Shown here: piece after piece, positions 1 to 64,000 of the stretch
Position numbering within the stretch: the first letter of the stretch is position 1
How the letters are laid out: every line of letters begins with the position of its first letter
From: Psammoneis japonica
Taxonomy: Eukaryota
Assembly: GCA_008632985.1 (NCBI GenBank)
Contig: QPGO01000081.1
Location: 62,001-126,000, forward strand
Reading direction: 5' to 3'
DNA length: 64,000 nucleotides
The notes under the pieces: generated by a model
Seen by the model: the letters and a program-made list of their open reading frames with translations, nothing else
What the model was told of the DNA's origin: nothing
Database searches by the model: none
Translations under genes and position numbers: made by a program

Positions 1-1915
1 GTGCCCTGCACGCCCTCACTCTGTGTGCTTGTAACTTTTGCAAAGAAATAAAAATTTCGTGAATGACACCCCAATCAGGAGCCAGGGTGTTGGAGACATG
101 GTGCCTCAGGCGAAAATCCCGTTCACGGTGAGTCTCGTCCGCATCGTCGGGGTGTGGGGGCAGTGCCTCAAGTTCTGAACATTGCGGACAAAGGAAGAGT
201 TGTCGCAGCGACACTCCATCCCAAGTGGAAAAGTCCAATTGCAAAATTTCATAACACAAAGAAGGAACAGCACCACTGAAAGGCAACCACAAGCCTCTGT
301 GCGACACGAGAAGGACGAAATCCAAAGACTGGGCCTGCACAATCCGCCAGAAAAACTCCACCAACAGACAACGTCCAGCCAAAGGCACCATTGCACTGCA
401 CCACCGAGCCATCGCTGCCAACCATTGCACGAGAGTCAGCCAATGTTTCCGCTAGTTCAAACACTGACACGTGCAGCGTCAAGTCTTGAAACAGGGCCGA
501 TTCCCATTTGGGCAAAGAACGGACCCAAGCAACAAAATCACCCGGGACAGGGAGACACGGAGGAATGGATGCTTTAGAGAAAGATGATTGAAGATGCCAC
601 TTTCCATCATTGGTGGTGTCGATCAAAACAGGAGATGCCGAAGGCGACAAGTCCGGAACAGTCTCTGGGTGCCTCAAAGATTCTGCGCATCCGTCTCGGA
701 CGGGATGCACATTGCATCCGATGTCAGACCGGATGTGCAAAAACTGTTCGCTCGGTTCAAAGCAGGCCGGGAATTGCACGCGCATGTCGGCAGCAGCAAC
801 AATCCATTGTCCCAATGGATGTTTCAGCGAACAAGTGTCATCCCTGCAAAACATGGTGCACGCTCGACACCACTGCTTCCAAGCTCTGGGAGACGGAGAC
901 GGCTGCTCCACTGGGTTGTTCAATGAAAAACTGCTGAGGAGGGAGCGATCACCTGCCAATTTAAATGCATCAATGGATCGACCATCTGGAAGAGCAATGT
1001 CAGAAACCGTGAGCACATTGAGATGCAATCAACAGCAATTGATCCAGCGGATCTCTTTGTCAGAGAATTCACCAGACTCAAGTGCAACATAGAATTCACC
1101 AGACTCAAGTGCAACATCCATGATGCGCTGATCGTTGTCCCACTGAAGGGGCAACACACCCGCATCGTCCAAGTCGAGAGAGGCATTGGTCCGAGCCAGA
1201 AAAGATCGCAGAGACATGAACCATTTAGATTCGGAATGAGGCAGTTTGGAATGGACATCCACTGAAAAGCTGATGCCAGTGCCCAATTGAAACTGTGTCC
1301 AAGCCACCGTAATGCGTGACAAAACATTGGGTTGACCACTGCCGCACCAGTGCCGAACAAACTGCATGCATTGGGACATGCCTTGTTCCACGTCTAACGA
1401 CCGAAAACTGCCTCCACCAAGGGTACACGGACCAAAAAGCACGTCTCGTTTTGTGTTTCGGTTGTACCCGCACTTTGCAAAAATCGTCCGCATCGCTTTC
1501 CGCTGAACCTCCAACAATTCCTTTGGCAAGAAGTGAGCATTTGGGAGATTGTGAGACACAGACGACAAGCAGCAGACGAAGTGATGCATCCAAGCTTCGT
1601 GTCTGTCAAGAGGACACGCTCTAAGGAACAAAGCAATGTCATCGCTCTTCCTCTTTGACGCCAAGCATTGCATTTTCTGAGCACCAGCGGGAAACTTGCA
1701 GTGCCCTAAGGTCTTGTGAGATGAGTGAGCCGAAAGCTGGGTGCTGGACCTCTTGGCAGCACGGTCGGCGGAGAAAATTTCAATGTCAATTTCGTCATTA
1801 AAGGGGTGCAAGCAAGGTTCGCCATCCTCCGTGAAAATCCATTCGACAGCATGAAATGAGCATTTGGGAAGCTCCAGTTCGTGGCCAGCAGCATTGAGAA
1901 GGTCGCACCACATTT
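1..1915 (-). mobile_element. 5'-truncated, degenerate non-LTR retrotransposon (Ambal-like): RT C-terminus and RNase H; probably continues past the window start
   Basis: ORFs 1029..2465 (C-terminal part), 249..1028 and 106..396 carry AKCGYNRNTKRDVLFGP..GGGSFRSL, the RNase H motifs GSDGSV..GAFGW and SCRTEACG (S[Y]RAEA[Y]G), and CDN. They are collinear with the copy at 4590-7211. Frameshifts and stops are present. The family name is recalled, not searched. Confidence 0.75.
1064..1117. repeat. 27-bp exact tandem duplication inside the LINE
   Basis: agaattcaccagactcaagtgcaacat occurs at 1064-1090 and 1091-1117. Confidence 0.95.
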
Positions 1916-2465
1916 GGTTGTTGTTGCTGTTGCCATTGTGCCTCTCAATGAAATCAACAATGCAATCGCACAATTCCAGGGGAGCACCACGTGTGTCCAT
2001 GATCTTCTTGCACAACTCTGCGCAAGCTCCGTCAAGATTTGTCAAAGAGGGAGTAGAAGCCAAGGCCTCTTCTGCAGGAGCGTCATGCCTGGTGCCCAAA
2101 CGTTGATCCTCATCGTGAATGTTCTCTTCCTCCTCCATTGTCACGTCCAACACTGCAGCAAAGGATTGACCACCGCCAACATCCAAATCGTTCATTGCCA
2201 AAAGTTCAACTCCATGCATGCTGTGGTTTGATGAAATGGAGGACATGTCGTCCATTCCGTGCGGTGCGTCATCCTGGGAGGGGAACAAGGGGCTGCTGCT
2301 CGGATCACTCGTTGAAGATCTTGGGAATCTGCTGTGAGCAGATCGCCTTGGATGGGATTCATCATCATCAGAGGATGAAGAGGAAGAGCTGCCGCTTTCT
2401 TCGGGTGGCCCCTCTGTTGTGGCAGGAATGTCGCTTTGATCTGGGATCAGATCTTGGGTTTGCAA
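1916..2465 (-). pseudogene. N-terminal fragment of a putative Plavaka/CACTA-like transposase, interrupted by the LINE
   Basis: Acidic, Ser-rich N-terminus followed by ELCKKIMDTRGAPLELCDCIVDFIERH, which resembles the L..L...gAPLyLyD.I..w segment of diatom Plavaka-like transposases once C is read back as Y. TpA-depleted. Confidence 0.35.
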
Positions 2466-2799
2466 CTCTTGGGCAACTGAGTAAGACGTCGGTGAGTGTC
2501 TCCAATGGCAGGCTGTTCACAAAAAACTTTGGCCACAACCGGGACAGAGAAGAGGGTTTCCGTCCATTGTCAATCAGACAACATTGACAGGGCCTTCATC
2601 AAGACTCAGACTCATGCTCGTCATCCTTGTCTTGTGGATGAGAAGGGAAAAGAAGAACAACATGCAAAAAATGGCGGGAAATTGGCAAACATTACATTGT
2701 GTTCCAGATTGGGATGATTCTCACAGGTGTGACATGTCTGCATTTTGATTTTTTATCTGGCACTCACAATGAACATTGCACTTTTTATTTGCTGTCAAA

Positions 2800-4250
2800 A
2801 TGCAGAATGTTGTCTCCGTTGAAACGCAATGACAGCCATGCCAAAAAGCAAGTTGGACAATTCGTTGTCACACACAAACACACTTTCAAATTTCAATGTT
2901 GCTGACAACAATTCATGCAATGTCACAGAGAAAAACAGAGTGCCTGGCTGTCTCAACACGACCCAAACGACGGCTGCACTGTTGAACAGCACCACTCCTC
3001 TCATTGTTGCCGTGAATCTCCAGCACCACCGGCAAAGAAGAGAAAGAAAAATGAGACCATTGAGCCAATGAGCCCGAGACTTCAGGCAGTGTTGAAGAGA
3101 ACAAGCACACAGGCAGCGCATGGTGCACTGAAATCAGAAGTGGAGAAGGTGGCTGGAAATGATCTCTTTCCACAGGTGAAGTTTCTCAGTCCGTCAGAAT
3201 TGGCAAGCAATGAGAGCGTCTCAATGTTTGTCAAGAAACAGATTGCTGGTGGCAACATGGACACTTCAAATTGGTCAGGAACTTGGGAGGAATGGGCAAA
3301 AAAGGCGGTAAAAAGGCAAACCAACAATCGCAGAAACACGGTGTGTTCGGCCATTGGGGTGGAGGCTGTGGCCCGCAAGTTGAGTGACCAATGTGTGTGA
3401 TTCGAGAGTTGCGTGTATCTCACAATAAGATGACAGTGATGCTTTGTCTACACAGGCGTTGTCACTGAGGAAGAGGGAAAGGAAAAAGAAAAGAAACTCA
3501 AGGCGGCAGTCAGGAGGATAAAGCAATGCAGGAAAAAGTCAGGCCGTGACAAGAATGAAGAGAATGACACCCCGTTTGTGCCGACATGGGATCCGTTTGG
3601 CCTGGACACTGTCACCAGCGGCAAACGAAGGAACAAGCAGGCACGCAAGTGGTTCTGTGATCACATCCTACCTCAAACCAAGCAAAAGCAGGCATGGAGC
3701 AGCACCATCAAAACTGGGAACGCACAGGTCTCACAGTTGTTTGCGGTCGGTGACGAAGCTTTGGCGATGTTGGCTGTGGAGAATTGTTGGCAGGTGTGGG
3801 CATGCAGGAACAAGGAGGAGGCGGTGGAAGAATTTGGGTGAGGAAATGGAGCCCGAAGAAACAAGGCCTGCCCCTCGGTGCATGAAGCCAAAGAAACAAC
3901 GAGTGTCTTGGGGAGACGAAGGAATCAATCGGTTCAACGATTCATGCAAAGAGGTGACGAAAGACAGAGACTCCAAGGAGGGCAAGGAGTTTGAAAAGTG
4001 GCATGCGGAGATCAAGAAAAGCGAGCATGACAAGTCCGGAGAAGCAAAAAAGAAGAAGAAGAAAGCACCGACCGGTGATGTGGAGAAGGCCAAGGCAATG
4101 AACAGCCTGATGGTGGAGAGCAGCAGGGATGATGACAGCAACGACGATGAGCAGGAGGAAGGGGCAAAAGGCAAAACGGACGACGGAGGAGACGAGTCCA
4201 ATGGAGACGAGTCCGATGATGATTGGCAGCTCAGTTTGAGAGAGTTGCAG
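2800..4250 (+). pseudogene. Degenerate intron-containing transposon accessory ORF (CACTA/Plavaka ORF2-like), divergent from the fragment at 1916-2465; boundaries approximate
   Basis: ORF 2915..3400 joins in frame to ORF 3578..3841 across an intron at 3375..3455 (gcaagt...cacag). Motifs FCDHILP, SQLFAVGDEALAMLAVENCW and SWGDEGINRFNDSCKEV..DR, then a Lys/acidic tail. Frameshifted and TpA-depleted. Confidence 0.45.
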
Positions 4251-4589
4251 CAAGAAAATGTGTGCACAGTTGACATGGCACTCGGTCATTGCACTGCAGA
4301 CGTAACGAGGGATTGACCCAACCGATGAAATGATTTCTTGATTAAAACAATGTTTGTGAAAATTAACAAACCAAGGATTGTGTGGAAATGCAACCACGAA
4401 CTGGCATGTGGCAACAAGGTGGAGGCAGAAACAGTGATGTGGGCACAGTGAAAAATGGCGTGCACAATTCTCAATGAGTCATTGCAATGTTGGTGTGCCA
4501 AACTTGCAACCAGAGGTTGGCCTTCAATCATGTGACAATGATTTTTTGCAATGTTTTGACAAATTGTCATCATGCAAATCTGCACATTT

Positions 4590-7211
4590 TTAACATTTCA
4601 TGCACTCTGATGACTGCTTTGCGTGCCACCTGGCCTCCACCACGCATGTCCTTCCGAGTGCACATTTTCAGCCGAAAGATTTGCTTGAGATTCAACGAAG
4701 GGCTGTGCGAACTACATTTGCTAAGTGCGGCTACAACCGCAATGCCAAGCGGGATGTTTCATGCGGACCGCACACCTTGGGAGGTGGAGGATTCCGTTCT
4801 CTTGATGTGGAGCAGGTTGTCGCTCAATGTTTGCAGTTCCTTCGACACTGGCACGGAACTGGACAACCTCATGCTTTGTCCCACATTGCAGTGGCATGGA
4901 CACAGTTTCAGCTTGGAACAGGGTCCAGTTTTCTGCACGATGTAAACACAAAACTCCCACACTCCGAGTCCAAATGGTTTGTGTCAATGAGATCCTTTCT
5001 CGCCCGCATGGATGCTCACTTCAAACTGGACTTCACTGGCGTCCTTCCTGCACAACGAGAGAATGATCAATGCATCATGGACGTGGCACTGGAGTCTGAT
5101 CTTTTCTCTGAAAAAGAGATTGGGTGGGTGAATCATTGCAGGCTGTTCCTTCGGGTGCTTGCTGTTTCAGATGTTGCTCTTCCCGATGGTCGACATTTGG
5201 ACGATTTCAAGTTGAAAGGGCAAACTTCCCTTGTGAGTGGCACGTCATCACTCAATCCAGTCGAACAGGTGCGCCCATCTACTCGCACATGGAAACAATG
5301 GAACCGGGTGATGGCTCTGTTGTGCGACGATGGCACCTCCATCCTCCGAACCCCTTTAGGTCAATGGACCGTTCCGGCCTCCAAGATGCACATGCTTCAT
5401 CCTGCCCATTGCAAGCCCTTCAAAGAGTTTTTGTGCGTCCGCTCTGATGCGGGCCATCAAGTGTTTCCAGTCAAGGATGCGTGCGCTGAAACACTGCAGC
5501 AGTTGGAGACGGTTCCAGATCTATCTCCACTGGCATCACCTGTCATGGTGGACACGACTCTAGACGGCAGATGGTGCGTAAGATCCACTGCATCCCCAGT
5601 GAAGATGCCTCCAACAATTCCCATCCTCGGGGACTTCCGCGAATGGCTGCGGTCCTTGTCGTCATGGGAGTCAACCCTGTTCAGTGCGCTGACCATGCAC
5701 ACATCGGTGTTCAAAATGGCGGAGTCCCTTGGGCGCTTCTGTGCAGAAGCAGGAGGTGACGGCTCTGTGTTGCATTTTAGTGGCACCTTTGGCTGGACGC
5801 TGGCAGTCAATGGAGTGATTCTGGTGGATTGTGCAGGACCGGTCTTTGGATTCCGACCGTCCTCGTGTCGTGCAGAAGCACACGGATTTTCATCAGTTCT
5901 CCGCTTTCTGATTCGAGTGCTGGATTTTTGCAACTGTCATTTTTCTCACGGTGTGGTTGCCTGTTGTGACAACTCCTCTCTGGTGCACAACGTTGCCAAC
6001 CTTCATTCTCCTCCACCACTTCCATTGGATGCAGATGATTCACAACGACAACAAGATTTTCATTCTCGGAATCACATTGCTGACACGTTGGCGCCAGACT
6101 GGGACGTCATCCACGAGATCTTTGATTCACTAACAAGTTTGGAGGCCCAACACAACGGACACCCTGAAAGCAACGTGGTCAACATGACGTGGATTAAAAG
6201 CCATCAGGATGACAACACTCCGTTCGAGTCCCTCCCGTTTCCAGCCAAATTGAATGTTAGAGCTGATGGGTTGGCAGGTTCGTTTCAGGGTCAATGCATG
6301 GAGACACCTTGATGGCTCCTCGAATGCCCCATTGTCATGCACTGCTGAATGTCCAGTCGGCATCGGTGAACTCGAAGTTTAAATCAGTTCTCCATTGCAA
6401 AGCTTCCAGCCCAGCTCTGATCCAATGCATGCAGGAGAAGTGCGGATGGTCTGACTCAGTGTGCGAATCTGTTGATTGGAAAGTTCACTCCAAACTGATG
6501 TCTCGCAACATCCGACGAAAGGTGAGCACCGTGAAATTGGTTCAGGATCTGCTGCTGACGAACAAGATTGTCCACAGATGCAACCCCACATGCCCCGACT
6601 GCTGCGTGCACTGCCAACATCCCCTCAAAGACAGCGATCACATTCTGCGTTGTGCCCACAATGCATCGTGGTGGCGCACTTTTCTCCAAGGATTGTGGAA
6701 GAAATGTGACGACACACACACTTCCCCGTCCACACGAGACCTGTTGTTGCATGCCTTGGAAGGTTGGTTCAATGAGGACCTGCTCTGTTCTGCCCACATC
6801 CATCACAGTGTCACAGAGCTGTTTCAATCTCAAGATGACATTGGTTGGTGCCACATTTTCAGCGGGCGTTTCTCCTCTCTGTGGAATGAGGCACAAACGT
6901 CATGCCTGAAGTCCTCTGGCTTGTGTTGCTCCTCATCCGATGAAGACAAAAGATTAGACTGGATGGCAACTGTTGGCAGTTGTGTGTGGTCACAATGGTG
7001 GGAATTGTGGGACTCCCACAATGATGCAGTGCACGGACACAATTCAGAGACAAGAAAGTCCTCGCAAAGACGGGACACAGAGGCAGAGGTTAAAGAGATC
7101 CACTCTGGGGCAGACGAGCACTTGGCCCAGGATCGAGCAGAGTTGTTTGCTTCGGCAGATGAAAATCTCACCCATCCCACCACAGACTCCGAAACTGGCT
7201 CGCCATGGTAA
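4590..7211 (+). mobile_element. 5'-truncated, degenerate non-LTR retrotransposon (Ambal-like): RT tail, RNase H and C-terminal Cys-rich region
   Basis: ORF 4600..6312 has GGDGSV, SSCRAEAHG, CCDN, WIKSHQDD and AKLNVRADGLA (RNase H). ORF 6294..7211 has CxxC..DHILRC and QDDIGW..IFSGRFS..W. Homologous to the copy at 1-1915 in opposite orientation; the 3' end is not defined. Confidence 0.8.
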
Positions 7212-9139
7212 AACCAATGTTTGAGTCGAGCATTTGAGAGGCCCGGCGTCTGGCTGTTAGAGGCACCCGCACCATCGCAAGCCACTTTGGCGCGGCATCA
7301 CCTGAGGGTGATGCCGATCTTGGCCAATTGTCACATGCTCCTGCCACACCTGGTGTGCTGGGAGTGTGGGTTGGCTTGTTGCCGGAGTTGCAGGGTGGAA
7401 GCGCAGCAGCACTTAAAATTAGACTTTGGGTTTTGTTTTGTTTTTCTCCTTCCCCAAGGAAGCATTCACACAAATGATGACTCCTGGACCAGTGTGAATT
7501 GTTTCTGCCTTTTTTCTGGGCTTCCTGATGTCCAGCAGAGCATGCAATTTGTGAACAGACCAATGTCATTCTTCGGATTCACTCTGGATCATCCGATCAA
7601 ATTGGCAATTTTCTTCACTGAGGGCATCAGAATTTGATTCTTTGCCCTTGTGCTCTTTTTCTTTGTTCAAGGAACTCGCTTTGAGTGTTTTTTTGAACCG
7701 CCTGATCAACCATGACATTCAACTCTTTTTTTGCGAGTGGCATTTTCGTCATCGCGACGCCACGTGCGATTGCCATTTGAACGGTGCCGTTTCGGATCAC
7801 GCTCAATGTGTCCACGGCATTCTTTCACTAGTTCATTTTTAGAACAGCTTCAATCCGTGATGCAGGTGTTCTTTTTTCAAAGATTGCACCTTTTGTTCAC
7901 TTTGGATTGTTCAGGCACCACACAGGAGACCATTTTGGAACCAAGTTTGGAGCCATTTTGGATTTGGAATCAACTTTGCTGTCAGCGCCTGATTTGACAC
8001 ATTTTTTCGTCATGGACGTCTTCAACGACCTTTAGATGACTCAAAACTTAATCAGCTCATCAAGGATGAGTTGCAACAGTTGATTGTTTTGGACAGTAGA
8101 CTGATGCTGCCATCCTTGCGGTGCGAGTGACAGCTGACATCTCAGCGCTTGGTTTCCCGCTAGATTCGACTTAGAACAGATTGAAGGGTCGCAGAGACGC
8201 TCTTCGTTGACCTCTTGGGTCTAGCAGGCACTCTCTTGCTGCTGAGAGCCTTTGGTTTCTTCAGATCGTCTCGAAAACAACAACTCGGATTCTGAAGTGC
8301 AACTTCTTGGAAGACATGAGACAAGAGACACTTGAGGTGCTTTTCAATGCTTTCTTCTTGGTCTTCAGACTTGAAGCTTGTTGATTCGGTCTCCTTGTTT
8401 TCTCCAACAGTCTCTCCTTGCATGGCAGATGCATTTCTCAGACCTGATTGACTCGTGACCTGAAATTCTATCCAACCATGACTTGGTGTAGATGTTTCAA
8501 AAATGCTGTGCACTTGTGGAGTCCTTGGTCCTGAGGCACTTGGAATGGATTATGTCAGAGCGAACCCTCTTGTCTTGCAGACAAAAAACAGTGTTCCATC
8601 TTGAGGCATTGCTCGAATTGAGCTGCTTCCGCTTGGAAATCAATTCCAGCAGAACTCATGCATTTCATGCCTGCTCATGGAAGAATTTGCAAAGGCACAC
8701 TAGTTAAAATTTTCATTTTCCGTGTTTTTACCTTCTGTGGTGTGTATGCACAATGCACTGTGCTCGAAGAATGAGCACAAACGAAAGTAGAATCAAGCAT
8801 GAAAAGTGAAAATTATGAGATTAAATTTTGCTCTGTGATTTTTGGTTTCTCCGAATGAGTTCTCAATGGCCCAAAGCTTCTGCACTGCTTCTACAGACAA
8901 AAGGCCTTTCGGAGAATGTGTTCGTGACAACAGATTGTCCAGATGTGATTGCCATTGACACGCAAGATGTCAACATCGTCAATCAATCGCACTTGCAATT
9001 TTCGACATCCGATCAACTCTGTGTGATCGTTCTGTCCTTTGCACGCATCCACGACTGTGGTGCAATTGACACACAAATGACATGTAATTGCAAATGTGCA
9101 CATGACAGTCGCATGCTGCAGGAGGTCGTGTGGGTCAAC

Positions 9140-11846
9140 CATCATTGACTCATGGCAGTTGCCGGCTCGTGGGTTGCAAGGGGGCAGACGAGAATGCTCA
9201 AGGATGATCACCTTGGAGGAATGGGGCAACGAATCCCAGATCCGTTGGTGGTCGGGAGGGGGACATTTCCATTGGTGCTGGCAAGGCTGGGACTGCGGGC
9301 ACAGGCAGTGTTGGCCTGAAGGATGTCAATGTCACTGTCGATGTCACAGTCAGAACACATCATTGGATGGCTCCTCGGAGCCACAATGTTGATCGCATGT
9401 GAGGCTCTTGCCACTCTGCGTGCAATGTTGATCAGCTTGGTTCTTGATGGCGCAAAGTTCCTCGACAGGATGTGCGGCATTCTCAAGCATGACGTGCTTC
9501 TGTCCTTCAGAGAAGTGGTCACTGGCCGGGATGAGGGCCTCGCACTTGCGCAACTGATCCTGCCAATGAAGGATGAACCCATGGGTCAGACCTTTCCAAG
9601 TGCCATCACCAAGGCGTGCGGTGGTGAGGTGCATGAGCAAGGTGGAGGACTTGACAGATGCACGGGTGGAGGCAAGCGCACACTCGGACAAGGCGCAGCA
9701 GATGGTCTGGGCGTCAGAAGACCCCACATTTTTGCGAATGAGAGCCTTGCCCTTGTCGGTGAGAAAGATGTGTTTGAAGACTGCGAACATGTGCTTTTGC
9801 TGTTCAGCAAAGAGCAGTTTGTCTTCAGGACTGGTTGGTTTGTGTGTCGAGTCTAGAATGCACTCAACGTCTTGGGCACGGGCTTGCACCACAAATGAGG
9901 TGTGCCAAGTGTGCCACTGCTTGTCGGACTTGAGAGCCGTGAAAGCAGTGTTGGGGTCACGCTTGATGCCTCACTTGAAGTCTCGCACTGGGTCGCGTGC
10001 CTTGGTGGGGCCAGTGACGTGCGGAGGTGCAAGAGGTGAGCTGCCGATGGACACAGAAGACATGCAGTCGACGGGATTCCAGTCTCAGGTGGGACTTTTT
10101 GTGACATTGGGCCCGCAGAATTCCACATGTGCAAGCTCCATGGTAAAATTGTCAAGCAATGAAAATGTGAATGATCACCAACAGAAAAAGAGGCAATTTT
10201 GCGAGTGCATCTCCTCCTCCACACTTGAAGCACATTGTTGACAGCATGCCCGGGTGCATTCTTCAGACATTCAAGAACATGCCCAGCGCATTTTTGTTGT
10301 CATAAATGCAGAAAACAGAAAGCCTTTGGCTTTGCAAAACAGGCAATGTGGAACAATTTTTTACAATGGAACACGTGGAAATGTGCATGCGAAACATGCG
10401 ACAGATGACAAAAAATGATTGGCTGTGTCACAGTCCAGCAATGCGAGGTCCCACCTAGAGCTGGAATGCGTCAGTCGGGGCTGAGGCGGCAGGCAAGGAA
10501 CTCATCATGCGTGAACAACGAAGAGTCATTGGCAACATCAAGGCCCTTGTGTGCTTTGACAATGCACAGACCAGCCAGAGCTGCCAACATGTTCTTGTGA
10601 CCTCGGGGCAATGGGACCACATTGGTGCCGTTGTCGCACTCGAGCAAGTCGATTTGGGAAAGCATGAACATGAACAGTTCTTGGTGCGAGTCCGTGTCGT
10701 CGTGGGCCAGAGCCAAACGAAGAGGACTTCCAGCACCTTGGGCAAGCACAGTTCCAACAACGTGTCCAAAACCATTGGTTTGTTGCTGACCAGTGAGAAC
10801 CATGTTGGACAAAAGCGGTGTCAGGGCAAGCGATTCTTGTTGTTGGGACACAGAGGCAGACTTGAAACTTGGGTTGGAATGGACTTGACTTGAAATGGAC
10901 TTGACTTGAAATCTTGAACTGTGTTAAAATCAGAAGTCGCCGGGCTGTGCTATCCCGTTTGTTGTCAAGTGCTAAACTTCAAATCCGGTCCGCAGAGTTG
11001 TGCCGGCACGTCCGAACCCGCAGCCAGCGGCGCTTTGGGTTGCTTGCAAGTGGAGCAGTGGGTTGTAAACCCCTGCAGGCAAGCTGACTAGAGGTGGACA
11101 AGACCCCCGAACCATTCTTGTTTTGTGTTGGTTGGATTTCCCGATCAGGCGCTGTGGACGAACGAACAAACGTGGGAAAACACCCTCGCCCCAACGCAGG
11201 CTGCAATCATGGCTGCTTGCTCTCACAGTTGTCCTCATGGACCCAGCAGAACTGTGGAGCACCAGCAGTCCAGGGCAGATCAGGTGCAACAGACTCGGTG
11301 TGCTTGTAGAGTGGCAGCAAAGCCGGAGTCCAAAGAGTGGGTTCAAGTTCTTGGCCGTGAAGACATGCATGTAATTGGTGACGAAGATCCTTGAACATGT
11401 GGGGTTCTTGACCATCAACCGTTGAATGTGCACACAAGGCGATGAGGATCAAGAACAGATTTGAACACAACTGTTGAGTGTGTGTCTTCAGCGACAAAAG
11501 GTGGTGTGATCAATCCAGACATCCAGCGGCAAGGAGACTTGACGGTGACGTTAAATTCCTGCCATGCTGGCATTGAATGCGCGCAGACTTGCCGACGCAC
11601 ACGTAGAACATGCACGGAGGTCCACGCAGAATTGAAACAGCATCGTCGGTAGATCAACGATGATGATGGCGGTTGCTCAATGGGTTGACAATGAGCAAGA
11701 CTGTCAATCTGACAGAAATTGAAGGGCAAATGGCAAGAATTCAAACAACAACTCCTTGCTGCTGTCTAAACAGCAGATGAGTCTCCGCTCAGAGACCACT
11801 GCAGGAGCCGAAAGACGTGTGAGTCGGTGTGATGGGCTGCTGTCAT
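9140..11846 (-). mobile_element. Truncated second copy of the Copia element at 14510-21601 (partial 5' LTR, 5' UTR, gag)
   Basis: Direct alignment to about 19060-21465. The LTR boundary tgacagaaatt is at 11710 and similarity stops near 11846. Has an internal deletion near 9380 and a MITE at 10070-10472. Confidence 0.92.
10070..10472. mobile_element. 403-bp non-autonomous TIR element (MITE) with a 4-bp TSD
   Basis: Absent from the sister Copia (gacatgcagtcgggg at about 20066-20080). Imperfect TIRs gacgggattccagtctcaggtgggac / gtcccacctagagctggaatgcgtc. TSD agtc at 10066-10069 and 10473-10476. Confidence 0.85.
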
Positions 11847-12800
11847 CAAGCGCGATTTCACATTGACGATCTGCTGTCGAGTCACGTGAATCCCAAAGCA
11901 AATGACAAGTTTCTCAAGTGGTTGAACAGAGAATGTGGAAGCCATGGCAAGGTCATGGCAACAAGAGGAAAGAAACATGATTGCCTTGGCATGACACTGG
12001 ATTTCACCGAAAAAGGAAAACTCAAGGTGGACATGAGAAAATGCACAGGATCAATGATTGATGACTTCCCGGAAAAGATTAAATGCACAGATTCCGCAAT
12101 GACACCTGCAGGAGAGAACCTGTTCGAGGCAGGCGGCACAAGACTGAACCAAGAGAAAGCACAAACGTTCCATGTGTGGGTGGCCAAAGGACCATTTTCA
12201 TCCAAGAGGGGCACATGGACATGCACCCTGCAACATCATTGCCATGCATGCGAATGAGGGAACCCACAGTTAAAGACTGGGCAAAGTTGGTCCGGTGCCT
12301 GAAACATTTGAATCAGACAAGGAACGAAGTGGCAACGCCAAGTGCCAAAAACCTCCGAGCAGTGAAGTGGTGCATGGACGCATCATTCGCGGTGCACCCA
12401 GATTTCAAGAGCCACGCCGGAGGAGCAATGACTGTGGGCAATGGAGCCATGCAAGCTGAGCTGGTTGGAGTTGACAACGTGATGACTGTGATCCTGTGGA
12501 CGAAGCCATTCATGGAGCACCAAGGACATCCGTCAACAAGAACACGCCACACCAGGACAACAAGAGCGCAATCTTGTTGGAGACCAATGGTTGCCGCAGT
12601 GCCGGCAAATGTTCCAGGGCACTCAACACAAGACACTTTTTTGCATGCAACCAAGTCAAGAAGGGCAACCTGACAATTGAACACTGCCCTGCAGATGCAA
12701 TGATTGGGGACTTTGTGACCAAGCCATTGCAAGGCAAGAAATTTTGCAAGTTTGAACAAGCCGCAATGGGGTGCCAAGGACCCAAAGGCAACAGGAGTGG
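11847..12800 (+). mobile_element. RT-RNase H fragment of a different Ty1/Copia family, degenerate
   Basis: Motifs FHIDDLLSSH, KKHDCLGMTLDF, KWCMDASFAVHPDFKSH, HQDNKSAILLE and IEHCPADAMIGDFVTKPLQG across frameshifted ORFs 11829..12834. Confidence 0.88.
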
Positions 12801-13457
12801 ATTCCTGTTTTGTGACGTCAGACAAGAATTCTGATGTGCATGGGTGAGAGAGCCCTGCAACCCAGAGAATGATCAATGAGTGTCTTCTTCCGGAACATCA
12901 TGGTGCAAGAGACACCGAGCATGCAATTGAACAACCATGGATGGCAATGAAGCTGGAGGTGACAATGCAAATGTGGCAGCAGCTGATGCTCGCGTGTTCA
13001 ACGAATGCATGAACTGTGAGCTTGTCACCTTCAACGAGTGCAATGAGGTGGCAGACAGCTGGCCCAACAACTGTTTGCTTGAGATTGCAAAGACATTTGA
13101 CATGCCCGCCAAAGACAAGGATCTGTTTGTTGAAAAAGGAGAGTTGGACGGGAGACGCTGACCCACAGATTGGTGGAATGGAAACAAGACCATGTGCAGC
13201 ATGCATGCAGACAAAAGGTTGTTTTTGTCACGCCCTTTGTGACATTTAAAGGCTGTGACACGTCTCCGTGACACATCAACTCTCATTGGCAGCTGTGTGT
13301 TGCACTCCTCCCCATGTGTCACGCATCCATGCGGCTCTTTGCTGACGTGCACTGACACTGCACGGTTTTGGCAGAACAGTGTGGGCACGTGCAAAGGAAC
13401 GCACAGAACTGCTCAGAGTTTTACGCGTTCGACAGTGATCAACGTTGCTGCAGACAA

Positions 13458-13528
13458 CTCCCACTCAGGGTTTCGAACCCCTGGCCTCCTGCCCAATGGT
13501 TGCGATGAACCACTCCGCCATGAATTCA
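13458..13528 (-). promoter_or_regulatory. tRNA-derived RNA polymerase III A/B-box segment inside the TRIM core
   Basis: Minus strand TGGCGGAGTGG (13520-13510, A box) and GGTTCGAAACC (13479-13469, B box) lie 30 nt apart. D-stem GCGG/TCGC and a T-stem can form; the anticodon arm does not pair. Confidence 0.55.
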
Positions 13529-13710
13529 CTGTCCTCATCCAGTGCCAGAATCGGGGAGAAGACCCATCACCTGTTGAACCACGCACGCACGTTGAACGTG
13601 CTGCAAGGGTTGGTTGTTGTTTTTCTTCGGTCACCAGCCTGTCTCATTCTTTCAAGATCGACAAAGACAAGCCGCTGTTGTCAGCACAGTTTAATCGCTG
13701 TAAGACCGCG

Positions 13711-14509
13711 ATGCAGGACACCTCCGCCGTCTTTGTTCTGTCGCAGAAAGAATTCGACACGGCATGCAGTGTGAATGACCAACCACCAAATGCCGTGAAT
13801 CCTGGTGACGGGCAACCGCCCGGGCAACCACCGCAACCACCGCCGGGCGCACCGCCACCGCCGGTGCACCCCGTGCCACAAGCGGGGCAACCAGCCCAGC
13901 CACCACCGGGTGCACCCGCTGGCCAAGCGCCGCAAGGAGGGCTGGGCACACAGCCACAAGCAGCTGCCCAACCGGCGCCGCCAGTCGGCGCAGCCCAGGT
14001 TCCCCAACAAGGGAACCCCAGGACCCACCAAGATTTTTTCGCGATGAATGCCAAGGACCCCCACCAAGGGGTCTACATGGAGCCCATGATTGACTTTGCG
14101 GCCCCTGTGCAGGGGGCCTCCTGTCACAACCCACAAGCCCCAGCACAGAGGGTGTCAGCGGCGTCCGAGCACAATGTGCCGATGGCATTGGCACGCCTCT
14201 GCCGCGCACAGGGCGCACCAGACGAAGGGTCGATTCAGGTGTGCCACCGCGTTTCAACCTGCCCGACTGCCGTTGTCGGGCCTGCACAGCCGTGGGACGG
14301 AAACACCTGTGCCCCAGCCGGGGACCTGGTCGCCAACCAGTTCACAGCAGCCCCGTGTCCACCAGAGGAGATGGGCCTTGCCGCCGCTGGCACATTTGTC
14401 CCAGACGACGCGGGGATGGCTACGGAGATCACGGTGCACCCTGAAGGGTTGGCAGGCCCCGCGGACCCAAATGCAGCAAACACGGCAGAAGTGCGCACGC
14501 GATTCACGA
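13711..14509 (+). pseudogene. YR-element gag-like ORF, N-terminal part (Pro/Gln-rich); start codon uncertain
   Basis: Removing the Copia and one TSD joins ...VRTRFT to MHVPF... (ORF 21606) in frame. Confidence 0.75.
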
Positions 14510-14785
14510 TGACAGAAATTGAAGGCAAATGGCAAGAATTCAAACAACAACTCCTCACTGCTGTCTAAACAGCAGATGAGTCTCTGCTCAGAGACCGTTG
14601 CAGGAGCCGAAAGACGTGCAAGTCGGTGTGATCGGGCCACTGTCATTGTTCTTGTGAGCCTTGTGGCTCGAAAGCAAACTACATCGCGCGCGAACGCGTG
14701 GAACTAAAGCACACAAAACTGTGCGTGGCAAACTAAACAGCGCGCGACATTTCGCGCACACCCAAAACCTGTTCAAATCCTGTCA
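14510..14785 (-). repeat. Copia 3' LTR (276 bp)
   Basis: Aligns end to end with 21327-21601; PPT adjacent. Confidence 0.93.
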
Positions 14786-14789
14786 CTCC

Positions 14790-17700
14790 CCAGTTTGCTT
14801 GAGGAGTCACAGAAACAGATTCGACTTCGGATGGAATGAAGTTCCAGAACATGAGGGGGCGGAGAAGGTCCCAGATTTGGGAGTGACCCCAATGCTTGCT
14901 GAGAATGTCAGCAGGGTTGCGGGAGCCTTCGATGAAGTGGAGCTCAAGGCAACCAGAGGCGATTGCCTCACGCACATGGTGGAACGACAGTGCGGTGTGT
15001 CGCTTGTGTAACTTGGAGTGCGGGATGGTGGCACTGTCTACAACTGACTTGTTGTCACCGAACATGCAACTGACATTACGGATCGGGACGCCGGAGGTGG
15101 CGCAGGGTGATGCACAGGTCGACAATCTGCTCGACACAAGTCCTTGCGGCAACAAATTCAGACCCACAGGTTGCAGTCTCCACGGTGGCTTGCTTCTTAG
15201 AGAACCAATCAGCCGGGAATTTGTTGAGGAAGTGGAGCATTCCCATGACAGAGCGTCCGGTGAGCATGCAATGGTGCAAGTTTGCATCGACGCAGTGGGT
15301 GGCAGTGACAAACTTGCCAAGGGGCGGTGGAGCGTCCTTCGGGATCATCTCTTCTGCTTCGCCGCACATGGAATGCATCCATTCACAGGCCGGAGCAGGG
15401 AGATCCGAACAGTCGGGCTCTTCCGTGCGAACGCGGAGAGCGCCGTGTCGCATCTTGCAGAGGCACCCACAGACGCGTTTGGCACGATCCAAGTGGCCTT
15501 GACGGGGTGCAGCTCGGAAGCTAGAGAGTGACATGATGGCCGTGGTGATGTCAATTCGACCAAGAGACACTGCCCATTGGAGTGAGCCAACAAGGGACTG
15601 GAACTTGTGAATGCCATCGGGCTCCAGCAGCTCGGAAGTGTCCAGTTCGGGGTGGTCACCCTTCTCCAGAGGTGACAGGGCGTTGGTGGCAGGTTTCTCC
15701 CCAAACAGTTGGGTGCAGCTGTCGACCATGCGCTCAATGCACTTGCGCGGAGACAGGCTCAAGGTGCCGTCGGGATCCCGGGAAAAGTCGCAACCCAGAT
15801 GGAACTCAATGGGTCCCGCACCCTTGAGCTTGAACTTGCACTTTTCCGTGAGAGCATCGACGAAAGATTGAGGGTCCTTCACAGCAATGGCGAGGTCATC
15901 CACATAAACGGCAATGCACTCATGGTGGTCGCCGTTCCTGCGCATCCAAATGTCAGGTTCGGCGCGGCAGGGGAAGAAGCCTTCAGCTCGCAGGCAGTCG
16001 GCGAAGCGCTCGTGCCAGCGGAGACCGGAGCTGCGCAGTCCACACAGGGCCTTGTGGATGACAAGGATGTGTCCTTCGAGTTTGCCAAATTCGGGTCCGG
16101 CTACAATGTAGAGCTTCTCCTTGGTGGTGGCTTCAAGACAGGCATTGCCAATGTCGGTGGCCCATGTCTCCAACTCGTTGAGTTTGGCCAGGAAAATCAT
16201 CAACCGAAGGCCACGGAGGGAGACTGCTCCGGAGCAGACACTGTCGACAGGTACATCCGTGAGGTGCCCATCGGCTACGAGTCGTGCCTTGTGGCGACCG
16301 TCGTGTTTCACGTCGCACACTGGGTGCACTCGGATCTTCTTGTGTCCCGCAGGAGGAGTGGAAGACTCGAAGGGCCCGCAGTCATGGAAGACTTCGTATT
16401 CCCCGAGTTGGTCCATCTCGAGATTAGTTGCGTCTCCCCATTTGCGGTTGCCATTGCGCTCGTCCAGTGACATGGCGTGTTTGCAGTTCTGGGGAACTTC
16501 GCATCCGCACTTGTGGCGAGGTGCAGTGCAGAAGGAGCGAAGCTTGGCTTGGTTGGCCATGCGAAATGGCTTCTTTTGGCGCCTCGCGATGGCGCGGAAC
16601 CGCTTCCAGCCATCCGTGTCGAGAAGTCCGTTCTCTCGTGCATAGATGGCGCAGGTGACGGGGTCGTCCTTGGCGATGATGGCGAGAGGCTCGGACGTGA
16701 TCTCCCCACTTTCCCATTCAAGCATGATGTTGCAGCTTGAGCCTTTCCAGGTTGGGTCATGAGGCTTCAGAGGTCCTTCGTGTGACACGATGCATCGGAA
16801 TTTCCAAACAGCAGTGTCTTCGTCTTCTTGCTCAATGTGATTCATGATGTCATTGTGGGCAAGGACTTCCTCGCATTCGTCGTTGTTGACAGAGCAGACG
16901 AACTCAGTGAGCTCGGGATTGCCGTTCACTTTCCATTCATGGTCTTTGACGGCCTTGACGATGCGAGCTCTGTGGCGTTGTCCGTCCTCTTGTGGCTGCA
17001 TGAGGAAGGTGCGTCCAATGATGTCTTGCGGATCGAAAACTGGCATCTTGGGTGTCCTGATCTCCCCATCAGGAGAATCGACGGGGTTGTCGTCATGGCG
17101 AGATTTGATGATGGGTTCAGGTGGCTCCCCATCAGGAGGATCAAGACGCAGGTTTCGAATGGCAGGATCGGTGGTGGCAGAGCGTACGTTGGACCGGCAG
17201 AGGATCTTTTGAGTCTCGTCAGAGAGAATCTTGAAGGTCATCTGGTGGCCGACGTGCTCAGCAATGCCAGCGAAGCATCCACGCAACTCACGGGATTCGG
17301 GCGGCCAATCGGAGTCATCGAGGTGGAAGTGCACGGGTTCCCACCAGTGAAAGCAAAGCAATGGGCTGATGTCCGGGGTGGAGCCAGTGAGAGTCTCGAG
17401 GGGCGCGCGCCAGTGGAGACGTGGGGACGCTGTGTGGTTGAGTGAGAAGCACACATGCATGAGCCGCCAGCAGCCATGTGTGGGCGGGCGAACCAAACGA
17501 TCCATGACAGTGTTCGCCATGCGCTTCACGGTCTGGTGTCGACGCTCGGCAAAGTTTTGGTGTTGCTGGTGAGGCTCACTTTGCCAGCTGGAGATGAAGA
17601 GGGCTCGCAGGATCCCGAGCACTTTGTTGCTGATCTCAACTTGAGCACGGTCGCCAATGAGTTTGGATGGGGCACCACGCTCACGGATCTGATCATCGAG

Positions 17701-20403
17701 TGTGTTGACAAACTCTTTGTCCGTCTTGGTGCCGCAGATGTCAGTGACAGCAGACTCGGTGCCAACAAACAGTTGGGCGCTGGTGCAACCAGAGTCGACG
17801 GCCGGGGTGTCGGCACAAACGGTGTCAGTGGCGACAGGCTCGTTGCGGCGGTGCACATCAAGGGCGGGGTTGGGTGATTTGCAGGCCTTCCCAAGGTGTG
17901 TACCGGCGGGCATGCGGGCGTGCTGCGTGGTGCAGTCAAAAGTGCGACGGACCGCATCGGCAGGTGGGAAGCCAAAGCAAGGCCGAAGAGACTCGAAGGG
18001 GGGGTCCTTGGGCTGTACAGTGCGCTCCGGGGGCGGGACATCGTCGCCCTTGGGGTCAATCGCGTGTGGATGACACTCGCAGAACACGTCGTCGTTCGGA
18101 ATGAGGTGATCATCGAGGGCGGACGCGTGATCGGCAGACAAGGAAGCGGACATGATGGTCTCGTTGACAACGACACGATGACGGTAGTTGCCGCACTCGT
18201 CAAATGGGTTGGCAGTGGGATCGTCCTGCAGGTCAGAGATCGCGTCGTGCCACTGGTCGTCGTCAGTGACAGAGTGATCGAGGACGGAAGGATCCCATGT
18301 GTCATCACCGGTGAGGATGACATGGGGCAGGGTGTCCCATTCGGCGTCAGTGTAAGGTCGCATGGCAACACAAGGCAGGCCGGCCTTGATGTCAATGGGG
18401 ATGACATGGCCATCAGGAGTGGCAACACATTGCAAGCCGTTGGGCACCTTGACAGAGCGATCGTTGACATCCTGTTTGCACCATTCGAGCTGGCCGCAGG
18501 AATGGATGGTCTTGCCCTTTCCCGTGCATGCGCACTGATGGAGGATGGCGATGACGGGACCACGCTGGGTCTCAATGACGGCACCAGCGGTGACAATGGG
18601 GATGTCCACCAATTGATGGTCGTCAATGCCCTGAACGTCGACTTGGCGAGAGGTGCGTGCAATGACGCGAACGTCGTCACCAGCAATGCCGCCGTTGGCC
18701 CCACGATCGACTGGAGCACCAGTGCGTGTGGAGCGATGAGCAGAGGCAGAGCAAATGACATTGTGGTCATCAACGCGACGGCAAGTGCGGCCGTCAAGTT
18801 CCACGTCATCGGCAGAAGCTGGCGGGGTAGAGGGAGCGGCGGATGGCCCCGGTCGACTGGCATTGGTGGCTTGGTTGGGAGACAACAGACATTGCAGATC
18901 ACCAGGTGGCAGTGGCTTGCGCTTGGTGAGGTGCGCCAGGATGGGATTGTCCGAAGTGGCACCCACATTTGGAGCGGGGTCACCAGAGTCAGCAGGAGTC
19001 GTGTTGGACAAGTTGACATCACCGTCACTCCCAAGGCATTGGTCGTGAAGGTTGGCCGTAACGGACTCATGGCAGTTGCTGGCTCGCGGGTTGCGGGGAG
19101 GCGGACGAGAATGCTCAAGGATGATCGCCTTGGAGGAATGGGGCAACGAATCCCAAATCCGTTGGTGGTCGGGAAGGAGACGTTTCCATTGGTCACCGGT
19201 GAGGCTGGGACCACGGGTGCAGGCAGCATTGGCCTGAAGGACGTCAATGTCGCTGTCAATGTCGCAGAACACATCGTCGGATGGTTCCTCGGAGCAGACG
19301 TCGTGTGCGTGTGTGGCGCGTCGAGGAGCTCGAGGTGTCATCTTGGGTTGAAACGTGCTGTCATGTTGAGCTGCTGCGGAGAGGAGCAAGCCGCAGTGTT
19401 GGTCGCATGTGAGGCTCTTGCCACTCTGCGTGCGATGCTGATCAGCTTGGTTCTTGACAGCACGGAGTTCCTCGACAGGGTGTGCGGCATTCTCGAGCAT
19501 GACGCGCTTCTGTCCTTCAGAGAAGTGGTCACTGGCCGGGACAAGTGCCTCGTGCTTGCGCAACTGGTCTTGCCAATGAAGGATGAAGCCGTGGGTCGGA
19601 CCTTTCCAAGCACCATCACCAAGACGTGCGGTGGTGAGGTGCGTGAGCAAGGTGGAGGATTCGACAGATGCGTGGGTGGAGGCGAGCGCACACTCGGACA
19701 AGGCGCGGCAGACGGTCTGGGCGTCAGAAGACCCCACATTTTCGCGGATGAGAGCCTTGCCCTTGTCGGTGAGAAGGATGCGTTCGAAGACGGCGAACAT
19801 GCACTTTTGCTGTTCAGCAAAGAGCAGTTTGTCTTCGGGGCTGGTCGGTTTGTACAACGAGTCTAGAATGCACTCGACGTCTTGGGCACGGGCTTGTGCC
19901 ACAAGTGAGGTGTGCCAAGTGTGCCACTGCTTGTCGGATTTGAGAGCCGTGAAAGCGGTGGGATCACGCTTGATGCCTCGCTTGAAGTCTCGCACCGGGT
20001 CGCGTGCCTTGGTCGGGTTGGTGACATGCGGAGGTGCGAGGGGTGAGCTGCCGATGGACACAGAAGACATGCAGTCGGGGCTGAGGCGGCAGGCAAGGAA
20101 CTCGTCATGCGTGAACAACGAGGAGTCATTGGCAACGTCAAGACCTTCGTGTGCTTTGACAATGTACAGACTAACTAGGGCTGCTAACATGTTCTCACAA
20201 CCGCGGGGCAAAGGGATCACATCAGTGCCGTTGTCGCACTCAAGCGAGTCGATTTGGGACGGCATGAACGTGAACAGTTCTTGACACGAGTCCGTGCCGT
20301 CTTGGGCCAAAGCCAAACGAAGAGGGCTCCCAGCACCTTGGGCAAGCACGGTTCCAACAACGTGCTCGAAACCATCGGTTTGTTGCTGACGAGTGAGAAC
20401 CAT
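14790..20403 (-). pseudogene. Copia gag-pol polyprotein with a +1 frameshift near 15093 and pervasive Tyr->Cys/His substitutions
   Basis: Protease VDRGANGG. Integrase VATDTVCADTPA, DRAQVEIS and SEPHQQHQNFAERR. RT KARLVADG, DIGNACLEA, KALCGLRSSG and YVDD. RNase H VDANL, ETATCGSEF, then GDNKSV and NPADILSKHW in the frame of ORF 14733..15320. Confidence 0.93.
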
Positions 20404-21326
20404 GGTAGACAAAAGCGGTGTCAGGACAAGCAATTCTTGTTGGGAAGCGAAGGTGGACTTGAAACTTGGGCAAGAATGGACTTGACTTGAAATCTTGAAC
20501 TACCTCAAAATCAGAAGTCGCCGGGTTGTGCTATCCCGTTCGTTGTCAAGTGCTAAACTTCCTGTCCGGTCCGTAGAGTTGTGCCGGCACGTCCGAACCC
20601 GCAGCTGGCGGCGCTTTGGGTTGCTTGCGAGCGGAGCAGCGGGTTGCAAACCCCTGCAGGCAAGCTGACCAGAGGTGGACAAGACCCCCGAACCGTTCTC
20701 ATTTTGTGTCAGTTGGATTTCCCGATCAGGCTGGCCAGTTGACGCAGGCGTCAGGCACTGTGGACGAACAAACAAACACGGGAAAGCACCCTCGCCCCAA
20801 CGCAGGCTGCAATCACGGCTGCTTGCTCTCACAGTCGTCCTCGTGGACCCAGTGGAACTGCAGAGCACCAGTGGTCCGGGGCAGATCAGGTGCAATGGAC
20901 TCGGTGTGCTTGTGGAGTGGCAGCAAAACCGCAGTCCGAAGAGTGGGTGCAGGTTCTTGGGCGTGAAGACATGTGTGTGTGTGCATGTCTTCAGTGACGA
21001 AGATCCTTGAACATGTGGGGTTCTTGACCGTCAGCCGATGAATGGGCATGTCAAGGGATGAGGATCAAGGACAGACTTGGACATGACCGTTGAATGTGTG
21101 TCTTCAGCGATCAAAGGCAGTGTGATCAATCCAGACATCCAGCGGCAAGGAGACTTGACGGTGACGTTAACTTCCTGCCAATGCCCTGGCATTGGATGCG
21201 CGCAGACTTGCCGATGCATGTAGAATGCATGCGGAGGTCCACGCAGAATTGAAACAGCGTTGTTGGTAAATCAACGACAACGATGGCGGTTGCTCAATGG
21301 GTTGACAATGAGCAAGACTGTCAATC

Positions 21327-21601
21327 TGACAGAAATTGAAGGCAAATGGCAAGAATTCAAACAACAACTCCTTTCTGCTGTCTAAATGGCAGTTGAGTCT
21401 CCGCTCAGAGACCGTTGCAGGAGCCGAAAGATGTGCAAGTTGGCACAATCGGGCTGCTGTTGTTGTTCTTGTGAGCCTTGTGGCTCGAAAGCAAACTACA
21501 TCGCGCGCGAACGCGCGGAGCTGAAGCACACAAAACTGTGCGTGGCAAACTAAACAGCGCGCGACATTTCGCGCGCACCAAATCCTGTTCAAATCCTGTC
21601 A
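21327..21601 (-). repeat. Copia 5' LTR (275 bp)
   Basis: Aligns with 14510-14785 and partly with 11710-11846. Confidence 0.93.
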
Positions 21602-21606
21602 CACAA

Positions 21607-24600
21607 TGCACGTTCCGTTCGCCTGCGTGAACATGCTTCTCCCAGGGGGTCTGTCCCCGAAGCAAGCCTTCACACGTGTTCTTGGAGTGGCTGCTGCCAG
21701 GAACGAGGTCGACGCGACACGTCCTTTGTTGGACTGTCTCAAGGTCGTGTGCACCGCCATGGCGGGGGACCCCCACGTGTCGGCCGTTACGCGAGAGTGG
21801 CTGACCATGCCCCAGCCCCTGAATGCGGCGCTTGTGCGGCACTTCGACCAGAAGGTCAATTTCGACCCACCGGGGCGCAACGAGCTTGTGCTTCCGCCCC
21901 ATCACATCGCACCAGTGGTGAGGGCGATCGATGGACTCACGACTGAGCAGCGTCAGACGCGCATTGACGCGCAGGCACGCCAGCGAGCCGCCGAGCAAGG
22001 AAAGATGCCGGCACAAGCATTCGGCGATCCAGGCGTGCACAAACATGTGAGACTTTGCCAAGTGCACACCGAAGATCAGCTGCCACCCATGTGGCCACGC
22101 CTCGCGCGGGCTTCCAAGGCGGGACGCATCACTGAGGTCCAGAACGCAGTTGATGAGATGCGCCGCGCCATGGGAGTGCGTTTCCGCATCCCGGTCACTG
22201 TGAGTTTGGTGTCAAAATTGATGAGCCTCAACTTTGCTGGAGACAATGGAGATGACCCTGCCCAAGGAGTCAACCCGCACCAATTTGGTCTCACGACCCC
22301 GGAGCAAGCGCAGCAAATCACTCACCGTGCTGCCATGCACCGCCAGATCCACAGAGGTGACAGTCGGCCCAGTCTCACCGATGCGATGGTGCTGGAAACG
22401 CCTGATGACGCACGCGTGACCACCACCATCAAATCGCTCCAATGTTGTTTGGAAAGCACACGTGTCATGCTTGCAACACTGCTGGGCGCGGGACACCCTG
22501 TGGTCCAGTGCTTCACGGATTCCCGGCAGGACCTGGTCACGTGCGCCGAGGACCTGGCTGTGGAGTGCTCCCGTAATCCAATGCTGGCAGCGGACATCCA
22601 GCGTTGTGTGCAGGTGGAGCTCATGTCTTGGTTTCGGCTGCAGGAGACAGCCTGCAATGCCGCGGTCCCATTCCATGCACGCCGAGTGGTGGGCGATGCT
22701 TCGAAGGGAAACGATTCGTGGCATCACACGCTGCCCCCTGCAATTGCATTGGTTTCCGGGAGCGCGCCCGCCCCAACTGCTGCGACTCCCTCGTTGGCCC
22801 AGCCCATGGGTGGTGCCGTGCAAAATCCACGCCCAGGCGCACCGGGCGACAACACGCCAGTGTGCAACCCCCAATGCGACGAACGTTTCAACACCGTCCG
22901 CGATCGTCCCAACGTTGGGTCACGGGAGGTAAAGCGGCGTTGCACTCAGAATGGGGTTGCACTGCCGGTCGACGCGCAAGGAAACCCACGGTGCCTCCCG
23001 CACCACTTGAGAGGGCAGTGCAACTCAAACTGTGGGTGTGCAGCGGACCATCATAACAACCACGCGGAGAGCGACCAGGCAAACCTCCTCACGTGGGCAA
23101 CGGAGCATTGGAAGACCAAATGGGTCTTCAGCAACGGCCCGAGCTCGGGGACTCTGGGCCGAGAGCCTTTTCAGCTGCCACCGGCATCGTTGGCAGTGCC
23201 GCCACCCCCGCAGGAGGAGAGATCCACAGACAGCAATGACCGCAGCACCTCACGTGCGCAGGCCATTGCAGACGCTGCACAGACTGACAAACTGGGTGAG
23301 CAAATGTTACGTGACACACAATTGCTGCGTCTTAGAGGACCAAGTCACTTGTTGCGTCACCGCAGCGGCAGAGGGGACTGGGGACCGTTGCACCACACAC
23401 GCAAGCACCCAGCCCACAGGCTGCTGCAAAACTACAAGCACCGCGGCGTCCCCATGACCCTCGCAGACGCACCTTGGACACCTCAAGAGCTTGCAGCAAG
23501 TTTGGCCAGGGGGGCACACAAGTCCGCTTGCGAATGTGTCGAGTTCCTGCGGGAGGACATGGCCGACTACGTCAACAAGGGTTTCTGGGTGGTCCTCCCA
23601 TGTGAGGACATAAAGAACACCCCAGGATTGTGGCTGAGCCCCATCGGCGTGGCACCCCAGTGTGGTCGGCGACCACGACCAATCGTCGACCACACCTTTT
23701 ACGGCACCAACGACGCGACTCAGCCCAACACCCCGATGGAAGCCATGCAGTTCGGACACACCCTGGACCGTTTGCTGCGCCGCATTTTGCTGGCAAATCC
23801 ATCGCACGGCCGGGTGTACCTCATGAAAGTCGACCTCGCTGATGGCTTCCATCAGATGCACCTTAACCCCAATGATGCCCAACGACTCGGGGTGGTTTTC
23901 CCACATTTACCGGGCGAACCCCCTTTGGTGGCCATGCCCACACGGTTGCCCATGGGATGGGCAAATTCGCCACCGTGTTTTAGTGCCGCTACCGAGACGG
24001 CAGCGGACCTAGCTAACTTACAGCTGGTGCGCGCCGCGACGGCGCCACCACACCCATTGGAGCAATTGGCATCCAGTTGGGCACCAACCCATGTGCCCCC
24101 ACCAACTTCACCACCCGCAACAATCGCCGTGCCAATTCCGACGTCACCGGACCCACACCTCAACCCGAGCCGCCGCCGGCGCCTAGCCTACATCGACATG
24201 TGCGTCGACGACTTCATTGGCGCCGCGCAGGGGTCCGCCGCAACCCGAAGAAACATGCATCATGTGTTGTTGCACACAATCGACAATGTCTTCCGCCCCA
24301 CGGATTCGAACGACGTTGCTGCCCGCAAAGAGCCCGCATCAGTCAAAAAGCTCCGTAAGGGTGACGCCACATGGTCTACACAGAAAGAGGTGTTAGGCTG
24401 GTTAATTGACACCATGGCAATGACACTCCGACTTACCCCTCGCCGGCGTGCACGTCTACACGACACACTCTACAAGGACTTCCCCCGCACACACAAACGC
24501 GTTACCGTCCAGGATTGTCAGAAACTCCTGGGAGAACTGCGTTCCCTCGCGGTGGCCACACCTGGCTCGCGAGGTCTGTTCTCCGAATCACAGGAGGCCC

Positions 24601-25772
24601 TCCGCCACACTGCACCGGATTCACGCATCCGACTTGCGGCCAACGTACATTCCATGCTGGACGATTTTCGTGATCTGTGCCAGACCCTGGACTCACGTCC
24701 CGTCCGCATCCAAGAGCTCGCACCACTGCCTCCAACTGTACACGGCTGTCACGACGCTGCCGGCCACGGGGCCGGTGGGGTGATCGCACCAACACCCACC
24801 GCAGTCCCACGAGCCGCCAAGCTACGCTGTTCCTCTGGCCGGCGTCGCATCCAACGTGATGCAGGCCCTGTCGCGTGGCGCCTGCGATTCCCCAAGGACA
24901 TCTCCAACTCACTCGCCACGTGTGAGAATCCACACGGCCCCATTGCCAACACCGACCTCAAACCAGTCGGCAGCATCGTCCACACCCACACAGCTGCTGA
25001 CACTTACGATGTCCATGAGCGCACCAACCCAAACCGCACCGATGACCTTGGTGCCATGCACTGGCAACGCAAGGGATCCACTGCCACAGTCAAACCGGCT
25101 TCAAAGCTCCTCCGGCTCCAAGCGCACCATCAACGCCAACATTGTTACACAGGCCTCCATGATTGCCACCCGGGCACTTGGAACCGAGCGGGTGACGACG
25201 CTTCGCGCCTGCAACACTTGTCTGACGTCGCGTTCCTTTCTCATTTGAATTCTACTTGCCCACAGAGCAAGTCTTGGCGTCTGTGGACCCCGCCACCCGA
25301 ACTGCGTTCTTACGTGATCTCGGCACTGCGCAAGAAGCAGTGCAATGCGGCGTTGCCTCTTCCCGAGCCTCCGCCGCTGACACCCACTGGAACCTTTGGA
25401 TCGACTTTTGCTGCCAACTGGCCATCAGTCCATTTCTCGAAGACACCAACGATCCCATCCTCTTCCTCCAAGTGTTCCTCCATCGACTCCGCACCGGTGT
25501 CATCGCACCAAGAGGCAATCCCATCCGGGCGCGCACCGCTGAGGATGCCCTGCGGTCGGTTGGGCAGACGTTCACTGCAATGGGGTCCGCGGACCCACGT
25601 CTCACACCCCAGGGTGACATGGATTTCCGTCTTGCCCGCCAAATCCGTTTTTACAAGAAACAGGATCCGCCGCCCAACCGCATTAAACCAGCCCCAGTCA
25701 TCGTCCTCCTCTGGATCTTGTGTGCCGCCGCCCTTGGTGCCAGCACCGGCACCAAGGCCGTTGCGGATGTGA
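21607..25772 (+). pseudogene. YR-element gag C-terminus (Zn-knuckle-like) continuous with RT-RNase H
   Basis: Zn-knuckle-like CLPHHLRGQCNSNCGCAADH. RT motifs SPIGVAPQ..RRPRPIVD, KVDLADGF, RLPMGWANSPP, CVDDF and KEVLGWLID. RNase H HDAAGHGAGG and GDDASRL. Confidence 0.9.
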
Positions 25773-26419
25773 CTGCAATTGCCTTTTTCTTTTTGCTTTG
25801 CCCGGGTGAACACACAGCCATGCCATCCAACACCACTCCGTTTCGCCTGGCAGATCTTCGTTTAACCTCGGGCGGAGCATGTTTGAACCTCTTTGCCACC
25901 GAGGCCCCTGCCCTCTTCGCCGCCACCCTCAGCTCCCTCACTTTCACCACCCAGAAAAATGGCGTTCGCGACGAAGTCATTGCGCATGGCCCATCAGGCC
26001 ACCCAGACCTGTGCCCAACCAGGGCCCTCATCCACCGAGTTGTTCACTTGCGCACCTGCGGAGCGCAACCCGACACCCCCCCAGGGGTGCACTTTGAGAA
26101 CGACAGGTGGCACGCCGTCTCCCCTGCCGACATCACGTCGGCACTTCGCACCACCATTGTTGCCCCAGGTCCCAAGAACCCAGGCTTCACACCGGCCGAT
26201 GTCTCATCCCGCTGCCTTCGTGCAGCAGGTGCAACGGCGCTGTTGTGTGCCCATGTCAACACCGACCCAATCCGTCTCTTAGGCCGGTGGCGCTCTGACG
26301 AGATGCTGCGCCACTTGCACCTACAAGCCGAGCCTGCCATGCATGGCTTTGCACAAGCCATGCTCGCTGGGGGCAATTTCGTGCTTCACCCGAATGCTGA
26401 AGCACCCATTGCCCCGTGA
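25256..26419 (+). pseudogene. Tyrosine recombinase of the YR element, with catalytic residues mutated
   Basis: AFFFLLCPGEHT (LLRPGEYT), FTTQKNG, RCLRAAGAT and LLGRWRSDEMLRHLH (LRYLH). Overlaps the pol 3' end, as is typical for DIRS-order elements. Confidence 0.9.
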
Positions 26420-29400
26420 CAGTGCTCCACCAGCCCTCCAGATGGGCCCACCCGCCCAATCCCAATGCATGTTTGGCTGGCTGCTGCACCGCCTGCACAT
26501 CAGTGGGTGGCGCTGGAAGCCCTGCCGTCCAGCTTTGGGCAGGGAGAAAACCTTCACAGCGCTGGCAATGCCATCTCCACTCCAAGCACACAATGCATTC
26601 CATGAAGTTTTACATCACTTTAGAAGAGAGCGCGCGACCAGTGGTTTGAACCCACCGTTTCACCCCAGAAGCGCGCTCGTCCATCCCCGATGCAAGGCAC
26701 GCATGAGCAAAGCGGTGGCAACCGCTGTCCTCATCCAGTGCCAGAATCGGGGAGAAGACCCATTGCCTGTTGAACCACGTTGAACGTGCTGCAAGGGTTG
26801 GTTGTTGTTTTTCTTGGTCACCGGCCTGTCTCATTCTTTCAAGATCGACAAAGACAAGCCACTGTCGTTGGCATGGTTCAATCGCTCCCACCTCTCCCAC
26901 CCTCTGGCCCCACCGTCCAGCTTTGGGCAGGGAGAAAACCTTCACAGCGCTGGCAAAGCCATCTCCACTCCAAGTGCACAATGCACCCCATGAAGTTTTA
27001 CATCACTTTAGAAGAGAGCGCGCGACCAGTGGTTTGAACCCACCGTTTCACCCCAGAAGCATGCTCGTCCATCCCCAATGCAAAGCACACATGAGCAAAG
27101 CGGTGGCAACCGCAATGCAGCATGCATGCAGACAAAAGGTTGTTTTTGTCATGCCCTTTGTGACATTTAAAGGCTGCAACACGTTGCCGTGACACATTGA
27201 CTCTCATTGGCAGCTGTGTGTTGCACATGACATTCAAGCGGCATGCCGAGCAAGCACACGCAAGAGTGCAAGACCTGCAAGGCTTTTGGGAGAAAACGAT
27301 GTGTCCGACTCATGATCCCAACCAGAAAGAAGGACCCAATGAAGGAAGACTGCCATCGCCAAACCCTGTCCCAGCAAGAGACACATTGGATCACACACAG
27401 CTTGCAGTGGACCTGGACAATGAAGGCAGATGCAACTCTGAAGAAATGAGGATGGGATGGAAAGAAAAATGCTGCACAAGGCTCAAGGCAATGGCGGCGG
27501 TGTTCGAAATGTGCGAGACATGGACACCGACAATGCGAGAATTTGTTTCCGCCAACACCCCAATGATCTCTGTTCACAACAATGTGGAGACCATCATTGA
27601 CAGGACAAGGTGGGCAAGCATTGGAGCACACACCGCTGAATCCAACTGGAAATTCCTGGCAAAAAGGCCAGAAGCACACAACAAAACAAGACCGTGCCAT
27701 GTGCAAGTGCAAGGAAACTGTGACAAATTAGCTTTCAACAGGCCAGAGATTGATCGCATGGCAACGTTGTCAATTTTTCAAGGCATGCCAACATGTGGCA
27801 TGGACAGTCTTGAGGAATGTGGAGGACCAATGCATCCAGGCTGCAACAACGCTGCCAAGAGACCGGATCATTGCAAGCTCGTCATGGACAAAAATGGAGT
27901 CATGTTCGATGCACTTGGGTTGTCAATGTTCTTCAGAAGAGAGACAAACTTCATGTCAGATTTACGGAAGCATTGCTGGGTGGCACACATGATGAGCTTT
28001 CTTGCATTGACTCCAAACGCCGTGCACCAGTGGATCCGAGAACAGAGCGAACAGTCAAATGACCAAAATGACACGCTGAGTGATGTGGGGCAAGAACTGA
28101 ACAGACAAGATCTGATTGTCATGTTCTTTGACTGTGTGAAAGATGCAACCAATGCATTCAATGACATGCTGGACTGTTCAAGTGACAAACAAGATGCGTG
28201 GCATTTTGCCTTGGGGGTCAACATTCAAGGAGAAAGGTGGAACATTTTCTCTCGAGGGTGATGCCAACCTGTGTCGTGGCCCAAGAATTGTTGGAAGAAC
28301 AATTGGAGTGAGTGTCAGGAGTGTGTCGGAGCAAGTTGTGCCAGGGTGTCAGAGAACCCAGAAACAGTTGGAAGTGTCAACATTTCATCAAACAACCCTG
28401 GCGGTTCCCCATTTTCTTGCAAAACAGCACCCACAGGAAAACACAAATGGTTTTTCAAAATGAAGTTTAAATCAGGGCAAAATTTTCACACAGGCCAAGA
28501 AATGTTCAGCAATTTGTCATGCAATGCTCAGGTGACTGGACACCCCAGTTGCTGCAAAATGCAGCTTTCATTGTTTTTGCACTTTTGCTGCAAACAGTTT
28601 GCAAACCAAACATTGTTTTCACACCCACGATGTGACAAGGTGTCAAACTTCCTGCGTGTGGCTTGCAGAGATGTCAGTCACCAAGCTGACAGCTTCTGCC
28701 TGCACAGCAACCACTTTCTTCTTCCCTTTCTTTTTGTTCACTGTCCTGGCAAGAGCACCCTAGAAATTTGAGCAATCTGGGCATGCTTTGGCATTGACAC
28801 AGTGACTTTCATGATGCAGTGCTTGCTCTTGCTTCTCCTGATCCACCAGCTGATGGGGCCTTTCCAGCCCCTTTGTCAACCATCCTTCATGGCTCTGCCC
28901 TTTTCCTTTGTGATCATCCACACCGTCTTGCCCCAGCACTGGCATCACCAGCAATCTTGAACTTTTCTGGATCAGTCGCATCCCCTTGACAATGCCATTT
29001 TCCAGTGTTGTCATGACCATCGCCATTTTCTGTGTGGCTGCATTTGTTGTGGAGCTTAATTTTGTTCGACATGAGCAAATCAAAGCTTTGTTCCTTGGAG
29101 AGTGTTTTCTCCAATGGCAGTGCAAAAGCTGCAAAGAAAGGCACAACCTCACAAAAATCCACATCGAAATCCCCACCTGGAGGTTTCTTCCAAGGGTTAC
29201 AATGCCATGAAACAAAGTTGCGTCATGGTGGAAAAAGCTCATGTTTGTTGGAATGCTACAGAGTTTAAAACTAAGAAAGAACACGAAATAGAAAACCATG
29301 GCATTGTGCTACACAAGACCAAGTTGCAGTGAGCAGTGAGTGAAGGAAAAGGATTTCTTTTTATCATCCATTAAGCGAGCAAGAGCAATAAGTCAGGAAA

Positions 29401-29441
29401 CATTGTGTGTACACCCTGGATGGCTGAAAATTTCTGGTCAA

Positions 29442-31880
29442 TCAAAGGTGGCCACTATGTGATCTTGGCACATTTTCTGAGATTATTGTAAGGCGCCCCT
29501 TTGTGGCTGAAGCAACTTTCTTTGCTGTCTTGGCTTCATCTTTTATGCCCATGGTCTCCAAACGAAGAGATTTAACCGCATCACTAATGGTCAGTTCAAC
29601 TCGGCAGAGAGAAAAAGCCACTTTGAGAATATCGTGGCGGATCATATCGTTGTTTGCCTGTGCTTCGTTTATGAGGCTTGTGAAAGTGTCATACCAACTC
29701 ACACTTTCATGGTCTTTCACCATTGCCATTGCGGCACTGCAGCACGTCCACGCCAAGAGCAGACCCAAGCTGAATTGATCGTGCCATTTTGCGTAGGCCC
29801 GATCCGTGCTTTGACTTTTCCACGACCACCCATCGGTTCCAAATGGCACTCGCAATGGATCAAACTCATCAGCGTTCACAACGGCAAGGTTAAAATCACA
29901 AAGAACGAAGCGCTCGTGTCCTTCGTCACTACGTCGCACCATAACAGCACTGTCTTTTATGTCGCAATGAGCAATGTTGAGCTCATGAAGGGTCTCAACA
30001 GCTTGTAAAAGATCCATGCAAGCTGCCAAAGCACGATATGGATTCGATTGCAGGCTCGTCCAATCAACCTCGTCCAGTTCCTCCAAGAAAATGACTCGAT
30101 CCGTAATACAGACGTCGATGGGCTTCACCAATGTGGCACACGACGGTGTCGCTGCTGTTTTCGTGAGGACGAATACTTCGGTGTCAAATGGATTCCAGTT
30201 AATCTCATCGTACTCCTTCCAGTCCAAACGCTCGCTTTTCCGCACACAACGACTCCTGCTACAACGATGTGTTGCCCAACCCACTTCAGACCAACCCGTT
30301 CGCACAAAGAATTTCTTGTCATCAAACTCATAGTTGGCGCAACGGCAGTTGTTTTTTGAGGGCTTCTTTAGTTTCAAAGGAGTTTTCGCGTTCGTCGACC
30401 CCGACTCGAAACGCCCTCCGCCGGGAGCCCGTGGAACATCGCCATCATTGTTGTTGCCAGATGCATCACCCGGCGTATTCGGTAGATTGGAAACGACTTT
30501 CTGCATTTTCGCATTTCTGGACGCATCCCCGTGGCTCGGCCGAATAAGTAGGCATGCCTCGACAATGCGTTGGATACGGATGCACGCATCTTCAAATAAT
30601 TTAGTTTTCCCGCTTTCGCTATTGGGATGACGAGCTTCATCATGTCGCGCATCGAAACTCTCACGTTGAATTGGGACATGTGCGGGGTCCGTGCCCAAGG
30701 TTCTTTTGCACATCGGTGCGGCAAAGACGTCCAAGGTTACCAAACAAATTTCACCCTCAACTTGAATCATCGTGTATACTTCAAAAATGCAAGTCTTGCT
30801 GTCCGTTCCTGAACTCACAAGAATACCAATGGGTGGAGCGTTGGAAGGGCGCTTCTCCCATACCCGATAAATCTCCATTGCGACCTTACCACGGTCCCTA
30901 CTTATTTTGTCACCCTCCCCATTCATTGCACTTTCGAGGGTAAGGATGGCTTGGTTGGAACTGCTAGCCATGAGATCATTTTTTCGTTCCGTCGTTGTCG
31001 ATTCTTGTATTTTCTTCTCGCGTTGGAAGCAAGGGATCCCATTTGCTTCGAGATACTGCCGCAGGAGGTTGATGTAGAACCCATCAAAGTATCCTTTGCA
31101 TTGACCTTGTACCAGATGTCGCAATTCTGAGTTGAGATCAACAAACAAAGAGGAACAGAACATTCTGTAGCGATCCGCAATGTTCTCCCGAGAACTCTCC
31201 GAAACAGTTGTTTTTGGACTCTTTTGCATTGCCATCTCTAAGTTGAGGTTCTCCAAGGGTACTTTGAATTTAGAATAATTTTCCACCTCCTCCTTGCGTT
31301 TACCTTTGTAACATTTGATAAAGTCTTCGGGAATAGCACGATGAGGCTCAGCACCCTCGTCCAAGTGGAAAATGCCGTGGCACAGGACGCAACCTTTGCC
31401 ATCTTGCTTTTCACTCGATGGGCAAGTGTCAAGATGTTCCTTGAAAAATTCTTTGAGTGTATCAGAATGAGTTTCCACATGCTGTTGTCGTGGCTTGTCT
31501 GTGAGAGTCACAAACGAAATACTGTGGTGAGAGCAGGTGGCAACATGAAACATACCGCGCAATACAGCAATATGACAAAACCATGCCCGCACTGCATACC
31601 GAAATCACACTCTCAACTTACCGTTCTGCTGTGGAGTGACCACAATAAGAGGTTTTGGACCCGTCGTATCAGTTGGAACGGGGTCGTAAGGCTCGCGATG
31701 CTTGTCGTTGTTCGGATCTGCACCCGCAGCGAAGACCTTGAGCCGAGCGGCGGCGATGTCCTTCAATTCGGGCCACTCCGCATGCACAGCGTTCTTCAAA
31801 TCAGCGTAATTATCGCCATCTTGCAATGATACGTAATCCACCGATTCACCGTCAAGCTTGTACCAAACAACGATCGTCAT
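29442..31880 (-). CDS. Crinkler (CRN)-like protein: N-terminal ubiquitin-like header and C-terminal protein kinase-like domain; join(31880..31622,31498..29442), 771 aa
   Basis: Exon 1 reads VWYKL..ADLKNAVHAE..LKDIAAARLKVF..PLIVVTP. A GT-AG intron at 31621..31499 restores the frame (G|AC). Kinase motifs HCDIK, LCDFNLA, FGTDGW and DQFSLG. Normal TpA. Confidence 0.75.
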
Positions 31881-32471
31881 GGTGTTGGCCCAAAAATCCA
31901 AAATCCCAACCAGGCCTGCGGGGAGCATTGACCACTTGTCTTTCTTTGTGGGTGTGGGTGTACTTGCATGCTGTATTGCCTGTACGTACGTAGGGCCCCA
32001 CCGCAGGGGCCGGCATTGTGGCGGCTGAGTGGCGCGGCCACCGCACCGGTGACGCGGATGACCGTTGTGTTTGATGTCTCATGCCATTTTTGGGGCTGTA
32101 GCGAGGTGCACGGACACTCTTTTTTTTCCAATTTATCGCCATAATAGCGCATCGCACAAACTCACTTATTGTTCGATATGTTTTCCCCAATAGACTTTTT
32201 CGTGTAGAATTCACGATAAATTATCTTTGTATATAACTGAATACATTTTTGAACATGCCACGCCGGCAATCCCAATTTTTCAGAACTTTCGAGCTCTCCT
32301 GAAAAACCGTGCCACGTACCCGTCGTAGGGAATTTATCGATTTTTTAGGATGTCCCCACGACCTCTCATGTCCTCAATGATCATTCTACGAATCCGAAGA
32401 ATTCATCCTTACTAAACAACCCATACCCGTTCCAAAATCCAAGGGACACACTTTCAAATTCAGACGGACAA

Positions 32472-32521
32472 CCCGACTGCCCGACCCCCGACTGCCCGAC
32501 TGCCCGACTGCCCGACTGCCG
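32472..32521. repeat. Short tandem repeat (cccgactg)n, about 5-6 imperfect copies
   Basis: Seen directly. Confidence 0.85.
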
Positions 32522-32639
32522 GACCGACACGAAAAAGTCTGCAATCACCAACCACTGAGTGGTCAATGAAATGCACGAAAAATGGGACAGAGCTGCCAGC
32601 TGCGCGCGGAATGTTTCCGCCGTGCTTCTCCCAGCAGTG

Positions 32640-34600
32640 CAATTGATGGCAAATGACAATCAGACATTTTTCGAAGCCACAAAGCACGTTTGCCAAAGCT
32701 GTTGCTTTGTGAGTTAACTGGGCCAACAAGGCCACATGCAGTGGGTTTTGTGCACACTTCTGTGACCGGGGGGCTCCTCAATGCTCAATGCCAGAACTGC
32801 GCAGGTCTCTGGCCACACTCTCTCTGCAGGAAAAGCCAAGAGAAGTGTGAGGTGCACACCATGCGACCTCTTTGCAATGGCCATGGGCTGCAACAAAAAC
32901 ACATCAAAACACAGCATGAGTCAAGCAACGAGAAAAAGCCCAGCTTGGCCCAGCAGGGGGAAGAATGAAGAAGCGCCACACACAAGAGTGTGTTGTTTCT
33001 CGAGCTTCTGCTTCAGCCTCATCTCAAAACTCTGGCATGCAGATCAGCAAGTGCCGCTCACATTGCTTGCTGCCATGTTGTTTTTGAGTGTCATCACACT
33101 GCCATTTTGCATGCAAAGGAGCAGGAAACGGGGTCTGTTTTGCTGACGGCACCAGCGCCATTTTGGCAATGATGATTGGCCAGTGTTTCATGACACTCAA
33201 TGTGAGAGAAACTTTGAGAAGCACTTTGCCACAACCCTGTTCAGACCACCATTAAACCGAGCTGATTTTCATGCAGATTTCAGACTTCTTTCAAAGTTTT
33301 CTGGGTTCTTTCGAGTTGGTTTGTGCGCAAATTCAAAGCATGAGATGGCTTCATGTTGCCCAGCTTCCTCACACTCAATCTTTTAGACAATTTTGTGCTC
33401 CTTGTAGACTGTGCAGGTTTGTGCACCATGGGCAAAAATCTGCCACCTGTCATGTCTTCCACTTGCACCACCTCACATGTGCGCCCAAACACAGCCCAAT
33501 GATTGTGCACCACATGTGCAAGATGAGGAAAGCTTTGGAAAAGAGAGCTGACATGTCTGCTGAAGCTCTCAAGTGCCACACTCATAGATGCAGAAAACCC
33601 ACAGAATGAGTTGGGTGCGAGAATGGAACTCATCAACAAATGAGCCAACCTGGTGGCAAGCCAGCATTTTGAGCTTGTCTTTTCTCTTGCGTGCAAAGAA
33701 CACATGGTGCAAGTTTGCACAGCTCACACCTCAGAATGTTTTGGGAGGGCAACAGGAGATGCTGAAGAGCTTGGGTGCTGGGGAATCTTTTGTGCACCCC
33801 ATTTCAAACATCTGGCCATCTTCCACACAAAACAGCCAGTCATGTGCTCATTTTGCCCCCTGGCACCAGTGCCACTCAGCCCTTGCTTTTGTGCCCAGTT
33901 GAGCCAATTTTCCCCTTTGCAACAAGCTTCTCAAATGCTCTCTTGTAAAATTTGTTTGTCACATGGTTTGAGCCAGTGTCACTTTTAGGAGGATCAGCAA
34001 GGTGAAATGCCAGAAAGTGCGGAAGGTGGCAAAAGGGTTGTGCCACATGCAACAATTGACACAAGACCCGTTGTTTTCAATGTGCAAAAAGGAACAACAA
34101 GCCAGCAAATCTGACAGGCTCATGTTCACGAGACTTGGAATCATGATGACACAAATTAGAGCTGTGTGGCAGCATTGTTTTGATTGGCAGCAGCAGCCAC
34201 ACTGAAGTGAGAGCCCCCACTTTCAAGCACAAAAAGGGTGCTTGTTTCATGTGTGATGCAATTCAGCCTCTTGTTTTTCCAACGACTCCTCCAATCGATT
34301 TGTGTGTGCACATGCACATGGACTTGATGACTGTCAAGCAGCCAAGGGACAAATTCTTGAGCAAAAACATCTCAGTGCAGGTTGTTGCCATCGCTGCACT
34401 TGGAGGAGTGGATGATGAGGAGTGAAGTGTGCCCATGATGAAAAAGACACAAAAGAGCTGTGAGGACAGTGCTTTTTGACACTCAGAGGGATTTGTTTGC
34501 TGTCTGATTCTTCAATCTTGTTTGTTGTTGGTGTTGTTTGTTGTCACTGCAGCTTTCAACATGAATGAAATGAGTGGGTGAACAGTGAAATGTGGGAAGC
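32640..34600. other. TpA- and CpG-depleted degenerate block of unknown origin
   Basis: Very few TpA across about 2 kb. Fragmentary Cys/His-rich ORFs with no recognised family. Confidence 0.6.
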
Positions 34601-34746
34601 TGGACCGACCCCCCTCGCGCGCGACAGGATCTTCCGGATTCTTTGGATTCTCATCAGTCACATACACATCAGTCGCGGCAGCGCTGTTGCTCTTAGTTGC
34701 TATCCCATTCGGTAACAGCCTTCCACTCTTTGTTGTTCATTCAGGC

Positions 34747-36119
34747 ATGTTAGACCCTTTGTTTGGTGGTGACAAGAAAAATTCTTTGGTCGTCGACACT
34801 ACACGGGAGGAGATTATTGGCAACAACAACGACGTCATGATGTTGTGGATTTCGTCGCTGTTCTCGTTGTTGTCGGCACGTGATTATTTTGTGCCCGTCG
34901 ACAACACATCCGTTTGGCGCCATCACATGAGTTGGGCAAAAACAGAAGGCAAAACACTGAGGCAGCTCCTAACGGATAAATTTGGAACAAACATGGTTTT
35001 CATGTCTTTGTTGCTTGCTTCGGAACTTGCTGTATTGTTCAACCCAAATCACTTGACAACCGAAATGAGAATCGATTTGCAGCAAAACAACTTTTACACG
35101 CCTTATTTTTTCTGCGGAATCACAATTATTGTTTCAATTGTCTGTACGGTGTTTGCTCTCTTGACAACGTTTGTTACCAGGAGCATGGTTTCATGCATTA
35201 GTGACGAGAATTGCCATTGCATGTTGCGGTCCTCGATTGGGCAGTACGTTTGCTTTTTACCCTCACGCCTCATTGTGGGAGCCATTTCGTGTTACCTGAT
35301 CTGTGAGTTAATCCTTTCATTTTGCTTATGTTGTTTGTTCAAGAATGCACCCCGATCAAGTTGCAGGAGGATGATTCTCTCTCAGACTATATATGCCCGT
35401 CTACATACGTTCCTACCGCAGGGATTTGTTTTTTTGTTGTCATTATAATGCCGCATATCTGTGGTATGATTATCGTTTCGGCGATTTTGCTGTGTTTCCT
35501 ATGGACCTCCACGATATACAGCTTGTTTGGTAGGATGATTATGCACTCTGGTGCAATGGGCAGTACGTGAGTGTTTGCCACATTGTTGTGTGGCAGTGTA
35601 TTTTTGTTTTGCATGAGTGCCGATCCCATTTAGTTTCGTTTTTCCGTATTTCTCACCATTCACGTCATGTTTCATTCTCATATAATATCTAGTCCCATCT
35701 TTGATCCCACGGTGGAGGATGAAATGCCTCCAAAGCAACTTCACGATCGACTCCTTTTCAAGGCGCTTGACGAACGGAAAAAGAACAGAAGCGTCCCTCA
35801 ACAATACAAGGATCCTAGCCAACCCACTGGGCGGGTTTCTTCCGTCAAGGACAGTAGTAATAACACCATGAGCAGCATGGCAGAATGTTTTGGAGACAAC
35901 AAAAGTGTTTGGAATAAAGATGGTATCTCATCCTCTAGTGGTCAAAGCCGACAAATCAATGTCGCGACGGCCGCAAGCAGCAAGGCCACTACATTACAAA
36001 TGGGGTCAGTTTTTGACAACAAGAGCAATGGCTCCATGATGTCAACCGAAAGAACAGAGCGACAGCAATTGTTGCAGAAATCTTCTTGTCATGCTACATA
36101 TTCTTCAAGTGATACTTGA
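34747..36119 (+). CDS. Uncharacterised multi-pass membrane protein; join(34747..35302,35422..35566,35693..36119); start codon uncertain
   Basis: GT-AG introns at 35303..35421 and 35567..35692 join three ORFs in frame. About four hydrophobic segments. Confidence 0.7.
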
Positions 36120-36481
36120 GAGATATCCAAAATCTGAACTTCGACGGGCATTTCTGTTGTGCAAAAAAAAAAAAGTTTGGTCAGAAATCCAACTGTCGAA
36201 AAGCAGCGGAGAGAAGAATCTATAATCATTAGTAGCGTCGGATGAACGGCGCGCAGTGTGTGTTCGATAGTAGACATGGGCTCGAAACGCCTACATCTCT
36301 CTAGAGAGAGATGTAAAATACTGTCTAAACCCAAGCATCTGTTCTTCATTGCGTCACAGTTTTTCTTGTGTGCATCTTTGCGCTGGTGTGTTATGGCTCT
36401 AAAGTCAAGGAATACAATGGCCGTCATTGGAAATGCTCGTCAAATTTTCCTATACTTATAATGCTTTACTTTTTTCTTTCT

Positions 36482-37512
36482 TCATTCCTCCCAAAAAATC
36501 GAATGCACACCAAAGACTAAGAAAATGACACCACCCCAAAAGGAAACCGTCTTTTCACTGATGCGTGCCGCCAACATGCGTCCACCCACCACAGCCAATC
36601 CGGTACAAATCGAATGACCAATACACCCACCCGCCGTGACTCCGTACGCATTCTTGTGTGAGGCGAGTGCAATGGTGGCAATTTGACTCCGATCACCCCA
36701 TTCGGCTAAAAAGGTAAGTGTCAACGATTGGACCCAAACAGCCGTCCATGATTTCTGTTGTCTCGAAGAAAAGGATTCTTGGGAATTCATGGATTTGGGA
36801 GCTGCCGGTTGTTCTTCATCCTCAGCGTCGGCCTTTTTTGGATGCAAGAGCTCTTCTTCGACTTCTTCTAATTCTGTTTTTATATAAAAGAATAAGATAG
36901 TTGAGTTAGAACACTAATAATCCCCATAAGCATCTCAATTTTACAAAGCACCTCAATTCACAACAACTTACCTTCCGAAACACGATTCGCTTGCATGGCT
37001 CGTGAATCCAAAATGAGTTTGATTCCAAAATACAAAAACAAAATTCCACCCAACCAGTGTGTGTATTGTTTGGGAACAATCGAGGGAAGCACAAGGCCCA
37101 TGATGCTCGAGAGAATCGTCATGATTACCAAAGCACAAATGGCACCACCAAACACGGCACTACGGTCATGACGCATACTCAACACGGCCGCAATGAAAAA
37201 GGTCTTGTCACCAATTTCTGTCGCCAAAATCATGGCAATACCCGAGGTCAAGGCATTCCAGAAACCACCGGAAATTTCCGGTAACGTAAACCACTCTCGA
37301 CTAGTAGTAGCAACAACGGCAGGTCCCTCGAGAGCGGCACTGATTTTTTGCATGCCAAGGTCGTATTCGTTGCGATCAATCGTTCCATCGTGATTGGCAT
37401 CAAAGGACTCAAACAAGTCACCACCGACACCACTGACAGATAGCAACAACAAGACAAACAACAAGACGGTTGTGTTGTAGCGGAGGCGGGGTATTGTTGT
37501 CGTCGTCGTCAT
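36482..37512 (-). CDS. GDT1: GDT1/TMEM165 (UPF0016) Ca2+/Mn2+:H+ antiporter with an N-terminal EF-hand; join(37512..36972,36873..36482)
   Basis: Signature motifs EIGDKTF and EWGDRSQ; EF-hand DANHDGTIDRNEY; in-frame GT-AG intron at 36971..36874. Confidence 0.92.
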
Positions 37513-37699
37513 GGTCGGTTGTCGGTTTTTTGCGGTGTGTGTGCGTTGTGAGAAACAATTTTGATTCAGTTTTATTCAGATCTATAAATAAATGTATGTT
37601 GTCTGGCATTGGGCCGAGACATTTTGTGTGCGTGATAGCAGACAGACGGAAAGCACATGCACCAAAACAAAAACAAAAGGAACCCAAGGCAGGAAGCGC

Positions 37700-38700
37700 C
37701 GTGTTGCCATCACACCGTGTCAGTCACGGACTGACACACGATACACGACTCAGCCACACTAACTGCTTGTTCCTTTCTCCCACATTGTCAAAAACTCTAA
37801 AAAAAAGGGGGCACCAAGCAGTGAACAACATGATTCTCTCATTTTGCAATCTTGTGGCACACATTGACTGCCGCTGCTGTTCTTTCTCATCCACACTGTC
37901 CCGCCCCCCAGAGGTCAAAAAACATGTCGTGGTGGTCTGAGTTGGGGGACAGAGCTGGCAGTGGCTGGCACACAGAGATCAAGCATTTGTTGGATGGGAT
38001 CTGTGCACACACAACAGCAGAGCATTTAAATGTCTCCACAAATGAAGAAACTCAAACACAAAATGCCACATGGTTGTTGTTGTTTTGCACGAAAAAAAAA
38101 ACATTTGTGTGCGCACGCATGCTGCAAGGCATGCGTTGACACACGCCAAATGCTCACACAAACAGCGCCTGTTCCTTCATTGACAAAAAATCAAGCACAA
38201 ACAAGGTTTCATCATTTCACACAGAAAGCAGGGTGCACACAACTGCTGAAAAACTGTTTGGCTGTGATGTGATGGGGGGTGCTTGAAGAGGCCTGAGAGA
38301 AGTGGCGGTGGGTTGCAGTGCAAGAGAAGATTGAGAACTTTGGAACTTGTGTTTGACAAAACGGGGAGGGGGGTGTGCAGTGCTGCATGAAAGATCTCTT
38401 GGTGTTTTCCTGGCTTGCAAAGACAGCCACCAAGAGGCCTTGGCAGGAGGTGTGCAAAAGTTTGCTGCAATTTCCTTGTTGGGGCACTGGCACAGCCACC
38501 ACCACCACACACACAGGAGGGCAGTTTGCAGGCAGCAACAGTCATGAACAATGACAGCATGGAGGTCCCACCTCTGGACAGTGCTCCAGATGCTTCCAAA
38601 AGGCAAACAGGTGAACAAAAGTGCAAAACTGGATGTGGTCTTTGGTCAAAAGAGAAGCATGATGTGGCTGCTGTTCTTTCGGTCGGTTGCGCCACACTGG
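37700..38700. repeat. TpA-depleted interspersed repeat, partly an inverted homologue of the 44.8-46.3 kb repeat
   Basis: About 38490-38582 (cagtcatgaaca...ggaggtccc..tctggacagtg) matches the reverse complement of about 45980-46075. Confidence 0.7.
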
Positions 38701-38950
38701 TCATGACCATAACACTATTCTCTCGTGTCAAACCAAGAGCGAGAACTAATCTTGCTCAGCCTCTGGAGAAGTGGTGTGCTGCATGCTATCTCAAAAGAAT
38801 CCTGCTATGATGGCACAGCTACTGTTTGGACGCGCTCGACAACAGCTCAATTGGGGACAAAACGCGCAACAAGGACTACGTTTTTCTCTCTTTTTCTCTA
38901 CAATTACTGTACACTCAACAGCAACAACAACAACAACAACAAAAGCTCTA

Positions 38951-41788
38951 TCATCCACCACCGCTGTTGTTTCGATTTTTGCCTCGAAAGGATCGTTTGG
39001 AAAAAATGGAACCACCATCCGACACATTGGACGCACCCGCATCGGATCGAGCTGCACCGGCACCACCTCTTAAATTCTCCTCGTTTTGAATCAAACCCTC
39101 CTTTTTTAAAAAGGCCACTTGCTTGGCACGTTGCATGGCTTGACGTTCTTCCAGCGATGGAGACGATTTGAGTACTTGCTGCTTTTTGTGATGACGAGCT
39201 GCAAACCGACGGCGACGTGACAAGGAAATCTTGTTTTCTTGACTCGACGAATTCTTACCCTCCGAATAGAGCGACGATGCCTCGGTGCGTCGATCTTGAG
39301 AAATATCCGTGCGTCGAGAAATATCCGTGTGACGATCATGAGACAGGTCGGTTTGGCGAGAAATATCCGTACGTCGATCATGAGAGACTTCCGTATGTCG
39401 ATCATGAGACAAGTCCGTGCGTCGAGAAATATCCGTGTGTCGATCATGCGATACTTCGGTAAGTCGTTCCTCATCGTCCGTTGTCGTGGCATAATCATCA
39501 CTGTCGTCATCACTGCTTTCCATGGCATCCTCCAACAAATGATCGGGAACACCCAAGACTGAATTGTCAATGGCGGAAACAATACGCGTCTCCAACTTGC
39601 TAAAAAAGGATCCCTGCGATGTTACAGACGCTGCCGAAGACGATTTCTTCATTTGTCTTCCACCTCGTAATGGAGAATCATGTGAGACACGAATCCGTAC
39701 AGGTGTCACTTTACGATCGGCTTCTTGGCGTGCAGCTTGCGCTACCGAAAGACGACGACGATTACTATCGGTTCGAGGAGGAACAGCAGCAGCAGCAGCA
39801 GAACCAGCACCACGGGTGGGTGTCTTTTGTTGATGCGTAAAACTGCGAGATGAAATGGTATCCAATGTCTTGTTGGATGACATGTTGTTGGGTTTGTTGC
39901 GTGGTTCGGTTTTGCGCGTTTCGGGAAGAGTCGTCTCTTGTTCACGATTATTACTCGCACTATTGCCAATGATATACGAGGGTGGTTCCAACCGTTTGGT
40001 ATTGTAAGGAGATGATGATTCGACACGATACACGGCATCAAATTGACGTTGGGTACGGTCTTCGGTCAATTCACTAACGTGACTCTTGTTTTCATCGTCC
40101 TCCTCATGATGCAAATCCTGAATGGCAGCTTGGTGGCGCTTGTTGTTGTTTTCCATTTTGCTCGAGTCATCCTCTTGAGGAGTGGTTGCAATTTGTCCTG
40201 CATTCTTGACTAGAACGACATGGGGCGACGATGATTCGCCGTTATAAAAGGAATTGCCACCACCCCTCGTACTCGCACCACCACCCATAATGCTATTGTT
40301 TCCCGACGCCGACATTAATTCCATCATGTTTTGTTGGACTCTCACTTGAGTCTCCATTTTTTCAATATACTTGTTGAGCAACAATCCTTTTTCCCGTTCT
40401 TGATTCAAATCAAATTTCGCCGATTTACAATAATGCCTGAGCTGCGACAGCTCCCGTCCCAGCTTTTCCAATTGCTGTCTCAACTCCAGCACTTCGCGTT
40501 TTAAAATCTTTTTGTGAGACGTGAGCGTCGCCATTTGTGTTTTAAAGTCACCCCGTTGTGTGCTGACTTCGTGCTGTGCCACCTTGACTTGTTTTTGGCT
40601 CGTATTCAACTTTTGTTGCAGCGTCGAAATCAATTGATCCTTTTGTGCAAGTTCGGACGCGTGTTGTTTCTTGAGAGAATCCAATTCCAATTTCAATTGA
40701 GACACTTTGTGTTGATCGGTATCGCTCGTGTGACGCAATTTCTCCAAGAGTTGAGCATTTTCGGTTTCCACCGTTGAAACGTGTTTTTCCAGTGCCAATG
40801 TATAATCCGTGTAGAGATGACACGCGGGCAAGACACTTAGGTTTTGCTGCACAATCGATTCCAATTCGGACCGACACGATTGTTGGGAGGACTCTATGTT
40901 GGAGCTGACGGTCCGTTCCATGCCTTCTTGCAACACACGCAAACAACTCCGTCGTTGTTCTTCGGATTGACTTCGTACACGATAACATTCTTCGGAAGCT
41001 TGTTCTTTTTTGAGTTGAAGAGAATCCAATTGCGTATGCAATTCTTGCAACTGCAACGCAAATCCATCACACACTTCTCGAAAGGCCTCTCGTTCATCCA
41101 CCAATGCCGAATGGCGCATACTGAGCAGAGATTGTGTCCATTCTTCCGAAGATTCTTGTGAATCCGATAAAAAGTAAAAACTCCGTAAATCGGGATTGAC
41201 CGATTCGTCTCCGGCCAATTCCAACACGAGTCCATTGTTTTCACTACAATGAAACCGATGAACCGATGTGTAACATTCCAAATCAATAATACCCGCCGGT
41301 TGGAGTGTATTGAATAATACCTTGTTTTCGTCCTTTTCATTATGATTCGTATTAGCAGAAGAAGTATTGTGATGATGAAAGGCGGTTGCTAAATTGAGAG
41401 ACGATCGTGGCGCACCGTCATTTTGCAATCCCACTCGTACAGCTTCATTTAACAATTCTTGTTGTTCAACCGTCGGTGCCGGTGGTGGTGGTGATATGCC
41501 TTCTCCTCCAATATCGGCATCAAAATAATACAAAAATGTATGTGGCACAACACAACACCATCGTGATTGCCATTGATGTTGTTCGTTGCGTTTGACGAGA
41601 TATCCCGATTTCGTAGCCAACAGATTCAAGACCTCGGGTGTTCGGGGTGGAGCCGATTTGATGGTGCACGTTGTGTTGATATTGGAAAACCACGACGATT
41701 TAAGTGGAGCAGCACGTTGCAACACTGCACGTTTGGCATCTTCGGACGCTTGGGAGATTTGAGCGCCGAGGCCTTGACGAGCCGCCAT
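38951..41788 (-). CDS. PH-domain plus long coiled-coil protein (about 945 aa), single exon
   Basis: KSGYLVKRNE..WQSRWCCV..FLYYF, GIIDLE and FYFL..EEWTQSL (PH domain); heptad-rich middle; T(D/E)(I/V/L)S repeats at about 39290-39460. Likely start MAARQ at 41788. Confidence 0.85.
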   Translation of the reverse strand: MAARQGLGAQISQASEDAKRAVLQRAAPLKSSWFSNINTTCTIKSAPPRTPEVLNLLATKSGYLVKRNEQHQWQSRWCCVVPHTFLYYFDADIGGEGISPPPPAPTVEQQELLNEAVRVGLQNDGAPRSSLNLATAFHHHNTSSANTNHNEKDENKVLFNTLQPAGIIDLECYTSVHRFHCSENNGLVLELAGDESVNPDLRSFYFLSDSQESSEEWTQSLLSMRHSALVDEREAFREVCDGFALQLQELHTQLDSLQLKKEQASEECYRVRSQSEEQRRSCLRVLQEGMERTVSSNIESSQQSCRSELESIVQQNLSVLPACHLYTDYTLALEKHVSTVETENAQLLEKLRHTSDTDQHKVSQLKLELDSLKKQHASELAQKDQLISTLQQKLNTSQKQVKVAQHEVSTQRGDFKTQMATLTSHKKILKREVLELRQQLEKLGRELSQLRHYCKSAKFDLNQEREKGLLLNKYIEKMETQVRVQQNMMELMSASGNNSIMGGGASTRGGGNSFYNGESSSPHVVLVKNAGQIATTPQEDDSSKMENNNKRHQAAIQDLHHEEDDENKSHVSELTEDRTQRQFDAVYRVESSSPYNTKRLEPPSYIIGNSASNNREQETTLPETRKTEPRNKPNNMSSNKTLDTISSRSFTHQQKTPTRGAGSAAAAAVPPRTDSNRRRLSVAQAARQEADRKVTPVRIRVSHDSPLRGGRQMKKSSSAASVTSQGSFFSKLETRIVSAIDNSVLGVPDHLLEDAMESSDDDSDDYATTTDDEERLTEVSHDRHTDISRRTDLSHDRHTEVSHDRRTDISRQTDLSHDRHTDISRRTDISQDRRTEASSLYSEGKNSSSQENKISLSRRRRFAARHHKKQQVLKSSPSLEERQAMQRAKQVAFLKKEGLIQNEENLRGGAGAARSDAGASNVSDGGSIFSKRSFRGKNRNNSGGG

Positions 41789-42001
41789 GGTTGGAGAGAG
41801 TATTGTGTTTTTGCGTGCAAAAAGAGCAACGGCCAGCGAGTGCAGGATAACGGGCATTGGCTGAGCGTTAGATATCCAATATATAATCTCGATTAACCAT
41901 TAATCATATGCGAATCTTGGGAACTGAATAATTGTTCTGCATTTTTTACTGCTAAAATCATTCAAATGTAAATAGAAATGCAGGTGTAAACATTTGTCTT
42001 A

Positions 42002-44474
42002 CTACGAATTGCTAAACAATTGCGCGATTCACGTGCGCGAAGGTCGAATATCGTGCCCGAAGCAACAATCTCCCTTCGCGCAGCCAATCACGTAGAACCA
42101 CGTAGAACTTGTACCAAATGCCGTTTCGCCTTCCTTTTGATTTTTGGAGATCGAAATGGGTACGGTAGGGTATTTCAACCTTTGCTTCCAAGCAGCAGGA
42201 TAGATGATTCGCCGCGGTATCCAAGGCACGGTATTCCGATTTTGTTGTGCACGAGGGTAAGGCAAAAAGATTTAATGGAAGAGAAGTAATCTCACTTGAA
42301 GTGTGTGTACGTTATCCTTAGTTGACATAAACGGAAACATGGCTCGCCTTGATTCGCTTTGCAGTGTTGAAAGACGAGGAGAATGACCAGAAAGATGAGG
42401 GCAACAACACGATCAAAGAGGATAATGACTTCAACCGAAAACGCAAAGTAAAGAGTGACGAGTCTTCTCAAACTAGCAGTCACGACGATCACGCATCAAA
42501 ACCTGCGCCAACAGACTGGAAAGAGGGTGCGATATCTCAGTTGACTGAATGGGCTGGCCAAGACGTTGCTGGAAAGGTTGTTGCAATGCTGCTTTATTGG
42601 GACGAGAGTAGTAGCGAGGAACAAGGAAATGGTGGTAAAGTTGTGTATGAATGGATCCGTTCCTCCTTGACGTGCGCAAGAGCAGAAAGCTCGACAATAA
42701 AGAAAAAGAAAATGCCATGGTCAACCGATCGACCCGACTTTTTGAAGTTTGTCCTATACAAAGAAGAGAATGCTGACACGAGCATGGCGATCAAGGAAAT
42801 CCGCCAGGCCTTGGATCACAACAGGAGGAATCGTGCTCGAATAGGATATGCGGGAATGAAAGATAAACGGGTGGTCGCCTCTCAGTTCTGTACTCTGTAT
42901 TGCAAGGATGCCTCGGAAGTAGTCAAGATGAATCGATTGTTTGGACGAAACCATGGAGGAGGCCACTCTTCTCACAAGGGTGTGAGCGTAATGAGGGTAG
43001 GAAACTTTGAAAACGTCGAAAAGGAACTCATGTTGGGAATGTTGAAGGGAAAATTTTTTGATGTGGTACTAAGAAAGGTCGAAGTGCCGCAATTGGACTC
43101 GAATGATTCTCGTATTCACAAACGAAGCACTGTTTGACAACCGCAGCTACAAACTTGCGCGACTGTGGCTGCATCATTCAATTATTTTGGTGTGCAACGA
43201 TTTGGAAACTTCGCCCATAAAGGTGACGATGAACCATTTTGGTTCACGAAGGCTCGAAAGCAATGGAAGAATCAATTGACGACACGGAAGAAATCGAAGA
43301 CGATGAGGAGAAGACGAAAGCAAAGACTGTAAATGTAAATTTGTCCAAGATGGCCAAGACTGGTAAGCCTGTGAATATAGAATGGTATTATAAAAACGAC
43401 ACTAGTGCCAAGTTAGTTAAAGGAACTAGTCTAAAAGGGCGGTTGCAAAAGCAAGCAACGAAGCTTTGTCGCCGTGTGCCATTCACCGCCTTACCTACAC
43501 TCTTACAGCATGTTCGTGCCATCTGCCCAATGGCAAGAATTGAGTTTGAACTTTACGAGCATGAGCCTCCTCATCAGGAATGTGAAGCATCTTGAAGAAC
43601 ACACCAAGATCCTTGATGCAGTGGGTGTTGTTGTCGCTATGGACTTTGAACCATACTGTAGCGTGGGTTAAGGAATCGCAGTATCCTACTTGACGCGTAT
43701 CATGTTGTGAAGGAATTAAAATAGTAGACGCAAACGAGCCAGTGCCTTCAGGGGCACCAATCCCAAATGGTTGTATCCCTCAATGTTCTTCTCCGTCTCA
43801 TCTCTCATCACGATCTTCAATGCCGTCCAATCCCAATTCTTCCAGGGTCCCATCTTGATGATAGCAACAACATATTCATCCTATGAGTCATTATAACTAG
43901 GAGTAACTCATTGTTTGATTTCTTCACGAAACAAAGCGTTGTGAGCAATCATGTTGTGATGATCCAATTTTGCAGCGGGTCAAATTGCTTCAAGTTGTTC
44001 TTTTCAGAACTTACCAAATCTTCGTCACAGACATCGGGCCAGTAGCCCATTTTTCCCCTCTCTTATATATCGAGAAAAGCCTTTCGATCTTTGTGCTGTA
44101 AAAGGCATTCTCAAGAGTCTGCTTCATGTTTTTGGTGTCGCCGCAGCAGTTCGGCTTGTGCAGTTGCTCGACGATTTGACGGCGCGTTGGCTCTGGCATT
44201 TCTATGGCAATGTCCCTCTCGACATCTACTGGTATTACATCACCACTAGCAGCAATAGCAGTGTCCTCAGCGCTTCTACGGCGAGCGCGTTACAGATCCG
44301 CTCATGGTGAATGGTGACGGCGACTGCGAGAAAAAGATTTGGCTTTGACAGGGGAGTTCTAGTATGTTTTCTACGTAGTTCTACGTGATTTGCAGCGCGA
44401 ACGGTGAATGTTGCTTCGGGCGCGATATTCGAGCTTCGGGCACGTGTATCGCGCAATTGTTCAGCAATTCGTAG
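42002..44474. mobile_element. Non-autonomous TIR element (106-bp TIRs) carrying captured gene fragments (Pack-type)
   Basis: 42002-42107 is the near-identical reverse complement of 44369-44474. TA flanks both sides (42000-42001, 44475-44476). No transposase recognised inside. Confidence 0.8.
42349..43210 (+). pseudogene. Truncated, frameshifted TruD/PUS7 pseudouridine synthase fragment
   Basis: FLKFVLYKE, IGYAGMKDKR..ASQF, RVGNF and LGMLKGKFFDVVLR, then a stop at 43137, then FNYFGVQRFG at about 43177-43206. No C-terminal half. Confidence 0.8.
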
Positions 44475-44813
44475 TACATTGCCTGGCTTCGCTGATGACA
44501 TTTTTGCAGCACTTAGTTGTTGGCATGTCAACGAAAGGAAAACCCGCAATCCGCCATGAGCATTGGGAGTTGTTCCCATGGAGCCTCTCTTCACGATCTT
44601 CTGCGGCAACTCTTGTGACATGCGCGCATCATCCAAGCAACATGTTCAAAATGCACCTGCACAGTGCCTCAAAAAAGGAAGTTCAGCAATGAAAGAAAGT
44701 TTGGTGCACTCCTGTCTCCAGCACGCTGGGGGGCCTCATGCGAGCTTGTGCTGCACAATGAGCTCAACAATTGCAAATGTGGCTGACTGCTGCACATTCA
44801 GGGGCAGCTTGCT

Positions 44814-45825
44814 GGCTTGATGACTGACAAAAAAATCTGCTGTCTTTTGTGTGTGCATTCTCAATTTTTGCCAAGCTTCCAGAGGGGGGGAGGCACACAC
44901 AAAAAAGGCTCATCTCGCTCGTCTCTTCCAAGAAGCAGCATGGCATCAGGCATGACTGAAATTTTGCTGCAACAAACGTGTGACAGCCAAGCAAGTCAAT
45001 TGGGCTCAAGGGTTTGCAATTTGGAAAAAGAAATGACATGTCAGGCTTCTTTTTGGCGTGCTTCTTGTTTGCCTTTGTTTTGTCAATGCCAACCCTGCTG
45101 CAGCACTTGTCCCCACCTTGACTTTGTTTGTGCAGCCTTCTTTGCCCCTTTGTTCAAGCTTTTGCACATTTTTTCCCCATGTCTGAGACATTGTCCAGAG
45201 GAACTTCCATGCCACTGCTGTTCATGGCCAGCACACCACACTGCTGTGCTGCCAACAAACTGTCCCACACCCTCTTTGTGGTGGCAGCAGCAAAAGAGAT
45301 CCTTTTTGAAGGGACAACTGCACAACAGAGATGGGATCATGCATTTTTGTTGTGTCACCTCATTTCTTCCATTCCGTGGTTGCATTGTTTTGCAGCCTTT
45401 GACCAGTGGGTCAAGCTGCTCAGAGCAAATTTTTGCAATGACATCTCTTGCAGAGTGTGGGTCTCTTTGCCCCCTTTTGGCTCTTGGCTGCTGCACATTT
45501 GGGGTTGGCCTGCTGACAACTGGCTTGATGACTGACAGAAATCTGCTGTCTGGTGTGTGTGTGTTGTCAATCTTTGCCAAGCTGCCAGGGTGGGTGGGCA
45601 CCCAAAAGGAGAGCACCTCTCTTCCAAGAAGCAGAGTGTGGCATTGGGGGCATGACTGAAATTTTGCTGCAGCAAATGCACAAAAGCCAAGCAAGTTGGT
45701 TGGGCTCAATGGTTTGCAGTTTGGAAAAAGAAATGAAATGTCCTCAGCCTTCTTTGGTGCTTCTTGTTGTCATGTGCACCTTCCTTTTTTTATGACCAGC
45801 TTGCTGAACTTGGCAGGAGCTCAGT

Positions 45826-45870
<45 letters not shown>

Positions 45871-46270
45871 GCACTTTGTCAATGCCAACCCTCCAATCTC
45901 TGCCTTGGTTTTCTTTGCATTCTTTTTTCTTGCTTTTGTTGGTCAAGCTTTTGCACTTTTCTTTCCCAGATCAGCGAGACATTGTCCAGAGGGACTTCCA
46001 TGTGCCATTGCTGTTCATGACTGCTGCTGCTGCTGCTGCCAACAAACTCTGTCCCACCATCTCTGTGGTGGCAGCAGCAGCAAATGAGATCCTTTTTGAA
46101 GGGTCAACTGCACAACAGAGACAGGATCATTTTTGTTGTGTCACCTCATTTCTTCCATTCCAGGAGGGTTGCATCATTTTGCAGCCTTGGACTGGGTCAA
46201 GCTGCTCACAGCAAAATTCTTTTGTGATGACATCTTGCAGAGTGTGAGAGTCTCTTTACCTTTTGGCTCT
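44814..46270. repeat. Two diverged tandem units (about 710-750 bp) of a TpA/CpG-depleted repeat, with a (CT)n microsatellite at 45831-45868
   Basis: ggcttgatgactgaca..aatctgctgtc at 44814 and 45522, and gagatcctttttgaaggg.caactgcacaacagaga at about 45296 and 46086. Confidence 0.85.
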
Positions 46271-46576
46271 TGTCTGTTCATGCTGAGTCAAATGATGCAG
46301 GCGAGCTCGTCTCTTGTCCTAAAGGTCCTATGATGCCACAGTGCAAAGGAATTGCACTTGAGAATGACTAGAGCGCGGACATCAATTGTCAGCTACCACA
46401 CGAGTCAGTCGTTCCTTTGGAAAATCCAGTGTCCAACTGCATCAAAAAGACGACACGATGCACACACGACCCTAGTTGAATACACACTGAGCAAACACGG
46501 TCCGTTTCAATCAAAAATGTACAAACTTCTGCCCAAAACACACACATCATACACACATTGAGCTACTTGTTCATTA

Positions 46577-48455
46577 CTAATCGTCACTATTAGCCAAATC
46601 CCATCCTTCACCGCGATCAATGACATCCAATCGGTTGGGTCCAACTCCAATCCACCGCACGGGAACACCCAACAACTCTTGTACCCTCAGTACATATTTT
46701 TGAGCATTGGGCGGCAAGTCTTCAAAATTCTTGACTGCCGAAATATCTTCGGTCCATCCCGGCAACGTCTCGTACTCGACTTCCAACTCACTCAATTCCT
46801 TCAAACACGCCGGCATGGTGGCCAACTCCTTTCCCTTGTACTTGTAGGCCTTGCCGAGTTTCACCTGAGGCAACCCGGTCAGGACATCTAATTTGGTCAA
46901 ATTAATCGCCGTAAAGCCGTTGATGAGGCACGAAAATTTCATTTGCGGAATATCCAGCCATCCACAACGACGTGCCCGGCCCGTCGTGGTCCCGTACTCG
47001 GCACCGACGCGTCCCAAATGATGACCCACCGTGCCCTCTGCCATGTCCAGCTCCGTCGGAAAGGGTCCCTCCCCGACACGGGTGCAATAGGCCTTGACGG
47101 TACCGTAAATGCCACGCAGCTTTTTCGGAGACACACCCAAACCCGTCAAGACGGAACCCACGGATGGGTTGGATGATGTCACGTACGGGTACGTTCCGAA
47201 ATCAATATCCAGCATGGTGGCATTGGCACCCTCCACTAGAATCCGTTTGCCCTGATTGTATTGTTCATTCGTGTATTCAATCGTATCGAGCGTCATTTTC
47301 CCAACACGGTCGGCAATGGATTTGTAGTATTCCAGCTGTTCCTCGACGTTAATGTGCAGTCCGGGAAAGGCCCGTTGGTGATGATCGCAGAGGGAACGGA
47401 ATCTCCGTTCAAAGGTTTCCCAGTCTTTCAAATCCCCCACACGAAGACCGTTGCGTTGAATCTTGGACGCATACGCCGGACCGATCCCCTTTTTGGTGGT
47501 TCCAATCTTGTGCCGCCCGAGCTTGGCTTCCAACCGCCCATCGACGGTTTGATGAAAATCAAACACCAAGTGCGCGCGATCGGAAATAAAGACGCGGCCC
47601 TTGTGATCGATTTCGAGAGAATCCAATTCATTCAAAAACGATGGCAAGTGAATCACAACGCCATTGCCAATGACACACGTGGCCTTGGGGTTCAATACGC
47701 CACTGGGGAGCAAGTGGAATTTGTACTTGACGCCATCCACGACAATGGTGTGGCCCGCGTTGGAACCACCCGCGACGCGAGCGCAAACATCATATTCCTG
47801 AGTAGCAAATTTTGAGAGAGATAAATAGATAAAGCGTATAAGTGACACAACATGACGATTTTTCAATATGAAAATCAAAACAAGTCAATCCATCGAGCTT
47901 ACCTGACTTAGCATATCCACCAATTTACCCTTGCCTTCATCACCCCACTGTCCACCCAGCACAACATCGATTCCACTCTTTTTCTTGTACTTTGATGATT
48001 GAAAAGATGATACTGGTTTTCCACTCGCTAATTGCATGGAACCCAAGGTGGTTTCCAGTCGATTGAGCTGTATAAAAACAAAAACGAGCGCAAACGAAAC
48101 AAAAAAAATGAGGGTTTCGAAATAACAACATATTCTCGCACAAAACACGTGCGTTTTCAAGTCACACGTACCGTCTGTTTCATTTCAATCAGCATGCCCA
48201 TTATACTAGGTCCCTCACATGATGTTCTCGTTTCAGCATTGTCCGGTACAAGAGTAGCAGCCGTTCCCTATTTGTGCAATAATAATATGAAAACAAAACA
48301 CAAAATTTCGTGAGAAATCTCAGAATGCCAATGAATTCATTCAAAACTAGTTCAATTCTAATTATTTGGAACTCCATACATACCACTCCCGCAACACTGG
48401 CTGCCGCAGCTGCACCAAGAGTCTTTCCGTGCCGTGATAGGACACCACGAAACAT
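46577..48455 (-). CDS. purA: Adenylosuccinate synthetase; join(48455..48384,48267..48172,48067..47903,47797..46577), 517 aa
   Basis: Motifs GGQWGDEGKGK, GGSNAGHT, IGTTKKGIGPAY, EGANATMLDIDFGTYPYVTSS, GTTTGRARRCGWLD and TKLDVL. Three phase-0 GT-AG introns. Confidence 0.96.
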
Positions 48456-49146
48456 GGTGAACAACACACAACGTTTGCCTTTTATCGCAGTGTCAAGTGT
48501 TCGCTCTGTTGTTGATGTTGTTGATCGGATACTCTCTTTCGTACGATTCTACGTGGATTGTACGGTGGGTGGCGGGGGTGGGCACGCAAAAAAAAAAAAT
48601 GAAGGTTGGAGCACACGTCAGCCCGTGCGACTTGCAGACCGTTGAGCTTGACGAGTTTACTTGACGAGGCCGCGGAGTTGAGAGACGACGACTCACTCTA
48701 GACTACTAGGGCCTAGCCCTAGTAAGCTTGGGTCCTACCTCTAGCAACTTTGGTTGCAGGTAAGCCAAGATCAAAGAGGGAATAACAGCCTCTAGTCTCT
48801 AGTAGTAACAAAATAATGAGCAGATTCCCCTCTCTCTAGAGTGAGGTTTAGAAAAGGCTACAGTTGCTTGCGAGCACAGTGGTAACCAGATGATTCGTCG
48901 AGAACAAGCGGCATGAAAACTCGAAGCTCGACTTTTTACCTGTTGAAGTTCGCAGAGCCCATCGAGCTTTACACTTCAAACACGACTCGTTTTCCTACTT
49001 TAGGACGAAGATACTCACTACCCAACTCGCATTGCATCAAACAACACACGACAAAAGAATCGTCGCGACGACTCCTAAATCTCTTTTAAGGATTTCTAGA
49101 ACTTAGTACTCGTATTCATTTGCGGTAATGATACACAATATACTTT

Positions 49147-49914
49147 TTAAAAGAGAGGATCGCCAGTGACCCAGTTGTGGTGAATCATACCACCAATGGC
49201 AAGCATTGCAAGCCGTCCATTCTTGATTTCTTGGAGCTGCAATTTTTCCATGTCTTCCTTTGACTTTCCAACACCAAGACCCATGGGATCGAATCCAAGT
49301 TCACCAGGAACACGGGATGGATCACTAAACATGGTTTCCATGGTCACATTGCCCTTGTTGGTCCAGAATTCCAAAACACCCAACCACAGCACAATCTGAA
49401 GCATGGACGAGGCACCGACGACCGACGGAGCCATGTTGGAATCGGCGACAGGTTCCATACCGGGGAGAGTCACGTACTCCTGAAGGACAAAGCCAAGAAC
49501 GGCAAGCATGGAAACTCGGCCGTGCTTGATTTCGGATTCTCGCAACCACTTCATGTCGAAAAAATCCGAAAAACCCAGCGGATCAAACTCAACGTCACCG
49601 ACCCATCCAGCCGTGTTCTTGGGAGCTTCCAAGAATGGAACAGACTTGGACATGGCATTCAACGCAACCGATGGACCAGACTAATATGATTTGCGTGGAT
49701 AAGAAACAAGAAACAACAACAACATGAGCATCAGAAAGCTTTTCTGGGGACCCGGACATTATTCCAAAGTCCAAAGCAGAGGTGCGTTTTCGTTGAAAGG
49801 TTTGATTCTACTCCGTCTTGTATTTCCGGACAATATCACTATACTCACCTTGGATGCCGGAACAAAGGCCGAAGCAGAGCCCACAAGGGCGGCAGCGAGA
49901 AGTAGCTTCACCAT
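49147..49914 (-). CDS. Light-harvesting fucoxanthin-chlorophyll binding protein (Lhcr-like); join(49914..49849,49680..49147), 199 aa
   Basis: Signal peptide ending ASAF; FDPLGF, RESEIKHGRVSMLA, FDPMGL and QEIKNGRLAMLA. Confidence 0.95.
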
Positions 49915-50335
49915 GGTGCTTTCAACGTGATTGTTGGAATGCGGTCCGGTCGGCTTCGCCGCGGTGCTTCGCGTGGCGAGATTTGAGTTGAAGATTTTGG
50001 ATCGCGAAGCCTGTCCATCAACCGCAACTAGTATGAAGTATGTAGAATTGTACATACGTCTTTCGACTATACAAACTGGTACAATCGGCAGAATGCATCT
50101 TTTCACGGTCTGTACGTCAGTGCGCATGACCCATAACCCGGACGTTTTTCTTTTCCCGCCCGTCTGTACCACGTCAGCTACGTCAGATCAAAATCTGACA
50201 CGCACTTGGATTTCGAAATCACTGGTTTGACGTTTCTCCCACCACAAGAAGTGTTCTTATTTTTTTTCTTTTTGGAAAGTGCAGAACAAGGAGGCAAGAG
50301 CGGATCTTTCAATTAGAAACGGTACTGAAACCATT

Positions 50336-51810
50336 ATGAAGCTCTCTGTGACTCTGCTCCTTCCCTGCCTTGCGACAGGCTTTGTTTCTCCCGTGCAACG
50401 CCGCGCAAATGTTGTGGTCCCACCGACGACGACGGCTGCCGCTTCTTCCAATAATCCATCATCATCACAGCTTTATGCTTTTGTGGATATTAGCGAAAGC
50501 ACAGGCAGAGACATGGGTGCCATGAACGAATGGGCCGCCAACTATGGTGTGCAACGAGCCGATGGTTTTGAACTGACCAGTCAAGACGGTTTGGATTGGA
50601 GCGTCATGACGACCCAACCCATTGCGCAGGGTAGTCCGGTCTTGTTTGTTCCGAGCAACATGGTTCTGTCGTCGTCAAGGATTCGTCAAGAATTGAACGA
50701 GATTGGTAATGTCCAAGACGCGGTGGATCAATTGACGAGATTAGGGGCGGGCGATCAGATTGCTCAATTTTATCTCTTTGTCAAGATTTTGCACGAATAC
50801 GAAAAGGGTGATCAGTCTCCGTATTTTCCGTGGTTGAATTCCCTGCCGCGATTGTTTTACAATGCCGCCAGCATGACGGATTTTTGTTATGAATGTCTAC
50901 CTCCACTCGTATTTTCTCTTGCCAGGGTGGAACGAGTCAAGTTTGACAATTATTTTGATGTGCTCCAAAAAGTGACGGGTGTTTTGTCGGAACAAACCAA
51001 GGCCAACAAGGATTTAGCCAAGTGGGCCTACAATGTCGTTTGTACGAGATGTTGGGGAGCTGCCGATGAAAAGCAAATTGTTCCCATGGCGGATATGGTA
51101 CGTAGCGTTTGTTGCTCCAATTTTTGCTATTTTTGCCCTGCGCTTGAGTTTATTCACATCTCACCCATTGCGCACATGCTTATTGTTTTGTGTAGTTGAA
51201 TCACGGAACCGAGACAGAGGTGGCCATTAGTTACGACGAAGAAGGAAATTGCAACGTGTACGCCACAAAGGACGTGCCGGAAGGTTCTCCCTTGCGCATG
51301 TCCTATGGCGATCCCACCAACCCCAGCCAGTTGTTTGCAACCTATGGTTTCTTGGACGAATCGTCGCCCGCAACATTTTGCAAAATCATGACAATCAAGC
51401 CAAACCAGGAATTGAAGGATATTGGTTACGACTTTTCCCGAATGCTCTTTTACAGAGATACCGGCGAAATTTCACAAGAAGTGTGGGATTGTTTGCTCTA
51501 CAATATCCTGGAAAGCAACAAGGAAGTTCAGCAAGCCTTTTATCAAGCTCACATGTCGGGTGATGCGGAAACCAAGCAAAACATTCATCAGCATTACTTT
51601 TTGGAGACATCAACCAAACTCAAGGAGCACGTGGATACCTTTCTCAAGCAGCTTGATGATTTGTCGGGCAAGGCTGTCAACAAGGATATTAATGAACACC
51701 CACGCCTCCCACTCATTTTAAAGCACAATGAATTTGTCAAGAGCACATTTTTGAATGTCAAGGCGCGCCTTGATCCCATGGTGGAACAAGCCGCTGGTCA
51801 GCTTGTCTAG
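50336..51810 (+). CDS. SET-domain (Rubisco LSMT-like) protein, probably plastid-targeted; join(50336..51097,51196..51810)
   Basis: Signal peptide ending ATG-F; SPYFPWLNSLP, WAYNVVCTR, PMADM|LNH across the intron at 51098..51195, and SYG..NPSQLFATYGF. Confidence 0.88.
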
Positions 51811-52106
51811 TGCCGGTAGTAGAGACCCTCGTTCGATTTGCAGTCGATAACGACTGTATTAGTTTTAATGTTATATATAGGTTAGAAGAAACAGTTAGAT
51901 TGTTGTGCCTAGAGTAGGTCTACTCTCTAGTAGCTAGTAGAGCGAGTGTAGCAGTTCAGTTTCAACTCCGCGAGTCTCACGAGGAAACGCGACGCTATGT
52001 ACTTCTACGTACGGTACAAGACGACCCTCCTGCTCAGGGGTTAGGTTGGCGCTGGTACCTCCGGCAAAAAAAAGGGCGACAGTTTTTTTGTGGCACTGAT
52101 GCACCC

Positions 52107-53711
52107 ATGATGATGGAGGAGAACGCTGCGCTTTGCGATACCTGTCAGAAGCGTTTACAGTTATCATCTACTAGCATTCCCTCATCTAAAAATTATTGCA
52201 GTATCTGTTTGAATGTGTGGACTCTCCAAGAAAAGCAATTCCAGGAGGCGATTCAACAAGCGTGCCAATCCTATGGCGGCGTTGCCAAGAATGAATTTGA
52301 CTCTGTGACGGTTGCGATTTCGGGCGATGTGTGTTTTCGATACAGCCTGGCATCGACAAGCGATAACACAGATATTGCCTTGGACTATCTAGGAACGCTC
52401 AAGAATCATGTGAAACAATTGATACAGTCAAATCTGCCGACTTCCAACAACAGCAAGAACAAACACGGCAGTATGGGCTTGCACGTCATGATTGCATTTG
52501 ATGGAGCACCGAGACCCAACAATGTTGTTTTACCAAAAAGGAAAAAACGCAAACGCTTTCGTGGTGTCAATACTCTGATGGAACCTCTGCAAGGCGGTGA
52601 TCCGCGTGTAAACTTACAAGAGCGACTCGGCGATGCCTATTGGAATCCAAACGAAATTGCAACGCTCCTGAAAAAGGCACATCCTTCGTTAAAGCAAGAA
52701 TGGCAAAACTGGTTTCGTCATCAACAACAACAGACTGATAGTGAAACAGTTCGTCCTATCATTCATGTCGCTGCTTGGAGAAATCCAATTTACATCAAGG
52801 GCATGTACACCAAGAGTCGTCGCGACGTGTCTCAAACACCCTTTTACGTGGTACGAGACGGCAAATCGGTGCGTCTCGGCGTGACATCGGTTCAAGAAGA
52901 GATTTGCCCGCATATCGAACGAGCGTGTCGTGGTATTTCGTGTTTCAACAACAATAACGACTCGAATGTCGTATATGGCATGTGCAAATTTCATGCATCG
53001 GGACGAGAAGACATGGATGTGCGCATGATTTTACCAGATCCACCTCAAGAGGGAGTTGGAGGACGGCCCTTTTGTTGTCAAGTCTTTGATGCACACCATG
53101 TTCCATCTCGAGACGAGTTGCAAGAGACTACAAACGCGATTAATCATTTCTTTTCCGGAGAAACGAGTGACGGTGGCAACAACAAGAACGATACAAGCAA
53201 AGATACCAAAAGCAACGAGTCTATTGTAGACAAACCAGAGCAAAAGGAGCATTTACAAGAGCATCGACGGTACGGACAAAATCCATTGGGTGTGGACGTT
53301 TCGTCCTTGATACTTGGCACGGCAAGTGACTTTAGCAATCTTCAAGCAGAAACCGAAGCCAAGGTCAAGCATTACGAGTGTCTCTGTTGGTGCGAAACTT
53401 CAGTCAAGGACCAAGATGACTTGGAAAGACAATTATACTCTGAAACATTTCCATTGAAATTACAGCAACAAACACCGTTGCGCGTGCTTCATCGTCGTGC
53501 CAATGCGACTCGGGTCCGGCATGTTTTGACGTTACAACCAGTCTTTATCTCGTCAAATTGGTTTCGGCTGCATCTCTCAACAGAGGCTGGAACCTATGTC
53601 AAGGAATTTGTGCATGGTGACTTGGGCCGAACCACACCCAGTGTTGCGAGTTTGTTGCAATGCAAGACGGATATATTAGAGTTGGATTGTGAGGGAATTG
53701 CAATGTCGTAG
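52107..53711 (+). CDS. PUS10: tRNA pseudouridine synthase Pus10
   Basis: GMYTKSRRDVSQTPF, FHASGREDMDVRM, QQTPLRVLHRR and AGTYVKEFVHGDLGRTTPS. Confidence 0.93.
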   Translation: MMMEENAALCDTCQKRLQLSSTSIPSSKNYCSICLNVWTLQEKQFQEAIQQACQSYGGVAKNEFDSVTVAISGDVCFRYSLASTSDNTDIALDYLGTLKNHVKQLIQSNLPTSNNSKNKHGSMGLHVMIAFDGAPRPNNVVLPKRKKRKRFRGVNTLMEPLQGGDPRVNLQERLGDAYWNPNEIATLLKKAHPSLKQEWQNWFRHQQQQTDSETVRPIIHVAAWRNPIYIKGMYTKSRRDVSQTPFYVVRDGKSVRLGVTSVQEEICPHIERACRGISCFNNNNDSNVVYGMCKFHASGREDMDVRMILPDPPQEGVGGRPFCCQVFDAHHVPSRDELQETTNAINHFFSGETSDGGNNKNDTSKDTKSNESIVDKPEQKEHLQEHRRYGQNPLGVDVSSLILGTASDFSNLQAETEAKVKHYECLCWCETSVKDQDDLERQLYSETFPLKLQQQTPLRVLHRRANATRVRHVLTLQPVFISSNWFRLHLSTEAGTYVKEFVHGDLGRTTPSVASLLQCKTDILELDCEGIAMS

Positions 53712-54562
53712 TTATAGAAGGAACATTCAAGATGAAAAGGGTTGGTGATTGCCCTGTTGGTTGTCTTAAAATTTTGGTTGACGCCGCAACACTCGAAGAA
53801 ATTGCCATGTCATTGTAAATGTCGGAATGAAAAAAATCGCCTTGAGCTTGGAGCAACACCACTGGAATTCACACCAGTGTCTCGAGCAAAGTCGGAATCC
53901 AGCACTTGTGTTGGAAACACATGTCAACGCCTTGCGCAAAACGGACAAGTCTTGACTCAGTTCATGGCACTCTTGTTGTCGAAAGCGTTTGCCACTGTTT
54001 ACATTGTGGTTTGAGATTGTAGCCTGTGTTGCATCTCGCTCGCTCGACTTTGGAGGCTTGCCTGGACTATGCGGACGAAACGCGAAAAGCTCGAAAACAC
54101 CGGTGCGATTGCGTGTACTGTATCCTACATCAACCCCCCTCTTTCTACCGTACAAAGACACAAAACAGAAATACAGTCGTTTGATGAAAGGCCCCAGAGC
54201 ATTGTTGACATGGTATTGCCCCTCACAACATGTTTCCAAAGTCTCAAACGGTTCTTTTATTAGTCCCTGCCTGCATCTATCGTGCATAAAAAGATATTTT
54301 GGGTTGCTTTTATTCAGGGCCCTAGGCGCCCAATCTTCCATCTTGGTCCCAATTCGAGAGATCGATCTAGGCCTACACTCTAGTCCCAGTTATACTTGTA
54401 CTGTAGATCCTCTCTTCATTCCGAACAATAATCCGTAGCTGTGATAAAAAGCACCTTCTTTTGTAACCACAAACGAAATATCAATTAACTTTGGCGACTA
54501 TTTTATGCACATAACATATAATGCCAGGTCACCCCCCTACAAGCCCAAATCCCCGTTTTTGT

Positions 54563-57500
54563 TCATGTGTTGTTTTTTGACATGGCTATTGCGATATCCA
54601 AAGCTTCGGTGGAAGTCACATCTGAGACATCTCGAGGAACCGGCGAATAATCTGAGTCCGAACCGTCATCGCCACCCTCGTCTTGCTGCTGCCCATCCAA
54701 TGCAGCCGCACTTGAAAACTGTGGAGGTTGATCTTCCCATTCTTCCAAGTCTTTTGCGTAGCCTGAATACATGATATCTTGAGGATCCTGTTGCTGTGCA
54801 TCCATATCTTCCAAGGATTCGACATGACTGGTGTAAGGTGCATCGTCCTCCACATACTCAATACTCTCGTGAAGTTCTTGTTGTTCCTTTTCATAACGTT
54901 GTCGTTCTGCGAGATTCTTTTTATGCAGGTGAAAAAGCCCAAAGCCAGCAAGAATAACAACGGCTAGGCCGGCAAACGTGGCAGACAAAATGACTGCAAG
55001 GTTCCTTGAGTTGTCATCCGAGTCATTGTTGTCTGTTTCAGTTGTATTCTCCAGAGTATTAACACCCAAGATCCTCATTGGAGAATTGGGATTGATTACC
55101 CACAGATTTCGTTGCAAATCTCCATTTCGAATAGCCATGTCCATTCTGTTGGTGTACAAAACTCTAGACAGGTCGGCGTCTTCACCTTGGTCCAACTCGA
55201 ATATAAAAGACGCCGAAGCCGATTGACAAAGAAATGATTCTTCTTGCCCGTCTGGGCACTCCTTGTCGCGAATACCATTGAGTCTCCCACTCTCTTGGAT
55301 GTAGCTGACCAATCGGCGTTTCACAAGGCGACGGCGTCGACCATCAGCTGTCACAACCTGTTCGGCTGTTATGTCGTAGGCTTGCTCCAACTGGTTCCAA
55401 TTCAAACTACCCACGGACAAATCCGCAGCTCGTAATCCAACACTGTTGCCAATGTCAAACTCTGAGGCCACCCGGACTTGGTTGGAGGGCAACACGATTG
55501 TTGTTGGCATTGGACTAGGCGAGGTGTTTGGAGGGAGCGTAGGAGGTCCAGTGACATTTTCGACAGAGTAAACCTGTGCCTTGGATTGCTCACAAACAAA
55601 CTCCAGATTAGCCAATTGCTCCTCGGTGACATTTCGGTGTTGCTGCGGATAGTAGGATCCATATATGTCAATCTCATCTATGCCGTTGTTTGATGCTGTG
55701 GCAAAAAAGGCGTAATTGACACGCAACAGCAGATCCAAGCTTGCAAACTCTACGTCTTTGTAAAAACCGGTCCACAAGTAAAGAAAGTCAGCATAGTCCT
55801 CTCTGCTAAGGAACAAATCGCGGTTACTGTCCGCCAGGGCCAGTGCATACAAGCATTCCAGCCGCTCCTCCGTTATGGTAATATTTGGCTCTGGAGTAAT
55901 GGTGGTGCCATTTGTGATGCTAGTCTCGACCACTTGTTGAGTTTGACTGCAGAATTCAAACAAGTCCTCCAGCATCATGCCTTGAGGACCGGTCAGTGGA
56001 TAATAGTTTGCTCCCGAAACGGGCACTTCACCCGATGCAAACGCTTCAAAATTGTCTTTGACTTCGTCGGGTAAGTCGCCATACTCTTCAATTTTGGAGC
56101 TGTCGAGTAGAAAGTTAATATACTTGACGTATTCGTCCTTGTCCAAGCTACCATTGGAATTGGCATCGGCCAAGGCAAGCCCAGATAAGCACCGCAACTC
56201 GACAACCGTATACGTTGCAACGTTGGTCACGGGCGTTGGAGATGAAGTAGGAAACTCCCCAGGCTCCGGTAACGCCGCCCTTGTTACAAAGCATAAAGAT
56301 TCCAAGTCTCGAAATTGGTCGAGCGTTGCGTTTTGTCGCGGATAGTAGGAACCAAAAATGTTGATGGCTCTCGCAAACATGTTTCGTTCCATGGAGAACT
56401 TGGTAAACACGGCCTTCAACACGGCCGACAGATTTCCAAAATTTAAATCTTTGGTACGAGACAAGAAGCCGACAAATGCGGCGAATTCTTGGGAATCCAT
56501 CCACGAATCCCCATTGTCATCTGCAAACGCCATGCTAAACAAACACTCCAACGTTTCCACCGTGGCTTTGTATCCAGAGCTTGGTACAGTCGGTTGATTA
56601 CCCGTCAAGGTAAAGACAGCGTCGGTGGTTTCACTGCAGAAATCCAGCAACAAGGATATCTCTGCCTGGGAGGCGTCATTTGGAAACCTTGCGCTCTGCA
56701 CGCTTAGTCCATTGTTCGAGTTGTACACAGTCTGGAGAGATACTGGTAGATTTCCAAATGATTCCTCATCGATTTCATTATTGGAAATGACACGAACATA
56801 ATCAAGAAATTCCTGCCGGCTCAACCGTAGATTGAAATCTTCATCTGAAAAGACGAGTGCAAAGAGGCATTCCAGTTGATTCAAAGGAAAGACTGAATAG
56901 TTCTGTTGACGAGAAGGTGTAGGGGGTGGAGTGCGGGACGGCGGAGTTGCGGAGGGTGGAATGGGGGACGGCCGAGTGGGAGACGGCCGATTGGGGAACG
57001 GCGGAGTGGAGGAGGGAGGGGTTGGGGACGGCGGAGTGGAGGAGGGAGCAGTGGGTGACGGTGGAGTGGGTGACGGTGGAGTGGGAGACGGCGGAGTTGC
57101 GGAGGGAGGAGTGAAGGATGGCGGAGTTGCGGAGGGTGGAGTGGGGGACGGCGGAGTTGCGGATGGAGGAGTGAAGGACGGCGGAGTTGCGGAGGGTGGA
57201 GTGGAGGACGGCGGATTTGTGGAGGGTGGAGTGGGGGACGGCGGAGTTGCGGAGGGAGGAGTGGAGGACGGCGGATTTGCGGAGGGTGGAGTGGAGGACG
57301 GCGGAGTTGCGGAGGGAGGAGTGAAGGACGGTGGAGTTGCGGAGGGTGGAGTGGAGGACGGCGGAGTTGCGGAGGATGGGGTGGAGGAGGAAGTGGCATC
57401 TTCAATAGCCGCAAGGGTGTCTTCACAAGTCGACACTAAATGAGCTTCGTTGACGTCGTCTCTTGTAATGTTCCAGGCAAACTTGGTTTCATCTGGTGTC

Positions 57501-57790
57501 CTGTCGAGAAGAAAGGTCATCACAAAATTGCCTCGCAAGACAACAGGGAGATCGTCCCATGTCCTTGCTTTAGGAAAGGCCTTGTTGGACAGCTGCTGAA
57601 CAAAACCAAGGTATTCGGTGCGATCCAAAAACAGATCGCCATTACCATCGTTGGCCAACATGGCCTCGTAACACACATCGGTTGTCGTTTTGAGAGCGCG
57701 AGTATCGATACCGGTGAATTCAGATAGCCCATTGCAACAAGCAATTGCATTTGCCGCCAATGCTAGAAACGTTGTTGCATAGCACCTCAT
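54563..57790 (-). CDS. Type I membrane/cell-surface protein: signal peptide, five Cys-flanked EF-hand-like repeats, Pro/Ser/Thr linker, C-terminal TM (about 1075 aa)
   Basis: Signal peptide [19 protein letters not shown]; five copies of C...(L/M)..(A/N/S)D.N.D..L...E(Y/F)..(F/Y); [25 protein letters not shown]; acidic tail. Confidence 0.8.
56930..57385 (-). repeat. Coding minisatellite, 15-bp unit encoding xTPPS (about 30 copies)
   Basis: Seen directly in both DNA and translation. Confidence 0.92.
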
Positions 57791-58299
57791 AGTGAGGCTC
57801 GAATCTTTGCTGTTGACCAAATCAAAACGATTTTGTGTAGGTCTGATTTTGCGGGAATTGGAAACGCAAGTTCTGTGCATCAGAATGATGGTCGTCCGAA
57901 ATTTTCGTTTCGACAGTGACCAAGAGATCCATGGATGATGGACAAAATTGGGACAACAGAACATATTTGAAAATAGCATGAACTTTGAAATCGTGTGAAC
58001 GTACAGTACATGTTTCACAACGGAGACTTTTTCAATGTTTATAATTCATGCATCAAAATATTTATAAAACCTAAGTATTGATTTTTGTGTAGTTCTCTTG
58101 TAGTTTTTTCCGTTCTGCTGTCGTTCCCCTCCGGCTCACTGCTTGTGTTACTCCCGGGCGATCGCTGCAGCAGGGCCCTCTCTATCTCTGTCTGCTCTGC
58201 TCTTAAAGTGCCATGTCCTGGCAGCCAGTGGCCAGCAGCTCTGTGAATCAATCATGAAAATCACACGCGACTCTTTTTACAGCCACTGCCTGGTGGCCA

Positions 58300-61200
58300 T
58301 CTATGCTGATGAGGGCGGAGGGGTGCATCGTTGCCACCACTTGGCTGAAAACAGCGGGTGTCCAGGCAGAAACCAAGCTCTCTCCACATCAGTGCCACCT
58401 GCAGTTTCTCACACTCACAAAGTGGCATTTCCATCTTGGAATTTTGAATGTCACTGGTGGGTCATTGAAAAACAAAAAAACCAGCACAGGTGCACACCCA
58501 GAGCTCTCTTGCATTTGAAAAAATGCAGAGGTGCAGCCAACAAAGGCTGGTGTCTTGGCTTGTGTCAGAGTGCAGGGCACGCTGTGCTGGTTTCTTTGCA
58601 TCACAAACTTTGTTGTTGCTCTGGCACTTGCCTTTGCAATGACTGCAACAGGCATGCCTGCCGCAGCCACCGATGATGCTGCATTTTTCCCGCATCTGTC
58701 AGCTGCCCACAGCTGACAGCTGACTGCACAGATGCGCACACTGCAAAATGTGATTCCTCGCACAAGACCTGCAACAGGCTGCAGGAGCACCATGTGACCA
58801 AGTTGTGTGGTGCAACTGGCCATTGTGCAAGTGACTTGCATTGTGCAAAGAGTCTGTGCAGGAGATCTGTGAGGTGCAGCGCCGAGCACGGCTGATTCTG
58901 AGCATGCAGGAGCTGCAAAACTCCATGTGACATGGTGCGGTTTGAAGTTTCTGGCTGCTCTGCTTCTTGATCACAAAATGAAGGACCTGATGCAATGCAA
59001 GGAAACCTGCCAAAAATGACAGAACAACAATTTGCAGGATGATTTGCCTCTTTCACAATCTTTTTTGCAGAAGACTTTGCATCTTGAAGAAGAGTGCTGC
59101 TGACTGCAACAACATGGCCAGCATGCTGAGCCCTCAACAAGGATGAATCATTTGAATCTGACAGCTTCATTGCTCCTCTGGTTGTGCTTCATGGTGTGTT
59201 GCATTGTCAACATTTTTTCAAACAGTCATTTTAACCTTGTGATGTCAACACAGCGAGAGAACAAGCAACAAAAACAACCACATTTGTTGCCAAGACAGCA
59301 TTGCAAATGGCCCAAATGGTGGCCCGGCTCTCCAAATTTTCAAAGCTGGCTGTGAACTTGCAAGCAGATCAATCAGAGGCACTCAAGCAGCAGTGATCCA
59401 TTTTTTTCTGCTGCTCTCTGTGGGGCAGAACTCTCTCCACTGGTGGGGCCCTGCTGCTGCCAGGAGTGGAGAGGCTTTCCACACACACTCCACTGGCTGG
59501 AAAGCAGAGAACAGCAGCAGAAAGCATCGCACACCATTGACGGACCCTCAATCTGAATGGCAAAGCACATTTTTGGTGCACAATGATGTCACAGGTGGAA
59601 CTTCCGGAGACAAAATTGGGCCAGTGCATTTGAAATCACCAAAAATCAATCGCCAAATTCTGTCAATTGCCCCACTTGTTGAAACGACATCGCCAAAGTG
59701 CAGGTTGGTTGTCAATGACGTTGATCATTTCACAACTTAACCAAACAATGTTTCTGTCCCGTTTGTCGCCAACCCGGACATTTTGTCGCAATTCGCGTCT
59801 TTTCGCGACAAATCATCAATTCATTTAAGAAAATGTCGCCAAATGCGACAAAATGCCGTGTGTCCCTGGAACACGTCTGCAACAAAAATGGGCCAAACTC
59901 TGAAATTTGGGGAAGCGAAAAGCACTGCTCAAGGGCATGATGCTGTCATTGAGATTTTTGATTGATTCCATGAAAGGCCCCACTTTGGTGGAGACTGCTT
60001 GGGAGCATGCAATGGGTGACTGTGTGACCACCCTTCTTGTGGTGCAATGGCTTGTGGATTGTCCAATTCCTTGATTTTGAAAGGGCAATGCTGTGGAGCC
60101 TTCTGCCAACCTGCAACAATGCTCCATGACAATGTTGTAGCTTGGGTGCTTTGGAAAAATAAAAAAACTTAAGCGCCACTTTCCCCAGTCTGAGGAGTTG
60201 GGAAGAGAGCTGTCTCTTGGTGTGCAGACATGTCATGCAATTTTTTGAAGGACAAGCTCAATTGCCAGCTGTTTCACAGGGCAGAAAAGCACAGCAATGA
60301 ACTCAACTGGTCTCTGGTCAAGTTGAGCTGATGCAGTGTCATCTTGGGAGCTTGTGACCCAGCAATGAACCACTGGCTTGCAGAGAGAGACCCAGAGATG
60401 ATGTGCAGGAACACGTGCATGGCAGCAAAATCAGCTGGCAAGCTGTCTTGTCTCATGAGCAAGAGGCAACTCCGGTTAACTCTTTTGCACTGTGCAGTGG
60501 CCAGGGTGGTGAGGTGAAGTTCCAACAATGGCGCAGCAAGTTGTTTTGGATCCCTGGTCTTGAATTTGTTGATGTGACCTGCCAGGAGCTCAAGTCCACC
60601 AAGCAATGTGCAGCACACAAGTCGCGGACCATGGTTGCTGTGTGTTTGTGATTTTCATCATGCACTTGGCAGCTTCGTGGCTGTTGAGAAGAATGGACTC
60701 TTTCACAGCACCAGCAACAAGAACACTGAACAGTTTGTGTTTCCTGACCTTCGCAGTGCGAAAGATGGGTGTCCGTGGCAAGCCTGATGACAGACACACC
60801 AGCAAAAGTTCCACTCTGTCTGTCAAGTCAATTTGCAAGGGTCGCTTGCACTCCAGAGCTTGAAGCTTGCCCTGCACAAGGACTTTGGACCATGCAAGTC
60901 TCGTGGCCATGCAGAACAGGATGTGACATTGGCACCTCTCAAGACAGTTGCTTTGATTGGTTGTCAGTGGTGTGCAGCTTGCCTGGTGGGTGAGTGCCAG
61001 TGGGGTGGACAGAAGCATGCTGATCTGGGTGTGCATCCTCCTCAACTCAAGTGTCTCTGGAGTTGGTGCAAGAATCCTGAGCAGCTTGAAAAGTTTGTGG
61101 GTTCACTCTGCATCATTTCACTCATTGACTTTCTTTGTGAAGGCCATCTGCGCCCCATTCTTTGGACTGCTGCCACATCTTTGACAATGCATCACCCAAA

Positions 61201-62050
61201 AATGATGGCTGAATGTGGCAACCACAATGTTGTTGTCAACAAGCTGCACCTGGTGGTGAACAAAATTGGCCTCAGCGATGTGGAGTTCCCAGAGGACTGT
61301 CCTGTTGCAGTGCTGTTGCGCTGGTCTGAGCAAGCCCATGTGTTGACTTCTGCCATCACAATGTTGAGATTGCTCCAGCAACATCGGCCCACATGACATG
61401 GTCAGTCTCATCAACGCCATCCAGCAACAGTCAGAACTCATTGCAACATGCAGGCAACAATCAGTTGGAAGACAGAGGCTTTGACATCACTGCAAGGTGC
61501 CCCATCTGTTCCCAGCTGATCAAGATTGTAAATCTTGGCAAGCACCATGTGTCAACAAACCAAGCTTTGCAGCTGGCATTGGGCGATCTGTCCAAGATGC
61601 AGCGAAAATTGGCTGAAGGTGTTCTGCACACCTCCAGGATCACACGCAAAGCAATGAGCCAAGCTGCCCCATGGTGGGCCACCTGCAAAGCACTCTGCAC
61701 TTGACCTCATCATCCAAGACACAAAGCTGCCATCACCCAAGAAGAACAAGCCACCGCCACCCAAGAAGCAGCCACCCTGGAGAAGCTGCTTTGGGCATCA
61801 TGCTGGTTGGAGCCAGAGCTCCTCCAGCCAAAGTGAGTGACTTGTTCCATTTTGGCACTGAGGCTGAATGTGTGGCCAGCAGCAAGCAAGACAGAACCAA
61901 AGACATGAAAGTGAGCATGTTCATTTGTGACACCTGTGCAATGCCGGCCATTTCTTCATGCAGGCAGGCACTCTTGACTTGAGCAAAATCATCCATTGCC
62001 TTGCATTGATTCAAAGGAAGGGTCAACCTTCAGGGCCTGCATGGAGCTGG
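58300..62050 (-). mobile_element. Highly degenerate putative second YR (DIRS-order) retrotransposon
   Basis: Remnant motifs in shifting frames: PSANFRCILDRS, LAKIYNL..SDVKA.F and LVDNNIV (RT-like, about 61.2-61.65 kb); TFCSVRICA and MQHHRW (YR-like, about 58.65-58.76 kb). Near-total TpA and CpG loss. Confidence 0.4.
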
Positions 62051-62163
62051 TGGAGCAGGTGATGATGGATGAGCAGCATGCTGATCTGAAAAAGAAGGAG
62101 ACCTCGATCGACCCCGTCTGTTGGAAGTTGGGGACGCTGTGGACAACAAATGCAGCATGTTCA

Positions 62164-62622
62164 CTTGAAATGTTTGAGTGGAGCATGGGACCCCAGTGAC
62201 TCCAAATCCTGAGTGAAATCAACCTGTCTTGCATTGGGAAAGAGGGTGGCAGACAGAGCACAAGACCAAGAAAGGCAATGGCAAGCTTGTGCACCCTTCG
62301 GAAGCAAAGAAACAAATGCTTGAAATGTTTGAGTGGAGCAGGGGACTCCAGCAACTCCAAATCCTGAGCAAAACCAACCTGTCTTGCATTGGGAAAGAGG
62401 GCGGCAGAGCACAACACCAAGAAAGGCAATGGCAAGCTTGTGCGCCCCCTTCAGAAGCAAAGAAACAAATGCTTGAAATGTTTGAGTGGACCAGGGGACC
62501 CCAGCAACTCCAAATCCTGAGCAAAACCAACCTGTCTTGCATTGGGAAAGAGGGTGGCAGAGCACAAGACCAAGAAAGGCAGTGGCAAGCTTGCGCACAC
62601 CCTTCGGAAGCAAAGAAACAAA
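62164..62622. repeat. Tandem repeat, three units of about 153 bp
   Basis: cttgaaatgtttgagtgga starts at 62164, 62319 and 62472. Confidence 0.92.
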
Positions 62623-62842
62623 CAAAACCACAGCAGGATTTTTTGGAAAAGGCCAAGAAACAACTTGGCTTTAAAAGGCACCAGTTGTCATTAAAAGGCA
62701 TCAGTGATTGGGAGCACATGGTTGGCGACAGTGCTTGAAAGCTTTGGAAAAGGGCAACTTTCGCCACATGTCGGCAATGATTCCTCGACTCTGCATGCCG
62801 CTGCGGCTCAGCTGTGTTCCGTTCGACGTGGCTTGCAGTCTC

Positions 62843-63855
62843 CATCGTGAGTCTTTGCATCGACCGTTCTTCGAGACTCACGATGGAGCGGAGAGCAGAG
62901 AGTGGTTTGACTTTCAAGGGCTGAGATGAGCGCGCGGATGCAGGAAGTGGTCAGTCCCGCCTGCTCGTGACTCAGTGCTTTTCTGCGGTGAAAATTGCGT
63001 GGAGATCCGAAGATGACAAAAACGGCCTGATGACTTCCGCTGACAACAACATCAACTGCATGCAATGTGCATTCGATGTTCTGCAATGCATGAATTAACA
63101 ACTTCAAGCATTGGATGCAGTTGCTTTGATGAATTTCACCAAAATGACACTGAGCCCTGCATTGCGTGCAAATCCACAGCACTCCGCACGACTCGTGTTT
63201 CGTTTCGGACAACTTCCAATTCGTCAAAGCAACTGCATCTAATGCCCAAAATGGTTTGTTCAAGCATTGACGAACACAGAATGCATGTTGCATGCAATTG
63301 ACATTGTTGTCAGCGGAAGTCATCTGACCGTTTTTGTCATAGTCGGATTCCTGCGCAATTTTCACCGTGGGGAAGCACTGAGTCACGAGCAGGTGGGACT
63401 GACCATTTCCTGCATCCGCGCGCTCGCCTCAGCCCTCAAAAGCAGAACCGCTCTCCGCTCTCCGCTCCATCGTGAGTCTCGAAGAACGGTCGACACAAAG
63501 ACTCACGATGAATTGACACCTTTGAGCATTGGATGCAGTTGCTTTGATGAATTTCACCAAAATGACGCCAAGCCCTGTGTTGCGTGCAAATCCACGGCAC
63601 TCCACACGATTCATGTTTTGTTTTGGATGACTTCCAATTCGTCAAAGTGACTGCATGCAATGCCTGAAATAGCCAATTCAACTGTCAACGAACACAGAAT
63701 GTACATTGGGTGCAGCTCATGTTGCAGTTAGCGGAAGTTGTCTGACCGTTTTTGTCATCGTCGGATTCCTGCGCAATTTTCACCGTAGAAATGTGCTGAG
63801 TCACGAGTGGGCGGGACTGACCACTTCCTGCATCCGCGCGCTCGCCTCAGTCCTC
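62843..63855. repeat. Composite inverted and tandem repeat (A' B A B A)
   Basis: About 62843-63080 is the reverse complement of about 63272-63510; about 63090-63430 is repeated at about 63510-63855. Confidence 0.8.
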
Positions 63856-64000
63856 AGCACATTCTCGCGTGAAAAAAAACACGTGCAGCAATCATTCTTG
63901 GCCGTTCAGATTAGAAGCCTGCACATGCAATCGATCCTCCTTGCTTTGCTGCACGTTGCATGTGATGATGTACTTCCAATTCACATGCCCCCATGCCCTG

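Follow-up and report, generated by a model that had tools for sequence, protein, structure and literature searches.

The window, the whole 64,000-nt stretch of Psammoneis japonica DNA analyzed here, comes from a diatom, as an earlier note on this sequence had recognized, and alternates between host genes and blocks that hold the remains of Copia, non-LTR, and other elements. Over its full length, the observed/expected ratio (O/E) is 0.28 for TpA, 1.45 for CpA, 1.43 for TpG, and 0.76 for CpG. Two-state segmentation delimits five sharp-edged low-TpA blocks, ~40 kb of the 64 kb, with TpA O/E of 0.02 to 0.12, whereas the host-gene segments between them, carrying genes for a kinase, GDT1, PH, TruD, adenylosuccinate synthetase (AdSS), a light-harvesting protein, and Pus10, have values of 0.46 to 0.54. 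CpA and TpG reach about 1.6 in the blocks, and CpG is lowered in all five (O/E 0.16 to 0.73 versus 0.87 to 1.15 in host segments). The largest block, 1-29197, consists of nested, decayed mobile elements and contains 185 TA (O/E 0.12; CG 0.73, TG 1.52, CA 1.53). The others lie at 32425-34662 (8 TA, O/E 0.05; CG 0.36), 37799-38709 (1 TA, O/E 0.02; CG 0.26), 44515-46319 (non-coding, with internal direct repeats; 2 TA, O/E 0.02; CG 0.16), and 58303-63999 (with tandem and inverted repeats; 19 TA, O/E 0.05; CG 0.41). A sixth low segment, 56921-57405, is of another nature and was set apart: it lies within an ORF and is a GC-rich tandem array of 30 bp.

The block edges are abrupt, with TA falling from about one per 25 bp to none over tens of bases. 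The host AdSS gene (46577-47884, minus strand), which has normal TpA, starts ~260 bp from a block edge. Together with the segmentation, this abruptness bears out the proposal that the loss is restricted to mobile-element blocks adjoining normal host genes. Two intervals previously described as TA-free, 58304-59231 and about 44516-45790, proved exact: the TA at 58302 is followed by the next at 59232, and the TA at 44514 by the next at 45791. At the host-segment rate (874 TA in 23,666 bp), a 1,277-bp run without TA has a probability of 1.4e-21. The wider assertion that nearly every repeat lacks TpA goes too far, given 31908-32424, where 26 TA in 517 bp represent normal TpA alongside normal CpG. 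As this interval corresponds to very many contigs of sequencing run X1 (X1 depth is not a copy number), repetition is not supported as the trigger.

Within the largest block, the element at 14510-21601 is a Ty1/Copia LTR retrotransposon, as shown by its RVT_2 domain, LTRs, and 5-bp target-site duplication. Its polyprotein ORF (15079-20499, minus strand) runs for 1807 codons without a stop and matches RVT_2 at an E value of 1.8e-23. On the same strand, the 3' LTR (14510-14785, 276 bp) and the 5' LTR (21327-21601, 275 bp) both have TG...CA ends and are flanked by CACGA and CACAA, respectively, a duplication that agrees at 4 of 5 positions, the mismatch being a CpG→CpA change. A second, partial copy of the family at 9124-11846 (minus strand) matches 19041-21460 at 84 to 90%, and a Copia-like fragment occupies 11970-12690 (plus strand). 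Tyr makes up only 0.4% of the Copia ORF (Cys 4.0%, His 4.7%), compared to 3.85 ± 0.34% in 120 Copia relatives. At 41 columns where Tyr is conserved in 30 intact relatives, the ORF has Tyr in 5, Cys in 19, His in 13, and Phe in 4, whereas 643 of the 720 remaining conserved columns are unaltered (Fisher p 3e-27). Because Tyr residues of the catalytic core have been replaced, these Copia copies cannot be functional.

A similar loss marks two other elements of the block. In the ORF of an APE-type non-LTR retroelement (4594-6309, plus strand), whose relatives carry Exo_endo_phos and in one case a weak RVT_1 match under the curated cut-off, Tyr accounts for 0.2% of residues versus 4.0% in the matching segments of 33 relatives, and nine conserved Tyr columns read 1 Tyr, 4 His, 2 Cys, and 2 Phe. 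The ORF at 25226-26416 (plus strand) belongs to an unclassified element with relatives that are ~380-aa proteins without a Pfam family. Its five conserved Tyr columns read 1 Tyr, 3 His, and 1 Leu, and there are also three Leu→Pro changes. This element had been labeled a tyrosine-recombinase (YR) element; we could not uphold the label, as no recognizable tyrosine-recombinase domain was found in Pfam, where the ORF and two intact relatives (P0242 and P0247) match no family, or in the PDB, where P0242 has no match at E ≤ 1. Among the 143 ORF translations of the block, the Copia ORF (RVT_2) alone has a credible Pfam match, and five others match weakly (E 0.005 to 0.009, under curated cut-offs); Tyr→Cys/His replacement blunts such profile searches.

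The direction of change, TA→TG/CA as originally proposed, follows from the replacement of Tyr by Cys or His relative to intact relatives in the Copia, non-LTR, and third elements. All 10 peptide motifs quoted for this purpose in the earlier note are present in the window, four of them in the Copia ORF and three (KKHDCLGM, HQDNKS, and IEHCP) in the fragment at 11970-12690. For the Copia ORF, the consensus of 25 relatives confirms Tyr as the original state in KALYGL, DIGNAYL, and ETATYGSEF; V[C]DVKHDGR is an ambiguous example, since the consensus there has Phe (VFDVKHDGR). The family is not poor in TpA by nature. Over 79 metagenome loci of the Copia family, mean TpA O/E is 0.72, with just one below 0.3, and 77 of the 79 have values of 0.49 to 1.01 and intact Tyr. 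Metagenome contigs L078 (TpA O/E 0.02) and L069 (0.31), unrelated contigs with about 65% nucleotide identity to the Copia element of the window, display the same Tyr→Cys/His pattern.

The substitutions are A:T→G:C transitions at TpA that yield TpG or CpA. As had been predicted, A→G is enriched at TpA over other contexts: at codon position 2 of the Copia ORF, it affects 19 of 41 sites in TA context versus 4 of 210 in AA, GA, or CA (p 9e-14). In AA context alone, the figure is 4 of 64 (Lys→Arg 4/42, Asn→Ser 0/22). At codon position 1, T→C is found at 13 of 41 sites versus 1 of 91 (p 6e-7). The balance of 19 Cys to 13 His reveals no strand bias (p 0.38), in agreement with the claim that both strands are acted on. 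Not all TpA sites are equally exposed. Relative to 77 intact loci, Copia TpA survival is 0 to 5% in ATAN/NTAT and 5 to 33% in the other classes, 4 of ~175 expected sites being kept in the former and 37 of ~192 in the latter (p 7e-8), so that TpA with a 5' A, or equivalently a 3' T, is the most completely erased. As to which flank drives this effect, Tyr codons preceded by A gave 3 His and 0 Cys, with 1 kept, numbers too small for a decision. CTAC is among the more resistant contexts (survival 0.13 to 0.22).

Comparison of copies indicates that the change took place after insertion. The two Copia LTRs differ at five CA/TG doublets, where CpG decay would yield an expected 0.15 (P 5e-7), and since the LTRs of one element thus differ at affected sites, the change postdates its insertion, as had been claimed. 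CpG is intact in both LTRs at 16 of 21 sites, and the per-copy loss is ~0.12 for CpG versus ~0.75 for TpA, the latter by arithmetic from the counts. Between the partial copy at 9124-11846 and the main copy there are 37 CA/TG doublets (24, 8, and 5 in three aligned pieces), and repeat units within 44515-46319 differ from each other by 6 to 7. Nine copy pairs together have 78 such doublets versus about 6 expected from CpG, and a runs test (z −0.9 to +1.0) gave no sign of tracts coordinated by strand. We also compared the window with Logan contigs of X1 (word depth about 56), which may derive from the same sample as the assembly and so are not independent support. Record 2 (32545-38066) runs over a block edge and has 14 letters other than those of the window; record 7 (44448-45365) has 5. 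Among six listed differences from X1 in low blocks, two are TA→TG at residual TpA (P 3e-4; 14 residual sites in 6,152 bp). The LTRs, the repeat units, and these TA/TG differences indicate a process acting on DNA already in the chromosome.

We consider it very probable that a targeted, in-place, TpA-specific process is real. Following insertion of a mobile element into the diatom chromosome, its TpA is converted to TpG or CpA on either strand, site by site, up to the edges of the element and at a rate far above that of ordinary substitution or CpG decay. Tyr codons are destroyed and TAA and TAG stops lost, so that reading frames stay open over long distances yet are dead. The process is presumably enzymatic, and its target would be mobile DNA that is silenced and cytosine-methylated, not repetition in itself. 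With CpG depletion as a proxy, a tie to silent or methylated chromatin is somewhat favored; a contrary point is that in the youngest element, Copia, TpA has gone and CpG is largely preserved (TpA O/E 0.04 to 0.27, CpG O/E still 0.72 to 0.99 in 500-bp windows over 15001-20500). As to chemistry, adenine in 5'-TA of chromosomal DNA may be deaminated to hypoxanthine, which is read as G, although we hold this part with rather less than even confidence, as A→G and, on the other strand, T→C from altered thymine are indistinguishable by sequence alone. Our best guess for the agent is a polynucleotide adenine deaminase recruited to silenced chromatin. An enzyme like TadA that kept its native preference is a poor fit: on tRNA, TadA naturally acts in C-U-A-C, corresponding to CTAC, one of the more resistant contexts here. 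No deaminase family was matched among 306 scanned ORF translations of the window, consistent with the statement that the enzyme is not encoded there. Taken as a whole, a targeted TpA mutator that deaminates adenine in silenced, methylated mobile DNA is the best explanation we have, with belief and doubt about equally weighted.

The process is of a kind reported once before, in an unrelated alga, so the earlier supposition that no description had been published does not stand. For Bigelowiella natans, a bioRxiv preprint (Mettrop et al., 2026; 10.64898/2026.01.13.699255) describes de novo TpA-specific A:T→G:C hypermutation in integrated viral DNA and proposes an ADAT-type deaminase, which our candidate agent matches. 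In mutation-accumulation lines resequenced by Illumina, two regions of integrated viral DNA had 231 mutations, of which 230 were TpA→TpG/CpA; there were bursts in 11 of 15 lines, and the de novo rate was ~1e-7 per site per generation, confined to some of the lines. Reverse transcriptase and DDE domains were overrepresented among TpA-poor coding sequences (10.64898/2026.01.13.699255). We found no report of TpA-erasing hypermutation in diatoms.

Several other explanations would produce part of this pattern. TpA of silenced DNA might carry a mutagenic thymine mark, for example through TET/JBP-type oxidation to 5-hydroxymethyluracil (5hmU) or 5-formyluracil; the latter pairs with G, and occasional mispairing of the modified T would lead to T→C, making the mark an A:T counterpart of CpG decay. 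Like CpG, TpA is self-complementary, which makes a symmetric mark plausible, and outcomes that are site-independent and equal on both strands are those of a decaying standing mark, in blocks that are CpG-depleted too. Dinoflagellate 5hmU lies on repeats, takes the place of T preferentially in TA and TC, and helps to silence transposons (PMC11572971, where the term "diatom" does not occur); we have no evidence that diatoms carry the mark or the enzyme. Given that B. natans mutations burst in 11 of 15 lines only, an induced enzyme fits better than a constant mark. TC, moreover, shows no comparable loss (O/E 1.02 in low blocks versus 1.08 in host segments), and on balance we regard a thymine mark as unlikely. 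Less likely again is error-prone repair of heterochromatin, in which mismatches or lesions in methylated elements are resolved by long-patch synthesis by a Pol eta-like polymerase that places G opposite T at WA. Pol eta is indeed known for A→G at WA hotspots, for instance during somatic hypermutation, the most sensitive context here has A or T beside TpA, and T:G mismatches would be frequent in blocks that the CpG proxy marks as methylation-prone. WA includes AA, however, and the Pol eta spectrum includes transversions, whereas the specificity seen here is too clean (4/64 in AA versus 19/41 in TA) and conserved Tyr became almost solely Cys or His; as TpA was lost from the young Copia with little CpG decay, C deamination was not the upstream trigger there. 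The near-exclusive TpA specificity in the two B. natans regions points the same way.

Hyperediting before integration, of element RNA by an ADAR-like enzyme or of cDNA during retrotransposition, would account for mutated tracts that end exactly at element ends, and ADAR-type enzymes favor U before the edited A (10.64898/2026.01.13.699255). Sense-RNA editing predicts Tyr→Cys alone, yet His, which requires antisense A→G, accounts for 13 of 32 replacements. The two LTRs have different outcomes at the same sites, as do the non-coding direct-repeat units within a block, and X1 and the window, compared at one locus, differ in residual TpA. RNA-level editing is thus contradicted, only the editing of finished double-stranded cDNA escapes the LTR argument, and we consider editing before integration very improbable. 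Modified bases can give motif-specific miscalls in some chemistries, which raises a sequencing or assembly artefact, such as a systematic miscall at TA. This we judge extremely improbable, as X1 contigs (possibly from the source sample) reproduce the blocks, the unrelated contigs L078 and L069 share the signature, and the B. natans result comes from Illumina resequencing. Finally, most genomes have somewhat less TpA than expected, with O/E near 0.5 in the host segments here, and the element families could be intrinsically poor in TpA or selected to be so by codon usage or nuclease-site avoidance. The 77 TpA-normal relatives with intact Tyr contradict this, catalytic-core Tyr has been replaced, and sister LTRs differ at affected sites, so that we give it practically no weight.

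A targeted A:T→G:C mutator would be the mirror image of the well-studied hypermutation defenses, all cytosine-based. If it operates in a diatom as well as a chlorarachniophyte, it is more than one alga's curiosity, and its gene can be sought by setting genomes that have the footprint against genomes that lack it. For base editing, a natural enzyme acting on chromosomal adenine, or thymine, in a two-base context would be of interest. Diatom genomics is affected too: because TAA and TAG are gone, TpA-erased elements have very long open frames that invite false gene calls, and LTR-divergence ages are inflated unless TpA-derived sites are masked. We tentatively raise, as a minority possibility, an old "mutational immunity" shared by diatoms and chlorarachniophytes, in which a dedicated enzyme under chromatin guidance rewrites TpA in the double-stranded chromosomal DNA of silenced mobile and viral inserts, by DNA adenine deamination or thymine oxidation, with a preference for ATA/TAT and no need for duplication. 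If true, eukaryotes would have a third hypermutation defense in addition to RIP and APOBEC/ADAR, perhaps distributed over the SAR lineages.

Known systems each share some of these features. Like fungal RIP (Neurospora and others), the process seen here hypermutates its targets by transitions, disables chromosomal mobile DNA for good, and skews the dinucleotide composition. RIP responds to duplicated sequence ahead of meiosis, and the substrate of RID-type enzymes is cytosine. In RIP, chemistry and direction are opposite, C→T mainly at CpA, which creates TpA (PMC7296669); the window displays TpA loss, not the CpA→TpA change and raised TpA of RIP. APOBEC3, acting on cDNA, and ADAR, acting on double-stranded RNA, likewise use hypermutation as defense, and ADAR also favors U/T before A. 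They modify one strand of replication intermediates, and APOBEC changes C, not A, whereas here the changes fall on either strand of DNA that is already integrated, with Tyr→His as well as Tyr→Cys and diverging LTRs, unlike editing of the transcribed strand before integration. CpG decay by deamination of 5-methylcytosine also turns a self-complementary dinucleotide into TpG/CpA in silenced elements, and does so in these same blocks; it cannot remove TpA, accounts for just ~6 of the 78 doublets, and is a separate, much slower process. Somatic hypermutation by Pol eta shares A→G after T or A and differs in its AA targets and transversions, neither of which is seen here. The closest likeness is to B. 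natans, where TpA→TpG/CpA on both strands is confined to foreign integrated DNA, host DNA is spared, and the long-term footprint is clustered TpA depletion with CpA/TpG gain. That host is a chlorarachniophyte (Rhizaria) and ours a diatom (Stramenopila); the targets there are viral and here transposons and repeats; and the Rho of 0.45 given there for the NCLDV region contrasts with near saturation in our blocks (O/E 0.02 to 0.12). Whereas the process was watched de novo in B. natans, here it is reconstructed from its footprint, which adds LTR-based proof of action in place, site-by-site strand independence, and the ATA/TAT preference.

The window is depleted of TpA as a whole (observed/expected ratio [O/E], 0.28) with raised CpA (1.45) and TpG (1.43), and CpG stands at 0.76. 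Two-state segmentation on TA occurrence within this single 64-kb window delimits five low-TpA blocks (positions 1 to 29197, 32425 to 34662, 37799 to 38709, 44515 to 46319, and 58303 to 63999), where TpA O/E is 0.02 to 0.12, compared to 0.46 to 0.54 in the intervening segments, which hold host genes. An earlier note, made from the sequence alone, had described repeat blocks lacking TpA next to genes with normal TpA; both observations hold, and the two TA-free intervals that it named are exact. The longest TA-free run extends over 1,277 bp (P = 1.4e-21, taking the 874 TA in 23,666 bp of host segments as the rate). Block edges are sharp, falling from about 1 TA per 25 bp to 0 across tens of bases, and CpG declines at the same edges, though less fully than TA. 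A sixth low-TA segment (56921 to 57405) is a GC-rich 30-bp tandem array with no relation to the TpA process. The array (56924 to 57388; 15.5 units, 83% matches, GC of 0.68), in which the absence of TA reflects composition, sits within a 1160-codon open reading frame (ORF) on the minus strand (54566 to 58045), for which no credible Pfam family was found, only weak low-complexity matches in overlapping frames.

Within the blocks lies a complete Ty1/Copia element (14510 to 21601), with an RVT_2 domain, LTRs of 276 and 275 bp, and TG...CA ends. Its target-site duplication, CACGA/CACAA (14505 to 14509 and 21602 to 21606), has as its sole mismatch a CpG-to-CpA change in flanking DNA. Repeat matching places another copy of this Copia family, a partial one, at 9124 to 11846. 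There is also a non-LTR retroelement ORF (4594 to 6309), the relatives of which have an APE-type endonuclease domain, and the ORF of a third element (25226 to 26416). The tyrosine-recombinase label given to the latter in the earlier note is not confirmed, as its relatives are a family of ~380-amino-acid proteins without a Pfam family. Repeat comparison further identifies direct, tandem, and inverted non-coding repeats. Because TAA and TAG have been lost, the blocks contain many long spurious ORFs; the first block has 143 ORFs of at least 90 codons, and a credible Pfam match is found in the Copia ORF only. Upstream of the third element's ORF is a 1415-codon open frame (21525 to 25769) without a Pfam match, the middle of which (23501 to 24500) has a TpA O/E of 0.39 to 0.61, above the rest of the block. 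In the last block, a 668-bp stretch (62843 to 63510) resembles a palindrome, with an 81% match to its reverse complement, and its halves differ by 8 CA/TG doublets, i.e., sites with CA in one copy and TG in the other.

The normal-TpA segments carry a protein kinase, GDT1, a PH-domain protein, TruD, adenylosuccinate synthetase, a chlorophyll-binding protein, and Pus10. Every named top relative of the adenylosuccinate synthetase is a diatom protein (Epithemia, Amphora, Seminavis, Mayamaea, and Cyclotella; 76 to 82% identity), so the host is a diatom and not Bigelowiella natans, the subject of a preprint considered below. A sequencing run labelled "DNA?" (X2) skips 35302 to 35422, 35566 to 35693, and 43921 to 44015, with ends of GT..AG or CT..AC; it resembles a transcriptome, and the skips correspond to three introns of 93 to 126 bases. 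Cover by this run is confined to genic parts, and its lack on the low-TpA stretches compared is no sign of silence. A further run, X3, gave no cover, and the runs listed for the stretch include none of RNA. The TruD/COX5B-like region lies between two inverted copies of a 108-bp repeat (42000 to 42107 and 44369 to 44476; 90% identity), possibly of foldback or MITE-like type. In a single contig of a second run, X1, 42070 and 44435 are joined through 4 other letters, and both repeat arms show raised word depth.

To establish the direction of change, the Copia frame (1807 codons) was aligned with 30 intact relatives; 761 columns are conserved in 80% or more of these. At the 41 conserved Tyr columns, the window element reads Tyr 5 times, Cys 19 times, His 13 times, and Phe 4 times, while 643 of the remaining 720 columns are unaltered, including 55 of 59 Arg. 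Tyr thus makes up 0.4% of the Copia frame, versus 3.85 ± 0.34% (minimum, 2.9%) across 120 relatives. A Tyr codon can lose its TA through a single transition in two ways, TAY to TGY and TAY to CAY; TA is therefore ancestral, bearing out the TA-to-TG/CA direction proposed earlier. The other elements show similar replacements: the 9 conserved Tyr columns of the non-LTR ORF read Tyr once, His 4 times, Cys twice, and Phe twice, with 3 Leu-to-Ser changes in addition, and the 5 of the third element read Tyr once, His 3 times, and Leu once, with 3 Leu-to-Pro changes. In the Copia alignment, A-to-G change at codon position 2 affects 19 of 41 sites in TA context versus 4 of 210 elsewhere (P = 9e-14), the enrichment at TpA on which the proposal hinged. 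All four non-TA cases are Lys to Arg (4/42); Asn to Ser (0/22), Asp to Gly (0/60), Glu to Gly (0/39), His to Arg (0/24), and Gln to Arg (0/23) are absent. T-to-C change at codon position 1 likewise affects 13 of 41 sites before A versus 1 of 91 before other bases (P = 6e-7).

Scanning metagenome contigs with the Copia family alignment yielded 79 loci, with a mean TpA O/E of 0.72 (standard deviation, 0.17) and a single locus below 0.3; the family is therefore not intrinsically TpA-poor, which disposes of another of the objections that the earlier note had set itself. Two loci carry the same signature as the window. L078 (TpA O/E, 0.02) has 1 Tyr, 8 Cys, and 12 His in 35 columns, and L069 (TpA O/E, 0.31) has 14 Tyr, 9 Cys, and 6 His in 39. 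Besides these two and the window Copia, no Tyr-to-Cys change occurs among the eight lowest-ranked loci listed per query. With only ~65% DNA identity to the window Copia, L078 and L069 are independent elements in independent data sets. P0243, an environmental relative of the third element with 0.5% Tyr and 2.3% Cys, is possibly a further case outside this genome.

The two LTRs of a retroelement are identical at integration, owing to reverse transcription, and differences between them arise afterwards. The LTR pair differs by 5 CA/TG doublets, 5 CpG-to-TpG/CpA changes, 1 TA/TG difference, and 5 other single changes, with 16 CpG and 3 TpA intact in both copies. CpG decay at the observed 0.12 per copy would yield 0.15 doublets (P of at least 5, 5e-7), and this excess implies that ancestral TpA was resolved separately in each LTR after integration. 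The implied ancestral content, with hidden same-outcome sites counted, is ~14 TpA per 275 bp, in agreement with intact relatives (51.7 per kb). Across nine copy pairs, 78 doublets are observed versus ~6 expected. By arithmetic from the LTR counts, loss per LTR is ~75% for TpA, ~12% for CpG, and ~0.9% for other bases, indicating a process far faster than CpG decay; in 500-bp windows of the Copia interior (15001 to 20500), TpA O/E is 0.04 to 0.27 and CpG O/E is 0.72 to 0.99. The Cys-to-His ratio of 19:13 (P = 0.38) indicates that both strands are mutated. Runs tests on outcome order (z of -0.9 to +1.0) found no processive, strand-coordinated mode, arguing against long single-strand tracts. We conclude that TpA-specific transitions strike both strands of integrated mobile-element DNA and far outrun other forms of decay.

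Loss also depends on flanking bases. Host DNA was dropped as a proxy for ancestral element composition, as base composition confounds it, and 77 intact loci, which are relatives rather than true ancestors, served as the baseline. In the window Copia, TpA survival is 0.00 to 0.05 in ATAN/NTAT and 0.05 to 0.33 in other classes, with 4 ATAN/NTAT sites versus ~175 expected and 37 others versus ~192 (P = 7e-8). Taking the low blocks together, the figures are 26 versus ~981 and 190 versus ~1,079 (P = 1e-31). Each of the 3 TpA kept in both LTRs is a CTA. As TpA is self-complementary, the preference may lie with an A two positions 5′ of the mutated base or with a T on its 3′ side, and few Tyr-codon flanks bear on the choice.

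Cytosine methylation usually leaves CpG depletion as its mark, and CpG O/E is 0.16 to 0.73 in all five blocks versus 0.87 to 1.15 in host segments. In diatoms, cytosine methylation is located on transposons (PMC9998398). The RID-related DNMT4 is patchy in its distribution, occurring in 31 of 60 diatoms but not in P. tricornutum (PMC9998398). Beside a TpA-free block, 31908 to 32424 retains 26 TA over its 517 bp, and its CpG is normal. It falls in a region (31335 to 32668) matched by very many X1 contigs, with a summed word depth of 2,552 to 10,007 versus ~56 nearby, a depth that is not copy number, and with abundant X1 loose ends at 31908 to 31961 and 32426 to 32571, which suggests a short dispersed repeat. 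From the CpG-depleted blocks and the normal TpA of this contig-rich stretch, we infer that the target is silenced mobile DNA rather than repetition per se.

One sequencing study covers the stretch, with X1 contigs at a word depth of ~56. These contigs recreate the low blocks and cross block edges (record 2, 32545 to 38066, 14 other letters; record 7, 44448 to 45365, 5 other letters). X1 may be the assembly's own sample, so this agreement rules out mistakes of assembly or polishing, though not of the platform; L078, L069, and the published B. natans case are independent support against artefact. Among the 40 listed differences between X1 and the window (172 in total), 6 fall in low blocks, two of them (at 28762 and 33385) being TA in the window and TG in X1. 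With residual TpA at 14 sites in the 6,152 bp of low-block sequence compared (P = 3e-4), this hints that leftover TpA is still mutating or polymorphic.

The process would be enzymatic and chromatin-directed. Adenine deamination in DNA is the chemistry we favor, if tentatively, and an ADAT2-type deaminase is what the authors of the B. natans preprint propose (10.64898/2026.01.13.699255). No deaminase family was found among the 306 window ORF translations scanned, as the earlier note had held. Of the two main rivals, a mutagenic thymine modification at TpA is less likely than deamination; in its favor, 5hmU in dinoflagellates prefers TA/TC and marks transposons (PMC11572971). Error-prone repair synthesis at WA motifs is more doubtful still, the spectrum being too clean for it.

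The earlier note knew of no published description, but a 2026 preprint on B. natans (10.64898/2026.01.13.699255) describes the signature, the sole account of it that literature searches turned up. Of the 302 nuclear mutations that it records across 15 mutation-accumulation lines, 231 lay in two integrated viral regions; 230 of these 231 were A:T to G:C, every one at TpA. Rates were ~6e-7 per site per generation, hypermutation was confined to 11 lines, and TpA-poor coding sequences were enriched in reverse transcriptase and DDE domains (10.64898/2026.01.13.699255). For diatoms we found no report of the TpA signature in a literature search that was thin on subscription journals; the accessible text of a P. 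tricornutum mutation-accumulation study identifies the mutagenic contexts as CG, CC, and TG, with no effect at TpA reported (PMC6604790). The window presents the same type of process in another lineage, with transposons near saturation, and adds evidence that it acts in place, strikes the strands independently, and prefers certain flanking bases. Fungal RIP is a functional analogue, yet its C-to-T change at CpA creates TpA, the opposite outcome, and it senses duplication. ADAR and APOBEC editing marks one strand of replication intermediates, whereas the process seen here hits both strands of integrated DNA.

Follow-up and report, generated by a model that had tools for sequence, protein, structure and literature searches.

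The Copia-type retrotransposon copies in a 64,000-nucleotide stretch of diatom-like DNA (hereafter the window) record a mutation process that changes TA to CA or TG on the chromosome, after insertion and independently in each copy, and the best overall explanation, which I hold with a little better than even confidence, is that brief hit-and-run events, each spanning some five bases, strike TAY-type sites, probably by deaminating adenine. The mutation pattern as described below is highly probable; adenine deaminase chemistry, offered as a candidate class of enzyme only, seems to me somewhat probable. A preferred context (5'-RATA*Y, read on the strand that undergoes A to G), a coupling of hits two bases apart on one strand and a loss of tyrosine were all observed; the flanking bases largely decide both strand choice and the survival of sites, and access is modestly patchy up to ~300 bp.

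Two copies of a high-copy Copia family, A and B, lie in a repeat domain where TA observed/expected is 0.119 (1-29000), compared with 0.435 in a gene-bearing region that contains an adenylosuccinate synthetase (46577-47884), the named homologues of which are diatom proteins. The features are:

1..29200, no strand: TpA-depleted repeat domain, with its edge near 29.2 kb
29400..58000, no strand: gene-bearing comparison region, TA observed/expected 0.435
13195..27304, no strand: 14.1-kb insertion holding copy B, absent from the segmental duplicate G000:C82:1-9017
14510..21601, minus strand: copy B, a full-length Copia-type LTR retrotransposon
21327..21601, minus strand: 5' LTR of copy B, by alignment to 14510-14786
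14510..14786, minus strand: 3' LTR of copy B
15076..20499, minus strand: gag-pol open reading frame of copy B, 1807 codons, with RVT_2
9124..11846, minus strand: copy A, a truncated and older 5' fragment with 89% identity to B, from the same family
10072..10471, no strand: insertion of ~400 bp in copy A, missing from B
20165..20199, plus strand: stretch of B with the patch singled out by an earlier note, four retained TA and a CACA double
10565..10599, plus strand: matching stretch of A, four CA and a TGTG double
20974..20985, plus strand: TATA-type run made up of six overlapping TpA-class sites; nine such runs are counted in all

Copy B resembles Ty1/copia elements (whose diatom group is named CoDi) in its direct LTRs with TG...CA ends (14510-14786, 21327-21601), 5-bp target-site duplication, RVT_2 domain (PF07727, E 1.8e-23) and single long gag-pol frame, and differs from them in that its tyrosine is cut to 0.44%, only 8 residues, against a median of 3.8% in 120 homologues. 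Its flanks, CACGA and CACAA, match at 4/5 bases and are read as a 5-bp target-site duplication with one CG-to-CA change; the duplication is exact in many of 27 full-length Copia copies. A profile search of the mutated frame brought no integrase family to E 0.001. Homologues of the frame number 1490 at E <= 1e-40, and none of the best 120 is depleted in tyrosine (lowest 3.25%), nor was tyrosine loss seen when looked for in two homologues with odd scores (P0121, P0122). A and B do not form a before-and-after or sister pair: TpA-class sites are 89% converted in A and 84% in B (CG-class sites are 39% and 10% lost, respectively), and B sits inside an insertion that is missing from A's segmental duplicate.

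The direction of change emerges from the family as a whole, for which 64 copies were projected, 63 of them covering the four patch sites, with scoring on 61 copies and 239 TpA-class sites; copies were picked by similarity, 40 being scored of 305 and of 270 candidates. TA, CA and TG coexist at TpA-class sites and CG is nearly absent, CA or TG making up 79% of states, compared with 0.8% A>G at other adenines. The four TA/CA differences within 30 bp that the earlier note had reported are indeed present (20165, 20172, 20176 and 20185, in 20161-20190 vs 10561-10590), together with two further A/G differences that it had missed (20174 and 20179), and at these four sites TA is the commonest state among the 63 copies and CG is never seen, the TA/CA/TG counts being 26/13/24, 26/16/21, 30/14/19 and 42/15/6. 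The neighbouring codons that it had quoted on the minus strand, GGT TGT GAG vs GGT CAC AAG, with DSCQE vs DSHQE, are likewise there and in frame with the open reading frame at 15076-20499; at 20196-20199 the 63 copies read TATA in 27, TGTG in 6, CACA in 5, CATG in 1 and TGCA in 1, the remaining 23 being mostly single-hit. Its idea that a shared TA state became TG in one copy and CA in the other is borne out, as independent changes, by the states among copies, by the LTR pairs and by outside homologues: in 35 columns where at least 80% of the latter have tyrosine, B carries Cys in 17, His in 10, Tyr in 5 and another residue in 3. An origin by CpG deamination or RIP-like C-to-T change, with TA as the derived state, or by assembly and polishing error among repeats, can claim the 16% of CG-class sites lost in the family, the 4 CG-class and 10 unassigned sites (against 19 TpA-class) among the 33 CA/TG swaps between A and B, and the fact that single-copy haplotypes are known from contigs, two of the four sequencing runs listed being contig sets too; however, the patch sites lack CG, outside homologues have tyrosine where B has Cys or His, and errors would not confine themselves to A>G/T>C at TpA under one context rule in three families, so that I regard this origin as having next to no probability, CpG decay supplying a minority of the swaps at most.

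The timing is equally plain from the LTRs, which within copy B (276 columns) differ by 5 CA/TG swaps, 1 TA/x and 5 CG/x, with 2 other transitions and 3 transversions as the rest, and which over 27 pairs (7451 columns) show 108 CA/TG swaps and 84 TA/x vs 25 other transitions and 17 transversions; the relative TpA rate, worked by hand from these pairs, would be some hundred-fold. Pre-integration editing of the element's cDNA or RNA, of an ADAR- or APOBEC-like kind, deserves consideration together with errors of the reverse transcriptase, as the element passes through RNA and single-stranded DNA stages and two A_deamin loci are present, yet it would leave edits made on one strand and shared between LTRs, and what is found is that a copy's two LTRs match each other no more often than unrelated copies match (agreement at 208/318 doubly converted sites, 0.65, vs a median of 0.64), that both strands are hit alike (a strand term of only -0.06 to -0.12 once context is fitted), and that segmental duplicates have diverged at a further 20/93 TpA-class sites since duplication. 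In addition, ADAR2 acts on RNA and, in the accessible part of PMC10661471, favours UAG, while TAG is disfavoured here with a relative weight of 0.7 vs 1.5-1.9 for TAC/TAT. Such editing is refuted as the main source and is very nearly as improbable as CpG decay or artefact.

Now considering neighbouring hits, the adjacent same-strand doubles at TATA that the earlier note had pointed to are real: 410/577 doubles end as TGTG or CACA (0.711 vs 0.534 expected, z 9.5), with a same-strand Mantel-Haenszel odds ratio of 6.3 (copy-bootstrap 95% range 4.4-9.9) that exceeds 1 in 14/14 site pairs. The nine TATA-type runs that carry this signal comprise the one listed above and others starting at 14627, 19310, 20196, 20705, 21047, 21082, 21226 and 21444. 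Sequence context was rejected as the cause, since it predicts 34-44% same-strand outcomes (sequential context models, 0.42-0.44); isolated sites resembling half-converted TATA were same-strand in 538/1570 and 219/548, and a CGCG control gave 0.348 vs 0.477 (n=46). The fitted model underestimates intact TATA (0.03-0.05 vs 0.08-0.11).

The strand coupling ends at about two bases, and the proposal that the action was tract-wise and processive is not supported. An enzyme sweeping one strand over tens to hundreds of bases and skipping patches would account for the TATA doubles, for the co-retention of TA at 1.09-1.31x expectation over 3-300 bp (row and column totals fixed), for copies spared across ~1 kb at the 5' end and for a small whole-copy strand bias (variance 0.0028 vs 0.0017, p 0.006; long-range bins z 1.6-1.7), and many overlapping sweeps on alternate strands could blur its tracts. 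Against it, distance-binned strand agreement beyond the coupling stays at the shuffled expectation in all bins between 3 bp and 7 kb, and runs tests over 61 copies give a mean z of -0.13, with none below -1.96 (copy A, 39 runs vs 41.8 expected, z -0.64). In power simulations, 100-bp tracts with 25% of hits would raise agreement to 0.529 vs the 0.509 observed (sd 0.004), tracts with 10% of hits, or 30-bp tracts with 25%, falling below detection. Given the whole-copy bias and the z of 3.1 that the third family described below reached in its 51-100 bp bin, a minor share of phased hits may exist. Long single-strand tracts are rejected on the strength of shuffles, runs tests and simulations alike, and processive sweeping, largely refuted for tracts of at least 100 bp with at least a quarter of hits, is very improbable.

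The patch itself, which the earlier note had called unconverted, turns out to be a cold spot shared by the family: TA retention per site across 20165..20199 is 0.42-0.71 vs ~0.21 overall, context predicts 0.31-0.41, all four TA are kept in 12/60 copies, and even copies chosen by likeness to A keep TA in 7-13 of 20-22 per patch site vs 20.5% overall. Nor were the four CA sites of A one event, because the one matching 20172 is TG in A's segmental duplicate (L032), interrupting the run, and a same-strand run of at least 4 somewhere in copy A is expected by chance (P 0.999). Flanking DNA was tried as the reason for partly spared copies and gave no simple rule among 20 flanks, the spared 5' ends of three copies (L082, L092 and L100) adjoining TA-depleted DNA (0.00-0.10 in the next kb) and another lightly converted copy adjoining TA-normal DNA.

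The footprint extends to adenines outside TpA. Under a strict filter, TAA became TGG in 55/944 same-strand cases, 17/1641 opposite-strand and 5/1244 unconverted (31 sites up, 6 down), and ATA became GTG in 92/1471 vs 26/1406 (24 sites up, 4 down), while C>T and G>A controls were flat; the -2 effect in the Copia family has an odds ratio of only 1.9 once stratified by site, and the +1 changes are partly inherited, A and its duplicate both having G at 20174, yet differing at 20172. A 3' pyrimidine is favoured in all three families (3179 vs 1337, 631 vs 352 and 292 vs 47). The two families besides Copia were taken from the flanks because the window's other repeats gave few copies (two queries had 6-13 matches and a third had ~9 close copies), and they repeat the micro-cluster signal in part: the gypsy-type family (37 copies) gives 29/453 vs 6/579, 7/179 vs 0/409 and 10/215 vs 1/268, with borderline TATA coupling (0.605 vs 0.537, z 1.95); in the third family (34 copies) the TATA z is 3.6 and the counts are 3/63 vs 0/196, with no -2 bystander effect (1/90 vs 2/189).

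Judged from sequence alone, the altered base could be the A or the opposite T, and two further explanations have to be weighed at this point. A mark or lesion at TpA might be repaired or bypassed by a low-fidelity Y-family polymerase inserting G opposite T over 2-5 bases, as polymerase eta, in the accessible part of PMC6987143 on somatic hypermutation, turns WA into WG (A to G after T) via dGTP opposite template T; short-patch synthesis accounts for the same-strand neighbours and for the same-strand +1 transversions (5/894 vs 0/1624), which fit a polymerase better than a pure deaminase, and the genome has five Y-family (IMS) loci, as six matches. However, WA includes ApA, and ApA is not favoured away from TpA (the A>G rate per 1000 cells stands there at 9.3 following A, 8.5 following C and 7.8 following G, vs 79% at TpA), so this explanation requires a separate TpA-specific trigger, and transversions are only 1-2 per 1000; I consider it unlikely, though the most serious of the alternatives. 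It could instead be thymine that is modified (e.g., oxidised and pairing with G), same-strand neighbouring T's together, given that the complement of RATA*Y reads RT*ATY and that the bystander changes may be viewed as T-to-C changes at neighbouring T's, but no precedent appeared in the literature searched, and a genome profile search run without a positive control, which does not in itself establish absence, gave no Tet_JBP match; this explanation is decidedly improbable.

In the reading I prefer, a host process turns A:T into G:C at the TpA steps of chromosomal domains rich in repeats, once the element is in place and on either strand, through small single events accumulating over many cell divisions; this much the pattern shows. 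Each is a hit-and-run event with a footprint of ~five bases, and the fitted model and the counts put co-editing of the next TpA adenine, two bases off, at ~45% and that of a neighbouring non-TpA adenine at ~5%, after which the event stops. Chemically, adenine would be deaminated to hypoxanthine in a briefly opened TpA step and fixed as G:C at replication. The outcome is missense inactivation, chiefly of Tyr to Cys or His, with no new stop codons, and a defensive role is plausible. A genome profile search gave 9 matches to PF00383 and 5 to PF14437, with no expansion of either deaminase family seen, and 2 A_deamin (ADAR/ADAT1-type) loci; these and the IMS loci are candidates, none tied to the process. 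A frame joining deaminase and 2OG-dioxygenase (L174) was set aside because its HAE/PCVMC/AIYWAG motif looks like nucleobase catabolism, presumably resembling that of guanine deaminase.

The base process matches that described in the chlorarachniophyte Bigelowiella natans by Mettrop et al. (bioRxiv 10.64898/2026.01.13.699255), whose preprint, in its accessible part, reports TpA-restricted hypermutation of integrated NCLDV and virophage DNA from 231 de novo mutations, ~1000x background and active in only some lines, with adenine deamination proposed and unproven. Both have TpA to TpG/CpA change in chromosomal DNA, on both strands, in foreign or mobile regions and far above background, and the TpA restriction, post-integration action on both strands and confinement to mobile regions (0.119 vs 0.435) are all found here. 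They differ in that the Bigelowiella mutations were measured de novo, in a rhizarian alga and in viral inserts that are single-copy, while the present record is close to saturation and comes from LTR elements with many copies in a diatom-like host. Strand coupling, tandem hits and wider context go unanalysed in the preprint's main text, where the words tandem, processive, diatom and LTR do not occur; its supplementary mutation list may bear on them. Similarly, RIP in Neurospora inactivates repeat-rich DNA by dinucleotide-specific chromosomal transitions, but these are C to T, with 91.9% of clusters single-strand in the accessible part of PMC7296669, and neither C-to-T change nor single-strand clusters of hundreds of bases were found here, where change is A:T to G:C. 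RIP is set off by homology pairing ahead of meiosis; the DNA targeted in the preprint is single-copy. TadA-derived adenine base editors, as far as the accessible text of PMC10661471 goes, likewise make A-to-G edits within a window of a few bases, bystanders included, but these are products of engineering, and the DNA has to be opened for them by Cas9. A literature search, with most subscription journals outside its coverage, found nothing on diatom TpA hypermutation, multi-base TpA events or a micro-cluster footprint. TadA prefers pyrimidine-A-pyrimidine contexts.

The TpA mutator has so far had one experimental report, and the fingerprint given here (RATA*Y, ~45% co-editing two bases off, ~5% bystanders within two bases and no long tracts) separates it from RIP and from APOBEC/ADAR retroelement editing, narrows the kind of enzyme responsible, and gives a yes-or-no criterion by which candidate deaminases and polymerases can be judged. 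For annotators, TpA-converted repeats retain long stop-free, Tyr-poor frames that are mistakable for genes. I would tentatively propose, at somewhat less than even confidence, that chromosomal adenines in diatoms and chlorarachniophytes are edited by a natural enzyme. Directed to silenced mobile DNA, it would melt some five bases at a RATAY step, deaminate a single adenine or two on the same strand and then detach, the TATA doubles and the -2/+1/+2 bystanders being its editing window. A natural adenine editor of double-stranded DNA, if real, would matter for base-editing tools, and, if the proposal is true, these algae would practise eukaryotic genome defence by A-to-I editing of double-stranded DNA.

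The sequences quoted in an earlier note on this stretch occur in the window exactly as given, and they belong to two Copia-type copies:

Copy B: 14510-21601, minus strand, complete Copia-type element bounded by 277-bp LTRs; its 1807-codon frame includes RVT_2
Copy A: 9124-11846, minus strand, truncated piece of the 5' end, interrupted by an insert of 400 bp and sharing 89% identity with B

These were taken to be paired copies. However, window positions 8585-13194 and 27305-31611 are segmentally duplicated on one contig (L179, G000:C82:1-9017), and since that duplicate lacks the 14.1-kb insertion at 13195-27304 which contains B, the two adjoin through later insertion and are not sisters; the true partner of A is its duplicate, L032. 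Identity to the L179 duplicate is 94% on the left flank of the insertion and 98% on the right. An older age for A than for B fits the loss of CG-class sites (39% in A, 10% in B).

Two genome searches, the first scoring 40 of its 305 candidates and the second 40 of 270, provided 64 copies projected on B coordinates, namely A, B, 40 stretches of at most 7.5 kb (39 places from the first search and one from the second) and 22 of 30 second-search loci, the remaining eight being A itself or places covered already. Removal of three near-duplicates left 61 copies with 239 TpA-class sites, where TA is the origin and CA and TG are conversions on opposite strands; their cells comprise 2381 TA, 5127 CA and 3664 TG. 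Selection of the copies by similarity inflates TA retention close to the query.

A TA origin at the four sites first noticed in B (20165, 20172, 20176 and 20185) holds up, with TA the commonest state, both CA and TG seen and no CG in the 63 of 64 copies covering them, and 27 of 63 copies read TATA at 20196-20199. A global alignment of 9100-11860 with 19020-21480 contains many CA/TG double differences. Tyr is present in 80% or more of the outside homologues at 35 columns, and at these B carries Cys 17 times, His 10 times and Tyr 5 times, whereas most residues other than Tyr are largely retained. Comparing the LTRs within each of 27 full-length copies (7451 columns) gives 108 CA/TG swaps, with TA/x at 84 places and CG/x at 122; other transitions number only 25 and transversions 17. 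Both LTRs of a copy have the same state at 208 of 318 doubly converted sites, a level equal to that of unrelated copies (median 0.64); the change is therefore chromosomal, post-insertion and independent in each copy. Editing by ADAR/APOBEC before integration (PMC10661471) failed its test here. Of the LTR TpA-class sites, 1146/1474 (78%) are converted, by hand calculation some hundred-fold above the 0.17% of other transitions per LTR. The process must have acted over a long time, as 20 of 93 TpA-class sites distinguish A from L032 and the converted fraction per copy spans 22% to 92%.

The earlier reading of adjacent same-strand double hits as tract-wise, processive action divides in two: coupling across two bases is upheld and strand tracts are not. 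Doubly converted TATA pairs are TGTG in 210 cases, CACA in 200, CATG in 92 and TGCA in 75, a same-strand share of 0.711 versus 0.534 (z 9.5), with a stratified odds ratio of 6.3 (bootstrap 4.4-9.9) that exceeds 1 at all 14 site pairs and is 7.9 at seven plain TATA sites, 9.5 in younger copies and 4.1 in older ones; at 3-15 bp spacing it scatters around 1 (0.5-1.5). The fitted co-hit probability is about 0.45-0.5, and CGCG has no same-strand excess (n=46). Sequence context was rejected as the cause, given that sequential models predict just 0.42-0.44 and isolated mimics of a half-converted TATA are same-strand in 34% and 40%.

Bystanders, that is, non-TpA adenines near a converted TpA, are changed as well, on the same strand, at +1 (55/944 versus 17/1641; stratified odds ratio 8.2) and at -2 (92/1471 versus 26/1406; 1.9), while +2 is weak, farther positions lack a consistent effect, and C>T and G>A control changes near converted sites are flat. 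Some of these states were inherited and did not arise together with the hit, so the case rests on replication and on sign tests for each site. A gypsy-type family, represented by 37 of its 39 copies, repeats all three bystander classes with a TATA z of 1.95; a third family, represented by 34 of 40, has a TATA z of 3.6 and repeats the +1 class, and the -2 class was not reproduced in its 34 copies. Away from TpA and CG sites, the background in the family alignment is 8.4 per 1000 for A>G but 5.6 per 1000 for non-CpG C>T; the surplus of A>G may stem from relaxed activity of the TpA process or from subfamily divergence.

Between converted sites within a copy, same-strand agreement matches a within-site shuffle at all binned distances between 3 bp and 7 kb (z at most 1.7). 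A runs test over the 61 copies gives a mean z of -0.13 with none below -1.96. Simulated 100-bp tracts with 25% of hits would raise agreement to 0.529, against the 0.509 observed; tracts with 10% of hits, or with 25% in 30-bp tracts, would escape detection. By chance alone, A should contain at least one run of four same-strand states (P 0.999), and L032 has TG at one of A's four CA sites. Leaning the other way are strand use that is slightly over-dispersed between whole copies (p 0.006) and one distance bin in the third family (z 3.1). The unconverted patch also loses its value as a sign of processivity, for TA retention at 20165-20198 is high across all copies (0.42-0.71), and 12 of 60 keep all four TA. 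The high retention persists among copies selected for resemblance to A, which keep patch TA in 7-13 of 20-22 per site versus 20.5% overall. Much of it, though not all, is explained by context, since a model fitted to context gives 0.31-0.41 for the four isolated patch sites. With row and column totals kept constant, TA sites 3-300 bp apart are retained together 1.09-1.31 times as often as expected (52 copies), and the 5' kilobase is spared in some copies; access is patchy but without a strand link. Several copies (L067, L082 and L100) are spared in the 5' LTR/leader (B 20500-21602; 28/59, 37/80 and 16/75 converted) and roughly 70-90% converted elsewhere, with no simple relation to flank. TpA conversion and CG loss rise together from copy to copy (rho 0.45) and, weakly, inside a single copy (rho 0.19), but conversion is far in advance of CG loss, as in one copy (L057) with 80% converted and only 6% of CG lost.

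On the A-to-G strand, a 3' pyrimidine is preferred (weights about 1.5-1.9, versus 0.5 where A follows and 0.7 where G follows), and so are an A immediately 5' of the T and a purine one place further upstream. Whether the plus or the minus strand is hit adds a term close to zero, and where TAY is present on one strand only, that strand receives 3179/4516, 631/983 and 292/339 hits in the three families. Across the window, TpA observed/expected is 0.119 in the first 29 kb, 0.435 in the gene region (29.4-58 kb) and 0.055 in the last 5 kb. Further features are:

46577-47884: adenylosuccinate synthetase, its named homologues being diatom proteins, on which ground the host is described as diatom-like
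33000-35000, 38000-39000, 45000-46000 and 58600-64000: more TpA-depleted islands within and past the gene region, some also CG-stripped (CG observed/expected 0.05 at 45-46 kb)
21525-25772, 13243-14568 and 4594-6312, all plus strand: long stop-free frames in the depleted domain without a Pfam match, perhaps extended where TAA/TAG stops were lost
56917-57388 and 62164-62622: tandem arrays from self-comparison, with repeat units of roughly 30/90 bp and roughly 155 bp

The process is chromosomal, post-insertion, two-stranded, TpA-specific and context-weighted, and is coupled only within about two bases. It would consist of short single events, few per replication because dense lesions would give long strand-phased runs, and adenine deamination within a small opened window would be the simplest chemistry; that thymine rather than adenine is the modified base seems unlikely. 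The main rival, a short-patch error-prone polymerase, accounts for the same-strand neighbours and for five +1 transversions, but there is no rise at ApA, and the WA signature of polymerase eta (PMC6987143) failed its test. Deaminase and Y-family loci in the genome look ordinary, with no expansion seen and none linked to the process. One frame (L174:313-1785, G000:C79) joins a deaminase domain to DIOX_N and 2OG-FeII_Oxy domains and probably serves nucleobase catabolism. There are two separate A_deamin (ADAR/ADAT1-type) loci (G000:C40:112674-113392 and G000:C79:344558-345390); most unicellular eukaryotes have one ADAT1. A neighbouring pair of deaminase matches occurs twice (G000:C41:505477-506590 and G000:C317:55748-56795), one member with identical scores, reflecting either duplication or uncollapsed alleles.

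RIP follows a similar logic, but neither its C-to-T change nor its single-strand clusters (PMC7296669) are seen here. The base signature matches that of Bigelowiella natans viral inserts (bioRxiv 10.64898/2026.01.13.699255), and among the papers listed by literature searches there was nothing on two-base coupling or on bystander edits at TpA. The mutational process is known but barely studied; its lineage and mechanistic fingerprint are new.

Follow-up and report, generated by a model that had tools for sequence, protein, structure and literature searches.

The stretch of DNA analysed here (the window) comprises 64,000 nucleotides of the diatom Psammoneis japonica (contig QPGO01000081.1, positions 62,001 to 126,000) and ends in a TpA-erased tract (58304..64000), a patchwork of decayed repeats with a TpA observed/expected ratio (o/e) of 0.05. 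The tract runs on for ~28 kb past the window end, the downstream stretches (L102-L104) lying mostly below an o/e of 0.2, and the last TpA ahead of it is at position 58302. The neighbouring host ORF on the reverse strand (54563..58045; TpA o/e 0.49, CpG 0.91) provides an undepleted control. The repeats of the tract include an old repeat (58168..58880) that recurs at 73% identity farther along this contig (L102, L104), another (59876..61183) matched on contig C86 by a copy of 70-77% identity, a 153-bp forward-strand tandem repeat in three copies that contain no TpA (62164..62622), a MITE-like element with inverted ends (62915..63438; the element itself 62917-63436), and a partial second MITE copy (63508..63856); an Rfam search of the tract returned no match. 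Upstream lie a Copia LTR retrotransposon on the reverse strand (14510..21602; LTRs 14510-14786 and 21327-21602, ORF 15076-20499, RVT_2 E=1.8e-23) and, on the forward strand, a tyrosine-recombinase retroelement (21501..26420) and a LINE-like element (4601..7400), the last two classified by our own reading, with no Pfam hit.

Base composition predicts 362 TpA in the tract, of which 19 remain (o/e 0.052), while the o/e values of TG, CA, and CG are 1.81, 1.67, and 0.41. The survivors comprise TTAA (8), GTAG, ATAG, GTAC, and TTAG (2 each), and ATAA, GTAA, and CTAA (1 each), so that YTAR accounts for 11/19, compared with a Y..R flank share of 0.234 among TA/TG/CA/CG steps (p=0.0013), and TTAA for 8/19, compared with a share of 0.074 (p=3e-5). 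The eight surviving TTAA (59231..63098) have their TpA at 59232, 59738, 59826, 60170, 60477, 62672, 62692, and 63096. The original prediction, which had proposed a bias of survivors to YTAR and especially TTAA, was exact in its counts of 19, 11, and 8, and its coordinates were right as well (63097 refers to the T at 63096; 7 TTAA cited elsewhere are all present within 1 base).

Because the tract had been picked after looking, the test was repeated elsewhere. In a set of 50 TpA-poor tiles (1 kb each) drawn from other stretches, YTAR made up 89/181 survivors (expected 0.228, p=7e-15) and RTAY 7/181 (expected 0.242), and YTAR made up 69/168 in TpA-poor tiles earlier in the window, whereas undepleted tiles of the same stretches deviated in the opposite direction (467/2948); the bias thus recurs in independent sequence. 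The TA share of YR steps in TpA-poor tiles increased from 4/2926 for RTAY with no outer T/A to 43/404 for TYTARA, whereas in undepleted tiles the outer T/A barely mattered. TTAA is indeed enriched, but the emphasis placed on it was overstated: its 5.7-fold enrichment in the tract becomes 1.9-2.1-fold in larger samples, level with CTAA (1.9-2.3-fold) and CTAG (1.2-2.1-fold), and since these words behave alike, the idea that TTAA is uniquely protected, or marks piggyBac targets, received no support. Judged from 9 arbitrary 10-kb stretches, the basis for any genome-wide share, TpA o/e was < 0.2 in 30/180 tiles and >= 0.35 in 140/180. The same signature is present in two metagenome contigs that lack a close match in this genome.

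A preference for RTA would leave identical YTAR survivors, so survivors alone are ambiguous; the TAY reading drawn from them was dropped, and outcomes of conversion were instead scored in 30 copia copies at 94-96% identity. Sites with variable flanks were removed, leaving 175/206 TA-origin sites for the outcome tally, and L036, a duplicate of L010, was left out of the fit and the per-copy statistics. At TA-origin sites, the 30 copies held 1246 TA, 1835 TG, 2682 CA, and 57 CG cells, such that TpA changed almost exclusively to TG or CA, and the preceding (5') T was required: A>G occurred at 0.011, 0.008, and 0.006 after A, C, and G, respectively, versus ~0.4 per strand at TA. The median copy had 0.80 of its TpA converted, compared with 0.004 for other transitions, 0.001 for transversions, and 0.115 for CpG decay. 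Both strands were hit (strand term 0.90 [0.76-1.02]), and processive same-strand runs were rejected, adjacent converted sites falling on one strand at 0.529 versus a null of 0.525. With the exception of L010/L036, copies had states in common no more often than expected from site frequencies, indicating that they were hit independently, and the two LTRs of one copy differed at 17 positions, including 5 CA/TG steps and 1 TA/TG step. Conversion of TpA correlated across copies with CpG decay (rho 0.53, p=0.003; rho -0.24 with transversions), but the sites are separate, given that 161/240 sites with both TG and CA had about no CG. The reverse change was rare (TG>TA 0.002; 11/25307 TA cells at TG- or CA-fixed sites; 0 at CG-majority sites), and TA cells outside TA-origin or TA-majority sites numbered 29/1308, which puts new TpA at ~2% of survivors. 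The TpA level of the flanks, nearly all 28 of which were already depleted, did not track the conversion of the copia copy (rho 0.14, p=0.48).

These outcomes resolve the context rule. Where only one strand presents TAY (n=98, after dropping asymmetric sites with < 5 converted copies), that strand was hit more at 80 sites and less at 16, with 2 ties (p=2e-11), and the excess was present in both orientations (66/79 and 14/19). A flank fit covering 201 sites in 29 copies of this one family, with TAY on the sense strand at 79/98 asymmetric sites, gave relative rates at +1 of 2.5 [1.8-3.5] for C, 3.0 [2.0-4.1] for T, and 1.1 [0.7-1.6] for G versus A. At -2, C, G, and T scored 0.5-0.6 versus A, which is thus ~1.8x faster; T at -3 was protective (0.45 [0.32-0.53]), as was A at +2, where the other bases scored 1.6-1.8. 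TAR sites were also converted, and mean survival at YTAR sites was 0.42. Given for the strand on which A is read as G, the favoured site is therefore approximately 5'-(A/G)-A-T-[A]-Y-(not A)-3', and TAY is a soft 2.5-3-fold bias within this wider flank rule, not a strict target motif. YTAR, which presents TAR on both strands, is slowest, and TYTARA is slowest of all; such sites are what is left when conversion of a tract is almost complete, as it is at 58304-64000. The predicted TAY substrate accordingly holds as a strand bias and fails as a motif, and context dependence persists after correction for composition and newly arisen TpA, TA before a pyrimidine being converted 2.5-3x faster than TA before A or G. 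The suggested match to Tyr codons is a coincidence, as survival was 0.17-0.27 at all three codon positions of copia.

The order of survival was replicated in the two other families. Nine copies of the 21501..26420 element gave 0.35 for TTAA, 0.30 for CTAA/TTAG, 0.014 for ATAC/GTAT, and 0 for ATAT (a second subfamily framed on L047 yielded too few close copies), and 15 copies of the 4601..7400 element gave 0.44 for TTAA, 0.29 for CTAA/TTAG, 0.007 for ATAC/GTAT, and 0 for GTAC. Strand choice was weaker in low-copy families, with shares drawn toward 0.5 by site selection: CTAC/GTAG changed on the TAC strand at 0.58, 0.66, and 0.76, and at 0.42 in the MITE, and GTAA/TTAC changed on the non-TAY strand at 0.50-0.59 in three sets. 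When the MITE was taken by itself (41 TA sites), YTAR was kept at 17/88 versus 36/279 for others, in the expected direction and not significant (p=0.16).

The MITE copy at 62915..63438 provides a direct comparison with TA-rich copies elsewhere. Both of its ends are CA (62915-16 and 63437-38), whereas those copies have TA at both ends, and of the 30 TA sites in copy L072 that could be scored, 29 have changed here. Conversion of the terminal TA points to genomic DNA, not RNA, as the target. Some sites also differ between haplotypes: contig C337 retains TA at 63437, reads TTGA at 60477-60478, has TTAA at 60940, 63437, and 63515 where the window has TCAA or TTGA, and carries TG at the terminal TA of the partial copy, which is CA in the window. 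The contigs of run X1, possibly from the same sample, read C at TpA 59232 and carry the TpA-poor text (for example, 59902-62249 with 5 other letters). The surviving TTAA sites are slow substrates, some still haplotype-variable.

We consider that a repeat-confined TpA mutator acting on DNA after insertion, most plausibly by adenine deamination through a TadA/ADAT-fold enzyme, probably underlies these patterns. Such a mutator would turn A:T to G:C, nearly only at TpA and on either strand, with conversion accruing over many cell divisions once an element has inserted. Adenine would be deaminated to hypoxanthine and replicated as G, the candidate catalyst being a zinc deaminase of the TadA/ADAT fold; recruitment may proceed via CpG-methylated silent chromatin and not via sequence, and the role could be transposon defence, through missense change (Tyr to Cys/His) and the destruction of TA-containing signals. 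Our best guess for the agent is an adenine deaminase resembling TadA/ADAT. Genome searches recovered an ordinary-looking set of deaminases, comprising an ADAT2-like locus (C26), a TadA-like locus (C38), and two loci matching PF02137 (C40, C79); among the scored candidates no deaminase family was expanded. This set includes candidate genes for an HxE-PCxxC enzyme that would generate deoxyinosine. C5-methyltransferase matches are also present in this genome. The tRNA loop recognized by TadA is C-U-A-C-G, which the -2 A preference and the rapid conversion of TAT, as fast as or faster than TAC, do not resemble.

Two other chemistries would explain the same duplex changes. An error-prone, Y-family-like polymerase working in repeats might insert G opposite template T directly after a T:A pair, producing TA>TG on the newly made strand with the same flank effects; it would need no modified base to yield these products on either strand and is compatible with the sequence. 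The selectivity makes it unlikely, AA>AG reaching 0.011 versus ~0.4 per strand at TA with transversions at 0.001, and polymerase eta, which makes WA>WG errors, is far less selective than the signature observed. Somewhat less likely again is alteration of the T, for example oxidation to 5-formyluracil at 5'-RTA, which would pair with G and give T>C. RTA on the T strand and TAY on the A strand are one duplex site, so all counts fit equally, and at L149 a deaminase is joined to a 2OG-Fe(II) oxygenase, which may offer a candidate; however, thymine modification left no positive sign here. A Tet_JBP search was blank in this genome and in control genomes alike and so carries no weight either way.

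Prior modification of the TpA adenine in repeats, such as N6-methylation, followed by deamination or miscopying, would assign the flank rule to the modifying enzyme and would parallel CpG decay in the same copies. We regard it as improbable, because the 6mA known from eukaryotes lies at ApT within genes rather than at TpA in repeats, and we know of no way in which it could lead to A>G in DNA. A very slim chance is left to ADAR-type A-to-I editing of element RNA fixed via reverse transcription, for which the two PF02137 loci and the 5' U preference of ADAR (10.64898/2026.01.13.699255) speak. The two-strand, post-insertion change largely refutes this route: both strands are equally hit and mixed within one copy, the LTR pair differs, conversion extends to a MITE, its terminal TA included, and one-strand A>G runs were not found. 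ADAR also favours UAG, contrary to the disfavoured G at +1; action of the ADAR fold on DNA in RNA:DNA hybrids would belong under the deaminase explanation. That no context rule exists, and that the pattern was created by base composition, miscalled bases, CpG decay, new TpA, or TTAA duplicated at piggyBac targets, is scarcely credible. The 5.7-fold TTAA excess of the tract, above that elsewhere, and the small sample of 19 sites speak for it, but the new-TpA count, the tile comparison, and the strand outcomes refute it: new TpA is rare and absent from CG-majority sites, CTAA and CTAG survive like TTAA, run X1 carries the TpA-poor text, and TA-rich and TA-poor MITE copies coexist in one assembly.

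Returning to the deaminase, we tentatively propose, at less than even confidence, that diatoms possess a dedicated nuclear DNA adenine deaminase that is steered to methylated repeats, strictly requires a 5' T, and prefers A-T-A-Y, and that this is one ancient defence held in common with the rhizarian B. natans. Sharing by a diatom and this rhizarian would make it an A-to-G counterpart of RIP across SAR algae, and such an enzyme would be a natural editor of chromosomal DNA, of interest to base editing if it does reach chromosomal adenine. A single preprint is the precedent for defending a genome by A-to-G hypermutation of chromosomal DNA, with only a proposed enzyme, and a TpA mutator has so far been reported only in that one unrelated alga. 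Any candidate enzyme has to reproduce the flank rule, a fingerprint that can also be compared with the 231 B. natans mutations for shared origin. In practice, ~80% TpA loss from young transposons skews repeat dating, leaves long false ORFs, and wipes out TA sites used by Tc1/mariner-type elements.

The closest known system is indeed B. natans, in which integrated NCLDV and virophage DNA is hypermutated at TpA, measured de novo as TpA>TpG/CpA, with 231 mutations and a ~1000-fold raised rate that is on in some lines only; TpA-poor coding sequences there are enriched for reverse transcriptase and DDE domains, and ADAT2 was proposed as the enzyme (10.64898/2026.01.13.699255). In both organisms A:T>G:C occurs nearly only at TpA, on both strands, giving TpG or CpA by strand, and foreign or repeat DNA is hit while genes are spared (here o/e 0.05 vs 0.49 in the adjacent ORF). 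They differ in that our host is a diatom, the targets are transposons and old repeats, depletion is deeper (o/e 0.05-0.1 vs 0.45 for the NCLDV region), CpG decays jointly, and the flank rule is resolved; the main text of the preprint covers neither flanking context, diatoms, nor CpG (10.64898/2026.01.13.699255).

Like RIP in ascomycetes, the process concentrates on repeats, hypermutates both strands by transitions, and prefers a particular dinucleotide. RIP depends on homology pairing and a RID-type methyltransferase during the sexual cycle and creates TpA, whereas TpA falls here, and C:G>T:A change raising TpA was rejected (TG>TA 0.002). Moreover, the changes here can create no new stop codons, show no same-strand runs, and leave near-intact multi-copy MITEs in the genome. 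RIP is a C>T process, and the B. natans target is single-copy (10.64898/2026.01.13.699255).

Diatom transposons undergo DNMT5-dependent methylation and 5-methylcytosine decay at CpG (PMC9998398), which resembles the present process in affecting the same regions with the same TG/CA products, correlated across copies, but acts at separate sites, TpA loss being 80% where CpG loss is 11.5%. As for TadA, TadA-derived editors prefer YA, engineered TadA also accepting CA (10.1101/2024.11.19.623682), and one derived variant prefers YAC (PMC13109818), whereas amphioxus ADAT2, a natural DNA-editing enzyme, prefers GAA (PMC10354150), so that the TadA likeness first noted serves as a lead only. A>G with a 5' pyrimidine matches in part, the 5' T being strict here, and ADAT2-like and TadA-like genes are present in this genome; unlike the editors, the diatom process barely uses CA (CA>G 0.008), and it favours C and T at +1 alike, by ~2.5-3x.

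The TpA observed/expected ratio (o/e) is about 0.1 in the repeats of the window versus about 0.5 in its genes, with sharp boundaries between the two, and across tiles of 9 arbitrary 10-kb stretches it falls below 0.2 in 30 of 180 and reaches at least 0.35 in 140 of 180. The TpA-erased tract at 58304-64000 is a patchwork of old repeats, comprising one unit at 58168-58880, which has 73% identical copies downstream, another at 59876-61183, which has a 70-77% identical copy on contig C86, a 153-bp tandem repeat, and two copies of what we take to be a MITE (62915..63438 and 63508..63856); the labels LINE-like and tyrosine-recombinase element for other repeats of the window are likewise our assumption. 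Small islands erased of both TpA and CpG, with intact genes around them, lie at 32501-34500, 38001-38500, and 44501-46000. The ORF at 49147-49680 best matches fucoxanthin chlorophyll a/c proteins (E=1e-89), and that at 54563-58045 (minus strand, 1160 aa) contains a 30-bp tandem repeat (56924-57388) translated into a Pro/Ser/Thr-rich stretch, as well as EF-hand-like motifs, judged by eye. In the decayed elements at 13243-26783, long open frames that overlap one another are numerous on either strand, as expected because TA>TG/CA changes can remove stop codons under the genetic code and never create one.

The tract retains 19 TpA against 362 expected. The original prediction, which held that survivors are biased to YTAR and especially to TTAA, counted 11 and 8 of these, respectively; both counts were confirmed, and both excesses are significant relative to the flank composition of all TA, TG, CA, and CG steps (p=0.0013 for YTAR, p=3e-5 for TTAA). 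The YTAR bias extends to other TpA-poor tiles (50 kb, not selected for bias; YTAR 89/181, RTAY 7/181) and to TpA-poor DNA earlier in the window (69/168), with 467/2948 in undepleted tiles. The emphasis on TTAA did not carry over outside the tract, where it is about 2-fold and similar to CTAA and CTAG. In depleted tiles, survival is about 3-4-fold higher for each side on which there is an outer T (-3) or A (+2): with 0, 1, and 2 outer T/A, RTAY survives at 4/2926, 10/1823, and 7/274 sites and YTAR at 38/2497, 88/1817, and 43/404; the effect is small in undepleted tiles. Outer T/A flanks 12 of the 19 tract survivors (pool share 0.46). Computed per context, the flank dependence persists relative to the flank pool, and new TpA accounts for only 29 of 1308 TA cells in copies of the copia element of the window (14510..21602, minus strand; RVT_2 domain match).

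The copia set comprised 30 loci 94-96% identical to the window element (37 scored of 475 candidates). Cells at 206 TA-origin sites read TA 1246, TG 1835, CA 2682, and CG 57 times, and those at 491 CG-majority sites read TG 697, CA 917, CG 12440, and TA 0 times. The median copy (29 copies) has 0.80 of its TpA converted and 0.115 of its CpG decayed, with other transitions at 0.004 and transversions at 0.001; A>G following A, C, or G is at 0.011, 0.008, and 0.006. TpA conversion correlates across copies with CpG decay (rho 0.53, p=0.003), not with transversions. Agreement between copies does not exceed what is expected from site frequencies, the exception being 2 loci on contig C114 (L010 and L036), which have 98% of TG/CA states in common, therefore reflect duplication after mutation, and were counted once. 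No strand coordination was seen between converted neighbours in the copies (0.529 vs 0.525). The LTR pair of the window element differs at 5 CA/TG, 1 TA/TG, 5 CpG, and 6 other places, and the change therefore postdates insertion. In one copy, L026, only 26% of the TpA sites are converted, although the DNA flanking it is depleted (o/e 0.14) and transversions are no rarer in it.

Because preferences for TAY and RTA explain YTAR survival equally, outcomes were scored in the copia copies. At 98 sites with TAY on one strand, that strand changed more at 80, less at 16, and equally at 2 (p=2e-11), with the excess present in both orientations (66/79 and 14/19). Mean survival is 0.42, 0.18, and 0.15 with 0, 1, and 2 TAY strands (34, 101, and 40 sites), and when only non-coding parts are considered it is 0.43 (12 sites) vs 0.21 (33 sites). 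With A as the reference base, a log-linear model fitted to 201 copia sites gave 2.5, 3.0, and 1.1 for C, T, and G at +1, 0.5-0.6 for C/G/T at -2, 0.45 for T at -3, 1.6-1.8 for C/G/T at +2, and a strand term of 0.90 (0.76-1.02); G and A at +1 are not distinguished by this fit. Since T at -3 and A at +2 are one base pair viewed from both strands, part of the flank rule may be duplex shape and not base reading. Two further repeat families show the same survival order (TTAA and CTAA/TTAG top, ATAT and ATAC bottom); strand shares in these and in the MITE are weaker and partly contrary (for GTAA/TTAC, the non-TAY strand takes 0.50-0.59; for CTAC/GTAG in the MITE, the TAC strand takes 0.42), and YTAR protection in the MITE alone was not significant (p=0.16). 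The proposed TAY target motif accordingly stands as a soft strand-specific bias within a wider flank rule; its derivation from survivors, which fit RTA equally, does not, and the overlap with Tyr codons is incidental, as codon positions 1-3 in copia have survival of 0.17, 0.27, and 0.22.

Non-autonomous DNA elements have no reverse-transcribed stage. Five MITE copies outside the tract are TA-rich (o/e 0.86-0.95) with TA at each end, whereas the first window copy, when compared with one near-intact copy, L072, is altered at 29 of the 30 TA sites of L072 that could be scored, almost all to TG or CA, the lone retained site being TTAA and the terminal TA now CA; the change therefore occurred on genomic DNA. 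Near-intact copies L071, L072, L074, and L077 (cores 1501 to end-1500) directly adjoin TpA-erased DNA and are therefore young insertions or escapees from the process. Contig C337 looks like the other haplotype of the window, with TG for CA at 63855-63856, and TA sites differ between the two at 61/141 in TpA-poor and 25/414 in normal tiles (2 of 13 alignments paralogous). The latter differences (42151-57388) are TA/TG or TA/CA, with other transitions at 20 of 10475 bases, and may be due either to an edge effect or to weak activity of the process in non-repeat DNA. Contigs of sequencing run X1 also contain the TpA-poor text, differing at TTAA/TCAA sites 59232 and 60940; X1 is possibly the same sample, and its agreement therefore argues only against base-calling error.

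Among related metagenome copia loci, 47 of 50 have TpA o/e of 0.52-1.02, and L183 (0.27), L189 (0.13), and L174 (0.31) are depleted. L183 and L189, a single family counted as a single case, show YTAR at 19/39 vs 0.163 in the 47 undepleted loci (p=3e-6), have Cys or His in place of conserved Tyr, and are 94% alike, with TA/TG, TA/CA, or CA/TG constituting 46 of 72 substitution events. Their best P. japonica match, among 40 scored of 375 candidates, is 65% across most of the query, and they therefore probably come from a different species. The YTAR bias of L174 was not significant (12/49, p=0.09); its TpA loss is intermediate, and Tyr to Cys/His changes are present.

The process is strict for TpA, acts on both strands after insertion, is graded by flanks, and is linked to CpG decay across copies. 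Adenine deamination in methylated chromatin by an enzyme of the TadA/ADAT fold would be its somewhat favored source. An error-prone polymerase, or thymine modification at RTA, may instead be responsible, the sequence outcome being identical in each case. For adenine deamination, the predicted resemblance to TadA agrees with the preference of TadA-derived editors for YA (10.1101/2024.11.19.623682) and of one variant for YAC (PMC13109818), but not with that of amphioxus ADAT2 for GAA (PMC10354150), and identifies a candidate enzyme class only. In family searches of the P. japonica assembly, no deaminase expansion was found among the scored candidates: PF02137 had two loci, and the ADAT2-like and TadA-like types had one each. 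The assembly also has a large methyltransferase set (27 C5 DNA methylase family matches, five full-length, on five contigs), a deaminase domain joined to a 2OG-Fe(II) oxygenase (DIOX_N + 2OG-FeII_Oxy; L149:313-1785, minus strand, contig C79), and two separate short genes (L154:1934-3474 and L155:2171-3887), each with an adenosine-deaminase (editase) domain and with no RNA-binding domain found in the frames scanned.

Transposons in diatoms are methylated by DNMT5 (PMC9998398). A literature search on the process, with coverage mostly outside subscription journals, found neither a diatom report nor a flank rule. The closest case to the diatom TpA mutator is Bigelowiella natans, and the kind is known from one preprint, which describes de novo TpA>TpG/CpA change in integrated viral DNA at an approximately 1000-fold rate, by an enzyme unknown there (10.64898/2026.01.13.699255). 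Whereas the main text of that preprint includes neither flank analysis nor a diatom, the present case is a diatom with a measured flank rule.
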